Positions 1-64,000 of a DNA stretch of 64,000 nt are shown piece by piece. Numbering within the stretch: position 1 is the first letter of the stretch; each line of letters starts with the position of its first letter. The notes beneath the pieces were generated by a model, which was given only the letters and a program-made list of their open reading frames with translations, had not been told where the DNA came from and did not search any database. The translations under genes and the position numbers were made by a program. The stretch comes from Candidatus Iainarchaeum sp. (lineage in GTDB: Archaea > Iainarchaeota > Iainarchaeia > Iainarchaeales > VGJJ01), in contig JACQJG010000009.1 in the NCBI GenBank assembly GCA_016198125.1, positions 5,104 to 69,103 on the forward strand. Reading direction: 5' to 3'.

Positions 1-80
1 GTCTTAAATGCTTTGAGCTTGTGATCGGTGTGCGTGTTGCACTTTTGACAATAAGTTGAAATGGTCTTTGGAATGTTCAT
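1..80 (-). CDS. rpl44e: ribosomal protein eL42 (L44e), N-terminal fragment; gene continues beyond the left edge
   Basis: Absent from the ORF track because it is truncated. Reverse-strand translation from the ATG at 80 gives MNIPKTISTYCQKCNTHTDHKLKAFK, the CxxC zinc-ribbon N-terminus typical of eL42. Confidence 0.7.
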   Translation of the reverse strand, partial: MNIPKTISTYCQKCNTHTDHKLKAFK

Positions 81-244
81 AAAAAAAACCGTTAGCAGTA
101 AAACGATTCAGATTAATTCGTCTGGGCAAGGTTTTTAACCCTTTGCCGCGCACCCATTCAAAAGACTCGGCAAAGGAATAAAAATACGAGACCCTTAATT
201 ATGGTGGTTTTAACCCCTTAAAGGCTTAAAAAAGAGGAGTGGCC

Positions 245-1066
245 ATGGCGCTCATGGAAGGTTTTCTGGATGGATTTAGGTGGATTCGACGCTTTCCTGT
301 TTTCCTGGCACCAGCGTTTTTTGGAGGTATTATTCAAGGAGCCCTGCTTTTATTTACCTGGGATTTTTGGCAGGATTTTGGAATCAGCTTGAGCAGCGGG
401 GCGTTTGCCCTTCCGGGAAACGCGCTTGAGGTTCCCGTGTTCTCATGGCTGGCATTTTCAGAGGTTTGGGGACCGGCCATTGGAATTTTGGGAGCAGGTT
501 TTCTGATTGAAATTGGCGTACTATTCGTGTACGCAAAAATGAGTGCCATGGTCATGCAAAAGAAAAAACCTGCGCTGGGGACTGCATTGAATGCAACCCT
601 CAGCCATTGGACAAGCGTAGTGGCCGTTGCACTTTTTTTCAGCGTAATCTTCGTATTCTTTGCATGGATTATTGCAGTACTTGCAGGCCTCAAAGGCCTA
701 TTGAACGGGATTGGAACAATACTCGCAGTTCTTGCATTCTTTGCCGCAGTCTATGTTTATGTAAGAAGCGTGTTTACGGCCCCTATTCTGGCCATGCATG
801 AAAAAGGGTTAAAGGAAGCCTTGAACACGTCTGCACGTTTTTCTTCTGGCAGGTTTTGGAGCATTGCCTTATTTTTTGGAATCCTTGCAGTGGGACTGCA
901 GGCAGTTCATGGAATTGGTGAAGTATTGGGGGACCCATTTTTGGGGGAAAACGCGCTTGCAGGCGTTCTCGTATTTGATTGGATTGGAAGAAGTTATGCA
1001 TTCACGGCGTTATGCATGTACTACTTAAATGGCGTGCGTGAAGCCAGGGCACGCAAAAGAAAATAA
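245..1066 (+). CDS. polytopic membrane protein, function unknown
   Basis: Track ORF 239..1066 begins at GTG. The in-frame ATG at 245 follows a GAGGAG Shine-Dalgarno-like box. Several helix-length hydrophobic segments and a basic RARKRK tail. No family recognised. Confidence 0.5.
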   Translation: MALMEGFLDGFRWIRRFPVFLAPAFFGGIIQGALLLFTWDFWQDFGISLSSGAFALPGNALEVPVFSWLAFSEVWGPAIGILGAGFLIEIGVLFVYAKMSAMVMQKKKPALGTALNATLSHWTSVVAVALFFSVIFVFFAWIIAVLAGLKGLLNGIGTILAVLAFFAAVYVYVRSVFTAPILAMHEKGLKEALNTSARFSSGRFWSIALFFGILAVGLQAVHGIGEVLGDPFLGENALAGVLVFDWIGRSYAFTALCMYYLNGVREARARKRK

Positions 1067-1086
1067 CGTTTGAGCGGGCATCTTTC

Positions 1087-4068
1087 ATGATTAAAATCAG
1101 CCGGGTGCGCATGAAAAACTTCAAATCCTTCCGCCAGGCCACTGTTCCGTTTGCCCAAGGCTTTACGTGCATCGTGGGAAGCAACGCAAGCGGCAAAAGC
1201 AATGTGATGGACGCCGTTTTATTTGGTTTGGGGGTGCAGAGCCTGAAGCTTTTGCGTGCAAGCCGGTTAACAGACCTGGTCAACCACGATGCACGGGAAA
1301 ACTACGCAGTCGTAACCGTTGAATTGCAGGACGAAGAAAAAAAATACGAGGTAAGCAGAACCATTGACAAGCAGGGAAAAGGCGCATACAGGCTGAATGA
1401 AAAGCGCGTTTCCCTGCACGAAATTGATACCCTATTGGGTGAATTGGGTGTAAGAACAGACGGGCATAATTTTGTTGTTCAGGGGGACATCACGCGCATC
1501 ATCGAAATGAACCCCGTAGAACGCAGGCAGGTCATAGACGAAATTGCCGGGCTGAAAGAATTTGAAGAAAAAAAGAAGGAAGCGCTTTCAGAACTTGAAA
1601 AGGTGGACAAGAAGATAAAAGAAGTACTTATCGTGTTAAACGAACGCACGTCTTTCATTGAGGAAATGGCCAAAGACAAGGAAAATGCATTAAAGTTCAT
1701 TGCACTTGAAAAGGAACTAAAATGTGCGCACAAAACCGTTCTGCATGAAGAGATCCAGCGCATTTCAAAAGACCTGTCTGAATTCCTTTCCAAGGAACTG
1801 GAATGGATTGAAAAAAAAGACGATTCCACTGAAAAAAAACGCGGAATTGGAGAAGAAATAAGCCAATTGGAAAAAAAAGCGGAAGACCTGAATACCCAGG
1901 TTATGGCCTCAAAAGAACGCGCGTTTGAAGAGGTTGGGAAAGGAATTGAAGAACTCAAAGGACAAATCCTCCTGCAGAACGAACGCTTAACGTCTAAACG
2001 CGAACAAGCGGACCAAAACCTTGCGCGCATTCAAGAAGCATTGCAGGAACTGGGAACCAGGGAAGGCGTGCTCAAGGATAAGCGTGAAACTGAAGACCAA
2101 TTGGCCAGAGCCTTGCAGGAAGTGCTCGAACAAGGAAAGCCCTTGCGCGAAAAACGGGAAGTGCAATTGAAAACCCTGCATGCCCAGAATACCTTGGTTA
2201 AAGAACTTGAAGAACAATTAAAGCACTTGAACAATGCCCTGGACAAGCGGCGCACAACATGGTATGAAAAGCAAAGCGAGCGGGAAGCCATTGAAAAGGA
2301 AGCATCGGCGCACGCCTTGCATGCAAGCCGATTGGAAACTGAAATAAAGCGCTTAGACGAAAAATTGCGCGTGCAAAGCCCAAGCATGAAACACTTAGAA
2401 GAGCTTAAAAAAACCCACCCTTCCATTGAAAACGAATTGGATCGTGCAGTCCAAGAATGGAGCAAGAATGTCCAAGACCTTGCGCAGGCACGCAGCCGGC
2501 AGGAACTGGCGGAACTTCATTTTAAACAGCTGGCCCATGCAAAAGCCAGGTGCCCGGTCTGCACGCGCGAATTGAGTGCGCAGGTTAAAACCGGACTGGA
2601 AGCCTTGCAGTCCAAGGCTTTGGAGGAATTAAACAAGGAAACAAATGCGCTCCTGCAGGGCCTTGAAAAGGCAAAAGAAAAGGAGAGTCAATTGAACACA
2701 CTTGAACGTGAAATGCGCGCATTGGAAGAGGTTTCACGCACCGCAAAAGAATGGAAGGCCCAAAAGGACCAACGCGAACGTGAGTTGAATGAGGCGCGCG
2801 CACGAATGAACATTGGTGCACGCCGAATGGAAGCTGACAATACGTTAAAAGAATTGGAAGGCCATTTTAACGCATCCAAAAAGGAATTCCTGGAATGCGA
2901 AAACGCTTTGCGCAGAGCCCGTGAAAAGCTCCAGGGCATGAGCTCTGGAGAGGAATGGAACGCATTCATTGAACGCAAAAGCGAACTGGAGGCGCGTCTT
3001 GCACAAGCCCGCATGCACGTACAACTGATCGGACAGGAATCCAGGCAACTCGGACAGGAAATGCGTGCATTGGAAGCCGAGAACAAGGAATTGGAAGAGG
3101 AAATGCATGAAACCCGGCAAGCCCTCGCAGAAAAACAACGTGCACTCAATGAAATGGAAGGACGCTACTCCAAGGCACTGGAAGCCAACGCTGACCTGAT
3201 AAAAAAACGCGGGCAAGTCAATGAAAAAGTTCATTCTCTTCGCGAAAAAATGGAGTTGTTGGACGAAAAGGTAAAGCAGGTAGACTACCAATTGTCTGAA
3301 CTTAAAATTGAAAAGTCCAGGAACGAAACCAGGCTGTCAGACATGCAAGAGGAAATAAAGCAGTTTGAAGGAACTGAAATAAGCCTCATTGAAGGCGTGG
3401 GCGTTGTTGAACTCAGGAAACGCATTCCTTTGATTGAACGCGAAATGAAGGCATTGGGGGCCATCAATATGAAGGCACTGCAGGACTTTGGAAGGTATGA
3501 AAAAGAAGCGTTGGAAGTCAAAGAAAAGGCTAAAAAACTTGAAGAAGAACGGCTGGCGGTTTTGGACCTCATCGCAAAAATTGATGTGCAGCGGACGGAT
3601 GTATTTATGCAATGCTTCCAGGTGGTCAATGAGAACTTTAACAGGCTTTATTATTCGTTTTTTGAAGGAGAAGCCAAACTGGGGTTCACAAATCCTGAAA
3701 AACCATTGGAAGCAGGATTGCTCATTGAAGCAAAGCATTCGGGTGAAAAACTCAAGAACATTGACTCCATGTCCGGGGGGGAAAAGAGCATGACCGCGCT
3801 TGCATTTCTCTTTGCCATTCAATTGTACGAGCCTGCTCCTTTTTACATTTTTGATGAGGCCGATGCAGCACTGGACAAAAGCAATTCCCTTAAATTGGCC
3901 AACATGATCAAGGAACTTTCAAAAAACAGCCAATTTATTGCCATTACCCACAATGACTCTCTTGTAAAACAGGCAGATCAAATAGTGGGGGTAACCCTTA
4001 ATGAGCACAAGAGTTCGGTGATTGGCCTTAAACTCCAGGAGCAATTACAATCTGCAGCAGCCGCATAA
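1087..4068 (+). CDS. smc: SMC-family chromosome-associated ATPase with a central CxxC (zinc-hook-like) motif instead of a recognisable hinge
   Basis: 993 aa. N-terminal Walker A is GSNASGKSNVMDAVLFGLG followed by LRASRLTDLV (SMC type). C-terminal signature is SGGEKSMTALAFLFAIQ with Walker B FYIFDEADAALD (SMC type, not the Rad50 DEPT type). The rest is heptad-like charged coiled coil. CPVC is at nt 2551-2562, residues 489-492, the midpoint. Confidence 0.85.
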   Translation: MIKISRVRMKNFKSFRQATVPFAQGFTCIVGSNASGKSNVMDAVLFGLGVQSLKLLRASRLTDLVNHDARENYAVVTVELQDEEKKYEVSRTIDKQGKGAYRLNEKRVSLHEIDTLLGELGVRTDGHNFVVQGDITRIIEMNPVERRQVIDEIAGLKEFEEKKKEALSELEKVDKKIKEVLIVLNERTSFIEEMAKDKENALKFIALEKELKCAHKTVLHEEIQRISKDLSEFLSKELEWIEKKDDSTEKKRGIGEEISQLEKKAEDLNTQVMASKERAFEEVGKGIEELKGQILLQNERLTSKREQADQNLARIQEALQELGTREGVLKDKRETEDQLARALQEVLEQGKPLREKREVQLKTLHAQNTLVKELEEQLKHLNNALDKRRTTWYEKQSEREAIEKEASAHALHASRLETEIKRLDEKLRVQSPSMKHLEELKKTHPSIENELDRAVQEWSKNVQDLAQARSRQELAELHFKQLAHAKARCPVCTRELSAQVKTGLEALQSKALEELNKETNALLQGLEKAKEKESQLNTLEREMRALEEVSRTAKEWKAQKDQRERELNEARARMNIGARRMEADNTLKELEGHFNASKKEFLECENALRRAREKLQGMSSGEEWNAFIERKSELEARLAQARMHVQLIGQESRQLGQEMRALEAENKELEEEMHETRQALAEKQRALNEMEGRYSKALEANADLIKKRGQVNEKVHSLREKMELLDEKVKQVDYQLSELKIEKSRNETRLSDMQEEIKQFEGTEISLIEGVGVVELRKRIPLIEREMKALGAINMKALQDFGRYEKEALEVKEKAKKLEEERLAVLDLIAKIDVQRTDVFMQCFQVVNENFNRLYYSFFEGEAKLGFTNPEKPLEAGLLIEAKHSGEKLKNIDSMSGGEKSMTALAFLFAIQLYEPAPFYIFDEADAALDKSNSLKLANMIKELSKNSQFIAITHNDSLVKQADQIVGVTLNEHKSSVIGLKLQEQLQSAAAA

Positions 4069-4074
4069 GGGGTT

Positions 4075-5184
4075 TTGAAGGTGTTTGTGCACAACATGAA
4101 ATGCTTTAACTGCGATGCCGTTTACCTGCCCGTGCATTCCTATCCAAGTTGCGCGCGGTGCGGGGGCATGCTGGACTTTGAATATGATCTCAACGCCGTA
4201 CGCCGTTTTGTCCGAACGCCGGATTTTAGGTCCAAACCGGTATCCCAATGGAAGTATCTTCCATTCTATCCAATAAAAAATCCAGCACTCCTTATAACTC
4301 TTGGAGAAGGAAACACTCCCCTCATTCCTTCCATGAAAAAAAAGGAGGTTTTGTTCAAATTTGAAGGGGTTAATCCAACGGGCTCATTCAAAGACCGCGG
4401 TTCAAGCATTGAAATCACTTTTGCCAAAGAACAGGGCGTAAAGCGCGTGGTGTGCGCAAGCACAGGCAATATGGGGGCCAGCATTGCAGCGTACGCAGAG
4501 CGCGCAAAAATGCGTGCAACCATCTTTGTTCCAACATTTGCGCCCGAGCGAAAGCTCAGGGAAATAAAATCATATGGTGCCAACGTGCGCAGGGTTCACG
4601 GAAACTATGATGACGCGCTCTGCGCAAGCTATGATGCAGTGTTAAAAGCAGGAAAAGTATTCCTTACCGGAGATTACCCTTTGCGGTGCGAAGGCCAGAA
4701 AAGCGTGGCATTTGAAATTGCAGAGCAGTTGCAGTTCAGGGCCCCAAGAAACGTGGTGTGCCCCATTGGAAACGGCACGCTCTTGTACGCTCTCTTCAAG
4801 GGATTCAACGAGCTCGCCTGCGCAGGCCTTATTGGGAAGATACCCAAGCTTTTCGGAGTGCAGGCCGCGGGTTGCAATCCTGTTGAAAACGCGTGGCGCA
4901 ATAATACAGCGTGGATAACCCCGCTCAAGCGCACGCGCACCCACGCCTCGGCCATCAACTGTGGAAACCCGGTGTATGGATTGCACGCATTGAAAGCCAT
5001 TCGTTCAACCAACGGAAAATGCATTGCGTTAACGGATTCCGAGTTAAAAGCCAGCCAAAAAGCCCTTGCACGCGAAGGAATTCACGCCGAGCTTTCCGGT
5101 TCAGCCGCAAGAGGCGGGGCATTAAAACTGGGATTGAAAGGAACCACCGTGGTCATTGTGAGCGGTCACGGATTGAAGGAGTAA
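4075..5184 (+). CDS. thrC: threonine synthase
   Basis: PLP-lysine motif FEGVNPTGSFKDRGS and an N-terminal CFNC...CARC zinc ribbon. Length and order fit the PLP fold-type II family. The track start is TTG at 4075; an alternative ATG is at 4096. Confidence 0.85.
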   Translation: MKVFVHNMKCFNCDAVYLPVHSYPSCARCGGMLDFEYDLNAVRRFVRTPDFRSKPVSQWKYLPFYPIKNPALLITLGEGNTPLIPSMKKKEVLFKFEGVNPTGSFKDRGSSIEITFAKEQGVKRVVCASTGNMGASIAAYAERAKMRATIFVPTFAPERKLREIKSYGANVRRVHGNYDDALCASYDAVLKAGKVFLTGDYPLRCEGQKSVAFEIAEQLQFRAPRNVVCPIGNGTLLYALFKGFNELACAGLIGKIPKLFGVQAAGCNPVENAWRNNTAWITPLKRTRTHASAINCGNPVYGLHALKAIRSTNGKCIALTDSELKASQKALAREGIHAELSGSAARGGALKLGLKGTTVVIVSGHGLKE

Positions 5185-5244
5185 ATCATGAACGACTGCG
5201 GGCGACATGAATAAATCTTGTTTTAATCCACCTGCCCCTATTCC

Positions 5245-5279
5245 AGTTTAAAAGCCCTGGGCGAAAACGATTTTAATTC
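5245..5279 (+). promoter_or_regulatory. TATA-like box (GTTTAAAAG) plus conserved 19-nt element GCGAAAACGATTTTAATTC upstream of the RelE-like gene
   Basis: The same TATA-6 nt-19-mer arrangement occurs on the minus strand at 12149..12183, upstream of the paralogous gene. The 19-mer is identical in both copies. Confidence 0.55.
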
Positions 5280-5300
5280 ATGCCCCTGGTTTTGTGATAA

Positions 5301-5633
5301 ATGGCCGAGTACAGGGTACTGAAAACAGGGGAGTTTGATGAATCCTTTTATCGTTTGAATTCCATTGCACGAAAAAGGATTGGACGTTTTTTAGACCAAT
5401 TGCAGGACAAGGGGGGAATGGTTGGAAAACCGTTGAGCGTTCCATTCATACGGGAAAAGAAATTCAACGGAAACCGGCTTTATTTTCTTGTCTATGTAGA
5501 ACTTAAGGCAGTCCTAGTCGTTGGAATTAGCACAAAGAAAGCTCAAAGCGTGGTTATTGCAGGAGTTAAGGCAAAACTGGGAGAATACAGAGAAATGGTT
5601 TTGCACATGCTACAAGAAAACCCTTATTTGTAG
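5301..5633 (+). CDS. RelE/ParE-like protein (putative toxin), copy 1
   Basis: 110 aa. The pattern YRV...F...RL...FL.QL...GKPL...REKKFNGNRLYFLVY resembles archaeal RelE-fold mRNA interferases. About 50 percent identical by eye to the 110-aa ORF at 11797..12129. Confidence 0.5.
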   Translation: MAEYRVLKTGEFDESFYRLNSIARKRIGRFLDQLQDKGGMVGKPLSVPFIREKKFNGNRLYFLVYVELKAVLVVGISTKKAQSVVIAGVKAKLGEYREMVLHMLQENPYL

Positions 5634-5764
5634 GGCGGCTTCCATTCACTAATACGCCCGTGTTTAAGGTCTTCTAATGCGCGCATGAACATTTGGTACA
5701 CTTCATCGTCTTCCAAAGAAAGTTTCTTGGACATCCTGGATTTGGTCATCGTTAAAGTCTTCAT
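5624..5764 (-). CDS. 46-aa conserved small protein convergent with, and overlapping, the RelE-like gene (candidate antitoxin/partner), copy 1
   Basis: Below the ORF-track size cut-off. Translation is MKTLTMTKSRMSKKLSLEDDEVYQMFMRALEDLKHGRISEWKPPYK. It shares 22 of 46 residues with the equally long ORF at 11664..11804. It has its own TATA-like box (AATTTAAATGG) about 25 nt upstream. Its 3-prime end overlaps the partner gene by 10 nt. Confidence 0.45.
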   Translation of the reverse strand: MKTLTMTKSRMSKKLSLEDDEVYQMFMRALEDLKHGRISEWKPPYK

Positions 5765-5806
5765 AAATAGATTGCCTGCGTTTCCATTTAAATTCTTTTT
5801 GGCTAT

Positions 5807-8137
5807 TCAGGCCCCGGGTTTTGGTAAAATCTTTTTCTTGGCAGTCCCTTTGGCCTTCCATTTGGGTTTTGATTCGCCAGTTCCAACAGGCTTGGGTTTT
5901 GCCTCGTTTGCCGCTGGAGCATGCGACCGTCCTGCCTGTACGGCCCGCATGCGTTTCCGGTATTCCCTGGATTCCATTTCCATGCGCGATTTGGCGTTTT
6001 CGAACTCTTCTTTAGATAAAAGGCCTTGGGCCTGTTGTTCTTCCAAGTGACGCACAGCCACCCGATTGGCAAACACGCGTGCTTCCAGCGTATCCAGTTC
6101 CACCAGGCGCGCAGACTTGGATGAACTGCTTTTATCGCCGCCGGATGCTGGGCGTGCTGAAGCAGCGCTCTTGCGCTGTATCAAAGTAAGACCCACTACC
6201 AGCACGATCAATAAGAGGATCAACCCCAGGAGTCCCATGAAGAGCATTTGCTGCAAGGTGAACCCGGGTATGGGTTCCACTTTTATTTGAACGCCATTTG
6301 TAAAAGGCTGTGTCCCATTAACCGTTAAGGGTGTTTTCTTGTAAGCATCGATTGAATCATAATACGCATAAATGTCTTCGGTCACGCGGAACGTATTTTC
6401 TGCCAGGTATGCAAGCAAAAGGCCGTTGTGCAGGAAGCCAGACGCAGAGGTTCCCTTGTTCTTGGAGTGGTAGAATTCCGCGGATTTAAGAAAGTACCGC
6501 GCATGATCCAGGTAAAGGTTGGCCCATGCAAATTCATGCCTGGAAGCGCTCATGTCCTGTGAAAGGGTCTGAATTTTTTCGCTCAATTCCATTAAAAGGG
6601 TTTCATAGTCCTTGTCCTGGCCTGCAATTGTTCCATTTACGAGGCCCAGCGCGGAGGCAGCATCCATGGAGGCCGCCAAGTGCCATTTATGTGCTTGTTC
6701 AAGCTTGCTGGCATCAAGTCTCCGCACAATATCCTCTGAATCTTCCTGGGAGATGACAGTCAAACCGTTTTCCACGTTCACTTGAAAATCCCCAAAATAG
6801 TCTTTGAAGGATTCATCCGGTTTTACTTGGTTGGCAGAAGTTTGCAGGCCGATTTCATAAAAGTCTTTGGCTGCTTCAAACCATGCGCGCGCGAACTCGT
6901 ATTCACGCAGCCGGCCAATGATTTCATTGTACGCTGCATTGGGGTCTCCTTCAATGTCCACTTGAATGACCTGGTTTTCGGTCAACTTCTTAACGTTCAA
7001 TTCTGCCCACGTCAAACGCTGCTGGGCTGCAATGTACCATTCAATTCCTTCCAATGGGACCGCATTATCAAGCACGCGTTTGAATGATTGTATTTCCTTA
7101 TTCAAACTGGAGATGTTGAGTGAAAAGAATGTTGAACCCTGGTTCAAAAGCGACGGGTTTTCTGAAAGGTCTTTTACCAGGTACGCGTTGACCTTGGCAA
7201 GGAAAATAGAATTCCCTGCAGAATAATAAAAATTGTTGGCGGTTAACAGTTCTGCTTCCTGAAGGGTTTTCTCTGAACTATTGAGGCTGTCCAGCAGCAC
7301 GTTTATGAGGCCCGGGTCCTCCAACAGCGTGGTGGAAAGCGAGTTGCGTGCCTCATTAACGATTTGGGTTGCAGAAGCAAGCAGCCGCTTGTTTAACTCG
7401 CCCAGCGCCTGGGCTTTGGGTTTCACTTCAACTTTTTCGGGAATGTACGTTTCCAGTTCAGGTTCCACGGCTTCATTGATGTCGATTTGCCCAATGTCTT
7501 TGAATGCAAGTTCAAGGACTTGGTCAAGGTCGTGCACTTCCACTACTTTCATGCCCCACGTCTGCAGTGCATATTCCGGCAGCAGCACGGTTTTTACGCC
7601 TTCAGGCAGTTTAACGACCTGCTTGGCTTCGCCTTTTGGGATCATGAATAATTTAATTCCTTTGCCTGCGGCTTCCTTGGACTTTTCAAACACGCCTCCA
7701 ACGGCTCCAACCGTTCCATCGTCGCTGATGGTGCCTGTCAGTGCAACGTTTTTTGGAAAGGGTTTATCCTGGAGCATGGTGACTGCAAGTGCGGTCATGG
7801 CTGCTCCGGCCGAAGGGCCTTCCACCACAGACGCATTGGATTTAATGGTGAAAAAATAATCATAACCCCCGGTGTCCACGTAATTGCTTGCCACTTTGAT
7901 GGCCACGCGCTCTGCGTTTTGGGTAGTGGTTCCAACCAAAGGAGTAATGGCACTCCAAATGTTTCCACTTCCTGGTTTTATCTGGAGTATGAGTTCTGCT
8001 TCCAGCGCTTCTCCTTCTGTGGTGACTGCATATACCTTCATGGAACCTTCTGAGAGTACTGCAAGCACAGGCGTGGCAAACGAAGATAGGAAAAGAACAG
8101 TCAAAAACAATGCAGGCCAGGTTCCAGCGCGCGACAT
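5807..8137 (-). CDS. membrane-anchored Lon-like (S16) serine peptidase without an ATPase module
   Basis: N-terminal signal/anchor helix, then a Lon proteolytic-domain signature. The catalytic Ser context is VEGPSAGAAM and the Lys context is GGVFEKSKEAAGKG. No Walker motifs. A long helical middle region is followed by a C-terminal TM helix (LFMGLLGLILLLIVLVVGLTLI) and a Lys-rich tail with a SHOCT-like GLLSKEEFENAKSRM. Confidence 0.7.
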   Translation of the reverse strand: MSRAGTWPALFLTVLFLSSFATPVLAVLSEGSMKVYAVTTEGEALEAELILQIKPGSGNIWSAITPLVGTTTQNAERVAIKVASNYVDTGGYDYFFTIKSNASVVEGPSAGAAMTALAVTMLQDKPFPKNVALTGTISDDGTVGAVGGVFEKSKEAAGKGIKLFMIPKGEAKQVVKLPEGVKTVLLPEYALQTWGMKVVEVHDLDQVLELAFKDIGQIDINEAVEPELETYIPEKVEVKPKAQALGELNKRLLASATQIVNEARNSLSTTLLEDPGLINVLLDSLNSSEKTLQEAELLTANNFYYSAGNSIFLAKVNAYLVKDLSENPSLLNQGSTFFSLNISSLNKEIQSFKRVLDNAVPLEGIEWYIAAQQRLTWAELNVKKLTENQVIQVDIEGDPNAAYNEIIGRLREYEFARAWFEAAKDFYEIGLQTSANQVKPDESFKDYFGDFQVNVENGLTVISQEDSEDIVRRLDASKLEQAHKWHLAASMDAASALGLVNGTIAGQDKDYETLLMELSEKIQTLSQDMSASRHEFAWANLYLDHARYFLKSAEFYHSKNKGTSASGFLHNGLLLAYLAENTFRVTEDIYAYYDSIDAYKKTPLTVNGTQPFTNGVQIKVEPIPGFTLQQMLFMGLLGLILLLIVLVVGLTLIQRKSAASARPASGGDKSSSSKSARLVELDTLEARVFANRVAVRHLEEQQAQGLLSKEEFENAKSRMEMESREYRKRMRAVQAGRSHAPAANEAKPKPVGTGESKPKWKAKGTAKKKILPKPGA

Positions 8138-8294
8138 GAACCAATCATAATTGAAAAACCCTTTAAATAGGTTTGGGTTTGGCCAGCATTCGGCTTAACA
8201 TGGGAACTGGGGGTTTATCCCAGCCATGCGGTGAATGCCAAAAGCAGCGTACGCTGATGGAGTAACAAAAGAGAAGGAAGGGAAAGCAGGTTGT

Positions 8295-8594
8295 TTAACC
8301 GAACAATCCTGCGAGTCCTGCGGCTGCTTCTTCTTCGCTTTTCTTTTCCTCTTCAACTGCCTTCTTTTCGTCGTGCTTGACTTCCGCACCTCCGCTGGCT
8401 GCAGCAGGGGCTGCTACTACTGCGGCTTTGGCGATGGCATCATCAATGTTGACTTCCTTGAGGGAAGCCACCAATGCTTTGGCCTTCAGGTGGTCTGCTT
8501 CAATGCCTGCGGCGTGCAGTACCTTGCTAACCGATTCCTCGGAGACTTCCTTTTTTGCGGAATGCAACAACAGGGCCGTATACACGTATTCCAT
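8295..8594 (-). CDS. rpl12: ribosomal stalk protein P1 (archaeal L12)
   Basis: [17 protein letters not shown] start, Ala-rich hinge, and acidic tail ending [13 protein letters not shown]. Located downstream of P0. Confidence 0.9.
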
Positions 8595-8635
8595 TTCTTG
8601 TCACCTCGTTTTCAAGTGTTTTGTTCTATTGAATT

Positions 8636-9466
8636 TTAAGCGCTTGCACGTGCCTCCTGGGATTGTGCGGATTGTCCTCCTGCCGCTTCTGCAGTTTCAC
8701 GTGCTCTTTTCCCTTCAACTTCCGCGTTTAACTCTTTGGCTTCGCGGAAAGCCTTTCCCAAAAGCACTTCAATGGACGCATGGTTGAATATTTGCGCGTT
8801 TACTGCCAGGTTTAGGGCATTCCTGTATGCCTGCATGAATTCTTCCAGGGTCTTTTCCGGGTCAATGTCAAGCACGCTTCCAGGATACAGTTCACCGTTT
8901 TCCAGTACTGAATGCACATTCAACTGCAAGGTAATGGGCTTGATGTTGAGTTTTGAAAGCGTGCTGGCCACTGCCAGTGCAATGGGCTCGCCTTTCTTTG
9001 CAACAACTTTGTTTTCAACAACTGCAATGGTCGTGCCCTGCACGCGCACGTTCAATCCGGCTCCTTTCAGGTCCGAGAGTGCAGGGCCTGGCGGCAGTCC
9101 AGTGTCTCCTGCAGGCACTACAATGTCTGCAGGTGCAAGTTGACCGGGCTTTGCAGAAACTTTTCCCTTGCTTTTTTTCACGCGTGCATACAATTCAAAT
9201 GCGTTGAGCTTGGAAAACAGTACGGCAGAGCTTCCGGTGGAAACTTCTTTGAGTTTGGGCAGTCCTGCTTCCTCGAACGCGCGTTGAATCACGCGGATTT
9301 TTGACACCCTTACAACAGCGTCTTTGCTTAAATTCCAGCGCAGTCTTCCAAAGAGCGTGGCAGGAAAGTTGTCAATGTTGGCCACGGCAATGGTGGGGTA
9401 TTCCTTGCACAAGTGCTTGAGTTCAACAAGGCCTTTTTGCTTCCAGGTCTTTGTGTGGCGCCTCAT
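8636..9466 (-). CDS. rpl10: ribosomal protein uL10 (P0)
   Basis: 276 aa between L1 and P1 in the conserved L11-L1-L10-L12 order. The N-terminal region has the uL10 pattern and the C-terminal tail is charged. Confidence 0.85.
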   Translation of the reverse strand: MRRHTKTWKQKGLVELKHLCKEYPTIAVANIDNFPATLFGRLRWNLSKDAVVRVSKIRVIQRAFEEAGLPKLKEVSTGSSAVLFSKLNAFELYARVKKSKGKVSAKPGQLAPADIVVPAGDTGLPPGPALSDLKGAGLNVRVQGTTIAVVENKVVAKKGEPIALAVASTLSKLNIKPITLQLNVHSVLENGELYPGSVLDIDPEKTLEEFMQAYRNALNLAVNAQIFNHASIEVLLGKAFREAKELNAEVEGKRARETAEAAGGQSAQSQEARASA

Positions 9467-10206
9467 GGATTTTCCCCCCCTGGAGTTGGTTGTTGCTTGG
9501 GCGGTTCACTTGCAGGCAGCTTTTGCTTGGCTCCAATAAGAATGGGCGGGCTCATGGTCATTTTGACGTAAAGCGATTTTACATTCATTTCCTTTGCAGG
9601 CAGTGTATTAATCACGGTGTGGTAGACGCTGTGCATGTTTTCAGCGATTTCCTCGTCTGCCATGTCTTCTTTTCCCACGGACACATGTACAACGGGCATG
9701 AACTTTCCGCGCTTGTTGGATACTCTTACCACGCTCTTGATTTGCGCAATCAATTCTTCCAGTCCGGCGGTGAGTGCTGGTTCAACGGGTTTTGGCATTT
9801 TTCCTTTCGGGGCAAGCTGTTGCCCCAAGTGCTTTGCCACGGTGAGCATGACCGGGCCCTCTGCAATAAAGCCATTGTAGGTTTGCACGAGCTCGTTTAC
9901 CTCTTTTTTTGAAAGGCCTTTTATTTCGTCTTCCATGACAATGCGGTCTGCCTTGTCCTTTAACTGCGAGGCAAAGTTTTTGTCCCGCACAAACGCGAGC
10001 ACTTTTCCTGCGCCTTTCCCGATGGAATGAGGCAATCGGACTTCCACGTCCACCTGGTTTTCAGGCTTCTTGAAATCCAAGCCCTTGAAGTTAATGCTCA
10101 TGTCCAGGGTTTGCTTGAACTTGCGCGGTTTTGAGGAAGCGCGCAATGCGTGCAGGGCCTGAACCATTACACTTTTTTCCATAAACCCCATTACCTCCCG
10201 CTCCAA
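9463..10206 (-). CDS. rpl1: ribosomal protein uL1
   Basis: Contains SKPRKFKQTLDMSINFKGLDFKKPENQVDVEVRLPH and the MPKPV motif typical of uL1. The true start may be an internal Met (MEKSV). The stop overlaps the P0 start by 4 nt. Confidence 0.85.
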   Translation of the reverse strand: MEREVMGFMEKSVMVQALHALRASSKPRKFKQTLDMSINFKGLDFKKPENQVDVEVRLPHSIGKGAGKVLAFVRDKNFASQLKDKADRIVMEDEIKGLSKKEVNELVQTYNGFIAEGPVMLTVAKHLGQQLAPKGKMPKPVEPALTAGLEELIAQIKSVVRVSNKRGKFMPVVHVSVGKEDMADEEIAENMHSVYHTVINTLPAKEMNVKSLYVKMTMSPPILIGAKQKLPASEPPKQQPTPGGENP

Positions 10207-10291
10207 GGCGGTACAACCGGTTAAAAACCGTTAATTACTGGGTTATACGATTAAACCTTTGGGAAAGGCTTTTAAAAGAACCGCTTGAACG

Positions 10292-11311
10292 TTAGCCTCT
10301 TGAAGGAATCCAAAATCCTTTTTCTCGGGCCCATTCAAGGGTGTCCTTCAACGAGGCTTCGGCGTGCAAAGGCTTAAAGCGCAGTTCTCTTCGCGCCTTG
10401 GAAGTGTCATAGCATGCATACGTTCCCATGCATTCTTCTACAAGTTCTCTGGAGATGAAGGTAGAAGCGCGTGCAAGCCCGCTTAATGCGTCTGCCACTT
10501 CTCCCACTACAAGGGCCACGCGTTTGGGGGCCTCAAATGCAGGGGCCTGAATGCCTGTCAGGTTTTCAAGCATGCGCAAATACCCTTGTACGGTGGCAAA
10601 TTCTCCAGCCAACAAATAGCGTTCCAATGGTTTTCCGTTTTGCTCGCATGCCATCATGGCGCGCGCCACGTCTCTTGCATCCACTACCTGCCAGCCTCCT
10701 TCAAATGAAAGAGGCATGCGACGCTGAATAAAATCCAGGATGAATTGAATGTGTGGAGTGGAATGGTAAAAGTAAGGACCGGTTACAAAAGAGGGAAGTA
10801 CAAAGGAAACATTAAGATTGTATTTGACTGCATATGCGCGTGCATGCTGTTCTGCAAGGGTTTGGGCCCTTGCATAGGGCAACAAAGGGTGTTCATTCCA
10901 TTGCGTTTCATTCAATGGCTGGCTTGGATTGGGAGTCAAACCTGTTGCAATGGCATTGCTTGCGTATATCACCTTTTTTACTTTCTCGCGTTTGCACGCG
11001 CGCAGAATGCCTTCACTCATTTCAAGCGTGGGCTGAATGATTTCCCTTTCAGGATTCAATGCATGCCGTTTATGCACGCCCGCGCAATGGTACACGGCAT
11101 TGCACCCTTTTACTGCGGCATGGGCTTGAAAGGGCTGGGTCAAATCCCCTTGAATGACTTCGCATCCCCATGCACGCAGTCTCTGAGCGTCCTCAGCCCT
11201 GCGCACCGTGGCGCGAACACTTCTTCCTGCATGAAGCAACTGCAGCACCACGTTCGTACCCGTGTGGCCGCCAGCGCCTGTCACGAGAACAAGGTCTTTT
11301 TTGAGGGGCAT
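10292..11311 (-). CDS. NAD(P)-binding extended SDR (epimerase/reductase-like), atypical active site
   Basis: Rossmann motif VTGAGGHTGTNVV. It resembles the dihydroflavonol/cinnamoyl-CoA-reductase branch, but the canonical Y-x-x-S-K-T-L-A-E reads Y-A-R-A-Q-T-L-A-E, so the catalytic Lys is replaced by Gln. Confidence 0.7.
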   Translation of the reverse strand: MPLKKDLVLVTGAGGHTGTNVVLQLLHAGRSVRATVRRAEDAQRLRAWGCEVIQGDLTQPFQAHAAVKGCNAVYHCAGVHKRHALNPEREIIQPTLEMSEGILRACKREKVKKVIYASNAIATGLTPNPSQPLNETQWNEHPLLPYARAQTLAEQHARAYAVKYNLNVSFVLPSFVTGPYFYHSTPHIQFILDFIQRRMPLSFEGGWQVVDARDVARAMMACEQNGKPLERYLLAGEFATVQGYLRMLENLTGIQAPAFEAPKRVALVVGEVADALSGLARASTFISRELVEECMGTYACYDTSKARRELRFKPLHAEASLKDTLEWAREKGFWIPSRG

Positions 11312-11374
11312 GTGAAGTTTACGTAATCTGCCTTTAAAATGGACACCCCAAATATATAAAAAAAGAGGACAAGC

Positions 11375-11656
11375 ATGTCACGCTCAAAGTGTTCCTTAAA
11401 AAAAAGTCTTAAACTCGGAAGAGTGGCGGACAGTTATAAGAAAGGCAAGGCCTCGATTGACAAGGCGGCCAAAGTGGCTGGTTTAACTGTCAGCGAGATG
11501 ATGGAAACGGTGGCAGCCCGTGGTATGAAATCCGATGAAACCGTTGAGGATTACCGGCAAGGCGTCAGGGCCCTTCTAAAAAAATCAACTCCAAGCGCTT
11601 TTTCCCGCCGTTCTTGCAGTTTTAGGCAAAACAGATTTAAACAGGTTGACGGATGA
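11375..11656 (+). CDS. UPF0175-family small HTH-like protein
   Basis: KKGKASIDKAAKVAGLTVSEMMETVAARGM matches the UPF0175 pattern (G.IS.G.AAE.AG.S..EF...L...G). A TATA-like ATATATAAAA lies about 25 nt upstream. The C-terminal 25 residues may be read-through. Confidence 0.55.
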   Translation: MSRSKCSLKKSLKLGRVADSYKKGKASIDKAAKVAGLTVSEMMETVAARGMKSDETVEDYRQGVRALLKKSTPSAFSRRSCSFRQNRFKQVDG

Positions 11657-11663
11657 TCATATC

Positions 11664-11804
11664 ATGAAAACGGTAACGGTATCCAAACACGAGGCAATAA
11701 AGAAGGGCCTGCTCGAAAAAGACGAATTATTCATTGAATTAATGAAAGGATTGGAAGACATCCGGCTCGGTCGCGTTTCAGAATGGAAACCAAAGCCTAG
11801 ATAA
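11664..11804 (+). CDS. 46-aa conserved small protein convergent with the RelE-like gene, copy 2
   Basis: Translation is MKTVTVSKHEAIKKGLLEKDELFIELMKGLEDIRLGRVSEWKPKPR. It is the same length as copy 1 and shares its MKT..T..K start and LED...GR.SEWKP end. A TATA-like GATTTAAACAGG lies about 28 nt upstream. It overlaps the partner gene by 8 nt. Confidence 0.45.
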   Translation: MKTVTVSKHEAIKKGLLEKDELFIELMKGLEDIRLGRVSEWKPKPR

Positions 11805-12129
11805 GGTTCAATTTTTTTAGAATGCTTTGCATAAAGTCCTTGTAATGTCCCAGTTTCATTCTTATCTCTTGAATCGTGGAAGCCTGTTCTTTTTTATTGC
11901 TGATATTAATTATCATCACAGATTTCCATTCCTCATAAACCAAATAATACACCCGCTTGCCATTGAATTTTTTCTCGCGAAAAAAATGAACCCCCAAAGG
12001 CTTTCCAACCATGCCAGGCTTTTCAGTTAGTTGATTCAAAAACCGTTCAACCCGCGCTTTTTCAAAAACGGTTAACCTGACAAACTTTTCATCAAATTGA
12101 ACATTCTTGAAAACCCGGTAGGCATTCAT
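11797..12129 (-). CDS. RelE/ParE-like protein (putative toxin), copy 2
   Basis: 110 aa, MNAYRVFKNVQFDEKF...GKPLGVHFFREKKFNGKRVYYLVYEE. Paralog of 5301..5633. Confidence 0.5.
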   Translation of the reverse strand: MNAYRVFKNVQFDEKFVRLTVFEKARVERFLNQLTEKPGMVGKPLGVHFFREKKFNGKRVYYLVYEEWKSVMIINISNKKEQASTIQEIRMKLGHYKDFMQSILKKLNLI

Positions 12130-12148
12130 TAACCAGTGCTATGACAGG

Positions 12149-12183
12149 GAATTAAAATCGTTTTCGCTGAACGCATTTAAACA
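12149..12183 (-). promoter_or_regulatory. TATA-like box (GTTTAAATG) plus conserved 19-nt element GCGAAAACGATTTTAATTC upstream of RelE-like copy 2
   Basis: The reverse complement of 12149..12167 is identical to 5261..5279. The 6-nt spacing to the TATA box is the same. Confidence 0.55.
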
Positions 12184-12283
12184 CTCGGGCGTTTTTTGTG
12201 CCGCGGTTGTAATGCGCGCATTGTTTTTAAGTTCAAAAGGCCCTTGGATTTTTAGCCTTTGTTCATAGAATTCATGGACTTGT

Positions 12284-12754
12284 TCAAGCAAACGCCGAGT
12301 CGTATTTTCCTTGGTCGAATTCTTTTTGCACTTCCTTGGCGTGTTTTCCTTCAATTGTAATGCCCATGGAATTGCACGTGCCGATGATTTCTCGTACAGC
12401 GCTGCGCAGGGTGTAGGAATTCAAATACTGCATTTTCATTTCCGCGATTTTTTTCACCTGGTCCATGGAAAGGTTTCCCTTGACCTCGGTTTTTGGATTG
12501 GCCGCGCCCTTTTCGCCTTTGGCTTCCTGGAGGATGAGCGCGCTCGTGGGAGGGCTTCCCACTGAGATTGTGTAATTCTTTTTTGCGTCCACTTCAATTT
12601 TAATGGGTACTTTGATGCCGGAAAATTGCCTGGTTTTCTCGTTGATGTCTGCAATGATTTTGCCCACATTCAGGCCCAGGGGCGCGAGCGCTGGTCCCAG
12701 GGGGGGCGCCGGAGTGGCTTTTCCGCCTTCCACCAATGCCTTGATTTCTGTCAT
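12284..12754 (-). CDS. rpl11: ribosomal protein uL11
   Basis: Contains GGKATPAPPLGPALAPLGLNVGKIIADINEKT, the uL11 N-terminal signature. Confidence 0.9.
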   Translation of the reverse strand: MTEIKALVEGGKATPAPPLGPALAPLGLNVGKIIADINEKTRQFSGIKVPIKIEVDAKKNYTISVGSPPTSALILQEAKGEKGAANPKTEVKGNLSMDQVKKIAEMKMQYLNSYTLRSAVREIIGTCNSMGITIEGKHAKEVQKEFDQGKYDSAFA

Positions 12755-12775
12755 AAATGTTCCCCCTCCATTGTT

Positions 12776-13216
12776 TCATTCTTTGATGATGCGAATGTGT
12801 TCTGCGCTAATGGTAACAGGGATTTTTACTGCGGCTTCCAGTAATTCAACCGTGACTTCTTCTTTGGTGTCGTTCACCCGGACAACGCGTGCCTTTTCTC
12901 CCTTGAACGGGCCTGCAATCAACTCTACTTTTTGGTCGGGTTTGATGGCCTGCATTAAGGGCTTGGATTCAATGATGCTGGAAAGCTCTTCGATTTTAAC
13001 CTCGCCTCCCACTACTCCCCGGCCCTTGATGTGGGGCACGTTTAACACGCCCCGGGTGACAGTCATTTGATTGTCTGCTTCAATAAGAACGTATCCTTTA
13101 AGGTTGGGCATGACTGAAACCGAGTACACGTTCAGGCTTTCCTTGCGGACCTTGTTGACAAGAATGTCTACCACCAGGGCTTCCTGGCCCACGGTAGTGC
13201 GTACAGTAAAAATCAT
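12776..13216 (-). CDS. spt5: transcription elongation factor Spt5 (NusG)
   Basis: 146 aa with an NGN domain start (IFTVRTTVGQE) and a KOW motif (GPFKGEKARVVRV). Conserved position between secE and L11. Confidence 0.85.
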   Translation of the reverse strand: MIFTVRTTVGQEALVVDILVNKVRKESLNVYSVSVMPNLKGYVLIEADNQMTVTRGVLNVPHIKGRGVVGGEVKIEELSSIIESKPLMQAIKPDQKVELIAGPFKGEKARVVRVNDTKEEVTVELLEAAVKIPVTISAEHIRIIKE

Positions 13217-13344
13217 GGGTTTCTCCTTTTATCCTTTAACCGGGCATATTCCCCTTTAAGCGCGCAAAAACACTGCCTTAAAAGAGGAATAATTATAGTG
13301 TTTGACCACCGATTCCTTTTTAAATCAAGCCTCGAGTGCCGGGG

Positions 13345-13719
13345 TTATAATCCGAGGAAGGCGAATATAAAGTGGATGATGAAACCGATGATGCCAATGA
13401 GCACAATGCCCAGCGCCGTGATTTTGAGCATGCCTGTGAATTCTTTTCTGTCGGGTTTTCTGCTCACGTGAAAGATGCGTTTGGCGTCTGCAATGAAATG
13501 CTGAATGCGCGCTCCAATCCCCGGGCCTTTGAACCCGGTGCTTTGCTGTCCAAATACAGGTTTTTTTTCGTCTTTGGACCGCCCATCCAGCGGCTTTTCC
13601 TGAGAAGGGTGCTCGGCTTCTTCGGCCATTTGTTCTTCCGTGCCGTCCAAGGCTTCGCCTTCGGCTTGTGAAGATGCAGTTTCATCTTTTGTTTCTCTTT
13701 TCATTTCTTCTTCAGGCAT
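13345..13719 (-). CDS. secE: protein translocase subunit SecE/Sec61-gamma with acidic N-terminal extension
   Basis: The C-terminal part, FHVSRKPDRKEFTGMLKITALGIVLIGIIGFIIHFIF, is the SecE amphipathic and TM helix. The N-terminal 60 residues are an E/K-rich extension. Confidence 0.8.
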   Translation of the reverse strand: MPEEEMKRETKDETASSQAEGEALDGTEEQMAEEAEHPSQEKPLDGRSKDEKKPVFGQQSTGFKGPGIGARIQHFIADAKRIFHVSRKPDRKEFTGMLKITALGIVLIGIIGFIIHFIFAFLGL

Positions 13720-13759
13720 GAATTATTCCTTTAGGGTTTTCATTTTTTGCGCGTATTTT

Positions 13760-14989
13760 TTATCCGGTGAATTCAATGTCCAAGTCCAATGGTTTTCCGC
13801 GTTCAAAGGATCCTGCTTCCAGGTAAGGAAATTGGCCGCCTGCAATGACTACCATGGCTTGAATGTGGTTGCGCTGCATTTCCTCATCAATCATGGCCCC
13901 CCAAATAATGTGCGCGTCCCCGCTGATTTTCGAGGAAACCGCTTCCACAATCATTTCAGCTTCCCGCAGAGTCATGTCCGCGCCTCCCACTACGTTAACC
14001 AGGGCGCGTGTGGCTCCTGTAATGTCCACGTCCAATAATGGAGAGGTAAGCGCGTTTTCCACTGCTTCAAGCGCGCGCGCTTCCGAGGCTTTTTCCGAAT
14101 GGCTTTCTCCCAAGCCTATCATGGCTGCCCCTCCACGTGTGAGAATGGTTCTAAGGTCTGCAAAGTCCAGGTTAATGAGCCCTGGTTTGGTGACCATTTC
14201 AGTGATGCCTTTGACTGCATTTGTAAGCACTTCGTCTGCGACTTTAAACGCGGCATTCACCGGCAGGTCTGGTGCAATTTCAAGTATTTTATCGTTGGGT
14301 ATGATGATCAGCGTGTCCACTTCTTTTTTCATGCGGTCCAATCCTTCCAGTGCGTTTTCAATCCTGCGCTTGCCTTCCACGCTGAATGGCAATGTTACAA
14401 CCCCAATGGTGAGCGCGCGCACTTCCTTTGCAACCTTGGCCACTACCGGGGCTGCTCCAGTCCCAGTGCCACCGCCCAATCCGCATGTAATAAACACCAA
14501 GTCCGTGCCTTTCAACAGGTCGCGCAAATCGCTTTCATTTTCTTTGGCAGCGGCCTCTCCCACGCTTGGATCTGAGCCTGCGCCCAAGCCCTTGGTGAGC
14601 TGTCTTCCGATCAGCACTTTTCTGTCTGCATCTACATGCAACAATGCCTGCGCGTCTGTGTTCACTGCGTACGTTTCGGCGCCCAGTATGCCGATTTCAT
14701 TCATGCGTTGAATGGTGTTGCACCCTCCGCCTCCGCATCCAATGACCCGGATGCGCGCCTGGCTTGTTTCCAGTAATTTGGCCAGTTCATCGTCTTCCTG
14801 CTGGGAAGACTTTTTCTTGGCGGGCTTTCCTTCATACGTCCTGGACAACGCGCTTTTAATGCTCCGTTCCACAATGTTTTTCACGCTGATGCACCCCTTT
14901 CCCTGCAAATCATAGCAAGCAAAAACTTTGTATGCGTGTATGCTTTTTCTTCCCAAGAGTTTAAAAAGACTTGGCGATGCCTCGGCCAA
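13760..14989 (-). CDS. ftsZ: cell division GTPase FtsZ
   Basis: Contains VIGCGGGGCNT and the tubulin signature GGGTGTGAAPVVA. The track start at 14989 is TTG, and no in-frame ATG precedes the nucleotide-binding core, so the exact start is uncertain. Confidence 0.9.
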   Translation of the reverse strand: MAEASPSLFKLLGRKSIHAYKVFACYDLQGKGCISVKNIVERSIKSALSRTYEGKPAKKKSSQQEDDELAKLLETSQARIRVIGCGGGGCNTIQRMNEIGILGAETYAVNTDAQALLHVDADRKVLIGRQLTKGLGAGSDPSVGEAAAKENESDLRDLLKGTDLVFITCGLGGGTGTGAAPVVAKVAKEVRALTIGVVTLPFSVEGKRRIENALEGLDRMKKEVDTLIIIPNDKILEIAPDLPVNAAFKVADEVLTNAVKGITEMVTKPGLINLDFADLRTILTRGGAAMIGLGESHSEKASEARALEAVENALTSPLLDVDITGATRALVNVVGGADMTLREAEMIVEAVSSKISGDAHIIWGAMIDEEMQRNHIQAMVVIAGGQFPYLEAGSFERGKPLDLDIEFTG

Positions 14990-15007
14990 CAGCGTACATA
15001 AACGGGT

Positions 15008-15844
15008 TCAGGGGTTCTTTATCTCTGTAAATGCGCGCGCGATTTGGCTTGCGGGCAGGGCAAATACTTTTTCCCTGGCTCCAGGCACGCGTTTTGCCTT
15101 TTCATCAAAATCCTTCAGGGAAGCCCATGCAAAACCCTGCCTGGACAGAAAGGATTTGGATTGGAGGAGCGCGTTTTGAAGGGTCTTGTTTTTGTACCGG
15201 AAAATGGTTTTCAAAAACGGAATGAATTCTTTTGGAGGCAGAAGCTTTTCGCGCTTGCGGTCCAACCGTATTAACTGGGATTCCATGGGCGGCCGGGGAA
15301 AGAATGCGGTTGGTTTCACGCGTGAAATTTCCATTCCATTGCAATAGTATTGAGTTGATGCGCTCAGTGCATTGTAGTCCTTAAGGCCCTCGAATGCAAG
15401 CACGCGGTCTGCAAACTCTTTTTGCATTAAGAGCACAGCACACTTGAATTCGCGTTCAAGCAATTTGAATACGAGTTCCGTGGAAATACTGTAGGGGGGC
15501 GCGCCCACGAGTTTTGTGAACGAAGGCCATTCCACTTCAAGCGCGTTTCCGCGCAGCAATGTAAACTGGTTGCGTGCAATTTCCGGGGAAAACTTTTCAT
15601 TTAAAACGTTGCAAAGGGCATTGTCCAATTCAATGCCAATGACCTTGCAGTGATTCAGGAGAGCGGCAGTTAGAAACCCTGTTCCACTGCCCACTTCAAG
15701 TACGATATCCTGCGCATTCAAATCGGCTGTGCGCACTATTTCTTGTATTACTTTTTCTTCAATTAAGAAGTGCTGGCCGAATTTTTTGACTGGTTTGAAC
15801 GCGTGCTGTGCCATGAGGGCGTTGAGTTCAACGAGTAATGTCAT
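15008..15844 (-). CDS. ksgA: 16S rRNA adenine dimethyltransferase KsgA/Dim1
   Basis: Contains FGQHFLIEEKVIQEIV and the SAM motif VLEVGSGTGFLT. Conserved archaeal neighbourhood with DUF655. Confidence 0.85.
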   Translation of the reverse strand: MTLLVELNALMAQHAFKPVKKFGQHFLIEEKVIQEIVRTADLNAQDIVLEVGSGTGFLTAALLNHCKVIGIELDNALCNVLNEKFSPEIARNQFTLLRGNALEVEWPSFTKLVGAPPYSISTELVFKLLEREFKCAVLLMQKEFADRVLAFEGLKDYNALSASTQYYCNGMEISRVKPTAFFPRPPMESQLIRLDRKREKLLPPKEFIPFLKTIFRYKNKTLQNALLQSKSFLSRQGFAWASLKDFDEKAKRVPGAREKVFALPASQIARAFTEIKNP

Positions 15845-16617
15845 GGGCTTCCCGTTTGCGTTTCCGAGGAATCACTGGTTGGACTGGATTCTTTGGAGGG
15901 ATTTGAAGGGGATTCTTCCACGGGCGCGGTTTTTTGTTCGGGCTTGGAAGCGTATTGTGTACGTCCCTGGAATCGTTGGGAATGCTCTCTGGTATTGTCA
16001 CGGTCGCGTTCCCTTCTAAACCCGCGTTCCCTTCTGAACTCGTTTTTTCGCAGTTCTTCCCGTTCCTGCATGGAAGGAGGCGGGCGTGCAAACAAGTGGT
16101 ATTTTTCACTGCCCTCCATTTCCTGTACAATGCGTCTTTTGAGAATGGAAATCGGGTTGGGCATCAGGTGCACGCGGGCTTCCATGTCTTCGTAGGAGTC
16201 AAAAACCTTTTCCGTGCGGCGTGCAAGGATTTCCTGCATGTGCTTTTTTCCAAGCCCTGGGATGAGTTCCAGTTGGTGCAAGCGCAATGTGAGAGGCCCG
16301 CACGTGTTGAAGAACTTGATGAACCTGTATTCCTGGGTTTTGAGCACGCGTTCAATGGCCTTGTCCAGCTCGGATTTGGCGTTGTTGGTCAGTTCATCAA
16401 AACCGATGCGGCGCCGGATGAATTGGACTTGGGGCCTTTCTTCCCGGCCAATGTACGCCTCTTCCAATGGTTTGAGTTCGATGCCTGGCTTGGGAATGAT
16501 TTCAAGCAGGGAAAAGTATTGTTCGCCCATGACCTGGGCAATGGGTTCTGAGGTGTGGCTGACGCTCCTGCCTTTTGGGAGAAAATCCAACACCAGTGCC
16601 TTTTCTTCGCTTATCAT
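15841..16617 (-). CDS. DUF655-family nucleic-acid-binding protein with low-complexity tail
   Basis: The N-terminus MISEEKALVLDFLPKGR and helix-hairpin-helix-like LELIPGLGKKHMQEIL are typical of the archaeal DUF655 protein encoded next to ksgA. The C-terminal ~80 aa are an R/E-rich then S/P-rich tail. Confidence 0.7.
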   Translation of the reverse strand: MISEEKALVLDFLPKGRSVSHTSEPIAQVMGEQYFSLLEIIPKPGIELKPLEEAYIGREERPQVQFIRRRIGFDELTNNAKSELDKAIERVLKTQEYRFIKFFNTCGPLTLRLHQLELIPGLGKKHMQEILARRTEKVFDSYEDMEARVHLMPNPISILKRRIVQEMEGSEKYHLFARPPPSMQEREELRKNEFRRERGFRRERDRDNTREHSQRFQGRTQYASKPEQKTAPVEESPSNPSKESSPTSDSSETQTGSP

Positions 16618-16687
16618 AATTCATCAAATCCCCTTTTCATTTGCAGCGCTTTTTTTCCACCCCAAAAAAAAAGGTTGAATGCACTTT

Positions 16688-17035
16688 TCAAGTGGAAGCG
16701 TGTTTTTTCACGTGCCTGAGAATGCCATTCAGGTCCTCTTCAGAGGCCTTGGCATTCTTTGGCACCAATAATTTAAGGGTTTCCAGGTCGTCCGGGAGAA
16801 TGTCCACTATCTTTACCCGTGTTTCCGCGTCCAAGACCTCAACCTTTTGAAGTTCTTCCATCAACTCTTTGGCCTGGGCTTTGGAGAGCTTGGCAAATTT
16901 TTTAACGTAATCATCGCTCTGGTTTTGTTCATAGGTTAACACTGCATTTTCCATGCTTTCCGCCCTCGCTTTGATGAGTTCACGCACGTCTACAAGCGGG
17001 ATGGGCTTTTTTTCAATCAATTGTTTTCCAATCAT
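16688..17035 (-). CDS. rpoF: RNA polymerase subunit Rpo4 (RpoF)
   Basis: Contains MIGKQLIEKKPIPLVDVRELI...LSKAQAKELMEEL...KIVDILPDDLETLKLL. The track ORF extends to a TTG at 17077, which would overlap the eL21 stop by 4 nt. The ATG at 17035 is chosen here. Confidence 0.75.
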   Translation of the reverse strand: MIGKQLIEKKPIPLVDVRELIKARAESMENAVLTYEQNQSDDYVKKFAKLSKAQAKELMEELQKVEVLDAETRVKIVDILPDDLETLKLLVPKNAKASEEDLNGILRHVKKHAST

Positions 17036-17073
17036 ATATGGGCACGCACCTTTTTTATTTTTTAATTTTCTTT

Positions 17074-17421
17074 TCAAGCGGCAAGCGGGGCCGGGTGGCT
17101 TTCCGGGGATTGTTCCTGGATGCGCGTTAAATGCGCGGCTGTTACTACAAGTTGCATGGGTTTGTTTCCTTTATTGATGCGCACCTTGAACGCGCGGCCC
17201 TGCTTTCCTATGACCTGGCCGGTGAGGCCCTGGTACCTGGAAAAGGGCATGTTGCGGTTGAATGAAGGATCCACATTCACTTGCACGCGTGCTCCTATGG
17301 GAAACTCGCGCAAGAGTCTTGCCACCGTATTCTTTCCCCGGCGGGAGCGAAACTTGCTGAACTTGGCGCGCGTCCTGTGATGCTTTCCCCGTGCTTTTTT
17401 TCCCGGCATACTTTCATACAA
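17074..17421 (-). CDS. rpl21e: ribosomal protein eL21
   Basis: Contains GKHHRTRAKFSKFRSRRGKNTVARLL...VNVDPSF...RYQGLTGQVIGKQGRAF, the eL21 pattern. Confidence 0.85.
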   Translation of the reverse strand: MYESMPGKKARGKHHRTRAKFSKFRSRRGKNTVARLLREFPIGARVQVNVDPSFNRNMPFSRYQGLTGQVIGKQGRAFKVRINKGNKPMQLVVTAAHLTRIQEQSPESHPAPLAA

Positions 17422-17593
17422 CCCCGAACGGCTTTTAAAGGGGTTTTAACCCCCCTCATTTGGCTTTAAAACACTGTTTCCTGGGTTAATAAACCCTTAT
17501 TTAAATACATTTTTAAGCGTTTGCCACCCACTTTAAATAATCCTTTTTAAACCCCCTTTTGGGTTTAAGGGGAGTGAGGGGAGCGGGAGAAAA

Positions 17594-18187
17594 ATGGACT
17601 ATACGATCGTCAACCTGGTGGCCAGCGCAAACCTGAATGCCACGCTGGATTTGTATAACTTGGCCATGAGCATTCCAAACATTGAATATGAACCTGAACA
17701 GTTTCCAGGCGCGATTTTAAAGTTAAAAGAACCCAAAGTAAGCATGCTGTTGTTCAAGAATGGGAAAGTCATTTGCTCGGGGGCAAGCAAGGAAGAGGAA
17801 ATTTCTTTGGGCATTCGAAAAGCCAGCAAGCTCATTCACGAGGTTCAACCCAAAGTAAAAGTTGTAGAACACGTGGAATACGAGGTCGTAAACCTTGTGG
17901 CCACTGCAAACTTAAACCAGTCCTTGGACTTGTTCAACACGGCCATGCAATTGGATAATGTGGAGTACGAACCTGAACAGTTTCCCGGCGCAATACTGCG
18001 CATCCACGAACCCAAACTCACATTGCTGTTATTCAAAAACGGAAAAGTCATTTGCGCGGGTGCAAAGCGTGAAAGCGATTTGCAGGCAGGCCTGCAGAAA
18101 GCCGCAGACCTGATCAATGGCATGGCAAAAAAAGAAAAGGAAGCCAAGGCCAGCGCCAAGGTTGAAAAAACAGGCAAGCGGAGATAA
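17594..18187 (+). CDS. tbp: TATA-box-binding protein
   Basis: Two direct repeats, IVNLVASANLN...EYEPEQFPGAILKL and VVNLVATANLN...EYEPEQFPGAILRI. The C-terminal tail is basic (KKEKEAKASAKVEKTGKRR). Confidence 0.95.
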   Translation: MDYTIVNLVASANLNATLDLYNLAMSIPNIEYEPEQFPGAILKLKEPKVSMLLFKNGKVICSGASKEEEISLGIRKASKLIHEVQPKVKVVEHVEYEVVNLVATANLNQSLDLFNTAMQLDNVEYEPEQFPGAILRIHEPKLTLLLFKNGKVICAGAKRESDLQAGLQKAADLINGMAKKEKEAKASAKVEKTGKRR

Positions 18188-18188
18188 T

Positions 18189-18201
18189 AAAAAAAAAAAA
18201 A
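18189..18201 (-). terminator. T13 run (A13 on the plus strand) downstream of the cupredoxin-like gene
   Basis: Oligo-T tracts act as archaeal intrinsic terminators. The tract sits between convergent tbp and the minus-strand gene. Confidence 0.45.
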
Positions 18202-18232
18202 TGAAGGGCCGGTTTTCTTTCCCGCCCTTGCC

Positions 18233-18673
18233 TTACCCTACTACAATGACCTTGCCAAATGTGGCTGCATCCACGTGATTGTGGTACGGCCATTCTCCTG
18301 CTTCGTTGAACACAAAGGAATACGATTCTCCGCTTGCAAGTTCTTTGCACGCATCAAAAGTCGTGGAAGCCTCTGGAGTGTTGCACTTTGCAATGCTGGA
18401 CCCTGGATACTTTTCATGGGTTGGGTGCACGGCGCTTGCAGGCCAGTTTGGGCTGTCCGCTGTGTTGACCCACGTGACTGTGCCTCCTTTCTTAACGGTA
18501 ACGGATTGAGGATCATACCCGTTGGATGTAATGTTTACTGTTGCGCTCATGGAAGCCGAAGCCGGGTTGGCAGGGGTTGGAGTTTGTTGGCTGGTTGAAC
18601 CTGTCTGGGCGCACCCTGCAAGCACCAGCAAGGCCATTACCCCTATTACGGGAAATAAACGCGTTTGTTTCAT
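18233..18673 (-). CDS. cupredoxin-like lipoprotein, copper ligands apparently degenerate
   Basis: Start chosen at the Met preceding a signal peptide with lipobox LLVLAGC. The fold pattern is SVTVKKGGTVTWVNT...WPYHNHVDAATFGKVIVVG. The usual YHCxxH...M ligand set reads YHNH...F here. Confidence 0.55.
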   Translation of the reverse strand: MKQTRLFPVIGVMALLVLAGCAQTGSTSQQTPTPANPASASMSATVNITSNGYDPQSVTVKKGGTVTWVNTADSPNWPASAVHPTHEKYPGSSIAKCNTPEASTTFDACKELASGESYSFVFNEAGEWPYHNHVDAATFGKVIVVG

Positions 18674-18900
18674 GCAATACCTCCCCCTTTGAAAAAAGGT
18701 ACAAACATACACGCGCATCTTTTTAAAAAACAGGTTGGCCGGCGATGGTCAAAAAAGTGAATAAAAGCCATTCCGTTCCTTAGCCCCTGCCCTTCACTTG
18801 AAAACGGGTCTGGAACGCTTGGAACCGTCAAAGAATAGCTGAGAAAAAGGCACAGGATTCTGCGTAAAAGAAGGCAAAGGCGCGCCCGCAACTCCAAACG

Positions 18901-18910
18901 CTTTTAAACC
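18901..18910 (+). promoter_or_regulatory. TATA-like box (CTTTTAAACC) of the 5S rRNA gene
   Basis: Lies about 22-30 nt upstream of the predicted 5S 5-prime end. Confidence 0.5.
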
Positions 18911-18930
18911 TTGTCCTGGAATATTCCATG

Positions 18931-19049
18931 TGATTAGCGGCCATAGTTGCCGGGAAACACCTGGACCCTTTTCGAACCCAGAAGTTAAGACGGCAAACGT
19001 TGCCATTGCACTGGGATTTCTCCTGGAGCGGTGCAACCGCTGCTAATCA
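18931..19049 (+). rRNA. rrn5: 5S ribosomal RNA (isolated gene)
   Basis: GGCCATAGTTGCCGGGAAACACCTGGACCCTTTTCGAACCCAGAAGTTAAGACGGCAAACGTTG aligns with the conserved archaeal 5S core (GGCCAYAG...CCGAACCC.GAAGTTAAG). The termini GATTAGCGG / CCGCTGCTAATC pair as helix I. Confidence 0.9.
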
Positions 19050-19137
19050 CTTTACGTTTTTTAACCTGTTCAATGCAACCATGCACTGCTCAAAAAAGGA
19101 CACTTCACTGCTTAAAATAAAGGGCTGTGCAAAAAAC

Positions 19138-19147
19138 ATTTATATTT
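19138..19147 (+). promoter_or_regulatory. TATA-like box (ATTTATATTT) of the S8 protease gene
   Basis: Lies about 25 nt upstream of the ATG at 19168, consistent with a leaderless or short-leader mRNA. Confidence 0.5.
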
Positions 19148-19167
19148 CGTCTTCTCTTAACCCGTTA

Positions 19168-21708
19168 ATGAAGAATAGTGCGAAAAAGTCCACCCAGTTG
19201 GACCGTATCAAAAAACTGGGCCCCATTGGAATTATTCTCCTAATCCTTATTTCCATTCTCTTGGTTGAATACATTCTTCCTGAAAAATTCTCTGGAATCG
19301 GAAAAGTTTTCAATCAAGCAATAGAACCTCTCCCTTCAGCGGGAAGTTTTGTCCCCGGCCGCGTGCTCGTCGGGTTCCTTGCGGTTGAACAAGCCGGTAT
19401 TGAGTCAGCGATTGCGGAAGCCGAGGCAACCAAAATCATCCAGGATGCTGTTCCCGGCGCTTCAATCAACCCGTCCCCAAGCTTCGAATCGCTCAAGCCG
19501 TTGGGAATTTACGTGGTCTCCGTCCAACCGGGCACGGAAAGCGCCGCTGTCAGCGCGCTCGTGCGGCAGCAAAAGGTGAAGTTTGCGGAACTGGATGAAA
19601 AAGTTCTCCCCGCTGTAGAACCGAACGATCCATGGTATGCGAACTGGGAATATTGGCTGAAGGAAATTGGCATGCCGAACGTCTGGGACATCACGAAGGG
19701 AAGCGAGAGTATCTACATCGCCATCCTGGACAGCGGGGTTGAAACCGCCCACGAGGATCTGAGCCCTGTCCTCCTCCCGGGCTGGAACGTGGTAAAAAAC
19801 AACAACGACGTTGAAGACTCTCCGACGAATGGACATGGCACCGCTACCCTGGGAACTGCCGGCGCCGCCACCAACAATGCCAAGCACGTGTCCAGCGTCG
19901 CCGGCTGGGTCAATGCCCAAGGCCAGAAGAAGATCATGATCCCCGTGAAGATAACGGATGACCTGGGATATACTACGTATTCAAACGTTGCCAGCGGCAT
20001 CACGTGGGTCAAAAACAACTATCCGCAAGCGCGGGTCATTAGCATCAGTTACGCACCATTGGAAGGCAGTTCAACGGTGAAATCCGCAGCGCAGGCATTC
20101 AAGACCACAAACAATGGGCTGGTTATTACCGGATCAGGGAATGACGGTGTATTGCTCTCGCAGCCGAATGTCCCGGAACTCATCACAGTGGGCGCCAATG
20201 CTGTTGACGACAAGAAGGCAAGCTTTTCAAATTATGGGGCCGTCGTTGATATATGCGCCCCCGGCACTGATAGGACAACGGTTCCCGGGAACACTGTAGC
20301 TACGGTTGGCGGGACTTCGATTTCCGCCCCCTATATCGCTGGCGTGGTCCAGATGGTCATGTCCGCGAACCCGTCCCTGCCCAATACCGAAGTCGAGAGC
20401 ATTTTGAAGTCGACCGCGGCTGATGTTGATCCAACGAATTATCCCGGCCCGGACATTCTCTGCGGCGCCGGTCGAGTCAACGCATACGCCGCCGTCCTCG
20501 CCGCCCTGGGCAGTGCCCAGGACACCACGCCTCCAACTGTTTCGATTACTTCTCCAAATAGCGGCGCCACGGTTTCGGGGATGATTACTGTTGCGGCCAC
20601 TGCCTCGGATAATGTGGGCGTGACAAAAGTCGACTTCGCGGTCGACGGACAGATCAAGGCAACCGATACGAGCAGCCTGTACAGCTTCCTCTGGGATACT
20701 AGCACGATCCCCAACGGGGCGCACACGGTTGCTGCCACGGCTTTTGACGCCGCTGGAAATGTTGGCACCCACCAGATCACAGTCAGCGTGAGCAACGCTC
20801 CGGATACCACTCCACCGACAGTCACCCTTAACATTCCCGTCGAGGGAGCCATTGTCTTAGGCCTGGTGCCGGTGTCCGCTTCCGCTTCAGACAACGTTGG
20901 GGTGACGAAAGTCAACTTCTTCGTCCTCACCAATCCGGTCTATCCCCTGGGCACGGATACCACGCTCCCCTACAACGTCTTCTGGGACTCAACCGCCACC
21001 AGCTTGGACGGTTCCGGAAATCCCCAGTTTCCTGACGGCCCGTACGTCCTGCAGGTTACCGCGCTCGACGCGGCCTTCAACTACGCCTCGGACCAGCACA
21101 CCGTCATCGTCAAGAACGCGCCCGACGCGGTCCCGCCGACGGTTACGATTACCGCCCCCGCGGATGGCCAGCAGGTCGGCGGTCTGGTCAGTATCCAAGC
21201 TACGGCCGCCGATAACCTTGGCGTGAAGCAAGTCACCTTCAGCGTCGACGGCGTCACGCTCGCCATTGATACCACTGCCCCTTATAGTGCTGTCTGGGAT
21301 TCCAAGGGTGTGAAAGCCGGCTGGCACACCATCACCGCCATCGCTCAAGACATGGACGGCAATCCCGCCCAGGATTCAGTCGCGGTCGAAACCGGAGTGC
21401 CCGACATCGATGCGACGAAACCGGATCATACTCCACCAGTTGTCACCATCCTCAGTCCCGCGAACGGCGCGCAACTCCCGAATGGGGGTTTTGTGGGCGT
21501 AGTTGTGAGTGCGAGTGATGCGAGCGGGATCAGTCTCTTGACGATTAAGATTGATGGTTCCCTCAAAGCCTCTTGCGCCGCCACAACGTGCTCATACAAC
21601 TGGAAAATGGCCGGCCTCCCAAACGGGCCGCATGTAGTTGAAGCAGAGGCCACGGATGGCTCCCCGAACGCGAATAAAGCAAGCACGAACATAACCGTGA
21701 CAAAGTAA
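19168..21708 (+). CDS. secreted/anchored subtilisin-like (S8) serine protease with four C-terminal Ig-like domains
   Basis: Start moved from 19000, where the track ORF overlaps the 5S gene, to the in-frame ATG at 19168 (MKNSAKK... plus TM helix IGIILLILISILLV). Catalytic triad contexts are AILDSGV, NGHGTATLG and GGTSISAPYIAG. Confidence 0.85.
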   Translation: MKNSAKKSTQLDRIKKLGPIGIILLILISILLVEYILPEKFSGIGKVFNQAIEPLPSAGSFVPGRVLVGFLAVEQAGIESAIAEAEATKIIQDAVPGASINPSPSFESLKPLGIYVVSVQPGTESAAVSALVRQQKVKFAELDEKVLPAVEPNDPWYANWEYWLKEIGMPNVWDITKGSESIYIAILDSGVETAHEDLSPVLLPGWNVVKNNNDVEDSPTNGHGTATLGTAGAATNNAKHVSSVAGWVNAQGQKKIMIPVKITDDLGYTTYSNVASGITWVKNNYPQARVISISYAPLEGSSTVKSAAQAFKTTNNGLVITGSGNDGVLLSQPNVPELITVGANAVDDKKASFSNYGAVVDICAPGTDRTTVPGNTVATVGGTSISAPYIAGVVQMVMSANPSLPNTEVESILKSTAADVDPTNYPGPDILCGAGRVNAYAAVLAALGSAQDTTPPTVSITSPNSGATVSGMITVAATASDNVGVTKVDFAVDGQIKATDTSSLYSFLWDTSTIPNGAHTVAATAFDAAGNVGTHQITVSVSNAPDTTPPTVTLNIPVEGAIVLGLVPVSASASDNVGVTKVNFFVLTNPVYPLGTDTTLPYNVFWDSTATSLDGSGNPQFPDGPYVLQVTALDAAFNYASDQHTVIVKNAPDAVPPTVTITAPADGQQVGGLVSIQATAADNLGVKQVTFSVDGVTLAIDTTAPYSAVWDSKGVKAGWHTITAIAQDMDGNPAQDSVAVETGVPDIDATKPDHTPPVVTILSPANGAQLPNGGFVGVVVSASDASGISLLTIKIDGSLKASCAATTCSYNWKMAGLPNGPHVVEAEATDGSPNANKASTNITVTK
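20521..21705 (+). repeat. four tandem Ig-like domain repeats (~94-107 aa each) within the S8 protease
   Basis: Units start at 20521 (DTTPPTVSITSP), 20803 (DTTPPTVTLNIP), 21124 (DAVPPTVTITAP) and 21424 (DHTPPVVTILSP). The first three contain A.ASDNvGVtkV.F.VDG, with DASGISLL in the fourth. Confidence 0.8.
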
Positions 21709-21780
21709 AATTATCTATGAGTTCATTACCGGGCTTTGGCAGATATACGCTTATATATTACTTTTTTCTTAACTTGCCCT

Positions 21781-22620
21781 ATGAAGGGTGCAAAGTCTGA
21801 TGACTCGTTTACCGCCCCTCGTTTTGGCTGGGTGCACGTGCTGGGCATTGCCTTGGTTGCAAGCATCCTGGTTGGATTTGTTTCCTATTCTTTTGGCCAG
21901 GCCGCAGGGCCTGACGTGTCCCATCTCCTCCAGCAAATCAAAACCGCGTCAGGGGCTTCGGTGGACGCAGATGCAGATGACGTGATTGACCTTGCAGCCA
22001 CGGTGCTTGACGGGGCCATTACAACCATTAAATTGGCCAACTTGGCAGTCACCACGCCCAAAATAAGTGATGAGGCGGTAACCACTCCAAAAATTGCGGA
22101 CAACGCAGTTGATTCTGCAAAAATCGCAGACAACTCAATTGTGAACAAAAAAGTTTCAGACAGCGCGGTTTCCACTTCCAAGATAGAAGACAATGCAATT
22201 ACCAGTTCAAAAATTTCCGGCAACGCTGTGACTTCCTCCAAGATTTTGGACGGTGAGATTAAAACCCAGGACCTTGCGAACGCTTCCGTTACCCCTCAAA
22301 AGTTGAGCGAATCCTATTGTAAAAGTGACGGCACCAATTGCGCGTTTTCAGGGTGGACGTTTTACACAAACAACGCGCACAAAAGTGTTAACGACACTGA
22401 AGTCGCAGAGGTGAGCGTGTACTGTGATACTGTACAAGACGTGCGCATTGCGTGCTGGGGAAGTTATGACCCTGGTTCCACAAATGGACCTGACGAGTTC
22501 AGGCAAACGCCGGTGGACAAGGCCGATGGAACAAACGGGTGCAAGGCCAAGGCAGATTACACGGATAAGGAAGACAGTGAAGTGTGGGCGTATGTGACGT
22601 GCGCGCGCCAAGTGCCTTGA
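21781..22620 (+). CDS. membrane-anchored surface protein with decapeptide fibre-like repeats and a Cys-rich C-terminal domain
   Basis: ATG at 21781 (the track TTG is at 21736). N-terminal TM helix VHVLGIALVASILVGFV, then ten 10-aa repeats, then a C-terminal ~100 aa with 6 Cys. Confidence 0.6.
   Translation: MKGAKSDDSFTAPRFGWVHVLGIALVASILVGFVSYSFGQAAGPDVSHLLQQIKTASGASVDADADDVIDLAATVLDGAITTIKLANLAVTTPKISDEAVTTPKIADNAVDSAKIADNSIVNKKVSDSAVSTSKIEDNAITSSKISGNAVTSSKILDGEIKTQDLANASVTPQKLSESYCKSDGTNCAFSGWTFYTNNAHKSVNDTEVAEVSVYCDTVQDVRIACWGSYDPGSTNGPDEFRQTPVDKADGTNGCKAKADYTDKEDSEVWAYVTCARQVP
22015..22314 (+). repeat. 10 x 30-nt (decapeptide) tandem repeat, consensus A-V-T-t-x-K-I-x-D-n
   Basis: AITTIKLANL AVTTPKISDE AVTTPKIADN AVDSAKIADN SIVNKKVSDS AVSTSKIEDN AITSSKISGN AVTSSKILDG EIKTQDLANA SVTPQKLSES. 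Confidence 0.85.
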
Positions 22621-22639
22621 AGGCTTTCAAATCCGTTGG

Positions 22640-22652
22640 GTTTTATAAAAAC
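22640..22652 (+). promoter_or_regulatory. TATA-like box (GTTTTATAAAAAC) of aglB
   Basis: Lies about 25 nt upstream of the ATG at 22675 and inside the longer TTG-initiated track ORF, which argues for the shorter start. Confidence 0.5.
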
Positions 22653-22674
22653 ATGGGGGTTGGAGTTTTACTTA

Positions 22675-24753
22675 ATGAATGCAATGATTGAAGGCTTTAA
22701 AACGCGGTTGAAATGGCTGGGTTCAAGGGAATTCTTTTTCGTGGCGCTTGTGTTCCTGCTTGCGTTTTCCATTCGCGGGCACCTGTTGCGGTATGAACTG
22801 TTCTTCGAATTTGATTCCTACTGGCATGCACGCATGGTGTCGTATGTCCTTCAAAATGGATGGGTGCCTGTGCGCGATCCGTTGGCGTATTACCAGCTTG
22901 GCGGTGCGCCCATTGACACGGTGAATTACCTTTTTTGGATTGCAAGCACATTCATGTACAAGGTTTTCACTCTTGGTGCAATGTACAACAAGCAATTGTG
23001 GATTGAATTTGTGAAATTCCTGCCTGCGTTTTATGGCGCACTCATTTCAGTGGTGGCTTATTTTTTGGGAAAGGAATGGTTTGGAAAAAAAATGGGAGTT
23101 GCTGCAGGGCTGATGGCAGGCCTCATGGCCGCGTCCATTCCTGCTTTTGTGTACAGGACCATGGCGGGTTTTTTTGAAGACGATTCTTTTGGGTTCCTGT
23201 GGCTTGCCCTGGGGTATTACTTTTTCATTAAAGCCGTAAATGGGACTCCCTCTTTGGACCGCGCGCGCATGGTACATGCAGGACTTGCAGGAATCATGTT
23301 TGGCGCCATGGCGGCTTCCTGGGACGGCTACTTTTTGGTGGTATTAACCATGCTACCCTTCCTCTTGTTTGCATTCGTTAAATTGTGGGGCGAGCATGGA
23401 CTGAAAACAGCCAAACATTTTGCAGGATTGTGGGTTATTTCAATGCTTGTTTTCAGCGCAATCACCACCCTGGTGAGGGGAACCCAGTGGTTAAACACGG
23501 TGATAAGCATTCTAACGTTTGGTACAACGCTTCCATTGGCCTTGATTGCATTTGGAATCGTGGGGCTGATTGTGATTGGGGGCGCGTTGTTCATGGTGTT
23601 TGAACGCCAACAGAGTAGTGCTTCACACAAAGGGTTGAGGCTGGCTGGACTTGCATTCATGTACTTGTTTGTTGTTGCACTGGTGTACTTTTCAGGTACG
23701 TATCAAGCGCGGGCAAACACGGTTACTGGCTTAAGTGTGGGAGAAGAAAACATTGGAAGCCAGTTTTTTGGAAACAAGTATAGTTTTCTCGCATGGGTGC
23801 CATTCGTTGTATTGCTTATAACCCCCTGGATTGTATTCAGGAAAAAAGATGGACATACGCTTGCATTGCTTCATGCCTGGACGGGGGTAAGCCTGTTCAT
23901 GGCCTGGCAGAAACTCAAGTGGACTTTTCTTTTGGGACTGCCTTTGGGCATTGGACTCGCATTCTTATGCGTGGAAGCGTTTGCGTTTTTCCGAAACAGG
24001 AGCGGTTTGGAACGAAAAGTTGTTGGAGTGGCTGGCGCGTTTTTCCTGTTGATGGGCGTGGCCGCGGGCATGTTTTTTGTGACCCAAAACACGCCCAACA
24101 TTGAAATGAGCAACGGGTGGAAGGAAGTTCTTCCCTGGGTGAGTGACAACCTTCCGGAGGGCGCGCGCATGTTCAACTGGTGGGATGAAGGCCATTGGAT
24201 CAGCTTCCTGGGGGAACGCGCAGTGTACCTGGACAACCGGAATTATGATTCCAATGGAAATTCCCAGTACGGGCTTTTCGCGTTAAACGAGGATGAGGAA
24301 TCCGCATACCAAGCCCCGAAGAATGTGGGAGCGAATTATTGGATTGTGGGAAACGACCAGCTGGGCAGACTCAACAGTTTTGCTTTGTATGGGTACAATG
24401 TGACGAATTACAATGATCCGCGCGTGTCTGCATATGTTGGCATTGCAATGCCCTGTTCAAAATCCACGAATAACCTCACGGGTGAAACGAGTTATGCGTG
24501 CGCAGGCAATGTGTTGAATGAACAGCAAATGCTGAATTTGCCTGTGGGATGGGGTACGATTCCCAACCAGCTCATTGATAACCGCATTCCCATGTTTGCC
24601 TACCGGGAGAAAGACCATTCGTCTATTTACCTTTTCAATGTCCCGGCAAACAAGTCGTTGCTTGTACGCGCATGGTTTGGCGATCCCACGCTCAGGCACT
24701 TCAAGGAAATCCACCAGGAAAAAGGCGTTAAAGTGTTCCAGCTTGTTGACTGA
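22675..24753 (+). CDS. aglB: archaeal oligosaccharyltransferase AglB (STT3 family)
   Basis: Multi-spanning N-terminal domain with acidic loop motifs (EFDSYWH, FFEDDSFG). The WWDYG-type catalytic motif is present as NWWDEGHWISF. A soluble C-terminal domain follows. Confidence 0.9.
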   Translation: MNAMIEGFKTRLKWLGSREFFFVALVFLLAFSIRGHLLRYELFFEFDSYWHARMVSYVLQNGWVPVRDPLAYYQLGGAPIDTVNYLFWIASTFMYKVFTLGAMYNKQLWIEFVKFLPAFYGALISVVAYFLGKEWFGKKMGVAAGLMAGLMAASIPAFVYRTMAGFFEDDSFGFLWLALGYYFFIKAVNGTPSLDRARMVHAGLAGIMFGAMAASWDGYFLVVLTMLPFLLFAFVKLWGEHGLKTAKHFAGLWVISMLVFSAITTLVRGTQWLNTVISILTFGTTLPLALIAFGIVGLIVIGGALFMVFERQQSSASHKGLRLAGLAFMYLFVVALVYFSGTYQARANTVTGLSVGEENIGSQFFGNKYSFLAWVPFVVLLITPWIVFRKKDGHTLALLHAWTGVSLFMAWQKLKWTFLLGLPLGIGLAFLCVEAFAFFRNRSGLERKVVGVAGAFFLLMGVAAGMFFVTQNTPNIEMSNGWKEVLPWVSDNLPEGARMFNWWDEGHWISFLGERAVYLDNRNYDSNGNSQYGLFALNEDEESAYQAPKNVGANYWIVGNDQLGRLNSFALYGYNVTNYNDPRVSAYVGIAMPCSKSTNNLTGETSYACAGNVLNEQQMLNLPVGWGTIPNQLIDNRIPMFAYREKDHSSIYLFNVPANKSLLVRAWFGDPTLRHFKEIHQEKGVKVFQLVD

Positions 24754-24761
24754 GTTCCACG

Positions 24762-24785
24762 CCTTGTACCAGTACTCATTTAAAG
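24762..24785 (+). promoter_or_regulatory. CCTTGTACCAG motif plus TATA-like box (TCATTTAAAG) upstream of the aglH-alg14-alg13 operon
   Basis: Motif at 24762-24772, TATA at 24776-24785, ATG at 24819. This is one of several promoter-proximal TTGTACCA sites in the cluster. Confidence 0.45.
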
Positions 24786-24818
24786 CATGCGTTTTCCATT
24801 TCTTTTAGTGGGCTTTGC

Positions 24819-25916
24819 ATGCTTAAACTGTTGTCTAAACGGGTATTCTTTTTGCTGATTCTGGCATTCCTTATTGCACTCACCCGCATTGAAGCCTTGG
24901 TGGCCCTTATCGTATTTGTCATGTCTGCCACGCTGGTTTTTACCATTGTTCCATTTCTTGCCCACCGCATGAAACTTAGGGGTATTGTGGGAAAAGACAT
25001 GAACAAGTTCCACAAACCGGAAGTGCCAGAAATGGGGGGCATTGCAGTCATGCTGGGGTTTTTCGCAAGCGTTATTCTTGCACTCGTTTATTACGCGTAC
25101 CTCCACTTTTTTCCCGGATTGAATCTCACTGCGTTGCTTGCAGGCCTTCTCACTATTACCTTGGTGGGTTTTTTGGGCGTATTGGATGACCTGGTGGGAT
25201 GGAAGCAGGGCATCCGGCAATGGCAGCATGCCATCGTACCTGTTTTTGCAGCGCTCCCCTTGATGGCATTGCCTGAGGCGGTTGGATTCACTTCCATCAG
25301 CGTGCCTTTTTTTGGAGCGGTTCAACTGGGAATACTGTATTCTCTTGTCCTTGTGCCCATCGGCATTACTGGGGCCAGCAATGCGTCCAACATGCTTGCA
25401 GGATTTAATGGATTGGAAGCCGGCATGGGGCTTATTAATGCGTTGACTGTTTTGGCTGTTGCGTTCATTCTTGGAGAAATGGAAGCGGTTATTCTCATGG
25501 CTGGCCTGGCAGGGGCATTGGCTGCTTTTTTGTGGTTCAACTGGTATCCTGCAAAGATATTTCCAGGGGATTCACTAACGCTTATGACTGGGGCAGGAAT
25601 TGCGGCTGCAGTCATCATTGGCAACATGGAAAAAATTGGCATCATGCTGTTTGCCCTGTATTTTGTTGAGTTTGCATTCAAGGCCAAGCACAAATTCCAA
25701 AGCGAGTGTTTTGGTATTCCCCAAGCAGATGGAACCCTTAAAGCAAGCCCAAAAGGGGGAAGTGTAACCCACTGGATTATGAAACATGGAAAATTCACTG
25801 AGCCCCAGGTAACAGGCATCATTTTGACTGTGCAGGGAATTATCGCATTGATTGTATTTGTGTTATTCCTGCAGGGGTATCAGCTGGGCGTAAGCCAGGG
25901 GTTTGTGAAAGTATGA
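24819..25916 (+). CDS. aglH: polyprenyl-phosphate HexNAc-1-phosphate transferase (GPT/MraY/WecA family; AglH/Alg7-like)
   Basis: Polytopic protein with VLDDLVGWK, NASNMLAGFNGLEAG and IFPGDSLTL motifs characteristic of the family. Confidence 0.85.
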   Translation: MLKLLSKRVFFLLILAFLIALTRIEALVALIVFVMSATLVFTIVPFLAHRMKLRGIVGKDMNKFHKPEVPEMGGIAVMLGFFASVILALVYYAYLHFFPGLNLTALLAGLLTITLVGFLGVLDDLVGWKQGIRQWQHAIVPVFAALPLMALPEAVGFTSISVPFFGAVQLGILYSLVLVPIGITGASNASNMLAGFNGLEAGMGLINALTVLAVAFILGEMEAVILMAGLAGALAAFLWFNWYPAKIFPGDSLTLMTGAGIAAAVIIGNMEKIGIMLFALYFVEFAFKAKHKFQSECFGIPQADGTLKASPKGGSVTHWIMKHGKFTEPQVTGIILTVQGIIALIVFVLFLQGYQLGVSQGFVKV

Positions 25917-26359
25917 AGGTGTGCATTGCGGCTTCCGCAGGCGGGCATTTGACTGAAGTCTTGCAGGTGCATGAGGCATGGAAGAACGTGGACCATTTTT
26001 TTGTTTCGGATAAAAGGGAAAATGCCGTTGAATTGGCGAAAAAGGAAAAGGTATTCTTTGTCGCGTGCCCGCGGAGAAATCCTTTGCATTTGGCCCAAAG
26101 TTTTATGCAATCGTTCAAGCTTTTCGTTGTCCAAAAACCCGATGTAGTTATTTCCACGGGCGCAGACACTGCCATTTCTACGTGCCTTATTGCCAAACTG
26201 TTTGGAAAAAAAGTCATTTTCATTGAAAGCTATGCACGCATTTCAAGTCCAAGTCTTTCGGGCAAAATCATGTATCCATTGGCGGACCTTTTTCTTGTGC
26301 AATGGAAGCAGAACCTTTCCTTTTTTCCAAAAGCAATTTTTGCAGGGAGCGTGTTCTAA
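25913..26359 (+). CDS. Alg14-like membrane-associating subunit of a split GT28-type glycosyltransferase (PssD/Cps14F family)
   Basis: Contains MKVCIAASAGGHLTEVLQV...VVISTGADTA...IFIESYARISSPSLSGK. The start overlaps the aglH stop. Confidence 0.8.
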   Translation: MKVCIAASAGGHLTEVLQVHEAWKNVDHFFVSDKRENAVELAKKEKVFFVACPRRNPLHLAQSFMQSFKLFVVQKPDVVISTGADTAISTCLIAKLFGKKVIFIESYARISSPSLSGKIMYPLADLFLVQWKQNLSFFPKAIFAGSVF

Positions 26360-26851
26360 TTGAATATTTTTGTTGCAGCTGGAACCCACCCCCAGCCTTT
26401 TGACAGGCTATTCAGGGCATTGGACGAATTGAAAGCAAAAGGCGGTTTGAAGGACGAAGTGTTTGCCCAGACCGGTCATTCAGCGTATGTGCCGAAGAGC
26501 TTTGAAAGCAAATCTCTTTTGGACTTGAACGAGTTCAACAGGCGCTTTGCATGGGCCGACCTTGTAATCACCCATGGAGGCGCTGGAAGCATCTTGACTG
26601 CCTTTGAAGCAGGAAAAAAAGTCATGGTAGTTCCACGCCAAAAAAAATTCAACGAACATACGAACGACCATCAACTCGAACTTGCACGCGTCCTCGCAGT
26701 AGAAGGAAAGGCCTTGGAAGTCGTTGACATCAAAGACCTTGAAAAGACCATTGAAAAGGCGCGCACGTTCAAGCCGGACCTGCAAACGTCCAAGCAGGGC
26801 CTTGTCAAAGCAATTCGCGAAAAGTTAAAGGAATGGGAACGGAAAAAATGA
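26360..26851 (+). CDS. Alg13-like catalytic subunit of a split GT28-type glycosyltransferase (PssE/Cps14G family)
   Basis: Contains NIFVAAGTHPQPFDRL...ADLVITHGGAGSILTAFEAGKKVMVVPR...NDHQLELA. The TTG start directly abuts the Alg14-like stop. Confidence 0.8.
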   Translation: MNIFVAAGTHPQPFDRLFRALDELKAKGGLKDEVFAQTGHSAYVPKSFESKSLLDLNEFNRRFAWADLVITHGGAGSILTAFEAGKKVMVVPRQKKFNEHTNDHQLELARVLAVEGKALEVVDIKDLEKTIEKARTFKPDLQTSKQGLVKAIREKLKEWERKK

Positions 26852-26883
26852 GAAAAAGAGTAAAGTTTTTATTGAATCACTGA

Positions 26884-27567
26884 ATGAGTCGAATAATGGA
26901 AAAACAGTACAAATACCTGGGTTTAATCACAGCGCTCTATATTACTTTTCAATTAGTATCTGATGTAACTGCAGGAAAAATTGTTCAACTTTGGATGTTC
27001 ACGGTTTCAGCAACCGTGCTTTACTTTCCATTTACCTACATATTCGCAGACGTTCTAACAGAAGTTTATGGGTATTCCCGTGCAAGACGCGTGGTCTGGA
27101 CTGTTCTCCTGTGCTCGGTCATTGCAGGCATTGTATACACTTTTGTTGTGTTATTGCCCCCGGCAATTGGGTTTGATGCGAATGACGCGTACACAAGGGT
27201 CCTTGGACAAATTCCACGCATACTGCTTGGAGGATGGATTGCGGTTTGGGTTGGAGGAATATTAAACGACTATATTCTGGCAAAGATGAAGGTGTGGACC
27301 AGGGGAAAACACCTTTGGACTCGAACGATTAGTTCTACAATTGTCGGGGAAGGGGCAAACACGGTTTTATTTTATGTCATTGCGCTTTCAGGAGTCATTC
27401 CAAACGCTTTGCTTGTCGCGTCTATTTTTTCGGGCTGGTTTCTGAAGGTTTTGGTTGAAATCGTTTTCACGCCCGTCACATACTATGTGGTGAATTGGTT
27501 GAAGAAAGCGGAAAACGAAGACTTTTACGATACGAACACCAAGTTCAATCCATTCAAAATAGAGTAA
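26884..27567 (+). CDS. yhhQ: queuosine-precursor (7-deazaguanine) transporter, YhhQ/VUT family
   Basis: Contains YKYLGLITALYITFQLVSDVTAGKIV...YFPFTYIFADVLTEVYGYSRARRVVW and six TM segments, similar throughout to the YhhQ/DUF165 family. Confidence 0.8.
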   Translation: MSRIMEKQYKYLGLITALYITFQLVSDVTAGKIVQLWMFTVSATVLYFPFTYIFADVLTEVYGYSRARRVVWTVLLCSVIAGIVYTFVVLLPPAIGFDANDAYTRVLGQIPRILLGGWIAVWVGGILNDYILAKMKVWTRGKHLWTRTISSTIVGEGANTVLFYVIALSGVIPNALLVASIFSGWFLKVLVEIVFTPVTYYVVNWLKKAENEDFYDTNTKFNPFKIE

Positions 27568-27608
27568 AAGAGTGAAAAATTAAATAGATTCCTGTCCAAG
27601 ACGTTCTC

Positions 27609-28241
27609 ATGCCAAATAAAGACAAGGCAATGACCTACACACCGGGCCGAAAAACCAGCGTGCTTGCCCGCATCATTTTAGAGAAAGAATTCAAGCGCGT
27701 CCTGGATGTAGGCTGCTCGAAAGGGTATCTTGGAGAAGAAACGCGCGCGCAAAATCCAGGCATTGAATTTGCTGGCATTGACGTTTCCAAGGAAGCGCTG
27801 GCCGAAGCAAAAAAATCAGGGTATGTGCAGACCATTCAGAAAGACCTCAATGAAGTGCCTCTTGCGTTTCCGGAATTGAAAGGCCCGTCCTTTGACTGCA
27901 TGGTTTTCGCCGACGTGCTCGAGCACACCCTTCAACCTTCGGAAGTGTTGGGCGCGTTGCTTCCGTTCCTGGAAAAAGACGGGCGCGTCTTTGTGGCATT
28001 GCCCAACGTGGCCTTTCTGCCCCTGCGCGTTAAACTTTTGCTGGGAAAATGGGATTACAAAAAGTCCGGAATTATGGACGAGTCCCATGCACGCTTTTAC
28101 AATTTAAAATCTGCGCGCGCATTGCTTGAAGAAAATGGCCTGCACACAGTTCGCATGGAGTCATTTCCCAAGCGCATTCCAAGCTGGATTTGGCCTTCCC
28201 TGTTGGCAATCACTTTTTTGTTTGAGTGCGAAAGGAAGTGA
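27609..28241 (+). CDS. class I SAM-dependent methyltransferase
   Basis: SAM motif I is VLDVGCSKGYLG and the post-I acidic residue context is FAGIDVS. Motif FADVLEH is present. Confidence 0.75.
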   Translation: MPNKDKAMTYTPGRKTSVLARIILEKEFKRVLDVGCSKGYLGEETRAQNPGIEFAGIDVSKEALAEAKKSGYVQTIQKDLNEVPLAFPELKGPSFDCMVFADVLEHTLQPSEVLGALLPFLEKDGRVFVALPNVAFLPLRVKLLLGKWDYKKSGIMDESHARFYNLKSARALLEENGLHTVRMESFPKRIPSWIWPSLLAITFLFECERK

Positions 28242-29379
28242 GCGCACGCTCATACACTTTTTCAATGCCTTCTCCCAATGCATTCAATGAATGCCTTTTT
28301 TCTGCAATGGCCCGGGCCTTTTTTTCAAGTTCAAAGCGCTTTTTTGGATGCTCCATTAAATCCAGCATAGCCTCTGCCAACGCATTTACATTATTTGGCG
28401 GAACAAGAACGGCCGCGTCTTCCACGATATTTGGAATTTCTCCGATGCGTGTGGCAATAACGGCTTTTCCGGCTGCAAGGGAGTCAATGAGAGAAGAGGA
28501 AGTGGTTGCCTCGTAAGTGAATGCGTGCACGAGGAATTGGGATGCGTTGTAGATGGATGGCGTGTCAGAATAATTCACGAGGCCCATGAAGTGCACGCTT
28601 TTTTCCAATCCAAGTTCATGCGCCAGGGCTTTCAGATACTCCAATTTGGCTCCGCCCCCGTACAATAAATAATGATAATCTGCGTGTTTGCCCAGCACTT
28701 TTTTGAATGCACGCAAAACAAGTTCAAGCGCTTGGGCGTTGGTGGCGTGCATGGGCTTCAACGATACTAAAAGGTTTGGGCCATAATTTTCAACCAGTTC
28801 TTTTTTTCCAGGACCAGGCTTGAACAATTCCAGGTCCACTGAAACCGGCAACACCATGATTTTATTTTTTTCAATGCCCCAGGGCACAAGGTAATGGTCC
28901 ACTGCATGCCGGCTCATGGAAATAAAATGGTCTGCCGGTATGCGCGGAAGCAGGGTGCGATTCAGCCAGTAAATGAGTTTGGTGTTGAGGCTGGCATTTT
29001 TTTCGCTGATGTATTCCACTCCCACCACAAGCGGAATATTCAGGGCCTTTTTTACCTTGGCGCCAACGAGTGCTGGAAAGATATCATTCTGCGCGTGCAC
29101 AAGTTTTGCGTTGAATTCTTTGGCCAAGCGGACGGCTTCGTTGGCTGTGAATACATACTCGTACTTGTGCAATGCATGATGTCCAAACGTTGGAACCATG
29201 TGCACGCGGATGTTGAATTCTTTTTCTTCCTTGGGCCAGCGCTTGCATGCAGGCGTAAATACGAGTATTTCATGACCCCTTCGGGAGAGTTCTTTGAGGA
29301 GATTGGAACAGTATACTTCTCCCCCTCCCTGGTCCCACACGTTCAGGGAATACGTGTGAGTAATGTAAAGAATGCGCAT
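28210..29379 (-). CDS. glycosyltransferase family 4
   Basis: The MRILYITHTY...GGGEVY N-terminus and a C-terminal E-x7-E-like region (EATTSSSLIDSLAAGKAVIATRIGEIP) are typical of GT4 (GT-B fold). Confidence 0.8.
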   Translation of the reverse strand: MRILYITHTYSLNVWDQGGGEVYCSNLLKELSRRGHEILVFTPACKRWPKEEKEFNIRVHMVPTFGHHALHKYEYVFTANEAVRLAKEFNAKLVHAQNDIFPALVGAKVKKALNIPLVVGVEYISEKNASLNTKLIYWLNRTLLPRIPADHFISMSRHAVDHYLVPWGIEKNKIMVLPVSVDLELFKPGPGKKELVENYGPNLLVSLKPMHATNAQALELVLRAFKKVLGKHADYHYLLYGGGAKLEYLKALAHELGLEKSVHFMGLVNYSDTPSIYNASQFLVHAFTYEATTSSSLIDSLAAGKAVIATRIGEIPNIVEDAAVLVPPNNVNALAEAMLDLMEHPKKRFELEKKARAIAEKRHSLNALGEGIEKVYERALTSFRTQTKK

Positions 29380-29428
29380 ACCCGCACCAATGCAAATATT
29401 ATTAAGCGTGATTTAATAGGCTACTGGT

Positions 29429-30334
29429 ATGAAGGCAAAACGCACGCGAAGTACAGGGCAACGCGTAAAGGCCAGCATTGTTGTTGCAACAAAAAACCGG
29501 TTGCCCTTGCTGCAAAAAGGCCTTAACGCCATTCTTTCATTGAACGGCCCTTCGTGTGAAGTCCTTGTAATTGATGACGGGAGTTCTGATGAAACGTGGA
29601 ATTACTTGCAGGAGCAGGCCAGAAATCACCCCAACCTGAAGATACTGCAAAACACTTCTTCGCAAGGCCCGGCAGTGGCCCGCAACAAAGGCCTTCAACA
29701 CGCCAAAGGAGAAATTGCAATCATCATGGACGATGACTGCATTCCGTCCAAGGAATGGCTGGTACAATTAGTAGAACCTTTTGATCAAAACAAAAAGATT
29801 GCAGTCACGAGTTCTTTTGGTTATTATGGAGGCACGAGCACGGCGTACAGAATGGATGTTTTCCGCAAAATAGGATTCTTTGATGAAGCGTTTCCTGCAA
29901 ACTACCGGGAGGACACGGACACTATTTTCAAAATATTAGATGCAGGTTTTGAAGTCAAAGTCGTCAAAGCCCCGTTCGAGCACATTCACCCACCCCCAAA
30001 AGGAAAATGGAACCGAATTTCGTACATTGTCAGGCGCGTGTGGATTCACCGCTTTGACCCCCTTTTGTACAAAAAGCACCCTTCACGGGGCAAGGAATTT
30101 TTTGACGTGAAATGGGGCTTCATCCGAAATCCATTGCAGGACTTCAAGGCTGCCACAGGCCTTTGGTGGAGCAGGAAAAACTTTGTTTTGAGTTCGCCCC
30201 AGGGAATTAAATTCCTTGAAAACAAGAGCCCTGTACATGCACTCCTCATTGTACTTGCAGGAATCGCTTACATGTGGCTTGTAAAAGTGCCAAGATTGTA
30301 TGGAAGCTTTGTATATGGAAAGCTTTTACTGTAG
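29429..30334 (+). CDS. glycosyltransferase family 2
   Basis: Contains SIVVATKNRLPLL...VLVIDDGSSDET...IIMDDDC (DxD), the GT-A fold pattern. Confidence 0.8.
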   Translation: MKAKRTRSTGQRVKASIVVATKNRLPLLQKGLNAILSLNGPSCEVLVIDDGSSDETWNYLQEQARNHPNLKILQNTSSQGPAVARNKGLQHAKGEIAIIMDDDCIPSKEWLVQLVEPFDQNKKIAVTSSFGYYGGTSTAYRMDVFRKIGFFDEAFPANYREDTDTIFKILDAGFEVKVVKAPFEHIHPPPKGKWNRISYIVRRVWIHRFDPLLYKKHPSRGKEFFDVKWGFIRNPLQDFKAATGLWWSRKNFVLSSPQGIKFLENKSPVHALLIVLAGIAYMWLVKVPRLYGSFVYGKLLL

Positions 30335-30347
30335 AGTGTGAACGTGC

Positions 30348-31118
30348 ATGATTCAGCCCAAGCCTGTTGACCCGGCTATTTACTCGGAACAGTATTTCAC
30401 TGCCATGTGCGACGGGTTCAATTCCTTTGAACGAAGGGAATTGCTTGAACGGTTTAAAAAAGCCCTGCGCCTGGCAGGCCTGCAAAAAGGCCAACGCGTG
30501 TTGGACCTTGGATGCGGCAGGGGGGAATTGGTGCACGCGTGCAATGACCAAAGCAGTATTGCCGTGGGATCGGATTATGCGCCCCCTGCATTGAAATTGG
30601 CCCAAAAATTGAAGGGCGCAAAAAACCGCGTAGTGCAGGCCAATGCAAGAAAGCTGCCCTTCAAATCCAATTCATTTGACATTGTGTTCTTCCTTGAAAC
30701 GTATGAGCACCTGCATGACTGGGAGATCAGGGAAACTCTTAGTGAAGTGCGCCGCGTGCTAAAAGAGGGGGGCCGTTTGATCGTGAGCACTTCTCCCAAC
30801 GCCTGGCTGGCCAAGCCCTTGTATGGAGTGGCAGGGCTTTTTGGGATAAAGCGGGGCATTAACGAACGCGTGCACGTGAACGAGCAAAGCAGGGAAAGCC
30901 TGCATGGAACGCTCACGCGCAACGGATTTGATGCCCGGGTAGAGTTAGAGTACCAGCCGGAATGGTTTGAGGCTGCGCTTGGAGGAAAGGGGTTTAAATC
31001 GCTTGCACGCGTATTTATTGGAGTGACAAAAAGCCGTCCAATTAAATTTCTTGCCACTCACACGCCTGCGGGCTTGTTTTTATGCACGCATGTGTGGGCG
31101 CGGGCTGTAAAAAAATAA
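30348..31118 (+). CDS. class I SAM-dependent methyltransferase
   Basis: Contains VLDLGCGRGELV and FDIVFFLETYEHL. Confidence 0.75.
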   Translation: MIQPKPVDPAIYSEQYFTAMCDGFNSFERRELLERFKKALRLAGLQKGQRVLDLGCGRGELVHACNDQSSIAVGSDYAPPALKLAQKLKGAKNRVVQANARKLPFKSNSFDIVFFLETYEHLHDWEIRETLSEVRRVLKEGGRLIVSTSPNAWLAKPLYGVAGLFGIKRGINERVHVNEQSRESLHGTLTRNGFDARVELEYQPEWFEAALGGKGFKSLARVFIGVTKSRPIKFLATHTPAGLFLCTHVWARAVKK

Positions 31119-31140
31119 TGAAAGGTCATGGTTGAATGGT

Positions 31141-31590
31141 ATGGGCATTCCAAAAACAGGGGTTTCAAAGAAAGGCTTGGCCATGCATTACTCGGTGGGA
31201 GCGCTTATAAGGAAAGGTGCGCGGTACCTTCTTATTGACAGGGTAAAACCGCCTTACGGGTATGCCGGCATTGCAGGACACGTGGACGAAGGCGAAACGC
31301 CTGAACAGGCATTGGTGCGCGAGACAAAAGAAGAAAGCGGGCTTGAAGTAAGAAAATTCAACCTTCTTTACGATGAAGAACTTGATTGGAATTACTGCAG
31401 TAAAGGCATAACCGCGCACCAGTGGTATTTTTATGAGTGCAAAACAGAAGGAAAAGTGAGGCGGGATTCCAAGGAAGCAAAACAGATCGGATGGTTTGCT
31501 AAAAAGGAACTGGAAAATCTTGCACTTGAACCTGTTTGGACGTACTGGTTTCAAAAGCAAGGGCTGATAAAAAAAAGAACAAGGGGTTGA
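31141..31590 (+). CDS. NUDIX hydrolase
   Basis: Nudix box GHVDEGETPEQALVRETKEESGL (G-x5-E-x7-REUxEExGU). The start is uncertain (TTG 31132, ATG 31141 or ATG 31183). Confidence 0.8.
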   Translation: MGIPKTGVSKKGLAMHYSVGALIRKGARYLLIDRVKPPYGYAGIAGHVDEGETPEQALVRETKEESGLEVRKFNLLYDEELDWNYCSKGITAHQWYFYECKTEGKVRRDSKEAKQIGWFAKKELENLALEPVWTYWFQKQGLIKKRTRG

Positions 31591-31591
31591 C

Positions 31592-32557
31592 ATGACTTAC
31601 ATCATTGAGGAAATTTTGGACACCACAAAATATGTGGTGGATAACGCCAAGCACGTTTCGATCAATGAACATAAACTCAATGACTTTTCAAAGGGGTTTA
31701 AACCGCACCAAGTAGACCATTGGATTTCTGCTGCTCCCTATAACTTGAATGGTTTGAACCCTGAACAGCGCTTTAACTTTTTGCTTCTTTTAAACTCCAT
31801 TAACTTTTCCTACTGGGGCGAACCCAAGTGGAGCATTCAATACAACAACCAATACTTTGACGGGGCTTTTGGCATGATTGCAGCCCTTGGAAAAGCCGTG
31901 GATGCTCGCATCCCAGTCTTAGATTTTTCTTATCTCGCCAAAATGAAAGAAGCAGAGTTTTCCAGCATCCTGGAAGGGAATACGCAGATTCCCTTGTTCG
32001 GGGAACGATTAACTATTGTTAGGTCACTGGGAGAAATCGTATCAAAAAAATTTCAGAACAACGCCACTGTCCTGCTTAAAGAAGCACAAGGCGATACAGG
32101 AGAGCTATTGGAGGTTCTAATCTCTCATTTTCCCTTTTTTCAGGACACCGAAATGTATAATGGAAGAAAAGTTCATTTTTACAAACGCGCGCAGTTGTTT
32201 ATTGGAGACGTTTACCAGGCTTTCAGTGAAGAAAAATGGGGGAGATTGAAGAACATTCACACGCTTACGGCATGCGCGGATTACAAAATCCCCCAAGTAC
32301 TCAGGCAGCTCGGCATATTGGAATATTCAGAGGAACTTACAAAAAAAGTGGATGCAAAAATCCAACTGCCAAAAGGCAGCCCTGAAGAGGTGGAAATCCG
32401 CGCACATACCATTTGGGCGGTTGAGAAAATAAGACAAGCGCTAAAAAAGAAGATGGATATCGACGCTATTCAGGTGGACCACTACTTATGGTTGCTGGGC
32501 CAGGACAAGAAAGGGTTGACCCGTCCCTATCATCGTACGAGGACCACCGCATATTAG
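31592..32557 (+). CDS. queuosine salvage protein, Qng1/DUF2419 family (queuosine 5-prime-phosphate N-glycosylase-like)
   Basis: Blocks NSINFSYW, GRKVHFYKRAQLFIGDVY, ACADYKIPQVLRQLGILEYSEEL, EVEIRAHTIWAVEKIR, VDHYLW and PYHRTRTTAY match, as I recall them, the conserved blocks of eukaryotic Qng1 (C9orf64). Confidence 0.8.
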   Translation: MTYIIEEILDTTKYVVDNAKHVSINEHKLNDFSKGFKPHQVDHWISAAPYNLNGLNPEQRFNFLLLLNSINFSYWGEPKWSIQYNNQYFDGAFGMIAALGKAVDARIPVLDFSYLAKMKEAEFSSILEGNTQIPLFGERLTIVRSLGEIVSKKFQNNATVLLKEAQGDTGELLEVLISHFPFFQDTEMYNGRKVHFYKRAQLFIGDVYQAFSEEKWGRLKNIHTLTACADYKIPQVLRQLGILEYSEELTKKVDAKIQLPKGSPEEVEIRAHTIWAVEKIRQALKKKMDIDAIQVDHYLWLLGQDKKGLTRPYHRTRTTAY

Positions 32558-32569
32558 AGGGAATTTAAA

Positions 32570-33469
32570 ATGGTTTCACCTGCTGGAAAAACCGAGCGTT
32601 CTTTTTTTTCTTCTCGGAAGGAAATGGCTGCGTTCAACGAAAAGCGTTTCTCGGACGACTGCGATGAGTGCTGGGCATTTGGATGGGATTGGAAGACGCA
32701 AGAAAAAGTGCACCAGATTTTGAAGTTATTACAGCCAAAACCAGGGGAAAGGGTATTGGACTTGGGGTGCGGGGGCGGAGTGTATGCCGGCAAGGTTTTT
32801 GAGGCAAGCAAGGCAATGATTTTTGGCAGTGATATTGCATGGAGTGCAACAAGAATTGCAAAGACCAATCATTCCTCGGAATTGAATTGGATTAACGCGT
32901 TTGGAGACCAACTGCCGTTCAGGAATGAATCTTTTGACAAGGTGTATGCCATTGAAGTGTTCGAGCATTTGGCTGAGCCTGAGAAGGTCATTGCAGAGAT
33001 TGCACGCATTGTAAAAAAAGGAGGCAGGGCGCTCCTCAGCAACCCTGTTTATCCTGCGCTTCCAGCGCCATGGTATCAAGTGGAAGACCCTCAAGTGCAT
33101 GGGCACATTAACTTCATGAGTGTTGCACAGTACAGGCGCGAGTTTGAAAAACACGGAATGCACGTGATTGGTGTGCGCGGGTATGGAACCATGCAGTCCC
33201 TGGTGGAAGCCCATGGAAAGGCCATTCATTTTTTCACATCTTTTTTTAGAGGAAAGAAAAATACTGCAAAAAAAAAGAGTCCATCAAACAGCCCGGTGCC
33301 CAGTGACTTGGGGCCTGCCTCACCAGCCGCCCCTACAGAGCTAAAACAATCTTTCCCAAAAAAGGCCATCAACGCGTATTATCGCGCCTTGTACAAGTTA
33401 GACTTTTCTCTGCTTGGAGGCCTGCCCATGCAGGACTCCGCATTCATGGTGTTTGAGAAGAGCAAATGA
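32570..33469 (+). CDS. class I SAM-dependent methyltransferase with low-complexity C-terminal segment
   Basis: Contains VLDLGCGGGVYA and FDKVYAIEVFEHL. Confidence 0.75.
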   Translation: MVSPAGKTERSFFSSRKEMAAFNEKRFSDDCDECWAFGWDWKTQEKVHQILKLLQPKPGERVLDLGCGGGVYAGKVFEASKAMIFGSDIAWSATRIAKTNHSSELNWINAFGDQLPFRNESFDKVYAIEVFEHLAEPEKVIAEIARIVKKGGRALLSNPVYPALPAPWYQVEDPQVHGHINFMSVAQYRREFEKHGMHVIGVRGYGTMQSLVEAHGKAIHFFTSFFRGKKNTAKKKSPSNSPVPSDLGPASPAAPTELKQSFPKKAINAYYRALYKLDFSLLGGLPMQDSAFMVFEKSK

Positions 33470-33478
33470 GGCTATCGA

Positions 33479-33525
33479 CCCTTGTACCAACCCTTTCATG
33501 GTCGTACAAGGTATGCTTTTATAGG
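33479..33525 (+). promoter_or_regulatory. GTAC-centred inverted repeat (CCTTGTAC ... GTACAAGG) plus TATA-like box upstream of the rSAM-GT operon
   Basis: CCTTGTAC at 33480-33487 and its exact reverse complement at 33504-33511, 16 nt apart. TATA-like CTTTTATAGG at 33516-33525. ATG at 33581. It could also act as the terminator hairpin of the upstream operon. Confidence 0.45.
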
Positions 33526-33580
33526 TGCGCGTGCCAGAATTGTTAAACCGTAACAGGCGTGGTTTTCAAAGGGATTGGGC

Positions 33581-35053
33581 ATGAAAGTATTGTTTTTGAA
33601 TCCGCCGTTTTTGCCGCGTTATTCCAGGCAAAGCCGCAGTCCATGTGTTACAAAGAGCAACACCCTGTATTACCCATATTATTTGGCGTACGCCGCTGGA
33701 TGGACGGAAAAGCACGGTTTTAACGTAAAGCTCGCAGATGCGGTGGCCAATGAATGGTCGCGCACAGAAACAGTTGAGTTTGTTAAAAGGGAAAAGCCAG
33801 AACTTACAGTCATGGACACTTCTACTCCAAGCATTGTAAACGATGTTCAAGTGGCCGAGGCCATCAAAAAGGAAGTGCCTGAAACAAAAATAATGTTGGC
33901 TGGAACGTTTCCCACCAACATGAGTGAGTACACGCTGAACATGAGCAAGGCCGTTGACTCTGTTGCTGTTGGAGAGTATGATAACACTGCATTGTTTTTG
34001 GCCCGGGCATTGGAAGACCACAAGCCTTTAGAGGAAGTTCCGGGCATTGCCTTCAAACGCGAAGACAAACTGGTAAAGGGACCGCCTGCAAAATTATTGG
34101 AAAACCTGGACGAGTTGCCGTGGGCCTCGCAGATTTACTTGAAACACTTTGGCAGGAAAGGAATTGAAAAATACTTTTATGCAAGCACCACGTGGCCTGA
34201 GATGATGATTTTGACTGCAAGGGGTTGTCCCTGGAATTGCACGTTTTGCAATATTCCCATGAAAAAATCGTACAGGCCACGAAGCACGCAGAATGTAATT
34301 GAAGAAATGCAGTTCATTCAAAGTGAAATGCCCTGGGTGAATGAAATCATGTTCGAAGATGACACGTTTGCCGCTGTACGTAAACGCACGCTTGAATTGT
34401 GCGATGCATTCATTCAAAACAGGATCCAGTTGAAGTGGAGCTGCAATGGACGCGTTACAACAGAAAACGAAGTGCTTCAAAAAATGAAGGCTGCCGGGTG
34501 CAGGCTCGTTTGCGTGGGCTTTGAAAGCGCTACGCAGGAAGTGTTGAACAACATTGAAAAAATGGTTCCCTTGCGCCGGCAGTTTGAGTTCATGGAAGAC
34601 GCGCGCAAAACCGGGCTGAAAATCAATGGGTGCTTTATCTTCGGCTTGCCCGGAGACACGCCTGAGACCATGAAGAAGACCATTGAGATGGCCAAAGAGT
34701 TAAACCCAAACAGCGCGCAATTTTATCCTTTAATGGTGTACCCTGGAAACGAAGCATACCGCTGGGCCCAACGCAATGGCCTGTTGGCCACGGAAGACTA
34801 TTCCAAATGGGTAACCCCGGAAGGACTGCATACTACAACCGTTTCAAGGCCTGGCTTGCCGGCTGATGAAGTGGTCAGGTGGTGCAACCGCGCACGGCTG
34901 GAGTTTTACACGAATCCAAAGTTCTTAAAGAAAATGGCCGTGCAGGCTGCCGCCAATCCTGTTGAAGCCGTGCGCATGGCCAAAGCGTCCAAAGTGCTGT
35001 TCAAACACCTGGCGGATTATGCCACGCGCAAAGACGCCGTTGCAAAAGGATAA
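33581..35053 (+). CDS. cobalamin(B12)-binding-domain radical SAM enzyme (paralog 1, NPP-type N-terminus)
   Basis: MKVLFLNPPFLPRYSRQSRSP N-terminal domain, radical SAM cluster motif TARGCPWNCTFCN, and VGFESATQEVLNNIEK. The track start at 33575 is TTG; the ATG is at 33581. Confidence 0.85.
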   Translation: MKVLFLNPPFLPRYSRQSRSPCVTKSNTLYYPYYLAYAAGWTEKHGFNVKLADAVANEWSRTETVEFVKREKPELTVMDTSTPSIVNDVQVAEAIKKEVPETKIMLAGTFPTNMSEYTLNMSKAVDSVAVGEYDNTALFLARALEDHKPLEEVPGIAFKREDKLVKGPPAKLLENLDELPWASQIYLKHFGRKGIEKYFYASTTWPEMMILTARGCPWNCTFCNIPMKKSYRPRSTQNVIEEMQFIQSEMPWVNEIMFEDDTFAAVRKRTLELCDAFIQNRIQLKWSCNGRVTTENEVLQKMKAAGCRLVCVGFESATQEVLNNIEKMVPLRRQFEFMEDARKTGLKINGCFIFGLPGDTPETMKKTIEMAKELNPNSAQFYPLMVYPGNEAYRWAQRNGLLATEDYSKWVTPEGLHTTTVSRPGLPADEVVRWCNRARLEFYTNPKFLKKMAVQAAANPVEAVRMAKASKVLFKHLADYATRKDAVAKG

Positions 35054-35094
35054 GGCTTGCCACTGTTGAAATTTTAGAGTACGGAAAGGGTTGA

Positions 35095-36051
35095 ATGCCC
35101 ATGATTTCAGTAATCATCCCTGCGTACAACGCGGAAAAAACCATTTCAAACTGCCTGCATGCGCTTGAAGAGCAGAGCGTAAAAGAAAAATTTGAAGTCA
35201 TTATAGTAGATGACGGCAGCACAGACCGCACTGCCGAAACTGCCAAGGGCTTTAAGGGCGTACGCGTAATCCTTCAAGCCAATAAAGGCCCTGCGGGTGC
35301 ACGCAATCATGGCGCGCGCGAGGCATGTGGAGAAATCCTTGTTTTCACGGATGCGGACTGCGAGCCTGCTCCAAACTGGTTAATGGAAATGGCAAGGCCC
35401 TTGGAAGATTCTCTTGTAGGGGGCGTGCAGGGCGCCTATGCCACGCGCCAAAAAGAGGCTGTGGCGCGCCTCGTGCAATTGGAAATAGAGGAACGCTATG
35501 AGCGCATGAAAAAATCAAAGGAATTGGACTGGATTGGAACGTATGCCGCGGCATTCCGAAGAAAGGATTTCATGGAATTAAAGGGCTTTGATGAGGCATA
35601 CAAAACGTCTTCAGGTGAAGACCCTGATTTTTCATACCGCTTGCATGGAGCGGGAAAACGGCTTGCATTCAATCCGAATGCCGTTGTCTACCACACGCAT
35701 CCATGCACGTGGTCCAGGTACTTTTGGACAAAGTTCTACAGAGCGGCATGGCGCACCAAGTTGTACAAGGACCATCCGGGAAAGGCTGTGCACGACTCTT
35801 ACACGCCGCAATTACTCAAGGCCCAGATTATTTTGACTTATATTGCATTGGCCGGAGTTTTTCTTGGAAGCGGTTTTCTTGTCATTGGAGCATCAGCGGT
35901 TTTGCTTGGTTCTGGTTTTCCGTTTGCATTCTTTGTAAAGGAAAAGGAAAAAGGATTTTGGCTGGAAGCCCTTGCGCTGGTTGTAACGCGTTCATTTGCA
36001 TTCGCGTTGGGCTTGCCGTACGGCGTGCTAAAGGGGATGGTGGCCCGATGA
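35095..36051 (+). CDS. glycosyltransferase family 2 with C-terminal TM helices
   Basis: Contains ISVIIPAYNAEKTI...IIVDDGSTDRT...FTDADC, with two C-terminal hydrophobic helices. Confidence 0.8.
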   Translation: MPMISVIIPAYNAEKTISNCLHALEEQSVKEKFEVIIVDDGSTDRTAETAKGFKGVRVILQANKGPAGARNHGAREACGEILVFTDADCEPAPNWLMEMARPLEDSLVGGVQGAYATRQKEAVARLVQLEIEERYERMKKSKELDWIGTYAAAFRRKDFMELKGFDEAYKTSSGEDPDFSYRLHGAGKRLAFNPNAVVYHTHPCTWSRYFWTKFYRAAWRTKLYKDHPGKAVHDSYTPQLLKAQIILTYIALAGVFLGSGFLVIGASAVLLGSGFPFAFFVKEKEKGFWLEALALVVTRSFAFALGLPYGVLKGMVAR

Positions 36052-37172
36052 GTGAAAAAAAATTTAAAATTGTTCACGTGCTCCACCATTTTGAACCGTG
36101 CAAAGGCGGCATTGAGAGTGTGACATTGAACCTTTGCAGGCAATTGAAAAAAAAAGGCCATTCCGTTGAAGTGGTGTGCCTGAACAAGTGCCCGCATGGA
36201 ACCAGCTCCCTGCCGCCTGAAGAAACAATTGAAGGGATTGTCGTGCACCGCGTGCCCTTTTTGGATTTGAAGTGGTACAAGTGCCCGTTCCACGTCATGG
36301 AGAAAATTCCAAGAGACGCGGACATCGTGCACGTGCATGGACTGGGTTTTTTCTCTGATTTATTGGCATGGAATAGAAAACGGTTTTCCGGAAAGCTTGT
36401 GCTTTCAACCCACGGGGGCATTTTTCATTCAAATTCCAGCGTGTTCAAACAAATGTATTTCAATTTTATTGCAAGGCGGACATTGCGCGCATTTGACAAG
36501 GTCATTGCGGTAAGCGAGCACGATGGAACGCTGTTCAAACGCATTATTCCAGTAGAAAAAATGATTGTAATTGAGAACGGAGTTGACGTGGCGCAATTCA
36601 ATCCAAACCACGAAAGGGACGAAGACGCGTTCTTGTTTGTTGGGCGCTTCTCGGAAAACAAGCGCGTGGAATTGCTTGTAGAAACGCTGTTAGAGGCATT
36701 GCCACAAGAGCCTAAAATAAAACTCTGGCTGGCAGGAATAGATTGGAATGAGGCATTAAAGCATTTGAGAGAACGCGTGCGCGCGCTGGGCATTCAACGC
36801 AGCGTGGAATTTTTTGAGAAACCATCCAATGAAAAATTGAAAACCCTTTATGAGCGCGCAGGCCATTTTGTTTCGGCTTCTGCCTATGAAGGCTTTGGCC
36901 TTTCACTCGTGGAAGGAATGGGCGCAGGATGCATTGCCATTGTTCAGGGCATTGAATCCTTTGAACGGATTTTGGACCACGAAAAAAACGGGTTCCTTGT
37001 GGACTACTCCAACCCTGAACAGGTTGCGCACGAATGGGTGCGCATACGGGACTTGGACAGAAAAAACAAGGAAGGTTTGCGCGTTGAGGCGCGCAGGCGC
37101 GCCCTGGAATTTGACTGGTCAAAAAAGGTGGGGGAATTTGAACAGGTTTACATGGAAGTGAAGGGCCCATGA
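36048..37172 (+). CDS. glycosyltransferase family 4
   Basis: The ATG at 36048 overlaps the upstream stop (ATGA). Contains KIVHVLHHFEPCKGGIESV and the E-x7-E region SAYEGFGLSLVEGMGAGC. Track ORF 35703.. is an out-of-frame extension across the GT2 gene. Confidence 0.8.
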   Translation: MSEKKFKIVHVLHHFEPCKGGIESVTLNLCRQLKKKGHSVEVVCLNKCPHGTSSLPPEETIEGIVVHRVPFLDLKWYKCPFHVMEKIPRDADIVHVHGLGFFSDLLAWNRKRFSGKLVLSTHGGIFHSNSSVFKQMYFNFIARRTLRAFDKVIAVSEHDGTLFKRIIPVEKMIVIENGVDVAQFNPNHERDEDAFLFVGRFSENKRVELLVETLLEALPQEPKIKLWLAGIDWNEALKHLRERVRALGIQRSVEFFEKPSNEKLKTLYERAGHFVSASAYEGFGLSLVEGMGAGCIAIVQGIESFERILDHEKNGFLVDYSNPEQVAHEWVRIRDLDRKNKEGLRVEARRRALEFDWSKKVGEFEQVYMEVKGP

Positions 37173-38329
37173 AAGTTCTGTTGCTGTCAATGGATTTCAC
37201 AGTTCCTGGAATGCACGGGGGCAGTTCTCATGTGGAAGGAGTGGTGCGCGCATTGAACGCGTTGGGTCATGAAGTTTTTTTGTTTACTCGGAAAGAGTGT
37301 GGAAGCGCGGAATGGGCAGACCAAGCCTTATTACATCCCTATTACCTGCCTTTTGCCCGCATTGGGCTTGTGCGTATGGCACAATATTGGATGTACGCTT
37401 TTCTTGGGGCGCTTTGGCTTTCGTGGACAAAAGGCATTGACCTGGTGTGGGAGCGCTCAAGGCCGTTTGGAGGCGCGGGCATCCAGACCGCAACCATTCT
37501 ACATAAAAAATCCGTGTTTGAATTGAACGAGCCCTTGTTGTACACGTTTGCGGCCCCTGCAGAGTCGTTAAAGTACAAGGTTATGGCCCGCCTGCTTGGG
37601 TCCGCGGCGCGCAGGGCCTCTGTAGTAGTGGCCACCCATTCATGCATGGTGGAAGGCCTGAAGCCAAAGAAAGTGGACTTGACGGATTGGGGGGCAGACC
37701 CTGAATTGTTTGCAAAGGGGCCTCACGCAGACACTATTCGCAAGGCCCACGGCCTTGTAAAGGGCAAGACTGCATTGTACATGGGGAGCCTCCGCTCATG
37801 GCACGCGCTGCGTGAAACACTCAACGCCTTTTCACTGGTCATTGAAAAAGAACCCCAAGCAAAACTTCTTTTTTTTGGCCAAGGAGAACTTTCTGTACAG
37901 TGCGATCAATGGATAGCTGAATTCCATCTTCAGGGACACGTAAAAAAAATACCCTGTGTTCCACACCGCGAAGACCTTTCCGCTTTCATTCACGCCGCGG
38001 ATGTGTGCCTGGCCTTGTACAACCGGAACTTTGAATGGTTCAAAAAGTTGGATTACTTTTATTCGCCCATCAAAGTGCACGAGTACAAGGCGTGCGGGAA
38101 ACCTGTCGTGGCAAGTGATCTGGGCAATTTACGGAAACTGGTGGCAGATGGAAAGAATGGGTTTTTGGTGAATGAACAGGATGCACAAGAAACGGCTGAC
38201 GCAATCCTAAAACTGTTGCGCAATCCTGCGTTGCGCAAGAAAATGGGCGCGTTCAATCAAAAAGAAGTGCGCGAAAAGTATGCGTGGAAGGCATTGGTTC
38301 AAAAAACCCTTTCGTTATTGCAGGAATAA
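37169..38329 (+). CDS. glycosyltransferase family 4
   Basis: Contains MKVLLLSMDFTVPGMHGGSSHVEG and PIKVHEYKACGKPVVASDLGNL. ATGA overlap with the upstream gene. Confidence 0.75.
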   Translation: MKVLLLSMDFTVPGMHGGSSHVEGVVRALNALGHEVFLFTRKECGSAEWADQALLHPYYLPFARIGLVRMAQYWMYAFLGALWLSWTKGIDLVWERSRPFGGAGIQTATILHKKSVFELNEPLLYTFAAPAESLKYKVMARLLGSAARRASVVVATHSCMVEGLKPKKVDLTDWGADPELFAKGPHADTIRKAHGLVKGKTALYMGSLRSWHALRETLNAFSLVIEKEPQAKLLFFGQGELSVQCDQWIAEFHLQGHVKKIPCVPHREDLSAFIHAADVCLALYNRNFEWFKKLDYFYSPIKVHEYKACGKPVVASDLGNLRKLVADGKNGFLVNEQDAQETADAILKLLRNPALRKKMGAFNQKEVREKYAWKALVQKTLSLLQE

Positions 38330-38331
38330 GG

Positions 38332-39009
38332 ATGTTGAATGGCATGGGCAAATCCATTATTGTTCCCGCGTACAACGAAGAAGCAGGCATTGTTGAAGTG
38401 ATTAACCGGTGCAGGGCTGTTTGCCAGGCGGGCGATGAGATTGTAGTGGTGGACGATGGAAGTAAAGACAAAACCGCGGAACTTGCCCAAAAAGCAGGCG
38501 CACGCGTGGTAAAACTGGAAAAAAACAGGGGAAAAACCAGGGCGTTGCGTGAAGGCTTTTCTGTGGCGAAAAATGAAGTCATTGTAACCATTGACGCGGA
38601 TTGCACGTATCCGCCGGAAGCCATTCCTGAAATGGTAAAAGCATTGGATGGCGCAGACCTGGTGGTTGGAACGCGTTTCAGAAAAATGTGGCCCAGGGGA
38701 CTTCCCCTGCATCGCGTGCTGGCCAACAAGGTTGGAGCCCTGGTGACAAGCATTATTCTGATGCGCAAAATTACGGATGTTACCACTGGCTTGCGCGCGT
38801 TCCGAAAGCAGTTGATGAAAGAAATTCCAATTCATGCCCGGGGACTGGATTTCGAAGCCGAACTCACTGCGAGGGCCATCACGTGCGGGTACAGGTACAA
38901 AGAAGTGCCCATTGAAACCGATGAACGCAAAGGGGTCAGCACGCTTCGGTTTTTCCGGCACACGGGCATGTTTTTTGCGGCTGTGTTAAGGGGAAGATTT
39001 GGAAGGTAG
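38332..39009 (+). CDS. glycosyltransferase family 2 (dolichyl-phosphate sugar synthase-like)
   Basis: The ATG at 38332 lies 2 nt after the upstream stop. Contains SIIVPAYNEEAGI...VVVDDGSKDKT...TIDADCTY and is short (225 aa), as in DPM/DPG synthase-type GT2. Confidence 0.75.
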   Translation: MLNGMGKSIIVPAYNEEAGIVEVINRCRAVCQAGDEIVVVDDGSKDKTAELAQKAGARVVKLEKNRGKTRALREGFSVAKNEVIVTIDADCTYPPEAIPEMVKALDGADLVVGTRFRKMWPRGLPLHRVLANKVGALVTSIILMRKITDVTTGLRAFRKQLMKEIPIHARGLDFEAELTARAITCGYRYKEVPIETDERKGVSTLRFFRHTGMFFAAVLRGRFGR

Positions 39010-39011
39010 CC

Positions 39012-40238
39012 CTACATTGAACCTGAAAGAGCATGCATATACGTTTTTTCCAGTTCGTCTGCAAGGCGTGCATCATAGGAAAAACGGTGTTCAACCATTT
39101 TGCGCGCGTTTTTTCCCAGGCGCACGCCCAGTGCAGGGTTGTGCATCAGTTCTTCGAAGGCATGTGCAAGTGCTTGGGGTTGATGGGGTTCAACAAGCAA
39201 TCCTGTTTTATGGTCTTCAACTGCTTCCGGAATGCCCCCCACTCTTGTTGCGACAAGGGGCTTGGCGCACGCCATGGCTTCCAGTACGCCGTGGGGAAAA
39301 GGATCGTACCACGATGGAAGCACAACCATGTCATGCCGGGCAATAATGGAAGGCAGGCGTTCATGGGGTACTGCATTTTGAAAATGTATGCAATGGCCAA
39401 GGCCTTTTTGTTGGACCGTGTGGGTCAACTCCTTTTGGTAGGAGCCGGTACCAAGGATGGTCAATTCAAATAGAGGTCCTTCTTTTTCAACAAGAATTTT
39501 TAATGCTTCGGCAAGGTCCTGCAATCCTTTCCAGGGCACAATTCTTCCAAAGTACAGGATTTTGAACACCCCATTGGATGGAGGTGCGGTCTTTGAAGGT
39601 GCAAACAGGTTTGAGTCCACCGCGTTGTGCACCACGAAAGTTTTTTCAGGAGAAATACCTTGGGCTTCCAGCCTGCTTTTTTGAAATGCACTGGGTGCTA
39701 TCAAGTACTGGGCATGGGAGGCAAGCGAATATTGCAAGAAGTCCATGAAGCGCACGCGCAATGGAAGGGTATTCGGGGCACTTGCCTCGTATTTTTTTTG
39801 CATTTCTTCAAAAGACATTTTTCCATTGTTTAACAGGTATTCCACGGACAAATCTCCAGTGTACTTGGCTAGAAGCGGAATGGAACGCAGGGAAAACAGG
39901 CGGCCTTTCACGGCCGCTGAAACGCTGATATTTAAATCATGGGCGTGAATAATGTCAATATTCTTGTCGCGCACAAGCTTGAATACCAGCCATGAAAGGC
40001 CTTCGATTGCTGAAAGTCCGTCCAGCAAGCCATACCTTGAGGGGTCTTTTCCAGCATACCATGCCCGATTCACATCAAAACCGTTCACGTGTTCATGATT
40101 TGGGAATCCTGGAAAGGCCAGTGCGGCCACATGAACAGAGTGGCCTTTTTCGGCAAGCAGTTTGGCGATGACAGGGACTGAAGAAGCAGGGCCTCCAATG
40201 CGCGGAGGGTAATTGGCGGATACATGCAAAATGTTCAT
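39012..40238 (-). CDS. glycosyltransferase family 4
   Basis: Contains MNILHVSANYPPRIGGPASSV and SWYDPFPHGVLEAMACAKPLVATRVGGIPE. Confidence 0.8.
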   Translation of the reverse strand: MNILHVSANYPPRIGGPASSVPVIAKLLAEKGHSVHVAALAFPGFPNHEHVNGFDVNRAWYAGKDPSRYGLLDGLSAIEGLSWLVFKLVRDKNIDIIHAHDLNISVSAAVKGRLFSLRSIPLLAKYTGDLSVEYLLNNGKMSFEEMQKKYEASAPNTLPLRVRFMDFLQYSLASHAQYLIAPSAFQKSRLEAQGISPEKTFVVHNAVDSNLFAPSKTAPPSNGVFKILYFGRIVPWKGLQDLAEALKILVEKEGPLFELTILGTGSYQKELTHTVQQKGLGHCIHFQNAVPHERLPSIIARHDMVVLPSWYDPFPHGVLEAMACAKPLVATRVGGIPEAVEDHKTGLLVEPHQPQALAHAFEELMHNPALGVRLGKNARKMVEHRFSYDARLADELEKTYMHALSGSM

Positions 40239-40268
40239 GGAAAGGCCTTTAACGATTCTGGGGGTGTA

Positions 40269-41258
40269 TTAAAACACGTTGATGTTGATTTCACTGGAAT
40301 AACTGCACGTCTGGCAAATGTCAAGTTCCTGGCGCAGGATTTGCCTGCGCATCTTCTGGTATTCTGGAGAACGCCAAATCTCCTTGAACGGCTTTTCGTT
40401 GACGTTTCCAACCACGTGCTTTCCGTCCCCGTCATAGCAGCAGCTGCTTACATCCCCGTTCCATAGAATGTTCGTGCCCCACGCCCAATAACAAATGGAT
40501 TTTTTGTTTTCGTGCACGCTTCGGATGAATTGCCTGCTTTCCGGAAGGAAAATGCTTTGCTTGGCAAGCTTTTCTTTGATGTCCTTGTACGCGCCAATGG
40601 AAATGGTTTTGAAGATCATGTGGTCCACTCCAAATTCGCGGGCCATTTTAACAATGTCTGCGAGCTGGTGCTCGTTGGATTTCATTACCAGGGTTTGAAG
40701 AGTTATGATTGGCTTGTCAAACCCGTTTTCTTTTTTGTACGCACATATTTTTTGAATATTTTCAACTGTAGTGTTAAAGTTGGATCCAATGCGGTAGAAT
40801 TCATGGGCCTGCGCCGTGGCGCCATCCAGCACGACAATCAGATGGGAGAGCCCGCTCTCAAATATTTGGGGCAGGAATTTGTCGATAATAGTGGTGTTGG
40901 AGCTTATTTTTACCTTGATGCCTTTTCCTTCTGCGTATTTTATCATTTTGAACAGGTCTGGGCACATGAAGGGTTCGCCTTGGCCGAACAATTCAATGGT
41001 TTCTGTTTTGCGCGGCAGTCCATCCACGAGGTTTTTGAAGGTCTCAAAGGACATGTTTCCTGTTTCCCGTGTCATGGTTTCACGCAGACACAAGGGGCAC
41101 TTGAGGTTGCACCTTGAAGTGGGTTCAACGGCTAAGACAAGCGGGGCATTCGCGTACAAAATGGAATCAGGAACCATGGAGAGCAGCCTGGATGTTGACT
41201 CAAAGGGCGCGTATTTGACCATTTTGCGTCCCACGAATTTCATTGCACGGGTAAGCAT
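40269..41258 (-). CDS. radical SAM enzyme with C-terminal SPASM/twitch-like Cys cluster
   Basis: Cluster motif EPTSRCNLKCPLCLRE. C-terminal Cys-rich region CYWAW...VSSCCYDGDG...LDICQTC. The start is taken at the ATG at 41258, just downstream of the upstream stop. Confidence 0.8.
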   Translation of the reverse strand: MLTRAMKFVGRKMVKYAPFESTSRLLSMVPDSILYANAPLVLAVEPTSRCNLKCPLCLRETMTRETGNMSFETFKNLVDGLPRKTETIELFGQGEPFMCPDLFKMIKYAEGKGIKVKISSNTTIIDKFLPQIFESGLSHLIVVLDGATAQAHEFYRIGSNFNTTVENIQKICAYKKENGFDKPIITLQTLVMKSNEHQLADIVKMAREFGVDHMIFKTISIGAYKDIKEKLAKQSIFLPESRQFIRSVHENKKSICYWAWGTNILWNGDVSSCCYDGDGKHVVGNVNEKPFKEIWRSPEYQKMRRQILRQELDICQTCSYSSEININVF

Positions 41259-41259
41259 G

Positions 41260-42213
41260 CTATTTTCCCCCCGACAATACACTGCGGGTCACATACACCG
41301 GGAGCACGGCCGCGCGCACCAATGTTGAGAGCGCTTCCACCAGGCCCACTTGAATGGAGGATCCCACATTCAAAGACGCTTGGCGCGCGGATATGAGCGC
41401 AACTGCAAATGGCAGAATGCCAAGCACGCCAAGAACGCTTAAAACTCCAAAACCGCCCAACGCGCCCGTGACAAATAATGCGAGTACAAGGTAAAGTGCT
41501 ACTGCAAGTCCAAAGTCTGCATCCCATTTTTTGGAGTGAAGAAAGTGAAACGCCTTGCCCTTGGCATACCAGGCATGTTTTTTCACATACTCCCAAATGC
41601 TTCCCTTTTCTTCCAGGTGAATCATGGAGTATCCGTTTAGGCGAAGTATGCGGTAGCCTTTTGCCCGAAGCCTGCCGGCAATAAAACCCTCTTCCTGGGC
41701 GACCAGGCGTTCATCCAGGCTTCCAACGGCGCGTTCATAGGCTTCTTTTTTTACTATAAAATTTCCCCCCAACGTATCAATGTACCCTGTTTTGTCCAGG
41801 CGCCTGAACCGCGCCTCGTACAATTTTGAGAACAATGTGCGTGTTGAATACTGTTTGCGCAGCCCTATGACCCCGCCAAGCGTGGAATCGTTTTCGAATG
41901 CATCCATCGCACGTTCAAGGAAACCCTTTTCCACCAATGAATCGCCGTTGACGACAAACACGTATTCTCCTTTTGCTTCGCGCATGCCGGTGTTGTACGC
42001 AAGCGGAATGGAAGCATGTGAAAGCCGAATCACGCGTGCATTTTTTTCCGAGGCAATCTCGCAGGTAGAATCGCTGGAAAGGCTGTCGACTACAATAACT
42101 TCCTTGTTTGAATAATTCAAGGCGTTCACGCAGTCCAGGCACTTTCCAATGAACTCTGCCTTGTCTTTGGTGGTGACGAGAACAGTTACAAGCGGCTTTT
42201 TGGACATATCCAA
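41260..42213 (-). CDS. glycosyltransferase family 2 with C-terminal TM helices
   Basis: Contains VTVLVTTKDKAEFI...VIVVDSLSSDST...VVNGDS, with C-terminal hydrophobic helices. The start abuts the rSAM stop. Confidence 0.75.
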   Translation of the reverse strand: MDMSKKPLVTVLVTTKDKAEFIGKCLDCVNALNYSNKEVIVVDSLSSDSTCEIASEKNARVIRLSHASIPLAYNTGMREAKGEYVFVVNGDSLVEKGFLERAMDAFENDSTLGGVIGLRKQYSTRTLFSKLYEARFRRLDKTGYIDTLGGNFIVKKEAYERAVGSLDERLVAQEEGFIAGRLRAKGYRILRLNGYSMIHLEEKGSIWEYVKKHAWYAKGKAFHFLHSKKWDADFGLAVALYLVLALFVTGALGGFGVLSVLGVLGILPFAVALISARQASLNVGSSIQVGLVEALSTLVRAAVLPVYVTRSVLSGGK

Positions 42214-43707
42214 TTAGCTCCCTGAAGCGCGCGAGACAAATGATTTAAAGTATTGGAGGAAGCCCTTCATGTTTCTCTGCAGGTCCCATACTGAACGAAT
42301 TTTTGTAATGCGGTGCAAAATATACCTGGGGCGCATGTAAAATTCTTTGTAGGCCTGTTTTTGCTTGCCCACCAGGTATTCGGCCGTCAAACCCTTGGTC
42401 ACAAATACAGGTTTGTCTGTTGCCACCATGTATCCTTCGAATGCCCCTTCATCAAAGTCCCCATATTGCGCTGCATATTGATACAAGGGAGCTCCAGGGT
42501 ATGGAACAGTAATGTTGAAACTCGCCGTACTGAGCGGGAGGGATTTGGCAAATACAATGGTGTCTTGAATGCTTTCCTCGTTGTCTGTGGGCAGGCCAAT
42601 TTGAAAGTATCCTTTTGCTTCAATGCCTGCCTTGTTGCAAATGGTTACCGCGTCGCGCACCTGCTGGAGGGTAATGCCTTTTTTAATGAAGTTGAGCACG
42701 CGTTGGCTTCCTGATTCAATTCCAAAGCTTATTTGCCAGCAGCCTGCGCGCTTCATCTTTTTTGCAAGGTCCAAGGTAATGGAATGCACGCGGCCCTCGC
42801 AACTCCACGTCATGTCCAACCCCCTTGAAAGGATTTCATCGCAAATGGCTTCCACTCTCTTCATATCAAATAGGAAGTTGTCATCGTAAAAGTTAATTTC
42901 CCGTATACCATGCCCTTTGTTCAGCATTTCCATTTCGTCCACTACATTCTTGGCGCTTCTGCCCCTGAAGGTGTCGCCAAAACTGGACTTGTCGCAGAAA
43001 ATGCATTTGAATGGGCACCCGCGCGAGCTCATCATGGTTGTAACCGGCCACCGCTTGTACTTGGTGCTGGGCCTGTAAGCTGTAAGAGCCGGTAAGAGGT
43101 CGCGGGCAGGAAATGGAATGGCATCAATGTCTTTAATCAAAGGCCTTGGCGGGTTGCGCATGACCTGGCCATTCTTTTTGTATGCCAGCCCTTGAATTTC
43201 TTCCGGAATTTTTTTTCCTTCCACGAATTGAAGGAGGTCGCAAAAGGTTTCTTCGGCTTCTCCCGATACACCAAAATCGAATGCATTGCTTTGCAGGGTG
43301 CGCTCGGGCATGGCACTGAAGTGAGGTCCGCCAATGACAATGGGAATGCTCATCTTTTCCTTTATTGTTTGGCATATTTTTTCCATGCGTGGGTGTGAAA
43401 CAGTAACGGATGTTACGGCAAGAATATCGCATTTGGAATCAAGGATTCGTTGAATGGTTTGTTCTTCGGTAATGAATTCTGCAAAGGCATCAATTAATTC
43501 CACGCGATAGCCTTTTTCGCGCACGTATCCTGCAATGTACGCCATTCCCAGGGGCGGGTTGACCATGATCATGCCTGGGTCGTAATTCAACATTTCTTCA
43601 TGGGACAATGGGGGGGTGACCATGGTTATTTTCAGGGTTTTCGCATGCAAAGGGGCTTGAGGGACTTCGGGCAAACCTGGGCGTTGACCAATTTGAACAA
43701 GTTCCAT
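42214..43707 (-). CDS. cobalamin(B12)-binding-domain radical SAM enzyme (paralog 2)
   Basis: Contains SSRGCPFKCIFCDK and FGIESGSQRVLNFIKKG. The start is set at the ATG at 43707 (MELVQIG...) because the 33-codon track extension to 43806 covers TATA-like boxes and the inverted-repeat motif. Confidence 0.85.
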   Translation of the reverse strand: MELVQIGQRPGLPEVPQAPLHAKTLKITMVTPPLSHEEMLNYDPGMIMVNPPLGMAYIAGYVREKGYRVELIDAFAEFITEEQTIQRILDSKCDILAVTSVTVSHPRMEKICQTIKEKMSIPIVIGGPHFSAMPERTLQSNAFDFGVSGEAEETFCDLLQFVEGKKIPEEIQGLAYKKNGQVMRNPPRPLIKDIDAIPFPARDLLPALTAYRPSTKYKRWPVTTMMSSRGCPFKCIFCDKSSFGDTFRGRSAKNVVDEMEMLNKGHGIREINFYDDNFLFDMKRVEAICDEILSRGLDMTWSCEGRVHSITLDLAKKMKRAGCWQISFGIESGSQRVLNFIKKGITLQQVRDAVTICNKAGIEAKGYFQIGLPTDNEESIQDTIVFAKSLPLSTASFNITVPYPGAPLYQYAAQYGDFDEGAFEGYMVATDKPVFVTKGLTAEYLVGKQKQAYKEFYMRPRYILHRITKIRSVWDLQRNMKGFLQYFKSFVSRASGS

Positions 43708-43753
43708 TTCCTGTAAACCCCCTTTATATATAGGATTAGTTAACCCGTGGGTG

Positions 43754-43784
43754 CATTTAAAAGTATAGGTTTTTGGTACAAAAG
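43754..43784 (-). promoter_or_regulatory. CTTTTGTACCAAAAA near-palindrome plus TATA-like box (CTTTTAAATG) upstream of the minus-strand rSAM operon
   Basis: Read on the minus strand, the motif is at 43784-43770, followed 6 nt later by the TATA at 43763-43754. The ATG is at 43707. This is the same order as at 62671-62700. Confidence 0.45.
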
Positions 43785-43884
43785 AACCTGGAAGACTGTT
43801 TTTCAATGAGCTCGAACCAATAAAATTAATAAAGCGTGGGGAATCGTTTTAATCCATTAAAAGCGGTTTTTCAGAAGGGCTGGC

Positions 43885-45321
43885 ATGAAAGTATTGTTTG
43901 TACTGCAGGACCTTTACACGGAATCCATTCCCCTGATGACCTTGTCGGCTGTACTCAAGCAGGCCGGGCATGAAACCGACCTGGTATTGTTGTCCCATGA
44001 ACCCAACTACAAGGAAGCCGTAAAAGCCTTCAAGCCCGACATGATATGTTTTTCTGTTCTGGGCAGCATGATGCGCGAATTCTACTTCAACCTTTCCGCA
44101 GAACTCAAAAAAGAAACCCCGTTCGTTTCCGTTTTTGGAGGCGTGCCAGCCACTATGACCCCTGAATTGTTTGTTTCAAACGATGCAGTGGACGTGGTGT
44201 GTGTAGGCGAAGGGGATGAAGCCATTGTTGAATTGGTCCAGGCCCTGCAAACAGGGACAGATTACACGTGCATTCAAAACCTTTGGGTGAAAAAGAATGG
44301 GACTATTTACAAGAACCCTGTACGCAACCTTATTCCCATGGTAGATGAATTGCCGGACCCCGACCGGGAACTCATTTACAAGTACCCTGACTTTAAGGAA
44401 AAGGAAATAAAAAATTTCCTTACTACACGCGGGTGCCCGTTTCCATGCACGTACTGCTACAATCACTTCATGCATGGACTCTACAAAGGAAAAGGAGTGT
44501 ATGTGCGTAGGAGAAGCGTTCGAAGAGTAATCGATGAAATTAAACGCGTGCGCGACACGTATGGATTGGAGCGCGTGAACTTTGTGGATGACTTGTTCAC
44601 CATCGACCAGAAATGGGTGCTTGAATTTTGCGATGTGTATAAGAAAGAGGTTGGCCTGCCGTTCATTTGCCAGACGCGCGCGGAAATGGTGAACGATGAA
44701 CTGGCTCGCGCGCTCAAGGAAGCTAACTGCTGTTCCGTAGACTTTGCCATTGAATCTGGAAATGACTTTTTGCGCAACGATGTGATGCGGCGCAACATGA
44801 CCAAAGAACAAATTTTGAATGCCGGCCGCGTCCTGCACAAGCACAAAGTTAATTTTACCACGCTCAACATGGTGGGGCTTCCCGGGGAAAGCATTGAGAA
44901 TGCGTTTGAAACCATGGAATTGAATGCCAAAGTGAACCCCAATTATGCGGCCATCTACTTGTACCAGCCTTATGAAGGATTGAAACTCACAGAGTACGCA
45001 AAAGAACACGGGTATTTGGACAAAGACAAGGAAAAACACGTAGACTATCATTATGGCGTGTCATTAAACCTGAAAAACAAACACGAATTCAAAAACGTCC
45101 ATGACCTGTTCTTTTTGGGAGTCAAGTTTCCATTCCTTATTCCCACCATAAAAAAATTGGTAAAAGCCCCTTCAAATCCTGTCTACCATGCTTTTGGGAG
45201 AGGAGCAAGCGCGTATGCCAGTCTCTTTGTGACTCAATATACATCCCTGGGCTTTCAATTGAAGCGCGTGAAAAAGCTTGCACGTTTGAAACTGGGATTG
45301 GGCGCTAAGGCCAGCGCTTGA
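43885..45321 (+). CDS. cobalamin(B12)-binding-domain radical SAM enzyme (paralog 3)
   Basis: MKVLFVLQD... N-terminal Rossmann-like domain, TTRGCPFPCTYCYN, and FAIESGNDFLRNDV. Confidence 0.85.
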   Translation: MKVLFVLQDLYTESIPLMTLSAVLKQAGHETDLVLLSHEPNYKEAVKAFKPDMICFSVLGSMMREFYFNLSAELKKETPFVSVFGGVPATMTPELFVSNDAVDVVCVGEGDEAIVELVQALQTGTDYTCIQNLWVKKNGTIYKNPVRNLIPMVDELPDPDRELIYKYPDFKEKEIKNFLTTRGCPFPCTYCYNHFMHGLYKGKGVYVRRRSVRRVIDEIKRVRDTYGLERVNFVDDLFTIDQKWVLEFCDVYKKEVGLPFICQTRAEMVNDELARALKEANCCSVDFAIESGNDFLRNDVMRRNMTKEQILNAGRVLHKHKVNFTTLNMVGLPGESIENAFETMELNAKVNPNYAAIYLYQPYEGLKLTEYAKEHGYLDKDKEKHVDYHYGVSLNLKNKHEFKNVHDLFFLGVKFPFLIPTIKKLVKAPSNPVYHAFGRGASAYASLFVTQYTSLGFQLKRVKKLARLKLGLGAKASA

Positions 45322-46288
45322 ATGAACCCACGGCTGGTTTTGACTCGAGCACTCCCTGTACCGCCCAAAAGTAGCCCGCCAACACGATTACATAAACGGC
45401 CAGCCGTGACACAACGGCAACCGCAGCCGCCACAGGGGTTGGATATCCCAGAAATCCATACAAGAAGACCATGGCCGCCTCGCGCGCTCCAATGCCTGCG
45501 GGAAGCTGTGTAATTCCCCCAACAAACGCAATAGCCGCATTCACTGCAAAAATGAATCCAAAGGGAACGTCCACGCCATACGAAAGGAAAAAAAAGTAGG
45601 TGGAAAGAACTCCCACCACCCAGTTCAACAGTGTAAAGAAAATGACAGGGTACATGGAAGAATGTGAAATCATGGTTTTCCAGTCCGCGCGCACGGCATG
45701 TACCATCTTAAAACCTTTTGAAATCAAGCGGTGAAAAAAGCCTGTGCGCATATCACTCCCCGATTGAAGGCGCTGAAACCAGTGTTCCGGAAAAAGAAAG
45801 AATACAAGCACTGCAATGAGCGCGAATGCCATGAAAATGAAAAAGTTGTACGTCGAATCATATGGCAGTCCTTGGAGGAAAAAGAACAGGCTGAGCAGCG
45901 TGAAAAACAGCACGGTTCCTGTGTCCAATGCAAACTCAAATGACGAGACAGACAGTCCTTCTGTTTTTCCTGACCCTGTAACTTTGGAGAGTGCAAGGGC
46001 TTTCACTGGAATGTTTGCGCGTGAAGGCGCAAAGTGCGTGACAAATTTGTCTATGAATTGGATGCGCAGGCGCATCCAAAACCCCTGCACACGGTTGAAC
46101 GGTTTCAATAAATATTTCAGGCGCCAGGACAGTACAACAAAATTGAATAGGACAAATACAATTCCAAGAGCCAATAAAAAAGGGTTTTTTACGCGTACAA
46201 TTATGGAAAGGTCAATTCCTGCAGTCAAGATGAAGAGCGCGAACAACGCGATTCCAATGGCATAGGAAAGCAAAACGCGTTTTTTCAA
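45305..46288 (-). CDS. flippase-like membrane protein (UPF0104 / lysyl-PG-synthase TM-region family)
   Basis: Eight or so TM helices. The N-terminus MKKRVLLSYAIGIALFALFILTAGIDLS... and overall pattern are typical of this family, which is often linked to GT2 genes. Confidence 0.6.
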   Translation of the reverse strand: MKKRVLLSYAIGIALFALFILTAGIDLSIIVRVKNPFLLALGIVFVLFNFVVLSWRLKYLLKPFNRVQGFWMRLRIQFIDKFVTHFAPSRANIPVKALALSKVTGSGKTEGLSVSSFEFALDTGTVLFFTLLSLFFFLQGLPYDSTYNFFIFMAFALIAVLVFFLFPEHWFQRLQSGSDMRTGFFHRLISKGFKMVHAVRADWKTMISHSSMYPVIFFTLLNWVVGVLSTYFFFLSYGVDVPFGFIFAVNAAIAFVGGITQLPAGIGAREAAMVFLYGFLGYPTPVAAAVAVVSRLAVYVIVLAGYFWAVQGVLESKPAVGSFKRWP

Positions 46289-47958
46289 GCGGATTCCCTC
46301 AAATCGTACACGAAAACACCGCCATCCTTAAAAACAACAGGGTAGGAAAGCCCTGGCGACTCGGTGATATAATAGTCTGCGCCTTGCATGCCTTCAAACA
46401 CCACTTGATGGCCCTGGGCATTTACCACAATTGGAAACGCGTTTTTGTCAAACGCGTGCTGCGCCCAGTAGAACTTGAGGGTTCTTCCCACTTGGAATTG
46501 CCTGCACGCGCTGGGAATGACTTCAGGCTTTGAAAGATCGTCCAAGGAACGGTAAAGCAAGGGGTCTTTTACATAGGTAGTTTGGAGCAGGACAGGATCC
46601 ACTCCCACGCTGAATGGCGGTTCAAGCGTGTCCAGTTTTTCTGCGACTGCATAAAAACCATGGGGATAGGACTGGTTGCCTGCAAGCACAAACGCGTAGC
46701 CTGCAAAATAAGCCAAATAGGCAACGCCCAAAATTACAAGAACGTGCTTTGCGCGGTTGCCATAACGCCCTGCGATTTGCGCGCAAAGCAGGGAAAGAAA
46801 AACCGAAAACGGGAACAAGAATGCCAGGTAGACAAATTTTACTGCAAGGTACAATTGATGTACCTGTTTTTCTGCAATGCCCGGAATTCCAATGAGCATG
46901 TTAAATCCAAAGTAGGCCGCGCTTGCAACCATGACCATGCCAAGCGATACGCCAAATGCCAAAGGCACTGGCAGGGCTTTGTGTTTTGACTTCCTTAAGG
47001 CAAGCCCAATGAGAATAAATGCAAGGAACATCAAAAGCGGGGCAGGAGGCACTTTTATGCCTCCGCGCACAATGAGCAAATGCACGATTCCTTCCGGGGT
47101 AAAAAACCATTTCAGTAAGAGGCCTGCGAATTCCTGGAACACCAGAATGCCTCCTGCCAGCATCAATGCAAAGTGTTCAAGGGTTTGCATGCGCGGAACG
47201 CGCGCAAGAAAATGGTATGCAAACACGAATACCCCATACGCCATGTAAATGGGCGGATAGGCAAGCATGCCTGCAAACGAAAGCACGCGCAGCCCCTTGG
47301 AAGAAGGGCTTGAAACAAACAGGAACAGCGCGGCCACTGCAAAGAACTGGCCCATGAGCTGGGGCCCGAATCCTGCCTCGAGTGCATGCCACAGGGTAAT
47401 GGAAAAGCCCCCAATAAATGCGGCGCCAAAGGCAATCCTTTCATCGAAGAGCCTGCGTGCAACAAGAAACAGGCCGAGCACGGAAAGCAGGGTGAATGCA
47501 AGCATGAGCAGCGTATTCATGGTATACGTATTTGGAAGTGCATGGTACAGCATGGAAGCTGTGCCCAAATAGATTTGAGGATAGGCATGAACGTACACGC
47601 CTGGAATAAAGGAGGAAATGCCTGTAACATTGGGGTCAAAGTGGCCTGTTTTTGCATTCACGCGGACAGCCGCGGCATGATTCATTAAATCGCTGCACGT
47701 AACGGGAAAAATGCCGCTTGGAAGGGAAACCCACACAAGCAATGCGCCCAAAATTATAAATAGGAGTGCAAACCTCTTCCACTCTTTTACAGGCTGCGAT
47801 GAAAATTTTCCTGCAAGAACGGTTGCAACAACAAGGCCCAAAACAATGCCTGCAATGCTTGTACCAAAAGAAAGCAGTCCGGCATACCCAAGAAGAATGC
47901 CAATAACGCTCAAAACAGCAAAGAATGCGGTAAACCATATAAAGGCTTTTTCAAGCAT
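46285..47958 (-). CDS. large polytopic membrane protein with C-terminal soluble domain (possible GT-C-type glycosyltransferase or polymerase)
   Basis: Start at the ATG at 47958 (MLEKAFIWF...); the track extension to 48132 overlaps the divergent gene. More than 10 TM helices and a ~130-aa C-terminal domain. The family assignment rests on architecture and context only. Confidence 0.35.
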   Translation of the reverse strand: MLEKAFIWFTAFFAVLSVIGILLGYAGLLSFGTSIAGIVLGLVVATVLAGKFSSQPVKEWKRFALLFIILGALLVWVSLPSGIFPVTCSDLMNHAAAVRVNAKTGHFDPNVTGISSFIPGVYVHAYPQIYLGTASMLYHALPNTYTMNTLLMLAFTLLSVLGLFLVARRLFDERIAFGAAFIGGFSITLWHALEAGFGPQLMGQFFAVAALFLFVSSPSSKGLRVLSFAGMLAYPPIYMAYGVFVFAYHFLARVPRMQTLEHFALMLAGGILVFQEFAGLLLKWFFTPEGIVHLLIVRGGIKVPPAPLLMFLAFILIGLALRKSKHKALPVPLAFGVSLGMVMVASAAYFGFNMLIGIPGIAEKQVHQLYLAVKFVYLAFLFPFSVFLSLLCAQIAGRYGNRAKHVLVILGVAYLAYFAGYAFVLAGNQSYPHGFYAVAEKLDTLEPPFSVGVDPVLLQTTYVKDPLLYRSLDDLSKPEVIPSACRQFQVGRTLKFYWAQHAFDKNAFPIVVNAQGHQVVFEGMQGADYYITESPGLSYPVVFKDGGVFVYDLRESA

Positions 47959-48000
47959 AGTATGATAGTTTTGGCGTGCGAACTTAAAAAATGAAATGGT

Positions 48001-48711
48001 ATGAACGAAAAAGAGTTCTTTGAGGATTTTTACGCGCGCGGAAAAGACGCGTGGCAGATTTTTTCCAACCGCCTTAGAACCGAAAAATTCGAGCAGCGAG
48101 CCCAAACCATTAAAGGGCTGATTGAAAAACACGCCATTCAGGGCAAAGGACTTGACATTGGATGCGGAGAAGGATTCATCGAGGAACGGTTGGGGTTGAA
48201 AGTCATAGGATTGGAGATTTCACTGGAAGCCCTTAAGCGTGCGCGCAGGGAAAAGCGCATGCAGGACTGCGTGAATGCAAATGCTGTCCGCCTGCCGTTC
48301 AAAGACAAGGCATTTAATTTTATTTTACTGCTCGAAACGTTGTACTATCATGATGCCCGTGCCCTGCTCCAGGAAGCCCGGCGCGTGTGCAAAAAAAAAG
48401 GAAGAATTGTTTTGACCGTGGGAAACAAGAATGACGCGGGCCGTTTGCTGCGGCGCGCCTTTGGAAAACAGGATGAAGACATTATTTATTCTGCCAACAA
48501 AAAACAATGGGGGGAGAAAAAATATTCATTGCGCGAGCTGATGGAATTGGCGGAAATGCACGGATTTAAAGTGCTGGGCATAAAAGGCATTTTGCTTAAC
48601 ATTCCATGGATGCGGCGCAGTACATGGATGCGCAGGAATGTGTTATTTCCGCTTGGAAATGCATTCAAGCCGTGGGCAAGCCAGGTAGTGCTTGTAGGAG
48701 AGAAAAGATGA
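48001..48711 (+). CDS. class I SAM-dependent methyltransferase
   Basis: Contains GLDIGCGEGFI and FNFILLLETLYY. Confidence 0.7.
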   Translation: MNEKEFFEDFYARGKDAWQIFSNRLRTEKFEQRAQTIKGLIEKHAIQGKGLDIGCGEGFIEERLGLKVIGLEISLEALKRARREKRMQDCVNANAVRLPFKDKAFNFILLLETLYYHDARALLQEARRVCKKKGRIVLTVGNKNDAGRLLRRAFGKQDEDIIYSANKKQWGEKKYSLRELMELAEMHGFKVLGIKGILLNIPWMRRSTWMRRNVLFPLGNAFKPWASQVVLVGEKR

Positions 48712-50216
48712 AAGACCATTCCACGCTTTCAGTGGCACTCGCGCACTTCAGGTCCATGCAGGGAATGGCTTTGGAAAACCTGTTGGTGCAGGAAGGCATT
48801 GAATTTGAATCTGTACTTGAAGGGGTTGCGCCAAAGGCGGATTTAATCCTAAGCCCTGTGCACGTGAAAACGCAAGAGGCATCCCTCACGCCCTTGGAAG
48901 GTCCGGCCGTTCTCCGGCCGCTTAAATGGAAAGAACTCACGCTCTTAGCCCCTTACCCTGAAAGCCTTCCCCTTGAAGTAGACCGCGTGCTTTTGAGCGA
49001 CGAGCATGGAACGCCTTTGCTTGTACGCCAAGGAAAAGCATATTTTTTCCTGCCCCGGTTTTTGGAAGAGGTGGCGCGCGCGCATGCATTGGAGTCCATG
49101 GAATACCCTGTAGACGGTTGGCGGGCGTTTTTTTACGCGTGCCTGGATGCAGTGGCGCGCGATTTGAAATTGACTTTGGAATCAAAATGGTACTACCCTG
49201 AACCTGTTGAAATGGCCGCGTGCATTTCCCTGGACGTGGACCATGCAGGGCACTATGAAAACCTTTTGCATGCCGGTATGTGGAAGGCATCTTTGATTAA
49301 CGCGCTTCCATTCAAGGGCATGCTTGCACGCGCAGGCCGCAGGGTGAAGGGGATTGCACGCGTATTTCCAAGCGCACTTGATGTTGCCCAGGCAAACGGT
49401 TTTTCATGCACGGTTTTTTTCCGTTCAAGGGACCTGGAAGAGGAAGTCACGCACACCAAGCGGGGCGCGTATACAGTCAAAAAAGAAGTCCTGCACGGAA
49501 CCCATGAAGCAGGCCTGCATTTTGGATCAACGCTTGGAACATACTTGCAGGGCTACGTGGAACCGTTTTTGCATGGAGAGCCTTCTGCGCCTTGGGTGGA
49601 AAACATTCCCCCTGGAAAGGCAGAGCTCGAACGCGTGTTTGATTCCATTGAAGGAAGCCGCGCGCACCACAATCATTTATTTGTGCCGGAATCTTTGGAT
49701 AAAATCGAGGAAAGCGGGTTCACGTATGACTCTTCGCTGTATCCGGGAGTGCGCGTGCACCATGGAAAAAAGTGGTCTGAAGAAAAGGCATTGCATTCCA
49801 AGTGGCATTCTCCAAATGGGGTGTACTTTCCGTTTCACCCCCTAACTGAGGAAAAAAAATACGCCTTCAATGAATTTCCTGTAAGCGTGTTTGAAGAACA
49901 CCATTCTGTTCCTATTGAACATGCATTTGAACGTGCACGTGCATTGAATGGAGTGCTGGTTGCATTATATCACCCTCATTTGGATGTAAGAGGATTGTGT
50001 GCGTTTGCGCGCTGCGCAAAAAAGTGCAATGCATGGAAGACCACGCTCAACCGGGTAAGTGCCTGGGTGCAGGAACGCGAGCGCATGCCCCTATCCCGCG
50101 TTCCCTGGACGCGGATCGGGGGCCTTGTACAGGGGCTTGAACATGAAAAATTCGTGCGCGTTGGCGCGCATTGGTTGAAGGAAAACAAGCATGCAACATG
50201 GAGTGCCCCTTTGTGA
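48708..50216 (+). CDS. hypothetical protein, possibly polysaccharide-deacetylase-like (CE4-like)
   Basis: The ATG at 48708 overlaps the upstream stop (ATGA). His/Asp-rich blocks (SLDVDHAGH, SRAHHNHLF, ALYHPHLD) are reminiscent of metal-dependent carbohydrate esterases. Weak assignment. Confidence 0.3.
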   Translation: MKDHSTLSVALAHFRSMQGMALENLLVQEGIEFESVLEGVAPKADLILSPVHVKTQEASLTPLEGPAVLRPLKWKELTLLAPYPESLPLEVDRVLLSDEHGTPLLVRQGKAYFFLPRFLEEVARAHALESMEYPVDGWRAFFYACLDAVARDLKLTLESKWYYPEPVEMAACISLDVDHAGHYENLLHAGMWKASLINALPFKGMLARAGRRVKGIARVFPSALDVAQANGFSCTVFFRSRDLEEEVTHTKRGAYTVKKEVLHGTHEAGLHFGSTLGTYLQGYVEPFLHGEPSAPWVENIPPGKAELERVFDSIEGSRAHHNHLFVPESLDKIEESGFTYDSSLYPGVRVHHGKKWSEEKALHSKWHSPNGVYFPFHPLTEEKKYAFNEFPVSVFEEHHSVPIEHAFERARALNGVLVALYHPHLDVRGLCAFARCAKKCNAWKTTLNRVSAWVQERERMPLSRVPWTRIGGLVQGLEHEKFVRVGAHWLKENKHATWSAPL

Positions 50217-50827
50217 TCGCAAGCTTCCTTGCAGATGCTTTTGCTTCGTTCATTGAAGTGTATGGGTATCCTGCTATTTTCGTGCTCATGGCGTTGGAGT
50301 CCATGATTGCCCCTGTTCCAAGCGAACTTGTAATGCCCTTCGCAGGATACGTGGCCGCGCAAGGCAAACTGGATTTTGTTCTTGTAAACGTGTTTGCGCT
50401 TGGCGGCAGTTTACTGGGTTCGCTTGTCTCCTACTATGCGGGCAAAATCCTGGGCCGCAAACTTGTTGTTCAATATGGAAGATGGCTTGGGCTCAGGCCC
50501 AGGCATTTGGAGTGGACAGAAAAATGGTTTAACCGCCATGGTACTAAGACGGTTTTTATTGCGCGTTTCATTCCAGTGGTGCGCCACCTTATTTCCATTC
50601 CTGCGGGAATAAGCAGAATGGCATTGGGGCCTTTCCTGGCAATGACTTTGGTGGGAGCTACTCTTTGGAATGGGTTCCTTGCATACCTTGGAATGGCTTT
50701 GCGCGGGCAGTATGGGTTGATTGTCCAATACAGCGAAGCATTGGACATTTTAATCGTAATTTTGCTTTTAATCGCGCTTCTTTATGCATGGAAGAAGGTG
50801 CATGAAAAACGCAGCCCTGCACCTTGA
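50198..50827 (+). CDS. dedA: DedA-family membrane protein
   Basis: Contains YGYPAIFVLMALESMIAPVPSELVMPFAGY and FIARFIPVVRHLISIPAG, the DedA/SNARE-associated signature. Confidence 0.8.
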   Translation: MECPFVIASFLADAFASFIEVYGYPAIFVLMALESMIAPVPSELVMPFAGYVAAQGKLDFVLVNVFALGGSLLGSLVSYYAGKILGRKLVVQYGRWLGLRPRHLEWTEKWFNRHGTKTVFIARFIPVVRHLISIPAGISRMALGPFLAMTLVGATLWNGFLAYLGMALRGQYGLIVQYSEALDILIVILLLIALLYAWKKVHEKRSPAP

Positions 50828-50980
50828 GGCAAGAGCAGGAAAGGGCAATGGGTAGTGAGCCTATCCAATTTCAAAAAGTACAATCCCTGCCTGCCCCGCC
50901 TTGTGCAGTTTTATACAAAAGGCCCCTGCCAGGCATATAAACATAATGTTATATATGTAACAGAATAATATTAAAGTGTT

Positions 50981-51634
50981 ATGAGTTCAGTAGCACGGGT
51001 GGTTGAGCGGAATCTTGAAAGCGAGCCTTTCCTCAAGGAGGCCTTGGCGCGCAAAATCATTAATTATGGCGCGCTTGCGGTTGAACTGAAACAAGGGGTT
51101 GAACGGGAGGTAGGCAAACCCGTGCGCGTTCCTACTATTGCCATGGCCTTGCACCGGCTTGCAGAAAAGCACCGCGCGACAAGAAAATCATTCCGCGTGG
51201 GCTTGAAAAGCGAATTGAACATGAAAACAGGCCTGGTGGATGTAACCCTTGCAAGATCCCCTTCCCTCATCAACCGGGTGCGCGAGCTTTATGGAATTGT
51301 TGATTTCAAACAAGGGGATTTTTTGAACATCATTTGGGGCATGTATGAAGTGGGGATTATTTTGAATGACCATCACCTGGAAGACGCGCGAAAGATTCTC
51401 GCGCGGGAGGAAATCATCAACACCGAGCAGGATATGACAGCTGTTTTCATGCGCTTTGGAAAGGAATTCTTTTACACGCCCGGAGGTTTAAGCCGCATTA
51501 CAACAGAGCTGGCGTGGCATGGAATCAACGTGTATGAGGCTATTTCAACCATGACCGAGTTCACCATTCTTGTAAAGAAAAAGAATTTAACGCGCACATT
51601 CGAAGTGCTTGATGCACTTTTTGCAAAGAAATAG
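50981..51634 (+). CDS. hypothetical protein with possible N-terminal HTH-like and C-terminal ACT-like regions
   Basis: The N-terminus FLKEALARKIINYGALAVEL resembles a wHTH-type helix pair. The C-terminus GINVYEAISTMTEFTILVKKKNL resembles an ACT beta-alpha-beta unit. Both are pattern-level impressions only. Confidence 0.3.
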   Translation: MSSVARVVERNLESEPFLKEALARKIINYGALAVELKQGVEREVGKPVRVPTIAMALHRLAEKHRATRKSFRVGLKSELNMKTGLVDVTLARSPSLINRVRELYGIVDFKQGDFLNIIWGMYEVGIILNDHHLEDARKILAREEIINTEQDMTAVFMRFGKEFFYTPGGLSRITTELAWHGINVYEAISTMTEFTILVKKKNLTRTFEVLDALFAKK

Positions 51635-51658
51635 GCCTTGGCATAAAAAAACCAGTTT

Positions 51659-51753
51659 CCTTGTACCAAATGCTTTAAAACACTTGTAAGGCCCCTTGTT
51701 TAATATTCATTTGGTACGCTTTTACCAGCCGGAAGATGGCTTTTGGTACAACC
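51659..51753 (+). promoter_or_regulatory. promoter/leader with three GTACCAAA-type motifs, including a perfect 10-bp inverted repeat bracketing the TATA boxes
   Basis: GTACCAAATG at 51663-51672 and CATTTGGTAC at 51708-51717 are exact reverse complements. TATA-like GCTTTAAAAC (51672-51681) and TTTAATATT (51699-51707) lie between them. A third copy, CTTTTGGTACAACC, is at 51740-51753. A GGAGG box precedes the ATG at 51780. Confidence 0.45.
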
Positions 51754-51779
51754 GTGGATTTTAACAAGGAGGAGTCATA

Positions 51780-53084
51780 ATGCCATTGGATAACAAAAAT
51801 ATTTCTGCGCGCGTATGCATCATCGGCCTTGGATATGTAGGCCTGCCTCTTGCATGCCTGGCCGCGCGCAAAGGATTTGAAGTGAGCGGACTGGACATAA
51901 ATAACCGCACTGTGGAGCATGTGAATGCAGGAAAAAGTCCAATTGCAGACAAGCACCTTGAAAAAGAATTGGCAGACTTGAAAGGCCGCATTCATGCAAC
52001 CACAAACCCTGCAGAATGCCTGAGCAAAAACCAGATTATTGTAGTGTGCGTTCCCACTCCTGTGGACGAGAAATTCAACCCGGACCTTGAACCTGTAAAA
52101 AAGGCGTGCGAAACCATTGCCCTGCACCTTCAAAAAGGCCAGCTTGTTATTGTTGAGAGCACCGTGTATCCTGGAACCACTGAAGAAGTGGTAAAACCCA
52201 TACTTGAATCCAAGGGGCTTGTTGAAGGAAAGGATTTTGATCTTGCCTTTTGCCCTGAACGCGTGAACCCAGGCGACGAAAAATGGAACCTGGAAAAGAT
52301 TCCGCGCGTGCTGGGAGGATTTTCAGACAAGGGAACAGCGCGCGCACACTCGTTTTACGCCCAACTGTTGGGCGCGCCTATCCGCGTTATGCGTTCTGCG
52401 CGCGAAGCCGAGGCTGTGAAAATTCTTGAAAACGTTTTCCGGGACATCAACATTGCCATGGTCAATGAACTGGCCCGGTCGTTTGACCACTTGGGCATTG
52501 ATACGGTGGATGTCATTGAAGGCGCAAAAACCAAGCCGTTCGGGTTCATGCCCTTTTATCCAGGGCCCGGGGTTGGAGGCCACTGCATTCCGGTAGACCC
52601 CTATTATTTGATTGAAAAGGGAATGCTCAATGGTTTTAACCACCAGTTCCTTGTGCTTGCGCGCAAAATAAACAGCGAAATGCCCTTGTATGTAATAGAA
52701 CGCGTGCAGGAAGCCCTCAATGAATTTGAAAAAGGATTCAAGAACAGCAGGATTGGAGTGCTGGGCGTGACCTACAAGGGAAACGTAGATGATGTACGGG
52801 AAAGCCCTGCACTGAAAGTCATTGCCGAACTCCAAAAAAAAGGCGCCCTGCTCTCCATCTTTGACCCATGGACAACCGCTCAAAGTCATGTATCTTCCCT
52901 TGAAGAAGCGCTTAAGGAAAAAGATTGTGTGGTACTGCTTACCGACCACAAGGAATTCATTGAAATGCCTTTGGAAAAATTGGCCCAAGCCAAAGTAAAA
53001 AGCGTGGTGGATGCAAGGAATGTGTGGGACAAAGAAAAAGTAAAAGCACTTGGCATTCTGTATTTGGGAGTGGGCCGGAAATGA
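51780..53084 (+). CDS. nucleotide-sugar dehydrogenase (UDP-glucose/GDP-mannose dehydrogenase family; UDP-ManNAc/GlcNAc dehydrogenase-like)
   Basis: Contains VCIIGLGYVGLPLA and the catalytic Cys context GVGGHCIPVDPYYL. Length is 434 aa. Confidence 0.85.
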   Translation: MPLDNKNISARVCIIGLGYVGLPLACLAARKGFEVSGLDINNRTVEHVNAGKSPIADKHLEKELADLKGRIHATTNPAECLSKNQIIVVCVPTPVDEKFNPDLEPVKKACETIALHLQKGQLVIVESTVYPGTTEEVVKPILESKGLVEGKDFDLAFCPERVNPGDEKWNLEKIPRVLGGFSDKGTARAHSFYAQLLGAPIRVMRSAREAEAVKILENVFRDINIAMVNELARSFDHLGIDTVDVIEGAKTKPFGFMPFYPGPGVGGHCIPVDPYYLIEKGMLNGFNHQFLVLARKINSEMPLYVIERVQEALNEFEKGFKNSRIGVLGVTYKGNVDDVRESPALKVIAELQKKGALLSIFDPWTTAQSHVSSLEEALKEKDCVVLLTDHKEFIEMPLEKLAQAKVKSVVDARNVWDKEKVKALGILYLGVGRK

Positions 53085-54223
53085 AAATCCTTTATATCAA
53101 TGATACGTCTTACCCGGGCATAAACGCTGGAGCGATAAGGGCATACTATTTTTGCAGGTATTTGAGCGAATGGGGCAACGATATAACCCTTATCACTGAC
53201 AGGGAGAACAAGGAATTCCCGTGGAAAACAATAAAATTCAGTGGAAAATCCATTCCGCAAATCTTTCCCGGGTTTGGGTTTGTCCCGTCAATACTCAACC
53301 AGACGTTGAAGGAAACAAAAAAACAAAAATTTGACCTGGTTTTTGGGTCCATGCCTTTGTTCAGCTCCGGGTTGACGGCATACATCGTACACAAAATTGC
53401 ACGCATACCCCTGGTAATAGACGTCAGAGACCCGTTTATCAGAAGCATGTTCCAAGAAGAAAAAACAGCGGGCTACATTTACCAAAAATCGTTGAAAGGG
53501 AGGATCCTCAAACCGTTAGAGGCAAAAATATTTGGGGCTGCAAAAGAGATTATTGTAACCAACCCGGGAATAAAAAAAGAGCTGATGACCGTTCATAAAA
53601 TTCATGAAAAAAAAATTCGAGTGATTTACAACGGCTTTGACGAAAAGGGGTGGGAAAAAATAGAACCAAAAAAGTTTGTGAAAAAGACCCTGCTCGCTGC
53701 CGGAAGGATTACCACCGCAAAAAGTTTTGATGTCGTAATCGGGGCTTTGAAGGTATTGGGGGACGACTGGCAGTTTGTAATGTGCGGGGATGGCGATGCG
53801 GGAATACAAAAATTTTTGGATGCAGCAAAAAAAGAGGGGGTATCTGAAAAAGTCATTTTTGCAGGAAAACTCGCGCAACAAGAAGCCATCAGTTACACCA
53901 AGGGAGCCGATATCCTTGTTGCCAGCAACCAGTTGAACGATTCGCTGAAGTATGCCATTCCTGGCAGGACTTTTGAGTACATTGCTGCCGGCAAGCCCAT
54001 CCTGGCGATTTGGCCAAAAGGCGGCGATTTCGATGAATTCCTCACAAAGTTCGACTGTGGAAGAATAGTGGGAAGAGACCTGGAAGAGGTAAAAAAAACA
54101 ATCCTCTTCCTGTACGAGAACCGGAAAGAGCTGGGAGAAAACGCCCGGAAAGCGTCCAAAAATTTTACGAGAGAAGACCAGGCCAAGCAATTGATGCACG
54201 TTTTTGGGGAGGTCGTTTCTTGA
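53081..54223 (+). CDS. glycosyltransferase family 4
   Basis: The ATG at 53081 overlaps the upstream stop (ATGA). Contains MKILYINDTSYPGINAGAIRAYYF and GRTFEYIAAGKPILAI. Arg is encoded mostly by AGA/AGG, unlike flanking genes. Confidence 0.7.
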   Translation: MKILYINDTSYPGINAGAIRAYYFCRYLSEWGNDITLITDRENKEFPWKTIKFSGKSIPQIFPGFGFVPSILNQTLKETKKQKFDLVFGSMPLFSSGLTAYIVHKIARIPLVIDVRDPFIRSMFQEEKTAGYIYQKSLKGRILKPLEAKIFGAAKEIIVTNPGIKKELMTVHKIHEKKIRVIYNGFDEKGWEKIEPKKFVKKTLLAAGRITTAKSFDVVIGALKVLGDDWQFVMCGDGDAGIQKFLDAAKKEGVSEKVIFAGKLAQQEAISYTKGADILVASNQLNDSLKYAIPGRTFEYIAAGKPILAIWPKGGDFDEFLTKFDCGRIVGRDLEEVKKTILFLYENRKELGENARKASKNFTREDQAKQLMHVFGEVVS

Positions 54224-55329
54224 ATTCAACCACGTCAAAGGAACTTGTCAGGGAAGTGCTTGAAGAGTTAAGCCCGTTAAGGCAAAAGGAGGGAAACTAT
54301 TTTGACCCTGTTTACACGGGTTTGGAAAGGCAAAGACCTGTTGCTGAAATAGCAAAAGCCCTTCATGTCTCCGGGAAAAAAAAAGAGGCGGAGAAAAGCC
54401 TTGACTGGGTGGTTGGCGTGCAAAACCAGAATGGTTCGTGGAACGAGGTTTTGCCTGGAATAACGGCTGAGAGCAGCGTGGACACTTCGATTATTGGCAG
54501 AATCGTTTTGATGGCTTACAACAAAACAGGCAAAAAAAGTTACCTTAACGCCGCCCTGAGAGCGGGGCAGAATGTTTTGAAAAAAGAAATCGGCTACGGA
54601 AAGTTCATCAAGTCATTCCACCATTATGGGGACGTGCTGAATGTCAGCGCAAACTGCGCCGCCTTTTTTTACGCGCTTTTCCTGCAAACAAAGGACAAAG
54701 GTTTTTTGGATGCACGGGACAGGGCTGTCTTTAACTGCTGCAAATGGCAGTTCAAGGACGGAAGTTATCCCTACATGGGGAGCGAACGGGCTTATCCCTA
54801 TGAAAACCATTTTCATGTGCCCGACCCGCACTACCACGCAATAACATTGTATTACCTTCTCCTAAGCGACCCCCGCCTTGAAAACCCTTACCTGAAAATT
54901 TCGGCCGAAAAAGCCGTTAAATGGCTGGAATCCGTTCTGCACCCGAATGGGTGGGATTGGAGCAAGGGAAAACTGGTTTTTTCCCTTGGCTTTACTGCAG
55001 GTTATGCATATGCCGCTTATTGTTTTGATTTTTTCGGAAAAGAGGAACAAAAAAACATTTGCCTGAACAAGCTGCCGGAATTCAGGATGAAATACGGATT
55101 CGGCTTCTGGGAGGAAGCAAGAATAAACGAAACAATCAAGGGCATTGCATCGGAATTGTTCAACTTGGACTGGAAAACCCAATTGAATTACCCTTTTCCC
55201 GTCAGGTTGTGGAGGGCAAAGCAGATAATAAAAGGCCAGCTTTTTTTGAGGAAAAAAAAGGAGTTTTCGTTGTATTTTACTCCGCAGATACTGGATTGCC
55301 TGACGGAAAATGAGTGGAGGCATTCCTAA
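54220..55329 (+). CDS. alpha/alpha-toroid-like repeat protein (prenyltransferase/terpene-cyclase-like or glycan-modifying fold)
   Basis: Repeated W/Q-x-x-x-G-S-W type elements (VQNQNGSWNEV, WQFKDGSYPY, LHPNGWDWSKG). The TTG start overlaps the upstream stop (TTGA). Confidence 0.35.
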   Translation: MNSTTSKELVREVLEELSPLRQKEGNYFDPVYTGLERQRPVAEIAKALHVSGKKKEAEKSLDWVVGVQNQNGSWNEVLPGITAESSVDTSIIGRIVLMAYNKTGKKSYLNAALRAGQNVLKKEIGYGKFIKSFHHYGDVLNVSANCAAFFYALFLQTKDKGFLDARDRAVFNCCKWQFKDGSYPYMGSERAYPYENHFHVPDPHYHAITLYYLLLSDPRLENPYLKISAEKAVKWLESVLHPNGWDWSKGKLVFSLGFTAGYAYAAYCFDFFGKEEQKNICLNKLPEFRMKYGFGFWEEARINETIKGIASELFNLDWKTQLNYPFPVRLWRAKQIIKGQLFLRKKKEFSLYFTPQILDCLTENEWRHS

Positions 55330-57458
55330 TGAGACAGTTGCTCGCCAAAAATAAGAAAATAATCGTGGAAGAAGTTCCTCTCCCAAACTGCCTGGATAAT
55401 GGCGTGATTGTCGAAAACAGGTTTTCTTTGATCAGCACGGGAACAGAGTTAAGATCCCTCGGAGCAACGGACCTTGACGTAGTCAAAAAAGCCACAGACA
55501 CAAAGCTTTTGAAAAACCTTCCATTAATGATCAGGAGCTACGGGGTAAAAGGCTTCGTCGAAAAAATCCAATCCAAATTGGAGCATACAACCGAGCTTGG
55601 CTACAGTTCTGCAGGGGTTGTAGTCAGGGTTGGAAAAAACGTGAGGGATATTTCTGTAGGAGACAAGGTTGCTTGCGCAGGGGCAGGCTATGCCAACCAC
55701 AGCGAATTCGTCTTTGTTCCAAGAAACCTTGTCGCAAAAATACCCGAAAGAGTGTCGTTCGAAGAAGCCTGTTTCTCCACAGTCGCGTCCATAGCCATGC
55801 ATGGAATGAGAAGGGGAAAAATAGGATTGGGTGAAAAGGTTGCAGTTATAGGCTGCGGGTTGATTGGCGTACTTACATTGGAATTGCTGAAGGCGAACGG
55901 CGCCATGGGCATTGGCATTGAATCCGACCGCGAAAGAATCGCGCTGTTGAAGTCCATGGGATTGAACGTTGTACACGTGAGTGAGGCTGAAGAAACCGTG
56001 CACGATTTCAGCCAAGGAATCGGGGTTGATTCTGCAATAATCACGGCTGCAAGCGATAGCAACGAGCCCATGGAACTGGCTTCAAGGCTTTGCAGGGTCA
56101 ACGGACAAATCATCGTTGTAGGGGTTGTAGGGCTGACCTTGGACAGGAGCTCTGCATACAGGAAAGAAATTGACGTGAAGCTTTCAAGGAGTTATGGCCC
56201 CGGAAGGTACGACCCATTATATGAAGAGTTCGGCGTTGATTATCCTTTCGGTTATGTGCGGTGGACCGAGAACAGGAACATGCAAAGTTTTCTTGAGCTT
56301 GCAAAAGAAAAGAAGGTTGACGTGAGAAAACTTGTTGGAGGGATATATGAACTTGGTGATGCTGAAAAAGGGTATGATGAATTAAACGCAAGGAGAATTT
56401 TGGCTGCATTGATAAAGTATTCTGGGAAAAAAGATTCAACAAGCACGGTTGTTTTACCCGAAGCAAAGGCAAAAAAAACAGGGCAAATTAATGTTGGAAT
56501 CATTAGCGACAAGCGCTTTGAGGAAAACGCGCATTTGAATTTCTGGATTCCCAACATGGCAAAAATTCCTGATTTTAGCATCAAGGGAATTTCCCTTCAT
56601 AAAGGGAACGATTCCAAAGAAATGGCCCAAAGGTTCAATGCAGGGTTCTGCACGACAGACTTCAACGAAATAATAAACAATGCGGATATTGACCTTGTTT
56701 TTGTTTCAGCGACCTCGGAGCCGGAAGTGCATTCCATGATTGCCAAAAAGGCACTGGAGAAAGGGAAACATGTCTTTTTGGACAAGCCCATTGCCTTGAG
56801 CGAAAAAAAACTGGCTGAATTCAAGGAAGCCGTGAAAGAAAGCCGTTCAATCGTAATGGTGGGACACAACAGGCGGTTTTCGCCCTTAACAAAAGAGGTT
56901 AAAGATATTTTTTCGAAGTCCACTGGTCCCATGATAATAAATTACAGGGTCGTGGTTGCCCAAAAAGAAATCAATTCGCTTGCACCTGAAGAAGCTTACT
57001 CCGGGGAAATAATAAACGAAATGACGCATTTTTTCGATTTTTTCATGGCTTTAAGCAATGGTATTCCTGAAAAAATAGAGGCTTTTTCATGCGGGAACAT
57101 GGGCGGAAAAAACAAGACGGATTCAAACATTGTTGTGACAATAAAGTTTTCCGACGGTTCCATTGGAAACCTTGTATTCACTTCGATGGGTTCAAAAAAA
57201 TTCGGGAAAGAAAACATTGAATTGTTTAAAGGAGGCTACACCGTAAAGATAGAGGATTTCAAAAAGCTGATTGTTTTCGGTGAAAGGAGTTATTCAAAAG
57301 AATTCCAAAACCCTGAAAAAGGATGGCTTGAAGAATTAATGGAGTTAAAGAACGCGTTGAGAAGCGGAAAAACCCCCGAAAAAGACCTGGCGGATTCCAT
57401 TAAATCAAATGAAATCGCTTTCGAAGTCTACAAAAAAATCAATGGTGGAATGGCATGA
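55329..57458 (+). CDS. bi-domain oxidoreductase: N-terminal Zn-ADH/MDR-like plus C-terminal Gfo/Idh/MocA-like (copy 1)
   Basis: N-terminal IVENRFSLISTGTE and VAVIGCGLIGVLT. C-terminal INVGIISDKRF... and VGHNRRFSP. Start at the ATG at 55329 (TAATG overlap). Confidence 0.75.
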   Translation: MRQLLAKNKKIIVEEVPLPNCLDNGVIVENRFSLISTGTELRSLGATDLDVVKKATDTKLLKNLPLMIRSYGVKGFVEKIQSKLEHTTELGYSSAGVVVRVGKNVRDISVGDKVACAGAGYANHSEFVFVPRNLVAKIPERVSFEEACFSTVASIAMHGMRRGKIGLGEKVAVIGCGLIGVLTLELLKANGAMGIGIESDRERIALLKSMGLNVVHVSEAEETVHDFSQGIGVDSAIITAASDSNEPMELASRLCRVNGQIIVVGVVGLTLDRSSAYRKEIDVKLSRSYGPGRYDPLYEEFGVDYPFGYVRWTENRNMQSFLELAKEKKVDVRKLVGGIYELGDAEKGYDELNARRILAALIKYSGKKDSTSTVVLPEAKAKKTGQINVGIISDKRFEENAHLNFWIPNMAKIPDFSIKGISLHKGNDSKEMAQRFNAGFCTTDFNEIINNADIDLVFVSATSEPEVHSMIAKKALEKGKHVFLDKPIALSEKKLAEFKEAVKESRSIVMVGHNRRFSPLTKEVKDIFSKSTGPMIINYRVVVAQKEINSLAPEEAYSGEIINEMTHFFDFFMALSNGIPEKIEAFSCGNMGGKNKTDSNIVVTIKFSDGSIGNLVFTSMGSKKFGKENIELFKGGYTVKIEDFKKLIVFGERSYSKEFQNPEKGWLEELMELKNALRSGKTPEKDLADSIKSNEIAFEVYKKINGGMA

Positions 57459-59560
57459 AAGCAGTTTTCGCGCAAAAAGGAAAAATTGTGGTAGAGGACA
57501 TTCCGGTTCCTGCATGCCCTGAGAATGGAGTGCTTGTGGAAACGCATTACTCGGTGGTAAGCCCTGGAACCGAGGGGCGCGCGCTAAAGGGAAGCGGGAC
57601 CAGTGCAACCCAACTCGCACAGCAAAAGAACGCATTCAAGACTCTTAAAGACCACGTGGACCGCAAAGGCGCCGGTTTTGCATGGAAGCTGGTGGAAGAA
57701 CGCTTGAACCGTTTAACTCCTTTGGGGTACAGCTGTGCAGGGCGCATTGTGCAGGTGGGAAAAAAAGTGGACCAGTTAAGCGTTGGAGAATGGGTGAGTT
57801 GTGCCGGAACGGGTTTTGCCAATCATGCAGGTTTTGCCGCAGTTCCAAAAAATCTTGTGGCGCGCATTCCAAGCGGAGTGAGTGCAGATGAAGGTTCGCT
57901 TGCAACATTGGGTGCAGTGGGCATTCATGCCCTGCACCAGGCAGAATTGAAGGCCGGGGAAAACGTGGCCATTATTGGTTTGGGTTTGATGGGCATGCTC
58001 TCGCTCGCACTGGCAAAAGCCCTTGGGTTCAAGGCATGGGGAATTGAATTAAATTCTGAGCGGCGCGGCCTGGCCAAAAAAATGGGACTGGAAGCGTTCT
58101 CATTGGAAGAATGCGAACATTCCATTCGCGCGCAGACCCATGAAAAGGGCGTTGATGCCGTCATCGTGGCGGCCGCAGGAAACGATGATGAGGCCGTGCG
58201 TTTGGCCAACAGCCTGTGCAGAAACCGCGGGACGATTGCAGTGCTTGGAGTTGTTGGATTGGACTTGGACTGGAGTGCCGCATACCACAAGGAAATAAAA
58301 CTTGTCATGGCGCGCAGTTACGGTCCCGGAAGGTATGATGCGCAGTACGAATTGGATGGAATGGATTATCCTTTTGAGTACGTGCGTTTTACGGAACAGC
58401 GGAACATGGGACTTTTTTTGGACCTCTTGAAGGAAAAGAAAGTGGACGGCCGCGCCTTTATTACTGCGGTGTTTGAAGTGGATGATGCGCCCAAGGCATA
58501 CGAGGCCGCAATGAAGGCGGATGGCCTGGGCGTGCTTTTAAAATACAGTGGGCATGCGGTCACTGAAAAAAAAATGCAATTGCACAAAACCGTACAACCG
58601 GTTGAAGGCAAAATCGGCACTGCCCTTATAGGACCCGGACACTTTGCAAGGGAAATCCACGTTCCAAACCTGTACAATGACAAGCGCTTTGACGTGAGGG
58701 CAGTTGCAGCAGGAACGGGTGCCAGTGCAATGGAAACCGCCAGGCTCTTGAACGCGCCCATTGCTACAACGGATTATGCGGAGGCGCTAAGCGGTTCAGG
58801 CGTTAAACTTGCATTCATTTCCACGCCCCCTGAAAGGCACGCGGAAATGGTGCTTGCAGCGCTCAACGCGGGCAGGCACGTTTTTGTAGAAAAACCATTG
58901 TGCGTGAATGAAGAAGAATTGAAGGCCATTGAAAAGGCAAAGGACTTGCACCCTGAATGCATGGTCATGGTGGGGCACAACCGGCGCTACTCGGCGTGCG
59001 CGCAAAAACTAGTGGAGTGGCTGGACAACCGCGAAGGCCCTTTGATGGCCCAGTACAACGTGCGCATTCCCCCTTCAGAGGGCACGCGCGTTCCTTTATG
59101 GAGCGGCGGACGCATTGTGGAGGAGATGACCCACTTCCTGGACTTTTTTGAGTTCATCGCGCAAAGCCCTGCAACCAGCCTGCATGCGCGCACGTTGGGT
59201 GGATTGAAACCGCCCCATTCCATTGACTCCAATATAGTGGTGAATGTTTCCTTTGAGAATGGCGCGCAGTGCACGCTCGCATTCACCACGCTTGCAGGCC
59301 CTTCCGCCTGCAAGGAGGAACTTATTGTGCACAAAGGCGGGGGAACAGCAAGTGTAAGGGATTTTTTGGAATTGGAAGTGCAGGATTCCCTGCATGGAAA
59401 GGAAAGATGGACGTTCAATGGAAAGGGCTGGAAGGAAGAATTGGACGCGCTTGCGCATGCCCTGCAGGGAACGCGTTCCATTGAACGCGAATGGCAGTCC
59501 AGTATCCGGGCCACGGCCGCGGCATTTGAAATTGCAGCACAAATAAGGGGATTGCATTGA
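57455..59560 (+). CDS. bi-domain oxidoreductase: N-terminal Zn-ADH/MDR-like plus C-terminal Gfo/Idh/MocA-like (copy 2)
   Basis: Paralog of the upstream gene (LVETHYSVVSPGTE, VAIIGLGLMGML, IGTALIGPGHFA, VGHNRRYSA). ATGA overlap. Uses CGN Arg codons, unlike copy 1. Confidence 0.75.
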   Translation: MKAVFAQKGKIVVEDIPVPACPENGVLVETHYSVVSPGTEGRALKGSGTSATQLAQQKNAFKTLKDHVDRKGAGFAWKLVEERLNRLTPLGYSCAGRIVQVGKKVDQLSVGEWVSCAGTGFANHAGFAAVPKNLVARIPSGVSADEGSLATLGAVGIHALHQAELKAGENVAIIGLGLMGMLSLALAKALGFKAWGIELNSERRGLAKKMGLEAFSLEECEHSIRAQTHEKGVDAVIVAAAGNDDEAVRLANSLCRNRGTIAVLGVVGLDLDWSAAYHKEIKLVMARSYGPGRYDAQYELDGMDYPFEYVRFTEQRNMGLFLDLLKEKKVDGRAFITAVFEVDDAPKAYEAAMKADGLGVLLKYSGHAVTEKKMQLHKTVQPVEGKIGTALIGPGHFAREIHVPNLYNDKRFDVRAVAAGTGASAMETARLLNAPIATTDYAEALSGSGVKLAFISTPPERHAEMVLAALNAGRHVFVEKPLCVNEEELKAIEKAKDLHPECMVMVGHNRRYSACAQKLVEWLDNREGPLMAQYNVRIPPSEGTRVPLWSGGRIVEEMTHFLDFFEFIAQSPATSLHARTLGGLKPPHSIDSNIVVNVSFENGAQCTLAFTTLAGPSACKEELIVHKGGGTASVRDFLELEVQDSLHGKERWTFNGKGWKEELDALAHALQGTRSIEREWQSSIRATAAAFEIAAQIRGLH

Positions 59561-61119
59561 CTCAGCACAACGTGTACTGGGAACACGCCTTGGAGAAAGT
59601 GCCGCACCTCTTAACACTGCTTGACACCAACCCTCATTCCCCAACATTTGGGTGTTTTGACAAGCGTTACTGGCACCGCAAAACGCGGGATTATGTGAAC
59701 GCGCGCATGCAGGAAGGCGTGTACACGCTTGCATTGTTGTACACTGTTCAACACCCAGAAAACAAATGGTTTTCAGCGCCCTTTGTAAAAGAATGGGCGC
59801 TTGCAGGCATGAATTTTTGGGCCAGGATTCAAGGCAGGAAAGGCGGTTTTGATGAGTACCTGCCCAATGAAGACAATTACGATGCCACTGCGTTTTCATC
59901 GTATGCCATTGCACGCGCGCATGAACTGCTGGAATGCCGTGATGAAAGCGTTTTGAATGCACTGGAAAACGCCGGAAAGTTTTTGCACGCACATGAAGAA
60001 CCCTTTGTAGCCAACCACGAAGCGGGTGCGGGTGCGGCCCTGCAGTGGATTTCCATTGCAACGAAAAAAGAAAAGTACGCGGAATGGGCCAAGAAAAAAA
60101 TAGAGAACCTTCTTATAAACCAGCAGGCCGAGGGATGGTTTTCCGAATACAACGGCTTTGACGTCGGGTATCACACTTTTTCTTTGTATTATTTGAACGC
60201 ATACTATGTGGCAGCGCAACACGCATGGACGGAAGAAGCCCTGAAAAAAGCATTTTCTTTTTTTGCATATTTTGTGCACCCGGATTGCTCGGTTGGAGGC
60301 CATTATGGAAGCAGGGAAACCTACTTTGTACTGCCAACGCCTTTTGAACAGTGGGCGCAAAAAAGCGCGTTGAACGGCGCCTTGGCGCACGCACTGCGCA
60401 GAGGCCTGGAAACCGGAGCGCTTGCAGGGCCTCTTTCATTTGACGACCGGTATTGTGCGGACGCGCTTTACCCTTTTCTGGAATGCGCCCAATTACACCC
60501 TGTTGAAAAAAAGGCGTCCCTGCCTTTTCAGGGAAACGACTTTGACGAATATTTTGAGGGTGCAGGAATGCTTGTGTCCAGGCATGGAAAGTATTACACT
60601 ATCGTGAACGCGCGCAATGGAGGCATTGGCAAGCATTTCATAGGAGAAAAACTTGCGTGGAACGACACCGGATGGGTGTTCGAGCAGAATGGAACCTTGT
60701 ATTGCACCCATGGACCTTCCATTGGATTCAATCCCGTGAAAAAAAACGAGGCCGTGGTGCGCGGGCATTTTTACGGGAAAAAATCCGTGCTTCCAAGCCC
60801 TTCAACACTTGCGGGTTTGCGTGCACTCAACGCCATTGGATTGGGCTCCCATACCAAGAAAATGGTCCGCAACAAACTTATATTAGACCAAAAACCATCG
60901 GCCTTTGAATTCGAACGCAGGATTGCTTTCACAGAGCACGGCACCGAAGTCCAGGATTCTTTCGGGAAGAATGTTCCTGTTGAAAAACTCGCGCTTACCG
61001 CAAACTTTTCAACCCTTTATTCCACGAGCCTGGGTTTGTGGCATTCAAACGCAACGCCTATTCCCCCACCCCACGTGGAATGGAAGGGAAATTCAGCTTG
61101 CATGCGCGTGCAAGGCTAA
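59557..61119 (+). CDS. hypothetical alpha/alpha-toroid-like protein (heparinase II/III- or C5-epimerase-like context)
   Basis: 520 aa. Contains FGCFDKRYWHRKTRDY and aromatic/acidic helical repeats (GGFDEYLPNEDNYDATAF, EGWFSEYNGFDVGYHTF). In my experience this type of protein accompanies bi-domain oxidoreductases in bacterial polysaccharide loci. The assignment is context-based. Confidence 0.3.
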   Translation: MTQHNVYWEHALEKVPHLLTLLDTNPHSPTFGCFDKRYWHRKTRDYVNARMQEGVYTLALLYTVQHPENKWFSAPFVKEWALAGMNFWARIQGRKGGFDEYLPNEDNYDATAFSSYAIARAHELLECRDESVLNALENAGKFLHAHEEPFVANHEAGAGAALQWISIATKKEKYAEWAKKKIENLLINQQAEGWFSEYNGFDVGYHTFSLYYLNAYYVAAQHAWTEEALKKAFSFFAYFVHPDCSVGGHYGSRETYFVLPTPFEQWAQKSALNGALAHALRRGLETGALAGPLSFDDRYCADALYPFLECAQLHPVEKKASLPFQGNDFDEYFEGAGMLVSRHGKYYTIVNARNGGIGKHFIGEKLAWNDTGWVFEQNGTLYCTHGPSIGFNPVKKNEAVVRGHFYGKKSVLPSPSTLAGLRALNAIGLGSHTKKMVRNKLILDQKPSAFEFERRIAFTEHGTEVQDSFGKNVPVEKLALTANFSTLYSTSLGLWHSNATPIPPPHVEWKGNSACMRVQG

Positions 61120-61127
61120 GGCTCTAT

Positions 61128-61153
61128 GGTTGTATGAAAAGGCATTTAAATAC
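61128..61153 (+). promoter_or_regulatory. degenerate motif GGTTGTATGAAAA plus TATA-like box (GCATTTAAATAC) upstream of rSAM paralog 4
   Basis: Same motif-then-TATA order as the other sites, with a weaker match (TTGTAtgAAAA). Confidence 0.3.
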
Positions 61154-61205
61154 TGGTCTTTGTTAAAAGTATTAAAACGCGTTTTACGTGCAGAAGGTCG
61201 TATTC

Positions 61206-62666
61206 ATGCCTGTAAAAATCATGATGTTGAATCCCCCAAGCAAGTACGCCAAGAATGTAGTGCGCGACCTGTTCTGGGGATGCTGGTGCAAGGGCCAGCG
61301 CATTGCTTCCGCCAAGTTTCCGCCCACTACCCTGTTGTGCCTGGATGCAGTGGCGGAAAAAGAAGGCCATACGTCTGTTTTGGCTGACTCCCAGGCAGAA
61401 GACCTGTCTTTTGAACAGGTAAAGGAAATTGTGCGCAAAGAGAAACCGGATGCCGTGCTCATCCCCTCTGCAACCATGACTTTCGCAGAAGACATGGACA
61501 CGCTTGCAGACCTCAAAAAAGAAGTGGATTTTTACTCGATGAGCTTTGGAACCCATGTAACGTTTGAAACCGAGACTGCATTGAAAAATGAATCCCTGGA
61601 CATTGCGATTCTGCGCGAAGCCGAGGCCACGCTTGCAGAATTGTTGAACGTGATTGATAAAGGCGAAAAACTGGATGGCGTGAAAGGAATCGCGTTCCGT
61701 GAGAACGGACAAATCCGCATCAACGAACCCAGGCCCTGGATTCAAAACCTGGATGAATTGCCGTTTCCAAACCGGAAAAAAATTATAAATTATTCCTATT
61801 TCAATCCCCTGGTAAAAAAACTTCCCTGGACCACGGCAGTCACCTCAAGAGGGTGCCCTGCCAGGTGCAATTACTGCACTTCTCCAACGTTTTACGGGAA
61901 CACGTGGCGCGCGCGCAGTGCCGAGAGCGTGGTGGCAGAAATGGAAGAAGCAGCAAAGCTTGGGTTCAAGGAAATTTTTTACCGCGATGAAACATTTCCT
62001 GCAGACCGCAGGCGCGTGGTTGAACTATGCAATCTGATAAAAGAGCGTGGCCTTGAAATGAGCTGGATTTGCTCTTCAAGGGTAAGCACCATGGACAGGG
62101 AATTAATGCAATTAATGCGCAACGCCGGCTGCCACATGATCCGGCTTGGAATTGAATCAGGAAACCAGCGCGTCTTGAACAACATCAAAAAGGGAGCAAC
62201 GGTTCAACAAGCCGAAAATGTATTCACCTGGTCCCATGAAATTGGAATGGAAACCCATGCACACCTGATGATGGGCAACATTGGGGAAACCATGGAAACC
62301 ATCAACGAAACCATTTCATTCATCAAACGCGTGAATCCCACCACCATTACTGTAGGCGCGTTCACTCCCTATCCTGGAACGCCCTTGTTTGAGGAGGTCA
62401 AGCGCCAGGATGCAAGCATTGGAGACGGAACGCAAAGCGATTTAAGCCGCGTTCATTCAACGGGCTTTTTCAGCAAGTACATTTGCGGCATGTCCGACCA
62501 GGACGTTGGAAAGGCCGTAAGGCGCGCATACAAGGAGTTCTATCTCCGGCCTTCCTATATTTTGCAGCGCCTGACAGGCGTGCGTTCCGTGGATGAATTC
62601 AGGCGGCTTGTAGCCGCTGGAATCGAGGTAACCCATTTTGCCACGGGAAACGATGACAGCGAGTAA
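61206..62666 (+). CDS. cobalamin(B12)-binding-domain radical SAM enzyme (paralog 4, NPP-type N-terminus)
   Basis: Contains MPVKIMMLNPPSKY..., TSRGCPARCNYCTSP and LGIESGNQRVLNNIKKG. The track start is GTG at 61188; the ATG at 61206 is preferred. Confidence 0.85.
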   Translation: MPVKIMMLNPPSKYAKNVVRDLFWGCWCKGQRIASAKFPPTTLLCLDAVAEKEGHTSVLADSQAEDLSFEQVKEIVRKEKPDAVLIPSATMTFAEDMDTLADLKKEVDFYSMSFGTHVTFETETALKNESLDIAILREAEATLAELLNVIDKGEKLDGVKGIAFRENGQIRINEPRPWIQNLDELPFPNRKKIINYSYFNPLVKKLPWTTAVTSRGCPARCNYCTSPTFYGNTWRARSAESVVAEMEEAAKLGFKEIFYRDETFPADRRRVVELCNLIKERGLEMSWICSSRVSTMDRELMQLMRNAGCHMIRLGIESGNQRVLNNIKKGATVQQAENVFTWSHEIGMETHAHLMMGNIGETMETINETISFIKRVNPTTITVGAFTPYPGTPLFEEVKRQDASIGDGTQSDLSRVHSTGFFSKYICGMSDQDVGKAVRRAYKEFYLRPSYILQRLTGVRSVDEFRRLVAAGIEVTHFATGNDDSE

Positions 62667-62670
62667 GAGG

Positions 62671-62700
62671 CGTTTTTGTACCAAAAACGGCTTTTAAAGG
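62671..62700 (+). promoter_or_regulatory. perfect inverted repeat CGTTTTTG-TAC-CAAAAACG immediately upstream of the TATA-like box CTTTTAAAGG
   Basis: Two 8-bp arms that are exact reverse complements, with a 3-nt spacer (62671-62689). TATA at 62691-62700. ATG at 62735. Confidence 0.5.
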
Positions 62701-62734
62701 AGCATGAAGGAATCCATCAGGGTGTGAGTGAAGA

Positions 62735-64000
62735 ATGAAAGTACTGTTAATGACCACCAACGTGCGTCCGCAACTCAAAATCAGCGAAATGCCGCTCATA
62801 ACCCCGCCTTTGAACCTCATGTACGTGGGCGAGTTTTTGAGGCAAAACGGCCACGAACCCAAAATAGTGGATGCCCACGGCCACAACTACCTGATGGATG
62901 ACGTTATTCGCATTGCAAAAAAATTTGAACCTGGAATGATTTGCGCAAGCGTGTATTCCACAGACCTGCGCTTTTGCCACTCGTATTTGAAACAAGTCCG
63001 CGGCGCATTGCCTGGCGTGAAAATTGCGGTTGGCGGCATTCATTCCACAAACCTTCCTGAACAGACGCTGCACGAGTTTGAAATGATTGACTTCATTATC
63101 CGCGGCGAGGGAGAACTTACAACCAAGGAGCTTGCAGATGCCCTGGAAAAAAACAGGCCGCTTTCAGAAGTAAAAGGCATTTCGTACAGGGACGAACACG
63201 GGCACGTACGCCATAACGCAGACCAGCCCACCATCATGGATTTGGATTCCATTCCAATTCCCGGAAGGGATTTGATTGACACGCGCATTTACTATTCAAA
63301 AGTGGCCAAGCGCAATCCCATTGACACGCTTATTACAACGCGCGGCTGCCCTTTTAGGTGCAGTTTTTGCCCGCGCCTGGACAATGACTTCAGAAAGTAC
63401 CGCATGCGTTCTCCTGAAAATGTAGTGGAGGAACTCAAATTCATCATGGAAGCAGGGGCGAAGAACATTGACTTTTACGATGAAACGTTTACCCTGGACA
63501 AGGAGCGCGTGAAAAAAATATTTGAATTGGCAGACAAAGAAGGCCTGGACTTTGACTTCCGCGCGCGTACAAGAGTGAATGCAGTGGACAGAGAATTGCT
63601 TGAATTGTTTGCCCAGCACAACTGCGACACCATTGGGTATGGAATTGAATCGGGAAACCAGCGCGTGCTGGATGAAATCGGAAAAGGCATTACCCTGGAG
63701 CAGGTTAAAACAGCGGTTGCGCTCACGAAAAAAAACAACATCAATGTGCTGGGCTTTTTTGTCGTGGGCCTGAAGGGCGATACTCCTGAGTCCATTCAGG
63801 ACACCATTAACTTTGCATGCAAGCTCAACACGGAATTTGCAACGTTCAATTACGCCATGCCTTACCCTGGTTCCGAGGATTACCTGACAGCCAAAGCCAA
63901 TGGAACCCTGCAAGGAGATTGGGGCATGGACAAACCCACTCCATGGATCAAACTGCCCTGGATGAACAAGCACGGCGATGTAATCAAGTGGGCGGACAAG
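62735..64000 (+). CDS. cobalamin(B12)-binding-domain radical SAM enzyme (paralog 5), 3-prime end beyond the window
   Basis: Absent from the ORF track because no stop is reached. My translation from the ATG at 62735 is open to nt 64000: MKVLLMTTNVRPQLK...TTRGCPFRCSFCPR...YGIESGNQRVLDEIGKG... Confidence 0.85.
   Translation, partial: MKVLLMTTNVRPQLKISEMPLITPPLNLMYVGEFLRQNGHEPKIVDAHGHNYLMDDVIRIAKKFEPGMICASVYSTDLRFCHSYLKQVRGALPGVKIAVGGIHSTNLPEQTLHEFEMIDFIIRGEGELTTKELADALEKNRPLSEVKGISYRDEHGHVRHNADQPTIMDLDSIPIPGRDLIDTRIYYSKVAKRNPIDTLITTRGCPFRCSFCPRLDNDFRKYRMRSPENVVEELKFIMEAGAKNIDFYDETFTLDKERVKKIFELADKEGLDFDFRARTRVNAVDRELLELFAQHNCDTIGYGIESGNQRVLDEIGKGITLEQVKTAVALTKKNNINVLGFFVVGLKGDTPESIQDTINFACKLNTEFATFNYAMPYPGSEDYLTAKANGTLQGDWGMDKPTPWIKLPWMNKHGDVIKWADK

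What the first reader, a model, noticed from the sequence alone, without database searches (positions are those of the whole stretch)
1087..4068. SMC-type ATPase whose hinge appears replaced by a Rad50-like CPVC zinc hook
Both head halves are SMC-like rather than Rad50-like. The evidence is GSNASGKSNVMDAVLFGLG...LRASRLTDLV, SGGEKSMTALAFLFAIQ and FYIFDEADAALD.

However, the 993-aa protein has no recognisable globular hinge (~150 aa, Gly-rich). The coiled coil is continuous, and exactly at its midpoint (residues 489-492, nt 2551-2562) sits AKARCPVCTRELS. This closely resembles the archaeal Rad50 hook CPVCGRELT.

No mre11 and no scpA/scpB kleisin genes are adjacent; the next gene is thrC.

An SMC head with zinc-hook dimerisation would be a hybrid architecture between condensin-like and Rad50-like complexes.
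Basis: partly seen in the sequence, partly recalled or inferred. Interest (0 to 1): 0.65.

Follow-up and report, generated by a model that had tools for sequence, protein, structure and literature searches.

The report
Natural SMC with a zinc hook
This archaeal chromosome-organising SMC ATPase has lost its usual globular hinge and instead carries a Rad50-type Cys-Pro-x-Cys zinc hook at the tip of its arms, a natural version of a chimera so far only built in the laboratory.

Summary
ORF 1087-4068 encodes a 993-aa protein with SMC-type heads: TIGR02169 scores 546 bits against 130 for Rad50, and a Pyrococcus Smc head matches at 3e-99. It has two ~300-330-aa arm helices and no hinge.

CPVC (aa 489-492) sits in a 14-residue loop at the apex. 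More than 95 of about 113 homolog clusters carry the motif, nearly all named ones from DPANN Iainarchaeota/Diapherotrites. In the 82-sequence alignment both Cys are invariant, and at least 21 homologs have no other cysteine.

The apex family profile hits the P. furiosus Rad50 hook at E=2.8e-15. The apex model's only two significant PDB fold matches are the two chains of that hook (1L8D).

Aligned hinge-bearing SMCs show a ~165-aa hinge block replaced by a ~40-aa hook module, with arm length kept. The gene sits at a conserved core-genome locus shared with a hinge-bearing SMC. An ortholog's 1.19-Mb contig also encodes the kleisin ScpA.

Best reading: the lineage's Smc-ScpA condensin, dimerised by zinc. 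Zinc binding, ring formation and function are inferred. I found no published description. Novelty: new variant of a known kind.

The parts
1087..4068 (+). Hook-SMC gene, 993 aa plus stop codon
   Evidence: ORF. SMC_N 1.4e-61. TIGR02169 545.7 bits. More than 110 homolog clusters.
1087..1551 (+). N-terminal half of the ABC ATPase head (aa 1-155). Walker A GSNASGKSN is at nt 1177-1203 and Q-loop Q132 lies within this stretch.
   Evidence: Invariant G31, N33, G36, K37, N39 and Q132. AF2 pLDDT about 90. Pyrococcus Smc head 4i99_A TM 0.87, rmsd 2.6 A.
1552..2535 (+). N-terminal arm helix (aa 156-483)
   Evidence: DSSP helices H156-349, 351-360, 365-443 and 447-483. BLAST collinear with hinge-SMC arms up to about aa 467.
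2161..2175 (+). Helix break in the N arm (aa 359-363). It pairs with the break at aa 616-622, each about 128 residues from the CPVC. Elbow-like.
   Evidence: Segments with pLDDT below 50 and DSSP breaks. The elbow reading is an inference.
2416..2715 (+). Rad50-hook-like apex module (aa 444-543)
   Evidence: Family profile against P. furiosus Rad50 hook 1l8d_A: E=2.8e-15, 59.8 bits over 100 aa. Controls. Fragment model pLDDT 95.2. Foldseek 1l8d_B TM 0.72-0.79 and 6zff_B TM 0.81.
2536..2577 (+). Apex loop (aa 484-497) between the two arm helices
   Evidence: DSSP non-helical stretch 484-497.
2551..2562 (+). CPVC (aa 489-492), the putative zinc-coordinating pair
   Evidence: C489 and C492 invariant, P490 at least 90% conserved. 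PF04423 match at aa 480-498.
2578..3471 (+). C-terminal arm helix (aa 498 to about 795), including the break at aa 616-622 (nt 2932-2952) and a low-confidence joint region at aa 761-786
   Evidence: DSSP and pLDDT. TIGR02169 stretch aa 505-983 paired with profile 678-1165.
3472..4065 (+). C-terminal half of the head (aa 796-993). Signature SGGE is at nt 3772-3783, Walker B/D-loop FYIFDEADAALD at nt 3841-3876, and H-loop H955 lies within this stretch.
   Evidence: Invariant S896-E899, D923, E924, D926-D930 and H955. PDB 5xei_A matches aa 739-987.
239..1066 (+). Upstream 275-aa membrane-protein gene, 20 nt from the SMC start. Its position is conserved (context, not part of the machine).
   Evidence: Weak GPDPase_memb match. 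A gene of the same size and position is in L001, L003, L172 and L173. Sequence similarity is not detectable by tblastn.
4075..5184 (+). Downstream PALP (threonine-synthase-like) gene. It serves as a synteny marker shared with a hinge-bearing SMC locus.
   Evidence: PF00291 2.4e-65. 36% identical over its full length to the PALP gene beside hinge-SMC P0115 in L006.
5807..8137 (-). Lon_C-domain membrane protease. It is a conserved neighbour, followed by the P1-L10-L1-L11-Spt5-SecE-FtsZ cluster.
   Evidence: 48% identical to the neighbour of P0040. Same gene order in L003 and L172.

Best explanation
**What it is.** This is the lineage's chromosomal SMC, a condensin-type Smc that partners with the kleisin ScpA. 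Its globular hinge dimerisation domain has been replaced by a short Rad50-type zinc-hook module.

**How it most likely works.**
1. Each polypeptide folds back on itself, so the N- and C-terminal halves form one SMC-type ABC ATPase head.
2. Two helices of roughly 300-330 residues form an antiparallel coiled-coil arm of canonical SMC length.
3. The arm ends in a 14-residue loop that presents Cys489 and Cys492.
4. Two protomers are proposed to share one Zn2+ ion, coordinated by four cysteines, which gives a constitutive apex dimer.
5. ATP engages the two heads and ScpA bridges them. This closes an SMC-kleisin ring or rod that entraps and translocates on chromosomal DNA.

**Shown here (computationally).** The heads are SMC-type. 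The ATPase motifs are intact. The hinge is absent. The CPxC is invariant. The apex resembles the Rad50 hook in both sequence and predicted fold. The arms keep canonical length. The gene shares its position with a hinge-bearing SMC. ScpA lies on the same contig as one ortholog.

**Inferred.** Zinc binding, homodimerisation, ScpA binding, loop extrusion or segregation, and origin of the module by recombination with an archaeal rad50.
For: **Heads are SMC.**
- TIGR02169 scores 545.7 bits against 129.9 for Rad50.
- PDB Smc head 5xei matches at 3.3e-99 against 1.3e-17 for Rad50.
- Foldseek: 4i99_A TM 0.87, rmsd 2.6 A.
- All ATPase motifs are invariant.

**Hinge is absent.** The F159-to-G791 span is 633 aa here and 773-813 aa in hinge-bearing SMCs. 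The difference is about one hinge, so arm length is preserved.

**Hook.**
- CPxC is invariant in 82 sequences.
- 27 of 29 apex fragments hit PF04423.
- The apex profile hits the P. furiosus Rad50 hook at 2.8e-15. The score drops to 28.8 bits when CPVC is masked and to 17-25 bits when the flanks are shuffled. None of 82 hinge-bearing SMCs is hit.
- The fragment model has pLDDT 95. Its only PDB fold matches with E<=1e-3 are the two chains of 1L8D. Its best TM-score, 0.81, is to the Rad50 rod form 6ZFF.

**Housekeeping ortholog.**
- The locus L44e - membrane protein - SMC - Lon_C - P1 - L10 - L1 - L11 - Spt5 - SecE - FtsZ is conserved at about 40% protein identity.
- A hinge-bearing SMC (P0115) sits between Lon_C and a homologous PALP gene, with the P1 gene (Ribosomal_60s) further along the contig.

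**Kleisin.** Contig Ga0209514_10000002 (1,194,739 bp) carries hook-SMC P0040. It also carries a full-length ScpA: PF02616 54.9 bits against a cut-off of 24.6, and local HMM 3e-61.

**Feasibility.** B. subtilis Smc with the P. furiosus Rad50 hook in place of its hinge supports normal growth (PMC5344682). Hook and hinge are also interchangeable in fission-yeast Rad50 (PMC6969161).
Against: - No metal binding, dimer or complex was modelled or measured. Both structure predictions are monomers.
- ScpA was shown for one ortholog's contig, not for this window's genome. It is absent from the 64-kb window.
- No ScpB was found within 10 kb of that ScpA.
- I could not exclude a second, hinge-bearing SMC elsewhere in these genomes.
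- The query's own PF04423 score is below Pfam's cut-off: 15.1 bits for the full protein and 18.5 for the apex fragment, against 24.3.
- About 14 orthologs have deleted the whole apex, including the CPxC. The hook is therefore not indispensable in every lineage.
- The NJ tree is a rough distance tree.
Confidence: 0.78

Rival explanations
1. It is an accessory SMC paralog with a new role, for example DNA-end or sister-chromatid tethering through intermolecular hook contacts as in Rad50. A canonical hinge-bearing Smc elsewhere in the genome would do the housekeeping.
For: - MAGs labelled 'Ca. ainarchaeum sp.' include one with a hinge-bearing SMC (P0120) and one with a hook-SMC (L007).
- Whole genomes could not be surveyed.
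- Rad50 hooks are reported to link complexes.
Against: - The hook-SMC occupies a core-genome locus whose Lon_C, PALP and P1 neighbours are shared with a hinge-bearing SMC.
- The hook, short-arm and hookless forms all sit in that one locus.
- None of the listed hinge-bearing SMCs lies on a contig that carries a hook-SMC.
- All hingeless forms make one clade separate from the hinge-bearing SMCs.
Confidence: 0.1
2. It is functionally a Rad50 replacement. The SMC-headed, hook-bearing ATPase would work in double-strand-break repair with a nuclease rather than with a kleisin.
For: - The apex is Rad50-like.
- No kleisin is adjacent.
- A HerA/DUF87-like ATPase gene lies 7-8 kb upstream in two ortholog loci.
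Against: - The heads are clearly SMC and not Rad50.
- No Mre11 or NurA is found in the window or in any of six ortholog loci.
- ScpA is present on the P0040 contig.
- The arms keep SMC length, and low-confidence segments sit where the SMC joint would be.
Confidence: 0.05
3. It is an SMC-like component of a mobile defence system (Lamassu LmuB, Wadjet or MADS type), or a member of the archaea-specific SMC-related proteins (ASRP/ClsN). Both groups can carry zinc hooks.
For: - PADLOC hits: mad3 203.7 bits and LmuB 78.7 bits.
- ASRP model 85.7 bits.
- ASRPs and many LmuB proteins have CxxC hooks (PMC9389158; PMC10586767).
Against: - These scores are far below the SMC model's 545.7 bits, and the ASRP cut-off is 300.
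- The protein is about 1000 aa with full-length arms.
- Its position next to ribosomal-protein and ftsZ genes is conserved across relatives only about 40% identical.
- No nuclease or other effector genes are adjacent.
Confidence: 0.02
4. The CPxC is conserved for another reason, such as a redox disulfide or a structural turn, and does not mediate zinc-dependent dimerisation. The two protomers would be held together along the arms and heads only.
For: - Orthologs that deleted the whole apex still persist.
- A hinge-less SMC clade without CXXC has been reported in marine Actinobacteria (PMC12153180).
- No dimer or metal was modelled.
Against: - The similarity to the Rad50 hook extends about 45 residues on each side of the Cys pair.
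- The hydrophobic positions conserved in this family align with hydrophobic residues of the P. furiosus Rad50 hook: L482, the V/I residue within CPxC, and L496 four residues after the second Cys.
- The predicted fold superposes on 1L8D and 6ZFF.
Confidence: 0.05

Closest known systems
Prokaryotic Smc of the Smc-ScpAB condensin (TIGR02169 SMC_prok_A; Pyrococcus Smc, PDB 5XEI, 4I99, 5XNS)
   Same: - Head sequence and predicted fold, and all ATPase motifs.
- Arm length, with low-confidence breaks where the joint and elbow would be.
- Genomic position shared with a hinge-bearing SMC.
- ScpA encoded on the same contig as one ortholog.
   Different: - There is no hinge domain. PF06470 is absent and about 165 aa are replaced by a hook module of about 40 aa.
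- The score therefore falls below the NCBIfam equivalog cut-off (545.7 against 729.4).
- scpA is not adjacent to the gene, and ScpB was not found.
Rad50/SbcC zinc hook (PF04423; P. furiosus Rad50 hook, PDB 1L8D and 6ZFF)
   Same: - CPxC lies in a loop at the tip of an antiparallel coiled coil.
- The flanking sequence is similar: family consensus ieeLkkakakCPvCeseL against Pf IEELKKAKGKCPVCGRELT.
- Profile E=2.8e-15. TM 0.72-0.81.
   Different: - The heads are not Rad50 (130 bits against a cut-off of 700).
- No Mre11 is nearby.
- The arms align with SMC arms.
Engineered B. subtilis Smc(Zh) chimera (Burmann et al. 2017, PMC5344682)
   Same: The design is the same: SMC heads and arms with the hinge exchanged for an archaeal Rad50 zinc hook. 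The chimera supported normal growth.
   Different: That protein is a laboratory construct. This one is a naturally evolved gene family of more than 95 sequence clusters maintained in a DPANN phylum.
Archaea-specific SMC-related proteins (ASRP: ClsN/coalescin, Sph1/2; PMC9389158)
   Same: They are archaeal coiled-coil ABC ATPases with a CxxC hook, implicated in chromosome organisation.
   Different: ASRPs are a separate, shorter family. The NF045487 profile is 593 positions long, and the query scores 85.7 bits against a cut-off of 300. Here the heads are bona fide SMC.
'Hinge-less' SMC clade of marine Actinobacteria (Sussfeld et al. 2025, PMC12153180)
   Same: SMC-type heads and arms without a hinge domain.
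   Different: That clade is bacterial and explicitly lacks the CXXC motif. It resembles the hookless ~925-aa orthologs noted here, not the hook-bearing form.

Membership tests
SMC (prokaryotic Smc, TIGR02169/PF02463) | Split ABC ATPase head with Walker A, Q-loop, LSGGE signature, Walker B, D-loop and H-loop | tested here: met
   PF02463 at 1.4e-61. K37, Q132, S896-E899, D923/E924, D926-D930 and H955 are invariant.
SMC (prokaryotic Smc, TIGR02169/PF02463) | Head closer to SMC than to Rad50, RecN or MukB | tested here: met
   545.7 bits for SMC against 129.9 for Rad50, 52.6 for RecN and 11.6 for MukB. PDB Smc 3.3e-99 against Rad50 1.3e-17. Foldseek result.
SMC (prokaryotic Smc, TIGR02169/PF02463) | Two long arm helices forming an intramolecular antiparallel coiled coil of about 300 or more residues per strand | tested here: met
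   AF2 helices 156-483 and 498 to about 795. Arm lengths of 330 and 299 aa match hinge-bearing SMCs once their hinge is subtracted.
SMC (prokaryotic Smc, TIGR02169/PF02463) | Globular hinge dimerisation domain (PF06470) | tested here: not met
   No PF06470 hit at E<=10. The hinge block of P0114, P0115, P0116 and P0120 aligns to a gap. None of the roughly 113 family members has a precomputed PF06470 hit.
SMC (prokaryotic Smc, TIGR02169/PF02463) | NCBIfam equivalog score cut-off | tested here: not met
   545.7 bits against a cut-off of 729.4. The shortfall fits the missing hinge.
SMC (prokaryotic Smc, TIGR02169/PF02463) | Kleisin partner (ScpA) encoded in the genome | tested here: inconclusive
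   Met for ortholog P0040, where ScpA is on the same 1.19-Mb contig. Not found in this 64-kb window. The rest of this genome is not available.
SMC (prokaryotic Smc, TIGR02169/PF02463) | KITE partner (ScpB) | tested here: inconclusive
   None within 10 kb of the P0040-contig ScpA. A scpA-scpB operon exists in one MAG labelled Diapherotrites, whose SMC type is unknown.
Rad50/SbcC | CxxC zinc hook at the coiled-coil apex (PF04423) | tested here: met
   At family level, 27 of 29 fragments hit PF04423, best 1.3e-6. Profile against 1L8D at 2.8e-15. Fold match. The query alone is below the Pfam cut-off: 18.5 bits against 24.3.
Rad50/SbcC | Rad50-type head (NCBIfam Rad50 equivalogs) | tested here: not met
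   Best Rad50 model scores 129.9 bits against a cut-off of 700.
Rad50/SbcC | Mre11/SbcD nuclease partner, usually adjacent | tested here: not met
   No Mre11-type phosphoesterase in the window or in ortholog loci L001, L003, L172 and L173. Genome-wide presence is not testable here.
Rad50/SbcC | Zn2+ coordinated by four Cys from two chains | not testable with these tools
   Only monomer predictions without metal were possible.
ASRP / ClsN (NF045487) | Model score above the cut-off | tested here: not met
   85.7 bits against a cut-off of 300.
Lamassu LmuB / MADS mad3 defence ATPases (PADLOC) | Best match to a defence model and defence-island context with effector genes | tested here: not met
   mad3 scores 203.7 and LmuB 78.7 bits, well below the SMC model's 545.7. 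The gene is embedded in a conserved cluster of ribosomal-protein genes and ftsZ.

The most novel reading that the evidence does not exclude
The hook module, CPxC plus about 45 coil residues on each side, was captured from an archaeal rad50 by recombination into smc in an ancestor of Iainarchaeota. That would make a natural SMC-Rad50 chimera which took over as the only condensin.

Several descendant lineages then deleted even the hook and still keep the gene at the same locus. If both steps are true, nature has twice shown that the hinge, long proposed as a DNA gate or DNA-binding site, is dispensable for SMC-kleisin function. It would also show that covalent-like apex dimerisation may itself be dispensable.
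Probability: 0.4. Interest if true: 0.82.

Novelty: new variant of a known kind. Interest (0 to 1): 0.7.

Why it matters
**The textbook split.** SMC proteins are said to have a hinge and a kleisin partner. Rad50 proteins have a zinc hook and Mre11 (review PMC10586767).

**The open question.** Whether the SMC hinge does more than hold two arms together is long debated. Proposed extra roles are a DNA entry gate, DNA binding and control of loading. The only direct test has been an engineered B. subtilis Smc with a P. furiosus Rad50 hook (PMC5344682).

**What this family adds.**
- A whole archaeal phylum appears to have run that experiment and kept the result. This gives a natural hinge-free SMC-ScpA system for biochemistry and structure work.
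- The family has discrete arm-length classes, about 330/297 and about 220/200 residues. These bear on the 'tuned arm' idea from the same paper.
- Hookless derivatives exist that ask how such dimers hold together at all.

**A practical point.** Current annotation pipelines call these proteins 'AAA family ATPase', 'hypothetical protein' or plain 'SMC'.

Tried and rejected
1. **Kleisin search, Aenigmarchaeota seed.** I took ScpA from locus L005 as the query and then ran a 1.84-billion-representative HMM search. Both returned only close Aenigmarchaeota-like relatives. Naming 10 outlying representatives gave one label, Micrarchaeota. That protein served as the seed for the search that finally worked.
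2. **Genome-contig scan with the family alignment.** Only one hook locus (L007) was returned, so the scan could not test whether hinge- and hook-type SMCs co-occur in one genome.
3. **Contig-length fingerprints.** One coincidence linked ScpA hits to hook-SMC contigs: 5196 bp for both P0019 and P0479, but from different sources. I judged it chance and did not pursue it.
4. **Upstream membrane-protein gene.** tblastn found no homolog in other loci. Its conservation rests only on size, position and weak Pfam hits.
5. **ScpB.** Looked for with phmmer and a 3-sequence HMM in the window and in L111. Nothing was found.
6. **Rejected readings.** Rad50 ortholog, ASRP/ClsN, arcadin-4 (49 bits against a cut-off of 860), and Lamassu or MADS defence ATPase.
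7. **Literature.** Searches for a natural hook-bearing SMC found none. The nearest report is a hookless, hinge-less bacterial clade. The library lacks most subscription-journal papers, so prior description cannot be excluded.


Full report
**1. Observation**

The window is archaeal. It encodes ribosomal proteins P1, L10/P0, L1, L11 and L21e, plus Spt5, SecE, FtsZ, TBP, Rpo4 and AglB.

ORF 1087..4068 (+) encodes 993 aa. CPVC is at aa 489-492, which is nt 2551-2562.

- Pfam gives SMC_N at 1.4e-61 spanning aa 4-975. There is no SMC_hinge hit even at E<=10. The Rad50_zn_hook match at aa 480-498 is sub-threshold (15.1 bits, cut-off 24.3).
- NCBIfam ranks SMC_prok_A first with 545.7 bits. This is below its 729.4 cut-off. 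The match comes in two stretches, and the second pairs aa 505-983 with profile positions 678-1165, so the hinge part of that profile has no counterpart. The best Rad50 model reaches 129.9 bits, ASRP 85.7 and arcadin-4 49.
- Among PDB sequences, the Pyrococcus Smc head 5XEI matches at 3.3e-99 and Rad50 at 1.3e-17.
- The next gene downstream is a PALP-family, threonine-synthase-like enzyme.
- No ScpA, ScpB, Mre11 or Rad50 is present in the 64 kb.

**2. A conserved family, not a one-off**

The protein database returned about 113 hingeless homolog clusters (90% identity clusters) ranked above the first hinge-bearing SMC.

- They are 31-43% identical to the query and mostly 985-1040 aa.
- Where a source names them, the labels are Diapherotrites, Iainarchaeum, 'archaeon' and, once, Micrarchaeota.
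- None has a precomputed hinge hit. Several have a precomputed PF04423 hit.
- CP[VITL]C sits at the centre of nearly all of them. At least 21 contain exactly two cysteines, both in the motif.

In an 82-sequence alignment C489 and C492 are invariant, and P490 and L482 are at least 90% conserved. The only other invariant residues in the roughly 600-aa coil are E222 and E288. All ATPase motifs are invariant.

The family motif reads L-x-K-x-x-[SA]-x-C-P-[VIT]-C-[ED]-x-x-L-x4-K.

**3. What replaced what**

I aligned the query and other hook forms with the nearest hinge-bearing SMCs (P0114, P0115, P0116 and P0120).

- The ~165-aa hinge block of the hinge-bearing proteins faces a gap.
- BLAST collinearity with SMC arms runs over aa 2-467 and 509-983. 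That leaves a module of about 40 aa around the CPVC.
- Between conserved anchors F159 and G791 the query has 633 residues. Hinge-bearing SMCs have 773-813. The arms therefore keep canonical length.

**4. Structure predictions**

*Full-length AF2 model* (82-sequence alignment, mean pLDDT 80.2):
- The head is confident.
- Helices run over aa 156-483 and 498 to about 795.
- A non-helical loop at aa 484-497 carries the CPVC.
- Matched helix breaks lie about 128 residues on each side of the motif, which looks like an elbow.
- Low-confidence segments sit where the SMC joint would be.

Foldseek against the PDB puts condensin Smc4 and Pyrococcus Smc heads first (4I99_A TM 0.87, rmsd 2.6 A). Rad50 first appears at rank 16.

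*Apex model, aa 436-548* (pLDDT 95.2): Foldseek finds only two PDB chains with E<=1e-3. They are the two chains of the P. furiosus Rad50 zinc hook 1L8D (TM 0.72-0.79, rmsd 2.7 A). The Rad50 rod form 6ZFF_B gives the highest TM-score, 0.81.

**5. The apex is Rad50-like beyond the two cysteines**

- 27 of 29 family apex fragments hit PF04423 at E<=0.01. The best is 1.3e-6 and the query's own fragment scores 0.0018.
- A profile of the apex, searched against all PDB sequences, finds P. furiosus Rad50 hook constructs at 2.8e-15 and 7.9e-15 over 100 residues, and human RAD50 at 1.6e-3. The next unrelated hit is at 3e-4.
- Controls: masking CPVC leaves 28.8 of 59 bits. Keeping the core but shuffling the flanks leaves 17-25 bits. 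None of 82 hinge-bearing SMCs is hit at all.

The simplest reading is that the module derives from an archaeal Rad50 hook. That origin is an inference.

**6. Ortholog or paralog, and housekeeping or mobile**

The gene order around the hook-SMC is conserved in genomes whose SMCs are only about 40% identical. The order is L44e - membrane protein - SMC - Lon_C protease - P1 - L10 - L1 - L11 - Spt5 - SecE - FtsZ. It is seen in the window, in L003/L004, and in part in L001, L172 and L173.

A hinge-bearing SMC from an unclassified archaeon (P0115) lies between a Lon_C gene and a PALP gene. That PALP gene is 36% identical over its full length to the window's, and the P1 gene (Ribosomal_60s) lies further along the contig.

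A rough NJ tree of head columns puts all hingeless forms in one clade apart from the hinge-bearing SMCs.

PADLOC defence models score far below the SMC model: mad3 203.7 bits and LmuB 78.7 bits.

Together this argues for in-place replacement of the hinge in the lineage's own SMC. It argues against a mobile or accessory SMC-like gene.

**7. Partner**

In many archaea scpA directly follows smc. This is not so in the Micrarchaeota or Iainarchaeota loci I fetched.

ScpA genes do exist in MAGs labelled Diapherotrites and Iainarchaeum. A metagenome scan with an ScpA alignment returned locus L111 on contig Ga0209514_10000002 (1,194,739 bp). That is the same contig that carries hook-SMC P0040.

The ORF at L111:9938-10690 is a full-length ScpA. 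It scores 3e-61 against the local HMM and 54.9 bits for PF02616 against a cut-off of 24.6. No ScpB lies within 10 kb of it.

At least one hook-SMC genome therefore encodes a kleisin. This favours a condensin-like Smc-ScpA complex.

**8. Mechanism**

Two protomers are proposed to share one Zn2+ through their CPxC pairs. ATP engages the SMC heads and ScpA bridges them.

The design is known to be workable:
- B. subtilis Smc with the P. furiosus Rad50 hook in place of its hinge grows normally. The authors concluded that the fold of the dimerisation domain is irrelevant for chromosome segregation in B. subtilis (PMC5344682).
- Hook and hinge are also interchangeable in fission-yeast Rad50 (PMC6969161).

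Zinc binding, dimerisation, ScpA binding and DNA transactions are all inferred here.

**9. Comparison and novelty**

A 2023 review assigns hinges and kleisins to SMC, and hooks and Mre11 to Rad50 (PMC10586767).

- Hook-bearing ASRP/ClsN proteins are a separate family (PMC9389158; NF045487 is not met).
- A 2021 survey placed DPANN SMCs among canonical archaeal SMCs. The word 'hook' does not occur in its text (PMC8665677).
- A 2025 paper reports a hinge-less SMC clade in marine Actinobacteria that explicitly lacks CXXC (PMC12153180).
- Eight literature searches found no description of a natural hook-bearing SMC. The library is incomplete.

I rate the finding a new variant of a known kind.

**10. 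Variants inside the family**

- Short-arm hook forms of 772-812 aa have arms of about 220 and 200 residues. They occupy the same locus.
- About 14 hookless, hingeless forms of roughly 905-950 aa have deleted about 70 apex residues. The one whose locus I looked up (P0057) lies in the same locus. They are scattered over the NJ tree.
- Some forms carry inteins inserted right after the Walker A lysine.

**Verdict**

Interest is 0.70.

Noticed in passing
Orthologs P0025, P0043, P0050, P0053, P0057, P0060, P0068, P0076, P0080, P0086, P0104, P0105, P0106 and P0112; locus L172:8001-10787: About 14 orthologs, typically ~925 aa, have neither hinge nor hook. Roughly 70 apex residues, including the CPxC, are deleted. 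P0057 sits in the same membrane protein - SMC - Lon_C - P1 - L10 - L1 locus. These forms are scattered at five or more places in the head tree, which suggests repeated loss. How such proteins dimerise is unexplained.
   Followed up: partly
Orthologs P0018, P0020, P0021, P0023, P0027, P0044, P0066, P0085-P0090 and P0107; locus L173:8001-10319: There is a discrete short-arm class of hook-SMCs of 772-812 aa. Their arms are about 215-235 and 190-210 residues, instead of about 330 and 297. The shortening is symmetrical on both strands and the gene is in the same locus.
   Followed up: partly
Orthologs P0060, P0078 (archaeon GW2011_AR10), P0081, P0092 and P0096; equivalent to window aa K37/S38 (nt 1195-1200): Inteins of about 190 or about 550 aa (the longer ones with a LAGLIDADG endonuclease) are inserted directly after the Walker A lysine (GK|S) of the hook-SMC in several genomes.
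   Followed up: partly
window 5301-5633 (+) and 11797-12129 (-), with 11375-11656 (+): Two 110-aa ORFs with no Pfam match are 50% identical paralogs. The second lies next to a UPF0175-family gene. They may be toxin-antitoxin-like modules, one of them inserted between thrC and the Lon_C gene.
   Followed up: partly
window 33575-35053, 42214-43806 (-), 43885-45321, 61188-62666 and 62735-64000: Five B12-binding radical SAM genes are spread through a large island of about 32 kb that is rich in glycosyltransferase and methyltransferase genes. Several large ORFs in it have no Pfam match: 46285-48132 (-), 48606-50216 and 59557-61119.
   Followed up: no
window 55314-57458 and 57455-59560 (+): Two overlapping tandem paralogs of about 700 aa each fuse an ADH_zinc_N dehydrogenase part to a GFO_IDH_MocA oxidoreductase part.
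   Followed up: no
window 25913-26359 and 26360-26851 (+): Adjacent Alg14-like and Glyco_tran_28_C (Alg13-like) genes follow a GT4 gene and AglB/STT3. This is a eukaryote-like split glycosyltransferase pair within an N-glycosylation cluster.
   Followed up: no
L111:10736-11181 (contig Ga0209514_10000002): The ScpA gene of the P0040 genome is followed by small HicB-like and HicA-like ORFs. ScpB follows ScpA directly in L087, a MAG labelled Diapherotrites. In both loci a KaiC-like ATPase gene lies upstream on the opposite strand.
   Followed up: partly
L001:1-3111 and L003:1-2145: A DUF87/HerA-like ATPase gene of about 1000 aa lies 7-8 kb upstream of the hook-SMC in two ortholog genomes. No Mre11 or NurA gene accompanies it.
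   Followed up: no

Follow-up and report, generated by a model that had tools for sequence, protein, structure and literature searches.

The 64,000-nucleotide stretch analyzed here (the window) belongs to a Ca. Diapherotrites/Iainarchaeota MAG, an uncultured DPANN archaeon, and its part from 22.6 to 64 kb is a chromosomal N-glycosylation (agl) island, with housekeeping genes on its left flank. Pfam profile searches placed the AglB/STT3 oligosaccharyltransferase (705 aa) at 22636-24753 (+), with 76.7 bits to STT3 and 27.1 bits to AglB_core-like, WWDEG at residue 515 and about 11 hydrophobic segments. It is followed by an initiating polyprenyl-phosphate HexNAc-1-P transferase of the GPT/AglH type at 24819-25916 (+; Glycos_transf_4, 116 bits, nine TM segments), orthologs of which sit next to AglB and Alg14 in related loci, and by a split glycosyltransferase (GT) pair comprising Alg14 at 25913-26359 (+; 72.4 bits) and an Alg13-type protein at 26360-26851 (+; Glyco_tran_28_C, 69.7 bits). 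Next come the class-I SAM methyltransferase (MT) MT_a at 27609-28241 (+; Methyltransf_23/12/31) and GT4_a at 28210-29379 (-; Glycos_transf_1 and Glyco_transf_4), whose orthologs (228-373 bits) lie upstream of GT2_a-rS1 in several loci. GT2_a at 29429-30334 (+; Glycos_transf_2, 112 bits), anchored by one C-terminal TM segment, is the first gene of the rS1 operon, and its orthologs (196-278 bits) lie upstream of rS1 in many loci. It is followed by MT_b at 30348-31118 (+; Methyltransf_11/25) and MT_c at 32570-33469 (+; Methyltransf_11/23), the latter directly upstream of rS1.

The first of the B12-domain radical SAM (rSAM) genes, rS1, occupies 33581-35053 (+; PF04055, 79 bits; PF02310, 42 bits) and is identical to MBI4043474.1 of a Ca. 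Diapherotrites MAG. Downstream lies GT2_b at 35095-36051 (+; Glycos_transf_2, 125 bits), which has two C-terminal TM segments and aligns over residues 2-254 (about 80% of its length) to the archaeal N-glycan mannosyltransferase structure 6yv7, and then GT4_b at 36048-37172 (+), in which GT4 domains were found and for which the best NCBIfam hit was Agl16 (114 bits, below the cut-off). These are followed by GT4_c at 37169-38329 (+; Glycos_transf_1, 90.7 bits) and GT2_c at 38284-39009 (+), a polyprenyl-phosphate sugar synthase-like GT2 of the DPM1/AglJ/ArnC type, with sub-cut-off NCBIfam scores to dolichyl-phosphate hexose transferase (135 bits) and AglJ (123 bits), and with Pyrococcus Dol-P-Man synthase 5mlz (91 bits), ArnC and GtrB as its closest solved structures. 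On the opposite strand are GT4_d at 39012-40238 (-; Glycos_transf_1, 141 bits), a SPASM/twitch-like rSAM gene at 40269-41282 (-; SPASM PF13186, 55.8 bits; Radical_SAM PF04055, 54.6 bits), GT2_d at 41260-42213 (-; Glycos_transf_2, 73 bits) and rS2 (-; PF02310, 86 bits; PF04055, 85 bits), whose open reading frame spans 42214-43806, although public gene calls give 497 aa, which puts the start near 43707.

The remaining part begins with rS3 at 43885-45321 (+), the most divergent paralog, in which the B12-binding and Radical_SAM domains were also found by Pfam and which is identical to MBI4043483.1 of the same taxon. It is followed by an LPG_synthase_TM (flippase-like) membrane protein at 45305-46288 (-; PF03706, 112 bits) and by a 615-aa polytopic membrane protein at 46285-48132 (-) with about 10 TM segments by hydropathy analysis, which had no Pfam or NCBIfam hit, so that the label GT-C-like given in the preliminary description was not confirmed and the protein is a candidate GT-C or polymerase. 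MT_d lies at 48001-48711 (+; Methyltransf_11), a protein of up to 536 aa without a TM segment or any Pfam or NCBIfam hit lies at 48606-50216 (+), and a DedA/VTT-domain membrane protein lies at 50171-50827 (+; VTT_dom, 88 bits). The operon that ends in rS4-rS5 starts with a nucleotide-sugar 6-dehydrogenase at 51780-53084 (+; UDPG_MGDP_dh N, central and C domains) and continues with GT4_e at 53024-54223 (+; GT4 domains) and a 369-aa protein of unknown function at 54220-55329 (+), a distant relative of the hyp520 family (family profile, E 1e-6) with a weak C5-epim_C hit (E 0.02). Two tandem ADH_zinc_N + GFO_IDH_MocA fusion oxidoreductases (55314-57458 and 57455-59560, +), 38% identical to each other, precede hyp520 at 59557-61119 (+), rS4 at 61206-62666 (+; both domains found by Pfam) and rS5 at 62735-64000 (+; PF04055, 104 bits; PF02310, 77 bits). 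The cluster continues past the window, since rS5, cut by the window end, is 474 aa long in the public sequence and is followed by another GT2 and a seventh rSAM gene.

The gene content thus confirmed the observation made in the preliminary description, namely that a glycan-assembly cluster next to aglB carries five B12-binding rSAM genes and one SPASM rSAM gene. All gene classes listed there with a family assignment were present, including four GT2, five GT4 and four class-I MTs, the five B12-rSAM genes carried both PF02310 and PF04055 above the gathering scores, and the AglB gene ends just before 24762, the start given there. The six CxxxCxxC motifs also exist, but the positions attached to them were gene boundaries; the true positions are 34226-34249 for CPWNCTFC (rS1), 42994-43017 (-) for CPFKCIFC (rS2), 44434-44457 for CPFPCTYC (rS3), 61854-61877 for CPARCNYC (rS4), 63347-63370 for CPFRCSFC (rS5) and 41088-41111 (-) for CNLKCPLC (SPASM gene). 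Genes not listed there comprise Vut_1, NUDIX, Q_salvage, the two oxidoreductase fusions and four proteins with no family above Pfam's cut-off, one of which (50981-51634) had only weak sub-threshold DUF7523/ACT hits. Six rSAM genes among about 35 genes far exceeds a genome-wide expectation of roughly 1-2% of genes, a figure that is our estimate rather than a computed value.

The preliminary description had proposed that its reading would fail if the enzymes fell inside well-characterized families unrelated to glycans, and none of the six did so, all being far below every NCBIfam cut-off. The five B12-rSAMs share 26-35% identity, indicating ancient paralogs of at least three lineages with different partner genes rather than a recent expansion, and HpnJ was the nearest family for all five. 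For rS1, the HpnJ profile (TIGR03471) aligned end to end at 339 bits against a cut-off of 578; rS1 belongs to a 45-67%-identical family and is 33-34% identical to a genuine HpnJ, against 23-28% to its neighbors in the cluster. HpnJ grouped with the rS1 family as its sister in a neighbor-joining tree, which had no bootstrap and did not include BchE, GenK, Cds and Grs sequences. The HpnJ scores were 235 bits for rS2 (BchE, 193 bits), only 116 bits for rS3 and 257 bits for rS4, all below the cut-offs. The SPASM gene reached at best 150 bits against a cut-off of 380, with only five Cys in its C-terminal domain, no CX2CX5CX3C motif, and GDGT-MAS, BlsE and BtrN as weak PDB relatives. The AF2 model of rS1 (pLDDT 87.9) was most similar to AprD4, a sugar diol dehydratase, followed by TsrM and OxsB, a sugar ring-contraction enzyme.

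The same description had named absence of the rSAM-GT linkage from related genomes as a second ground for abandoning the idea, and the linkage proved strongly conserved, so that the clustering is not incidental. Among 80 species-level genomes with rS1 homologs (DPANN, Hydrothermarchaeota and a few bacteria), a GT lay within 3 kb of the rS1 homolog in 72 of 80 loci, a GT2_b ortholog (150 bits or more) lay directly downstream in 48 of 66 loci with enough flank, a GT4_b ortholog lay downstream of rS1/GT2_b in 30 of 62, and a class-I MT lay within 1.5 kb in 15 of 80. In seven loci the Alg14/Alg13 pair, with Alg13 adjacent, lay directly upstream of the rS1 homolog, AglB, GPT, Alg13 and rS1 occurred in one locus in seven cases, and in one locus (L060) AglB through GT2_b formed one uninterrupted same-strand run. 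Moreover, GT density fell from 3.75 to 1.0 per 10 kb with distance from rS1. Bacterial relatives also sit in glycan loci, including a Deltaproteobacteria MAG (GT9, DUF362-Fer4, the rSAM, a GT2_b-like gene and Glycos_transf_4), a Fibrobacterota MAG (GT9, the rSAM, a polysaccharide deacetylase and a GT2) and Lawsonia intracellularis plasmid 1 (GT2 genes, heptose-type genes and five class-I MTs, with a class-I MT gene overlapping the end of the rS1-like gene).

For rS4, only about 20 cluster representatives (50%-identity clusters) scored above 350 bits, all at 57% identity or less and the full-length ones at 36-43%. In 80 metagenome loci with rS4 homologs, a hyp520 homolog within 3.5 kb was present in 34 and a DPM1-like GT2 in 52, with one or the other or both in 60, and in two loci (L094 and L104) the rS1 and rS4 modules lay back to back. 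The alpha/alpha-toroid-like (lyase/epimerase-like) assignment of hyp520 rests on weak profile hits: a faint Ulvan_lyase_N hit on the identical public gene, and Pec_lyase hits in six of 15 family members, with C5-epim_C and GH88 also appearing, while the structure prediction reached only pLDDT 35. Clear Ulvan_lyase_N hits were obtained on similarly placed proteins of about 475-500 aa next to B12-rSAM genes in loci L084 and L088, but their homology to hyp520 was not examined directly. Relatives of rS2 (38-48% identical) were found next to STT3 (L084), next to envelope-type genes (L085) and in a molybdopterin oxidoreductase cluster that is not a glycan context (L086). Relatives of rS3 occurred in Woesearchaeota and Nanoarchaeota glycan clusters (L088 and L089), while one bacterial relative (L087) was solitary. 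The LPG_synthase_TM family lay next to B12-rSAM genes in L084 and L088, and homologs of the SPASM gene (111-164 bits) occurred in six rS1 loci and one rS4 locus (L104).

Taken together, the enzyme-glycosyltransferase pairings recur in well over a hundred other genomes, and the best reading, in which we have fairly good confidence, is that the rSAM enzymes are integral glycan-tailoring enzymes acting on lipid- or nucleotide-linked sugars, not bystanders, pointing to an oxygen-free modification of cell-surface sugars that we did not find described. What the analysis demonstrates is the ancient paralogy of the five B12-domain enzymes and the recurrence of those tested (rS1, rS2, rS3, rS4 and the SPASM gene) beside GT genes in other genomes, whereas the reaction steps that follow are inferred. 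In the core module rS1 occupies a fixed place in a conserved operon, AglB-GPT-Alg14-Alg13-(GT2_a, MT)-rS1-GT2_b-GT4_b. In it, GPT and Alg14/13 would put the first two sugars on dolichol (pyro)phosphate, although, according to the Agl24 paper, the split Alg14/13 genes of DPANN may be EpsE/EpsF-like and transfer Glc or Gal rather than GlcNAc. Then rS1 would use a 5'-deoxyadenosyl radical to remodel the carbon skeleton of a sugar that is either already on the lipid or is the donor used by its constant partner GT2_b, and GT2_b and GT4_b would extend the chain. In the accessory module, which in this genome lies downstream of the UDP-sugar dehydrogenase and the two oxidoreductase fusions, the conserved set of hyp520, rS4 and a Dol-P-sugar-synthase-type GT2 would remodel a lipid-phosphate-linked monosaccharide, probably uronate-derived, which would be flipped (LPG_synthase_TM or DedA candidates) and transferred outside the cell. 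In this view rS2, rS3, rS5 and the twitch-like SPASM enzyme are variable tailoring steps.

The interpretation in the preliminary description was partly supported: the rSAM enzymes appear to belong to glycan assembly, but the predicted heavily C-modified sugar or lipid-carrier chemistry (C-methylation, ring contraction, oxidation or cross-linking) is inference only. The analysis did not discriminate between a sugar, its nucleotide donor and the lipid carrier as substrate, and no biochemical or glycan-structure data exist for any organism carrying these genes. For the chemistry, we favor HpnJ/OxsB-type rearrangement or ring contraction, about equally with C-methylation, ahead of AprD4-type deoxygenation. 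Cobalamin may or may not be used by rS1; binding was not shown, DPANN archaea are not known to make cobalamin, and AprD4, the closest solved structure, has the same N-terminal domain but does not use B12. The preliminary description also stated that characterized archaeal Agl pathways do not use such enzymes, and literature searches found no paper linking rSAM enzymes to archaeal AglB pathways.

The nearest family, HpnJ, proposed to ring-contract the glucosamine head group of bacteriohopanetetrol, itself acts on a lipid-linked sugar head group. A genuine hpn locus shows the same Pfam triad of class-B rSAM, GT2 and LPG_synthase_TM, the last lying between hpnI and hpnK. However, HpnI and the hpn-locus LPG_synthase protein are not detectably orthologous to the GT2 and LPG_synthase_TM genes of the window, so that the HpnIJK parallel is one of architecture, not orthology. 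No deacetylase (the HpnK or ArnD equivalent) was identified in the window. The inferred logic of the rS4 module likewise parallels both ArnC/ArnD/ArnT and HpnI/HpnK/HpnJ.

To characterize the gene content of the island, a gene model was built from the open reading frame (ORF) list, and 38 products were scanned against Pfam. Results revealed that window 22.6-64 kb contains AglB/STT3 (22636-24753), a Glycos_transf_4 (GPT-type) initiating transferase (24819-25916), Alg14 (25913-26359), an Alg13-type Glyco_tran_28_C protein (26360-26851), four GT2 and five GT4 glycosyltransferases (GTs), four class-I SAM methyltransferases (MTs), a UDPG/MGDP dehydrogenase, an LPG_synthase_TM protein, and a DedA/VTT protein. 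Five genes (rS1 to rS5) combine PF02310 (B12-binding) with PF04055 (Radical_SAM), both above the Pfam gathering scores, and one combines PF04055 with PF13186 (SPASM). The observation made in the preliminary description, a glycan-assembly cluster next to aglB with five B12-binding and one SPASM radical SAM (rSAM) genes, is therefore confirmed; all six CxxxCxxC motifs that it listed are present, although the coordinates attached to them were gene boundaries. Its GT-C-like label for the 615-aa membrane protein gained no support, as no GT-C family match was obtained. Two tandem proteins of about 700 aa (55314-57458 and 57455-59560), 38% identical to each other, fuse a zinc-ADH-type Rossmann domain (ADH_zinc_N) to a GFO_IDH_MocA oxidoreductase, an unusual architecture for sugar oxidoreductases. 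Four further proteins have no family above the Pfam cutoff, one of which (50981-51634) has only weak subthreshold DUF7523/ACT hits, and relaxed Pfam searches of these four and of an unannotated 294-aa ORF just upstream of AglB gave only marginal hits. Among the proteins without matches, a soluble ORF of up to 536 aa (48606-50216) has no hit in any library and overlaps the end of the class-I MT gene MT_d by about 100 nt, so that its start is uncertain; its DVDH...HPH motifs faintly recall CE4 deacetylases, which would imply an HpnK/ArnD-like role, but this is speculative.

Three genes look out of place, namely, Vut_1 (26884-27567), NUDIX (31132-31590), and Q_salvage/DUF2419 (31592-32557). These genes, a YhhQ-type Vut_1 transporter and a Q_salvage hydrolase plus a NUDIX hydrolase, resemble a 7-deazaguanine/queuosine salvage set and sit inside the tightly packed glycan operon with gaps of 1-13 nt. 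Vut_1 and Q_salvage have no counterparts in the 160 related loci examined, while NUDIX has only three weak matches (24-35 bits, in loci L064, L079, and L100). Their presence is unexplained, with preQ0/archaeosine salvage or clearance of nucleotide or 5'-deoxyadenosine by-products being possible roles. The left flank (1-19 kb) is ordinary chromosome, carrying SMC, ribosomal proteins L10 and L1, FtsZ, and KsgA. A lone 5S rRNA gene (18933-19048) lies immediately before, and overlaps the nominal TTG start of, a 900-aa S8 subtilase with four Big_7 Ig-like repeats (19000-21708), which is probably secreted or surface bound and a likely AglB substrate. GC content is flat at 45-50% across the cluster, the only spike (57% at 20-22 kb) lies in the protease repeat region, and no tRNAs were found, so that a mobile or laterally acquired island, as judged from composition, was not supported. 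Exact-sequence matching to public contigs (locus L002, 8971-11329; locus L003, 2505-5364) revealed that the cluster continues past the window end, where rS5 is 474 aa long and is followed by a GT2 (308 aa, GT2_b-like with C-terminal transmembrane [TM] helices) and a seventh rSAM gene (CNARCSHC motif, SPASM-like), which is cut by the contig end.

Considering the individual assignments, AglB is supported by PF02516 (76.7 bits; cutoff, 24.5), PF22627 (27.1 bits; cutoff, 27), a WWDEG motif at residue 515, and about 11 TM segments. Alg14 (PF08660, 72.4 bits) and the GT28 C-terminal domain (PF04101, 69.7 bits) are encoded by adjacent genes, as in a split chitobiose-forming GlcNAc transferase; the transferred sugar was not assayed, and the Agl24 study places split homologs from DPANN and Euryarchaeota with EpsE/EpsF-like sequences, EpsE/EpsF transferring Glc or Gal. 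For GT2_c, the best NCBIfam hits are polyprenyl-phosphate GTs (DPM1/AglJ/ArnC/GtrB type) but fall below the cutoffs (135 against 375 and 123 against 325), the closest solved structures are Dol-P-Man synthase (5mlz), ArnC, and GtrB, and C-terminal TM helices are lacking, a combination that does not settle its family membership. The public proteins identical to rS1 and rS3 (MBI4043474.1 and MBI4043483.1) are annotated only as "radical SAM protein" from a Candidatus Diapherotrites archaeon MAG, on a 118-kb contig. For rS4, the GTG start at 61188 gave no exact match, and public gene calls use the ATG at 61206.

The five B12-domain proteins share only 26-35% identity, indicating that they are old paralogs rather than a recent expansion. 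Membership of the paralogs in characterized families unrelated to glycans had been named in advance as grounds for rejecting a glycan role, and a search against NCBIfam revealed that none reaches any curated cutoff. The best model for all five is HpnJ (TIGR03471; cutoff, 577.6 bits), with scores of 338.8 for rS1 (aligned end to end), 257.3 for rS4, 234.7 for rS2, 227.0 for the truncated rS5, and 115.5 for rS3. BchE (TIGR02026) is second for four of the five and fifth for rS3, at 94-193 bits against a cutoff of 481, and P-methyltransferase and other class-B families follow at much lower scores; the "anaerobic Mg-protoporphyrin cyclase" labels that JGI gives to some homologs are generic. GrsA/GrsB and calditol synthase Cds (PMC6305003) were not included in these comparisons. 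The SPASM gene (40269-41282) is likewise an orphan, with a best hit of 150 bits against a cutoff of 380, while the tetraether lipid synthase Tes/GDGT-MAS model (NF045702) scores 50.8 against 450. Its PF13186 score (55.8 bits) exceeds the cutoff of 21.5, yet its C-terminal domain has only five Cys (264, 281, 282, 323, and 326) and lacks CX2CX5CX3C, leaving its status as a full SPASM domain undecided; it is better described as twitch-like, and its weak PDB relatives include the sugar and cyclitol enzymes BlsE and BtrN. An AlphaFold model of rS1 built on 23 homologs was confident (pLDDT 87.9), and its best PDB match was the sugar diol dehydratase AprD4, followed by TsrM, the ring-contracting OxsB, MgmA, CysS, and TokK; AprD4, TsrM, OxsB, CysS, and TokK superposed at query-normalized TM scores of 0.63-0.71. 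The architecture is thus that of class-B rSAM enzymes, although cobalamin binding was not measured, for which no universal sequence signature exists, and AprD4 has the same domain but is cobalamin independent. A tblastn search of plasmid records gave genuine HpnJ genes with 33-34% identity to rS1, and in a neighbor-joining tree (without bootstrap support or other class-B outgroups) HpnJ groups with the rS1 family, apart from the rS2/rS4/rS5 group and the rS3 group.

To assess whether linkage with GTs is conserved, the absence of which from related genomes had been specified beforehand as evidence for incidental clustering, we first examined rS1. The rS1 family is tight, with the listed close homologs being 52-64% identical, and spans Aenigmatarchaeota, Iainarchaeota, Micrarchaeota, Pacearchaeota, Nanoarchaeota, Hydrothermarchaeota, and Asgard archaea. 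In total, 80 species-level genome loci were retrieved, with matches 41-67% identical to rS1, and their ORFs were labeled by phmmer against the proteins of the window. A GT lies within 3 kb of the rS1 homolog in 72 of 80 loci, the ortholog of the membrane GT2 GT2_b (≥150 bits) is directly downstream in 48 of 66 loci with enough flank, and the ortholog of GT4_b follows in 30 of 62. Homolog labeling used window proteins as references and stop-to-stop ORFs, and most loci come from MAGs, with some "bacterial" contigs (for example, the Chloroflexota loci L073 and L079) possibly being misbinned archaeal DNA. Alg13 lies upstream on the same strand within 10 kb in 19 loci and directly abuts rS1 in seven, whereas AglB, GPT, Alg13, and rS1 share one locus in seven cases; in locus L060, AglB-GPT-Alg14-Alg13-GT2_a-rS1-GT2_b is one uninterrupted run. 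As an internal control, GT density falls from 3.75 to 1.0 per 10 kb with increasing distance from rS1. SDR-type nucleotide-sugar epimerase/dehydratases occur near rS1 in 42 loci; this family was spotted by single-linkage clustering of neighborhood ORFs, which merged the GT and rSAM families and was used for no other purpose. In addition, a class-I MT is often inserted next to rS1.

Bacterial members of the rS1 family also sit in glycan loci. A Deltaproteobacteria MAG has GT9, DUF362-ferredoxin, the rSAM, a GT2_b ortholog, and Glycos_transf_4, and the DUF362 plus 2x[4Fe-4S] ferredoxin-domain protein (locus L063, 8733-9968), lying directly upstream of the rS1-like gene, is a candidate dedicated electron donor for the rSAM. 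A Fibrobacterota MAG has GT9, the rSAM, a polysaccharide deacetylase, and a GT2. The 27-kb plasmid 1 of the pig pathogen Lawsonia intracellularis (NC_008012.1; 4621-19223 of locus L090) carries an rS1-like rSAM (39% identity), annotated in RefSeq only as "radical SAM protein," with an overlapping class-I MT gene, as well as a second, SPASM-like rSAM, four further class-I MTs, three GT2 genes, GalE, and SIS/GHMP-kinase/HAD genes of a heptose-type pathway. This is the only cultivable organism found with a member of the family.

The rS4 protein has few close relatives, since only about 20 cluster representatives (50%-identity clusters) score above 350 bits, at 57% identity or less and at 36-43% for the full-length ones, whereas about 9,000 cluster representatives match at E ≤ 1e-30. 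Among the relatives of rS4 are giant proteins with four tandem B12-rSAM modules (P0393, 2331 aa; P0403, 2096 aa; P0412, 2279 aa; and P0449, 1982 aa). In 80 metagenome loci found with a family alignment, a homolog of the upstream gene hyp520 lies within 3.5 kb in 34 loci, a GT2_c-like GT2 lies within 3.5 kb in 52, one or the other is present in 60, and another B12-rSAM is present in 21. In two of these loci (L094 and L104), the rS1 module (Alg14-GT2_b-rS1) and the rS4 module (hyp520-rS4-GT2) lie back to back. The hyp520 family gives only weak hits to alpha/alpha-toroid families (Pec_lyase in 6 of 15 members, plus C5-epim_C and GH88), a family profile found no relative in the PDB by sequence, and a single-sequence structure model (pLDDT 35) was unusable, so that no fold search was run on it. 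Similarly placed proteins of ∼475-500 aa next to B12-rSAM genes in archaeal loci L084 and L088 hit Ulvan_lyase_N clearly, their homology to hyp520 not having been examined directly, and the 369-aa protein at 54220-55329 is a distant relative.

Relatives of rS2 and rS3 are 38-48% identical and come from archaea, CPR bacteria, Omnitrophota, and others. Of six contexts sampled, three archaeal ones are clear glycan clusters, two of them next to STT3: L084 (flippase, STT3, rSAM, LPG_synthase_TM, Ulvan_lyase_N-like protein, GT2, nitroreductase-MT, GT2, rSAM), L088 (nearly the same set plus a SPASM rSAM), and L089 (STT3, GT2, epimerase, MT, rSAM). The nitroreductase-MT fusion (about 450 aa; L084, 12784-14154; L088, 6324-7673) thus recurs next to the B12-rSAM/Ulvan_lyase_N-like/GT2 genes in two distant archaeal glycan clusters but is absent from the window. 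One CPR locus has envelope-type neighbors, with a LytR_cpsA_psr gene upstream and three large proteins without family hits downstream, the last with a PTPS_related domain, while the other two contexts are unrelated. Homologs of the SPASM gene scoring 111-164 bits occur in six of the 80 rS1 loci and in one rS4 locus (L104), and rS5 was not examined separately.

The analysis itself established gene families, gene order, conservation, and similarity ranks, whereas the mechanistic reading that follows is inferred. In this view, rS1 would be an obligatory, conserved step of lipid-linked oligosaccharide assembly that comes after the GPT and Alg14/13 steps, is functionally paired with GT2_b, and acts either on the growing dolichol-linked glycan or on the donor that GT2_b uses, whereas the rS4 triad looks like remodeling of a Dol-P-linked monosaccharide before flipping and external transfer. 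A genuine hopanoid side-chain locus on a Burkholderia sp. PAMC 26561 plasmid (4866-10710 of locus L091) reads hpnJ-hpnI-LPG_synthase-domain protein-hpnK-hpnI, such that a flippase-like PF03706 protein also accompanies HpnJ and HpnI; the trio of class-B rSAM, GT2, and LPG_synthase_TM is the one found here, which supports a mode of action on a lipid-linked sugar. As for chemistry, no expression or chemical data exist for any of these genes, and we do not go beyond a ranking, in which rearrangement or ring contraction and C-methylation are about equally likely and AprD4-type deoxygenation is less likely. The interpretation in the preliminary description, i.e., an undescribed radical chemistry on the sugar or lipid carrier in a glycan locus, is partly supported. 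A more far-reaching reading, considered unlikely at present, is that the rS1 family represents a previously unrecognized, widely conserved step of N-glycan core assembly in DPANN, Hydrothermarchaeota, and some Asgard archaea, performing an HpnJ/Cds/OxsB-type radical ring contraction or rearrangement on a dolichol-linked sugar, so that glycoproteins of these lineages would carry a carbocyclic (cyclitol-like) or otherwise skeleton-rearranged unit near the conserved core of the N-glycan. In that case, rS4, the alpha/alpha-toroid protein, and the Dol-P-sugar synthase would form a second, modular system of radical remodeling on the lipid carrier, and the two would together define a new, anaerobic branch of glycan biosynthesis shared with some bacteria, for example, on Lawsonia plasmid 1.

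Among the alternatives, the best surviving one concerns only the chemistry and sits within the glycan-tailoring model, namely, that the B12-domain rSAMs are ordinary class-B C-methyltransferases of the GenK/GenD1/Fom3 type that use methylcobalamin to methylate unactivated sugar carbons, the glycan being simply C-methylated. This is possible, considering that most characterized B12-rSAMs are methylases, that all five genes carry PF02310 plus PF04055, that secondary NCBIfam hits include the PhpK and Sden_1168 P-methyltransferases, CysS/TokK-type enzymes, and MgmA, that TsrM, MgmA, CysS, and TokK are among the top structural matches, and that GenK-type C-methylation of aminoglycoside sugars is an established precedent. 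However, neither HpnJ nor BchE is a methylase, the best structural match is a dehydratase, class-I MTs are already abundant in the cluster and often lie next to rS1, and no methylase family cutoff is approached.

It is doubtful that the rSAMs act on the lipid rather than the sugar, modifying the dolichol/polyprenol carrier or membrane lipids like Tes/GDGT-MAS, GrsA/B, the GDGT methylases, or HpnP/HpnR and merely sharing a neighborhood with GT genes. Several class-B and SPASM rSAMs are lipid modifiers (PMC13459092), the best PDB sequence match of the SPASM gene is GDGT-MAS (7tol, 53 bits), the "ladderane lipid" B12-rSAM family TIGR04072 appears among weaker hits, and lipid-carrier chemistry was also allowed for in the preliminary description. 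Nevertheless, TIGR04072 scores 96-146 against 360 and HpnR 63-114 against 650, the Tes model is similarly far below its cutoff, the rS1 family keeps the same GT2 partner in bacteria and archaea, whose lipids differ, rS4 is coupled to a Pren-P-sugar synthase-like GT2 and a lyase/epimerase-like protein, and DPANN archaea mostly lack lipid synthesis. Even less likely are peptide or protein modifiers, which would mature a RiPP or methylate/cross-link S-layer or other glycoproteins in the manner of Mmp10/MgmA or SPASM peptide maturases, with the GTs glycosylating the same peptide. SPASM domains and many class-B rSAMs do occur in RiPP pathways, weak hits to ApyD, rSAM_ocin_1, and MgmA were seen, and a GT4 family named for its association with rSAM peptide systems (TIGR04157) gave weak hits, but all those rSAM hits are far below the cutoffs, intergenic gaps of mostly 110 nt or less leave no obvious room for a precursor peptide, the SPASM domain is reduced to a twitch-like form as in the small-molecule enzyme BtrN, and the conserved partners (GPT, Alg13/14, and a DPM1-like GT2) are lipid-linked-sugar enzymes. 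Incidental clustering of housekeeping rSAM genes in a variable island, for which the nonglycan contexts of some rS2 and rS3 relatives and the presence of Vut_1, NUDIX, and Q_salvage could be cited, is largely refuted by linkage conserved across phyla and both domains, by the decay of GT density, and by operon-like spacing with overlaps.

Archaeal N-glycosylation is regarded as the evolutionary root of the eukaryotic pathway, and its known enzymology consists of glycosyltransferases, class-I methyltransferases, and nucleotide-sugar enzymes. Full-text searches found no paper connecting rSAM enzymes with archaeal AglB pathways or with DPANN glycosylation, and the Agl24 study does not mention rSAM neighbors. 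A conserved rSAM step lying between the Alg13/14 step and the next GT in whole phyla of uncultured archaea would add a new reaction type to lipid-linked oligosaccharide assembly and predicts unusual sugars on DPANN cell surfaces, where contact with hosts is central to the lifestyle of these organisms. The finding also assigns a biological context to several large orphan branches of the B12-rSAM superfamily, gives a defined minimal gene set for heterologous reconstitution (GPT-Alg14-Alg13-rS1-GT2_b), may clarify the unproven HpnJ and Cds ring-contraction chemistry, and, through the Lawsonia plasmid homolog, links the family to the surface glycan of a veterinary pathogen.

Among known systems, the ArnC-ArnD-ArnE/F-ArnT logic, in which a polyprenyl-phosphate-linked monosaccharide is remodeled before flipping and transfer, offers an analogy only: the GT2 genes next to rS4 homologs resemble GT2_c, and flippase-like (LPG_synthase_TM and DedA) and polytopic membrane proteins are present in the island, but the remodeling enzyme would be an rSAM plus an alpha/alpha-toroid protein rather than a deformylase. 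According to a 2026 review (PMC13459092), both HpnJ and the archaeal rSAM enzyme calditol synthase Cds (Sulfolobus acidocaldarius) are proposed, but not proven, to contract a lipid-linked hexose to a cyclopentitol. Cds, reported there to act on membrane GDGT lipids of thermoacidophiles, is conceptually the nearest archaeal precedent for the rS1 hypothesis, no sequence comparison with it having been made; the context here is AglB-dependent glycosylation in DPANN archaea. The sugar-acting class-B and related enzymes AprD4 (PDB 6fd2), OxsB (5ul2-4), and GenK/GenD1 share the three-domain architecture (an N-terminal Rossmann/B12-like domain, the rSAM barrel, and a C-terminal helical domain) and modify sugar carbon skeletons by radical chemistry, with AprD4 being the best structural and sequence match in the PDB and OxsB close behind; however, sequence identity is only 13-20%, the AprD4 NCBIfam model scores 81-122 bits against a cutoff of 500, and those enzymes work on soluble antibiotic or nucleoside intermediates in bacterial secondary metabolism, not in a primary protein-glycosylation pathway. 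HpnJ, with HpnI and HpnK in bacteriohopanetetrol cyclitol ether biosynthesis, is the nearest curated family of rS1, and its proposed reaction acts on a lipid-linked hexosamine (PMC13459092), but rS1 is not an HpnJ equivalog and archaea make no hopanoids. Orthology of the partner genes was also rejected, as there was no NCBIfam HpnI hit and only an 11-bit phmmer hit to GT2_b, and the hpn-locus LPG_synthase protein gave no hit to the LPG_synthase_TM gene of the window. No HpnK-like deacetylase was found in the window, where the gene is instead embedded in an AglB/GPT/Alg13-14 N-glycan operon. The characterized archaeal Agl clusters (Haloferax, Methanococcus, and Sulfolobus; Agl24, Agl16, AglJ, and AglB) share with the island AglB with a WWDxG motif, a GPT-type initiator, an Alg14/Alg13-type second step, a candidate AglJ/DPM1-like Dol-P-sugar synthase, an Agl16-like GT4, class-I MTs, and a nucleotide-sugar dehydrogenase. 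In the literature searched, none of these characterized pathways uses an rSAM enzyme, whereas here an Agl-type N-glycosylation pathway has conserved rSAM modules, inferred to be tailoring modules, built in, with six or seven such enzymes present and one of them, rS1, being a conserved core component across DPANN and Hydrothermarchaeota, with close (∼55% identical) homologs also recorded in Asgard MAGs.

Follow-up and report, generated by a model that had tools for sequence, protein, structure and literature searches.

A lineage-wide, oriented promoter motif as a candidate regulatory site of glycosylation genes in Iainarchaeota

The window analysed here, a 64,000-nucleotide stretch of DNA from Candidatus Iainarchaeum sp. 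(GCA_016198125.1, JACQJG010000009.1:5104-69103), contains a glycan gene cluster (24.7-62.7 kb) in which a short motif stands in front of operon-leading genes. Every site listed in the original prediction was found in place, with the sequence as written. TATA boxes, in the window as in its relatives, were assigned by consensus alone. The sites and the operons that they precede are as follows.

24762-24772, plus strand: motif CCTTGTACCAG, core TTGTACCA at 24764-24771, TATA box ATTTAAAG at 24778-24785; promoter of the GT4/AglH-Alg14-Alg13 operon, 24819-26851, probably on to 28241.
29424-29431, minus strand: possible variant CATACCAG, separated by 5 nt from TATTAAAT at 29418-29411; tentative; precedes the GT1 gene 29379-28210.
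33480-33491, plus strand: canonical motif CCTTGTACCAAC in a distal position, followed after 24 nt by the TATA box CTTTTATA at 33516-33523, a non-canonical spacing; promoter of the B12-rSAM, GT2, GT1, GT1, GT2 operon, 33575-39009.
33504-33511, plus strand: half copy GTACAAGG in inverted orientation, lacking the CCA part and ending 4 nt before the same TATA box.
43784-43770, minus strand: motif CTTTTGTACCAAAAA between two divergent genes, TATA box TTTTAAAT at 43762-43755; promoter of the B12-rSAM, GT2, rSAM-SPASM, GT1 operon, 43707-39012, minus strand, whose leading B12-rSAM gene has its true ATG at 43707.
51659-51670, plus strand: motif CCTTGTACCAAA, TATA box CTTTAAAA at 51673-51680; promoter of the operon 51780-61119 for UDP-glucose dehydrogenase (UDPG-DH), GT1, an unknown gene, 2 GFO/ADH fusions and a 520-aa protein.
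51708-51717, plus strand: inverted copy CATTTGGTAC in the leader downstream of the TATA box, matching 51663-51672 exactly over 10 nt in inverted orientation.
51740-51751, minus strand: third copy in the UDPG-DH leader, TTGTACCAAAAG, with no TATA box after it.
61130-61141, plus strand: degenerate candidate TTGTATGAAAAG with 2 mismatches, followed after 2 nt by ATTTAAAT at 61144-61151, not statistically supported by itself; candidate promoter of the B12-rSAM gene 61188-62666.
62671-62689, plus strand: motif CGTTTTTGTACCAAAAACG, TATA box CTTTTAAA at 62691-62698; promoter of a B12-rSAM gene followed by GT2, 62735 onwards.

Of the two degenerate sites proposed earlier, the one at 61130-61141 is plausible and the one at 50899, which has 3 mismatches and no spacer, is not. 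The tentative site at 29424-29431 may be compared with ATACCA, the form found in low-GC relatives. None of the promoters in 1-24.7 kb carries the motif, including those of SMC, Lon, L1/L10/L11, Spt5, SecE, Rpb4, L21e, TBP and aglB; housekeeping promoters are thus without it. Short Logan contigs extended the window's own 118-kb contig by ~3 kb at its left end and ~1.2 kb at its right end, and revealed no new sites.

The consensus of the element is TTGTACCAAAA with the informative core GTACCA. The part conserved in relatives is the invariant core [G/a]TACCA followed by an A-run; the CCTT prefix is specific to this genome and is not conserved in relatives, and the positions 5' of TTG contain almost no information, such that the consensus is asymmetric. 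This differs from the word originally put forward as the motif core, CCTTGTAC, on the strength of its recurrence. There are indeed 14 copies in the window compared with 0.8 in dinucleotide shuffles, but 4 are expected under an order-3 Markov model and 11 under the maximal-order model, 13 other 8-mers are more extreme, and 10 of the 14 copies are coding, in mixed reading frames. Its count is therefore weak evidence, most of the excess reflecting local oligomer bias. The significant word is TTGTACCA: six of its 11 copies in the window are intergenic, where intergenic DNA makes up only ~5% (P about 1e-5), and all six lie within the glycan cluster, five of them oriented towards a TATA box. The promoter copies of the motif are not a by-product of coding sequence, a possibility that had been raised at the outset.

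Is the motif retained where orthologous promoters can be compared? About 30 loci from relatives (L numbers below) were collected as about 20 kb around the GT4/AglH gene, with protein identities of 45-64% and GC contents of 26-57%. A de novo k-mer test on 211 oriented upstream regions from the window and 30 relatives' loci returned TTGTACCA as the top-enriched 8-mer, above all TATA words, with 18 of its 38 copies falling in the 2.7% of sequence made up by upstream regions (P about 1e-18). The motif at 24762-24772 recurs at the same GT4/AglH promoter in 13 other loci (L014, L015, L021-L024, L027, L030-L032, L038, L040 and L041, which with the window makes 14). It is also found at UDPG-DH promoters (window and L041), at B12-rSAM promoters (three genes in the window, and L016, L017, L033, L040 and L041) and at rSAM-SPASM promoters (L009 and L015, with a one-mismatch variant, TTGCACCA, in L023). 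The motif is therefore kept at orthologous promoters of distant relatives whose GC contents span 26-57%, where the flanking sequence can otherwise not be aligned; with this and the finding on coding sequence it survives the refutation tests set for it at the outset. It has a clade limit: where GT4 identity is 47% or lower, upstream regions show no motif, except in L041. A scan with the B12-rSAM protein 43885-45321 returned only bacterial relatives at 31-39% identity and no orthologous promoters.

These observations bear on whether the motif has regulatory meaning at all. Its recurrence might stem from biased use of oligonucleotides or codons, from duplication of B12-rSAM genes together with their promoters, from terminator hairpins at the ends of upstream genes, or from GTAC methylation sites, and some points favor such a view. 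A higher-order Markov model accounts for the CCTTGTAC excess, most of which is coding; of the five window sites, four stand before paralogous rSAM genes or behind a gene in the same direction; and hairpins are possible at two sites. However, about 27 independent loci have the motif in intergenic DNA, oriented and linked to a TATA box, and the genes downstream of it are non-homologous. A terminator or 3' hairpin of the upstream gene is rejected because the motif occurs in divergent intergenic regions that contain no upstream 3' end (43774 in the window, 15300 in L009, and L022 and L030) and the stem is not conserved. Moreover, low-GC lineages use ATACCA, which lacks GTAC, and for this reason GTAC methylation is not the conserved feature. 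Taken as a whole, an explanation without regulatory meaning is very improbable.

The genes that follow the motif are functionally coherent. All ~41 that could be identified within about 20 kb around GT4 genes are glycan-related, and they include GT4, aglB, Alg14, LPG_synthase_TM, NDP-sugar epimerases/dehydratases, UDP-GlcNAc 2-epimerase, FdtA/dTDP-sugar isomerase, carbamoyltransferase, methyltransferase, NTP-transferase and cis-prenyltransferase. The 116 motif-less promoters include those of TBP, L21e and about 75 other non-glycan genes. The association of motif with glycan function is strong (Fisher test, P about 2e-15), where the non-glycan control consists of about 75 promoters rather than whole genomes, because all comparison loci were sampled around GT4. 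The association does not run the other way: about 35-40 glycan-gene promoters have no motif, including nine aglB promoters, its absence being usual for aglB. In the window the motif is present at 5-7 of about 11 cluster promoters, and the proposal that it coordinates the whole cluster is accordingly too broad.

The position of the motif relative to the TATA box is constrained. Across the loci compared, a TATA-like hexamer lies 5-9 nt downstream of 32 of 116 GTACCA copies, compared with a background of 2% (P about 3e-27); the opposite orientation shows no comparable peak (32 vs about 6). Set against 180 permutations of its six bases, GTACCA is the outlier, a TATA following 29% of its copies vs about 6% for the others. 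Some motif sites have longer spacers of 11-27 nt. Because the motif ends 5-9 nt before the TATA hexamer, its GTACC part would border the A-rich BRE zone on the upstream side, roughly between -38 and -47 relative to the predicted start site, and the trailing A-run would coincide with the BRE zone itself. The site thus lies upstream of BRE/TATA and not over the TATA box or the start, a location that suits an activator no less than an operator. Extra copies past the TATA box were observed only in the UDPG-DH leader, and divergent promoters have a separate oriented copy each (L022 and L030).

One hypothesis for such a geometry is that the motif is the operator of a dimeric repressor whose footprint over BRE/TATA blocks TFB/TBP binding, in line with the operator for a dimeric regulator first proposed. 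With only 4-7 nt between the motif end and the TATA octamer, a typical 20-bp footprint would cover the BRE. A partial dyad, TTG-N3-CAA, is present; its arms are perfect over 8 bp at 62671-62689 and measure 5 bp at 43770-43784. Two additional inverted copies follow the TATA box of the UDPG-DH promoter, and the TATA and BRE zones look strong. However, the dyad symmetry on which the operator view drew is not a general property, as the element is asymmetric, is used in one orientation and is unconserved upstream of TTG. A symmetric operator would require neither the fixed orientation relative to transcription nor two separate oriented copies at divergent promoters, and, the UDPG-DH leader extras aside, the sites lie upstream of TATA rather than over TATA/start or downstream. 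A repressor is for these reasons doubtful, and less likely than an activator.

An alternative hypothesis is that GTACCA(A)n is a promoter-class determinant, in effect an extended BRE, that would be read by the initiation machinery through a dedicated TFB/TBP paralog or pre-initiation-complex factor and not by a classical regulator. Strict orientation and a TATA spacing of 5-9 nt are typical of core elements, and the motif merges into the A-rich BRE zone, but the minority of sites with spacers of 11-27 nt would not be tolerable for a core element, and we regard this explanation as improbable. If true, it would amount to a sigma-factor-like switch for the cell-surface glycan and its dolichol carrier in minimal-genome DPANN archaea, for which the cell-surface glycan is the interface with host or environment.

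Which protein might bind the motif? The product of 50981-51634, named earlier as the candidate regulator, has weak DUF7523 and ACT matches, has few homologs overall and has none in ~90 GT4 loci. In L096 and L097 its ortholog is divergent from an operon of the lysW-lysX-argC-argB-lysJ-lysK type, and all three orthologs examined have a conserved palindrome, GTTATA-N2-3-TATAAC, at their own promoter. Because its orthologs flank lysW operons and carry a palindrome of their own, this protein is rejected as the regulator. Among DNA-binding genes conserved beside the clusters only TBP recurs, within DUF655-Rpb4-L21e/TBP/aglB synteny. In a search for RNA evidence, the sequence was found only in groundwater DNA metagenomes.

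Taken together, we consider it probable (roughly 0.78), based on sequence comparison, that the motif is a lineage-wide, orientation-dependent, promoter-proximal cis-regulatory site marking an N-glycosylation/dolichol-glycan regulon in the Iainarchaeota (Diapherotrites, DPANN). What stands of the original prediction is a real cis-regulatory element at glycan-gene promoters; its core word, general dyad, whole-cluster scope and named regulator do not. Most likely the motif is a putative docking site for a regulator that would switch glycosylation genes together, a sequence-specific DNA-binding protein presumably encoded elsewhere in the genome that would touch or compete with TFB/TBP. The position upstream of the BRE together with the strict orientation and spacing favors an activator that would help to recruit TFB/TBP, as is the case for ara-box/XylR, EarA and TFB-RF1, and to this we give about an even chance. 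The TATA and A-rich BRE zones of motif promoters resemble those of other promoters and are not obviously weak, and so by themselves do not favor activation over repression.

Our literature searches found no transcription factor or cis-element described for archaeal N-glycosylation genes, hardly anything about how uncultured DPANN archaea regulate their genes, and no relevant report linking TTGTACCA with archaea. The phylum-wide motif links GT4/AglH (first committed step) with nucleotide-sugar tailoring enzymes, B12-radical-SAM modifiers and the dolichol-building cis-prenyltransferase. It thereby provides a concrete regulon, a bait sequence for finding the regulator, and a means to recognise glycan-pathway genes of unknown function by their promoter, for example 54220-55329 and 59557-61119. 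The prediction is computational and concerns an uncultured lineage, and so will matter to specialists.

Among known systems, the Thermococcales glycolytic motif TATCAC-N5-GTGATA (TGM) of TrmBL1/Tgr likewise lies near BRE/TATA of sugar-metabolism genes and defines a regulon. The TGM is a palindrome found on both sides of TATA, its position deciding between activation and repression, whereas the element described here is unrelated in sequence and almost always upstream of TATA. Identity with a named motif (ara-box, EarA box or TGM) is rejected, as TTGTACCAAAA differs from AACATGTT (PMC7264815), from TACATA (PMC10665913) and from TATCAC-N5-GTGATA. In keeping with the reading favored here, archaeal activators described in the literature bind directly upstream of the BRE (PMC5512572, PMC7264815, PMC10665913). 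For TFB-RF1 (PF1088) of Pyrococcus furiosus and the Ptr2 sites of Methanocaldococcus jannaschii, which share a site upstream of the BRE, the mechanism is TFB or TBP recruitment (as reviewed in PMC5512572); those act at single or few promoters with a demonstrably weak BRE or TATA, in contrast to the ordinary BRE/TATA and broad, phylum-conserved regulon seen here. The closest likeness is to the Sulfolobus ara-box or to EarA sites. In Methanococcales and Thermococcales, EarA, an activator thought to recruit TFB, recognises TACATA or A(C/G)(C/G)TACA(T/C) in front of archaellum operons (PMC10665913, PMC5512572). Its sites are likewise short and oriented, contain a TAC core and keep a fixed distance to an A-rich BRE that follows them, but this distance is 9 nt, up to three copies often occur, and a single operon (arl/fla) is served, whereas the present motif abuts the BRE zone, is usually single and serves many glycan-gene promoters. 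The ara-box AACATGTT belongs to pentose genes of Sulfolobales and had been known for years when the activator that binds it, XylR, was discovered (PMC7264815; PMC5512572, discussion). It too is a short, 8-bp cis-element immediately upstream of BRE/TATA, with a sugar-related regulon and conservation within one lineage; it is, however, a perfect palindrome of other sequence that governs pentose catabolism in another phylum, whereas the element described here is asymmetric, fixed in orientation, associated with glycan biosynthesis and known from sequence alone.

The element under study, a short word with the core GTACCA upstream of the TATA box at glycan-gene promoters, comes from an uncultured archaeon of groundwater metagenomes, placed in the DPANN phylum Iainarchaeota (Diapherotrites). 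Housekeeping genes occupy 1-24.7 kb of the window (SMC, Lon, ribosomal L1, L10, L11 and L21e, Spt5, SecE, Rpb4, KsgA, TBP and aglB), and a large glycan-assembly cluster extends from 24.8 kb onward. The cluster contains GT4/AglH, Alg14, Alg13, many GT1 and GT2 genes, UDP-glucose dehydrogenase (UDPG-DH) and GFO/ADH fusions, along with methyltransferases, five B12-binding radical SAM (B12-rSAM) genes and a single SPASM radical SAM gene. Interspersed with the glycosyltransferases are genes for a Vut_1 transporter, a NUDIX hydrolase and queuosine salvage (Q_salvage) (26884-27567, 31132-32557). All of the motif-plus-TATA sites listed in the original prediction (24762, 33480, 43784 on the minus strand, 51659 and 62671) were located at their given coordinates, each with a TATA-like octamer just downstream. 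Five window operons are headed by the element, and two lesser copies accompany them:

24819 to about 28241, motif-headed operon
33575-39009, motif-headed operon
43707-39012, minus strand, motif-headed operon
51780-61119, motif-headed operon
62735 onwards, motif-headed operon
before gene 61188, degenerate motif copy
before gene 29379-28210, possible ATACCA variant

The element is absent from the window promoters of 29429, 43885, 46285-48132 (minus strand), 48606 and 50981. In the minus-strand rSAM gene, the longest ORF spans 42214-43806 and opens with a TTG (43806) that precedes the TATA box; translation most likely begins instead at the ATG at 43707 (497 aa), which is preceded by a GGGGG Shine-Dalgarno-like run.

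Which word carries the signal? The over-representation originally claimed for CCTTGTAC held against dinucleotide shuffles (14 copies versus 0.8), but it shrank against an order-3 Markov model, which expects 4 copies, and a maximal-order model, which expects 11. It ranks no higher than about 14th for surprise among the 8-mers of the window, and 10 of its 14 copies are coding; these lie on either strand and occupy several reading frames (x-Tyr-Lys-x, Val-Gln-Gly, Ala-Leu-Tyr). The signal-carrying word is TTGTACCA, not CCTTGTAC: the window holds 11 copies where 1.4 are expected, and six of these fall in the intergenic ~5% of the sequence (P about 1e-5). All six intergenic copies lie within the glycan cluster and five face a TATA box; the sixth, at 51744 on the minus strand in the UDPG-DH leader, has no TATA after it. 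The top over-represented 10-mer of the window is TTGTACCAAA. Besides the promoter copy at 51659, two inverted motif copies are present in the UDPG-DH leader (51681-51779), one at 51708-51717 and one at 51740-51751, the latter being the sixth copy above. The former repeats 10 nt of the promoter copy exactly, in inverted orientation, and is followed on the minus strand by ATATTAAA, which might represent an antisense promoter or a second binding site.

Relatives were sought with the GT4/AglH protein (24819-25916), which has thousands of homologs, the closest being about 60-64% identical. Their loci (L numbers below) were obtained by exact-protein look-up and then by a metagenome scan with a 46-homolog alignment, which yielded 80 loci of up to 21 kb each; genome-scale statements rest on these fetched loci, a sample centred on GT4 genes. 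Most TTGTACCA copies are intergenic in loci with a GT4 of at least 45-49% identity (GC 26-57%), and the promoter arrangement is still present in L041 (GT4 45%); in distant loci (GT4 38-47% identity), 0 of 16 copies are intergenic. De novo motif discovery, proposed with the original prediction, was run as k-mer enrichment on 211 oriented upstream regions from the window and 30 non-redundant close loci, together 2.7% of the sequence. TTGTACCA emerged as the most enriched 8-mer, above every TATA-box word, with 18 of its 38 copies inside upstream regions (P about 1e-18). When genome contigs were scanned with one B12-rSAM protein, the relatives obtained were all bacterial (31-39% identity) and offered nothing for promoter comparison. 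Because the closest relatives of the B12-rSAM at 43885-45321 (paralogs 33575, 42214, 61188, 62735) in species-representative genomes are bacterial (Deltaproteobacteria, Bacteroidales and Dehalococcoidales, in the same identity range), there are hints that this family is of bacterial origin and later expanded in Iainarchaeota glycan clusters.

In the aligned sites, an A-run comes after TTGTACCA (A in 20, 17 and 17 of 26 sites), then about 4-5 variable bases and TTTAAA or TTTATA, with almost no information 5' of TTG. A one-mismatch search showed the first two T's to be variable (CTGTACCA, TCGTACCA, GTGTACCA), and low-GC lineages use CATACCAAT; these variants point to [G/a]TACCA as the invariant core. 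In the window and the ~30 loci with higher GT4 identity, a TATA-like hexamer begins 5-9 nt downstream of 32 of 116 GTACCA copies, where the background is 2% (P about 3e-27). The reverse orientation gave no comparable peak in this set, with only 6 copies at 8-10 nt. Of the 180 words that these six bases can form, GTACCA is the outlier, with a TATA after 29% of its copies versus about 6% for the others. At a minority of sites, including window 33482, the spacer is longer (11-27 nt). Promoters without the motif in the same loci show an A-rich zone 6-12 nt before the TATA hexamer, in keeping with a BRE. At motif promoters the A-run after CCA coincides with this zone and GTACC lies just upstream of it; that the element is a core-promoter element read by a TFB or TBP paralog is an improbable reading of this placement. 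At the divergent gene pairs of L022 and L030, each promoter has a separate copy aligned with its own direction of transcription. This makes the element directional and not a symmetric operator shared between promoters; the perfect arms at 62671-62689 and 43770-43784 are exceptions.

At the GT4/AglH promoter the element is present in 14 loci (the window, L014, L015, L021-L024, L027, L030-L032, L038, L040 and L041), in intergenic surroundings that are otherwise unalignable. Other relatives have aglB and GT4 in a single operon that lacks an intervening promoter. The aglB-GT4/AglH gap is only 3-16 nt in many relatives (L008, L009, L011, L016, L017, L025). A motif-bearing promoter separates the two genes in this genome (24754-24818) and about a dozen others, so that transcription of the first glycan-assembly step could there be uncoupled from that of the oligosaccharyltransferase. 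At the aglB promoter itself the element is usually missing, L011 and L028 being exceptions. The element is also found at the UDP-glucose dehydrogenase promoter of both the window and L041, at B12-rSAM promoters (three genes in the window, and L016, L017, L033, L040, L041) and at rSAM-SPASM promoters (L009 and L015, with the one-mismatch variant TTGCACCA in L023). The synteny DUF655 - Rpb4 - L21e / TBP, then aglB, is conserved in at least seven Iainarchaeota loci (window 15841-18187, L008 725-3031, L011 5375-7628).

All genes identified downstream of motif-plus-TATA sites are glycan-related. They include NDP-sugar epimerases/dehydratases, UDP-GlcNAc 2-epimerase, FdtA-type isomerases, a carbamoyltransferase, Alg14, an LPG_synthase_TM protein, a methyltransferase and an NTP-transferase. 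A cis-prenyltransferase (polyprenol/dolichol carrier synthesis) is motif-led in two loci (L034 2066-2815, L036 1025-1774), which brings the lipid carrier, besides the glycan, into the predicted regulon. Operon-leading genes without the motif in the same loci, 116 in all, matched 92 Pfam families, including TBP (6) and L21e (4), and about 35-40 of them are glycan genes. In this GT4-centred sample, Fisher's exact test of glycan/non-glycan leaders, 41/0 versus 40/76, gives P about 2e-15. No promoter-type site was found in two non-glycan loci of relatives (L096, L097) or in the flank of the window's own contig (L093). The element, 6-11 bp long and abutting the BRE zone, is restricted to glycan-pathway promoters, and selection has maintained it across a phylum-level clade; explanations that give it no function are effectively excluded.

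What protein might read the element? The 50981-51634 product, the candidate initially suggested, is a 217-aa protein with weak DUF7523 and ACT matches that has only a handful of homologs overall and none in any fetched GT4 locus. In two relatives (L096 9900-10666, L097 7543-8302) its ortholog is divergent from a LysW-type amino-acid biosynthesis operon (lysW-lysX-argC-argB-lysJ-lysK-type), and in 3/3 orthologs (window 50828-51634, L096, L097) a conserved palindrome GTTATA-N2-3-TATAAC, unrelated to GTACCA, lies over its own promoter. These observations led to the rejection of this product as the motif regulator. This wHTH/ACT-like protein most likely regulates its own gene in response to amino acids and came into the glycan cluster here, and its gene seems displaced because no lysW-type operon lies near it in the window. 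Clustering of all close-loci proteins gave no recurrent DNA-binding gene other than TBP.

We propose that a sequence-specific protein would bind the element. Typical archaeal activators, such as Ptr2, TFB-RF1, EarA and the ara-box factor XylR, recruit TFB or TBP from a site upstream of the BRE, and archaeal repressors bind over the promoter or downstream (PMC5512572). A protein bound at the element could occlude the BRE and so repress; since the site is close enough to the TATA box and the BRE/TATA of motif promoters do not look weak, repression is plausible, if less likely than activation. Activation is favored because the position, fixed orientation and narrow spacing of the element best fit the ara-box/EarA/Ptr2/TFB-RF1 class, and by this analogy we put the probability of an activator site at about one half. 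Full-text literature searches returned no description of the motif, of an archaeal N-glycosylation-gene regulator or of DPANN promoter codes. The ara-box directly precedes the BRE/TATA in a sugar regulon (PMC5512572, PMC7264815), and EarA sites, short words that contain TAC, keep a fixed distance to an A-rich BRE downstream of them (PMC10665913). This kind of element is well known; the member described here and its regulon appear to be new.
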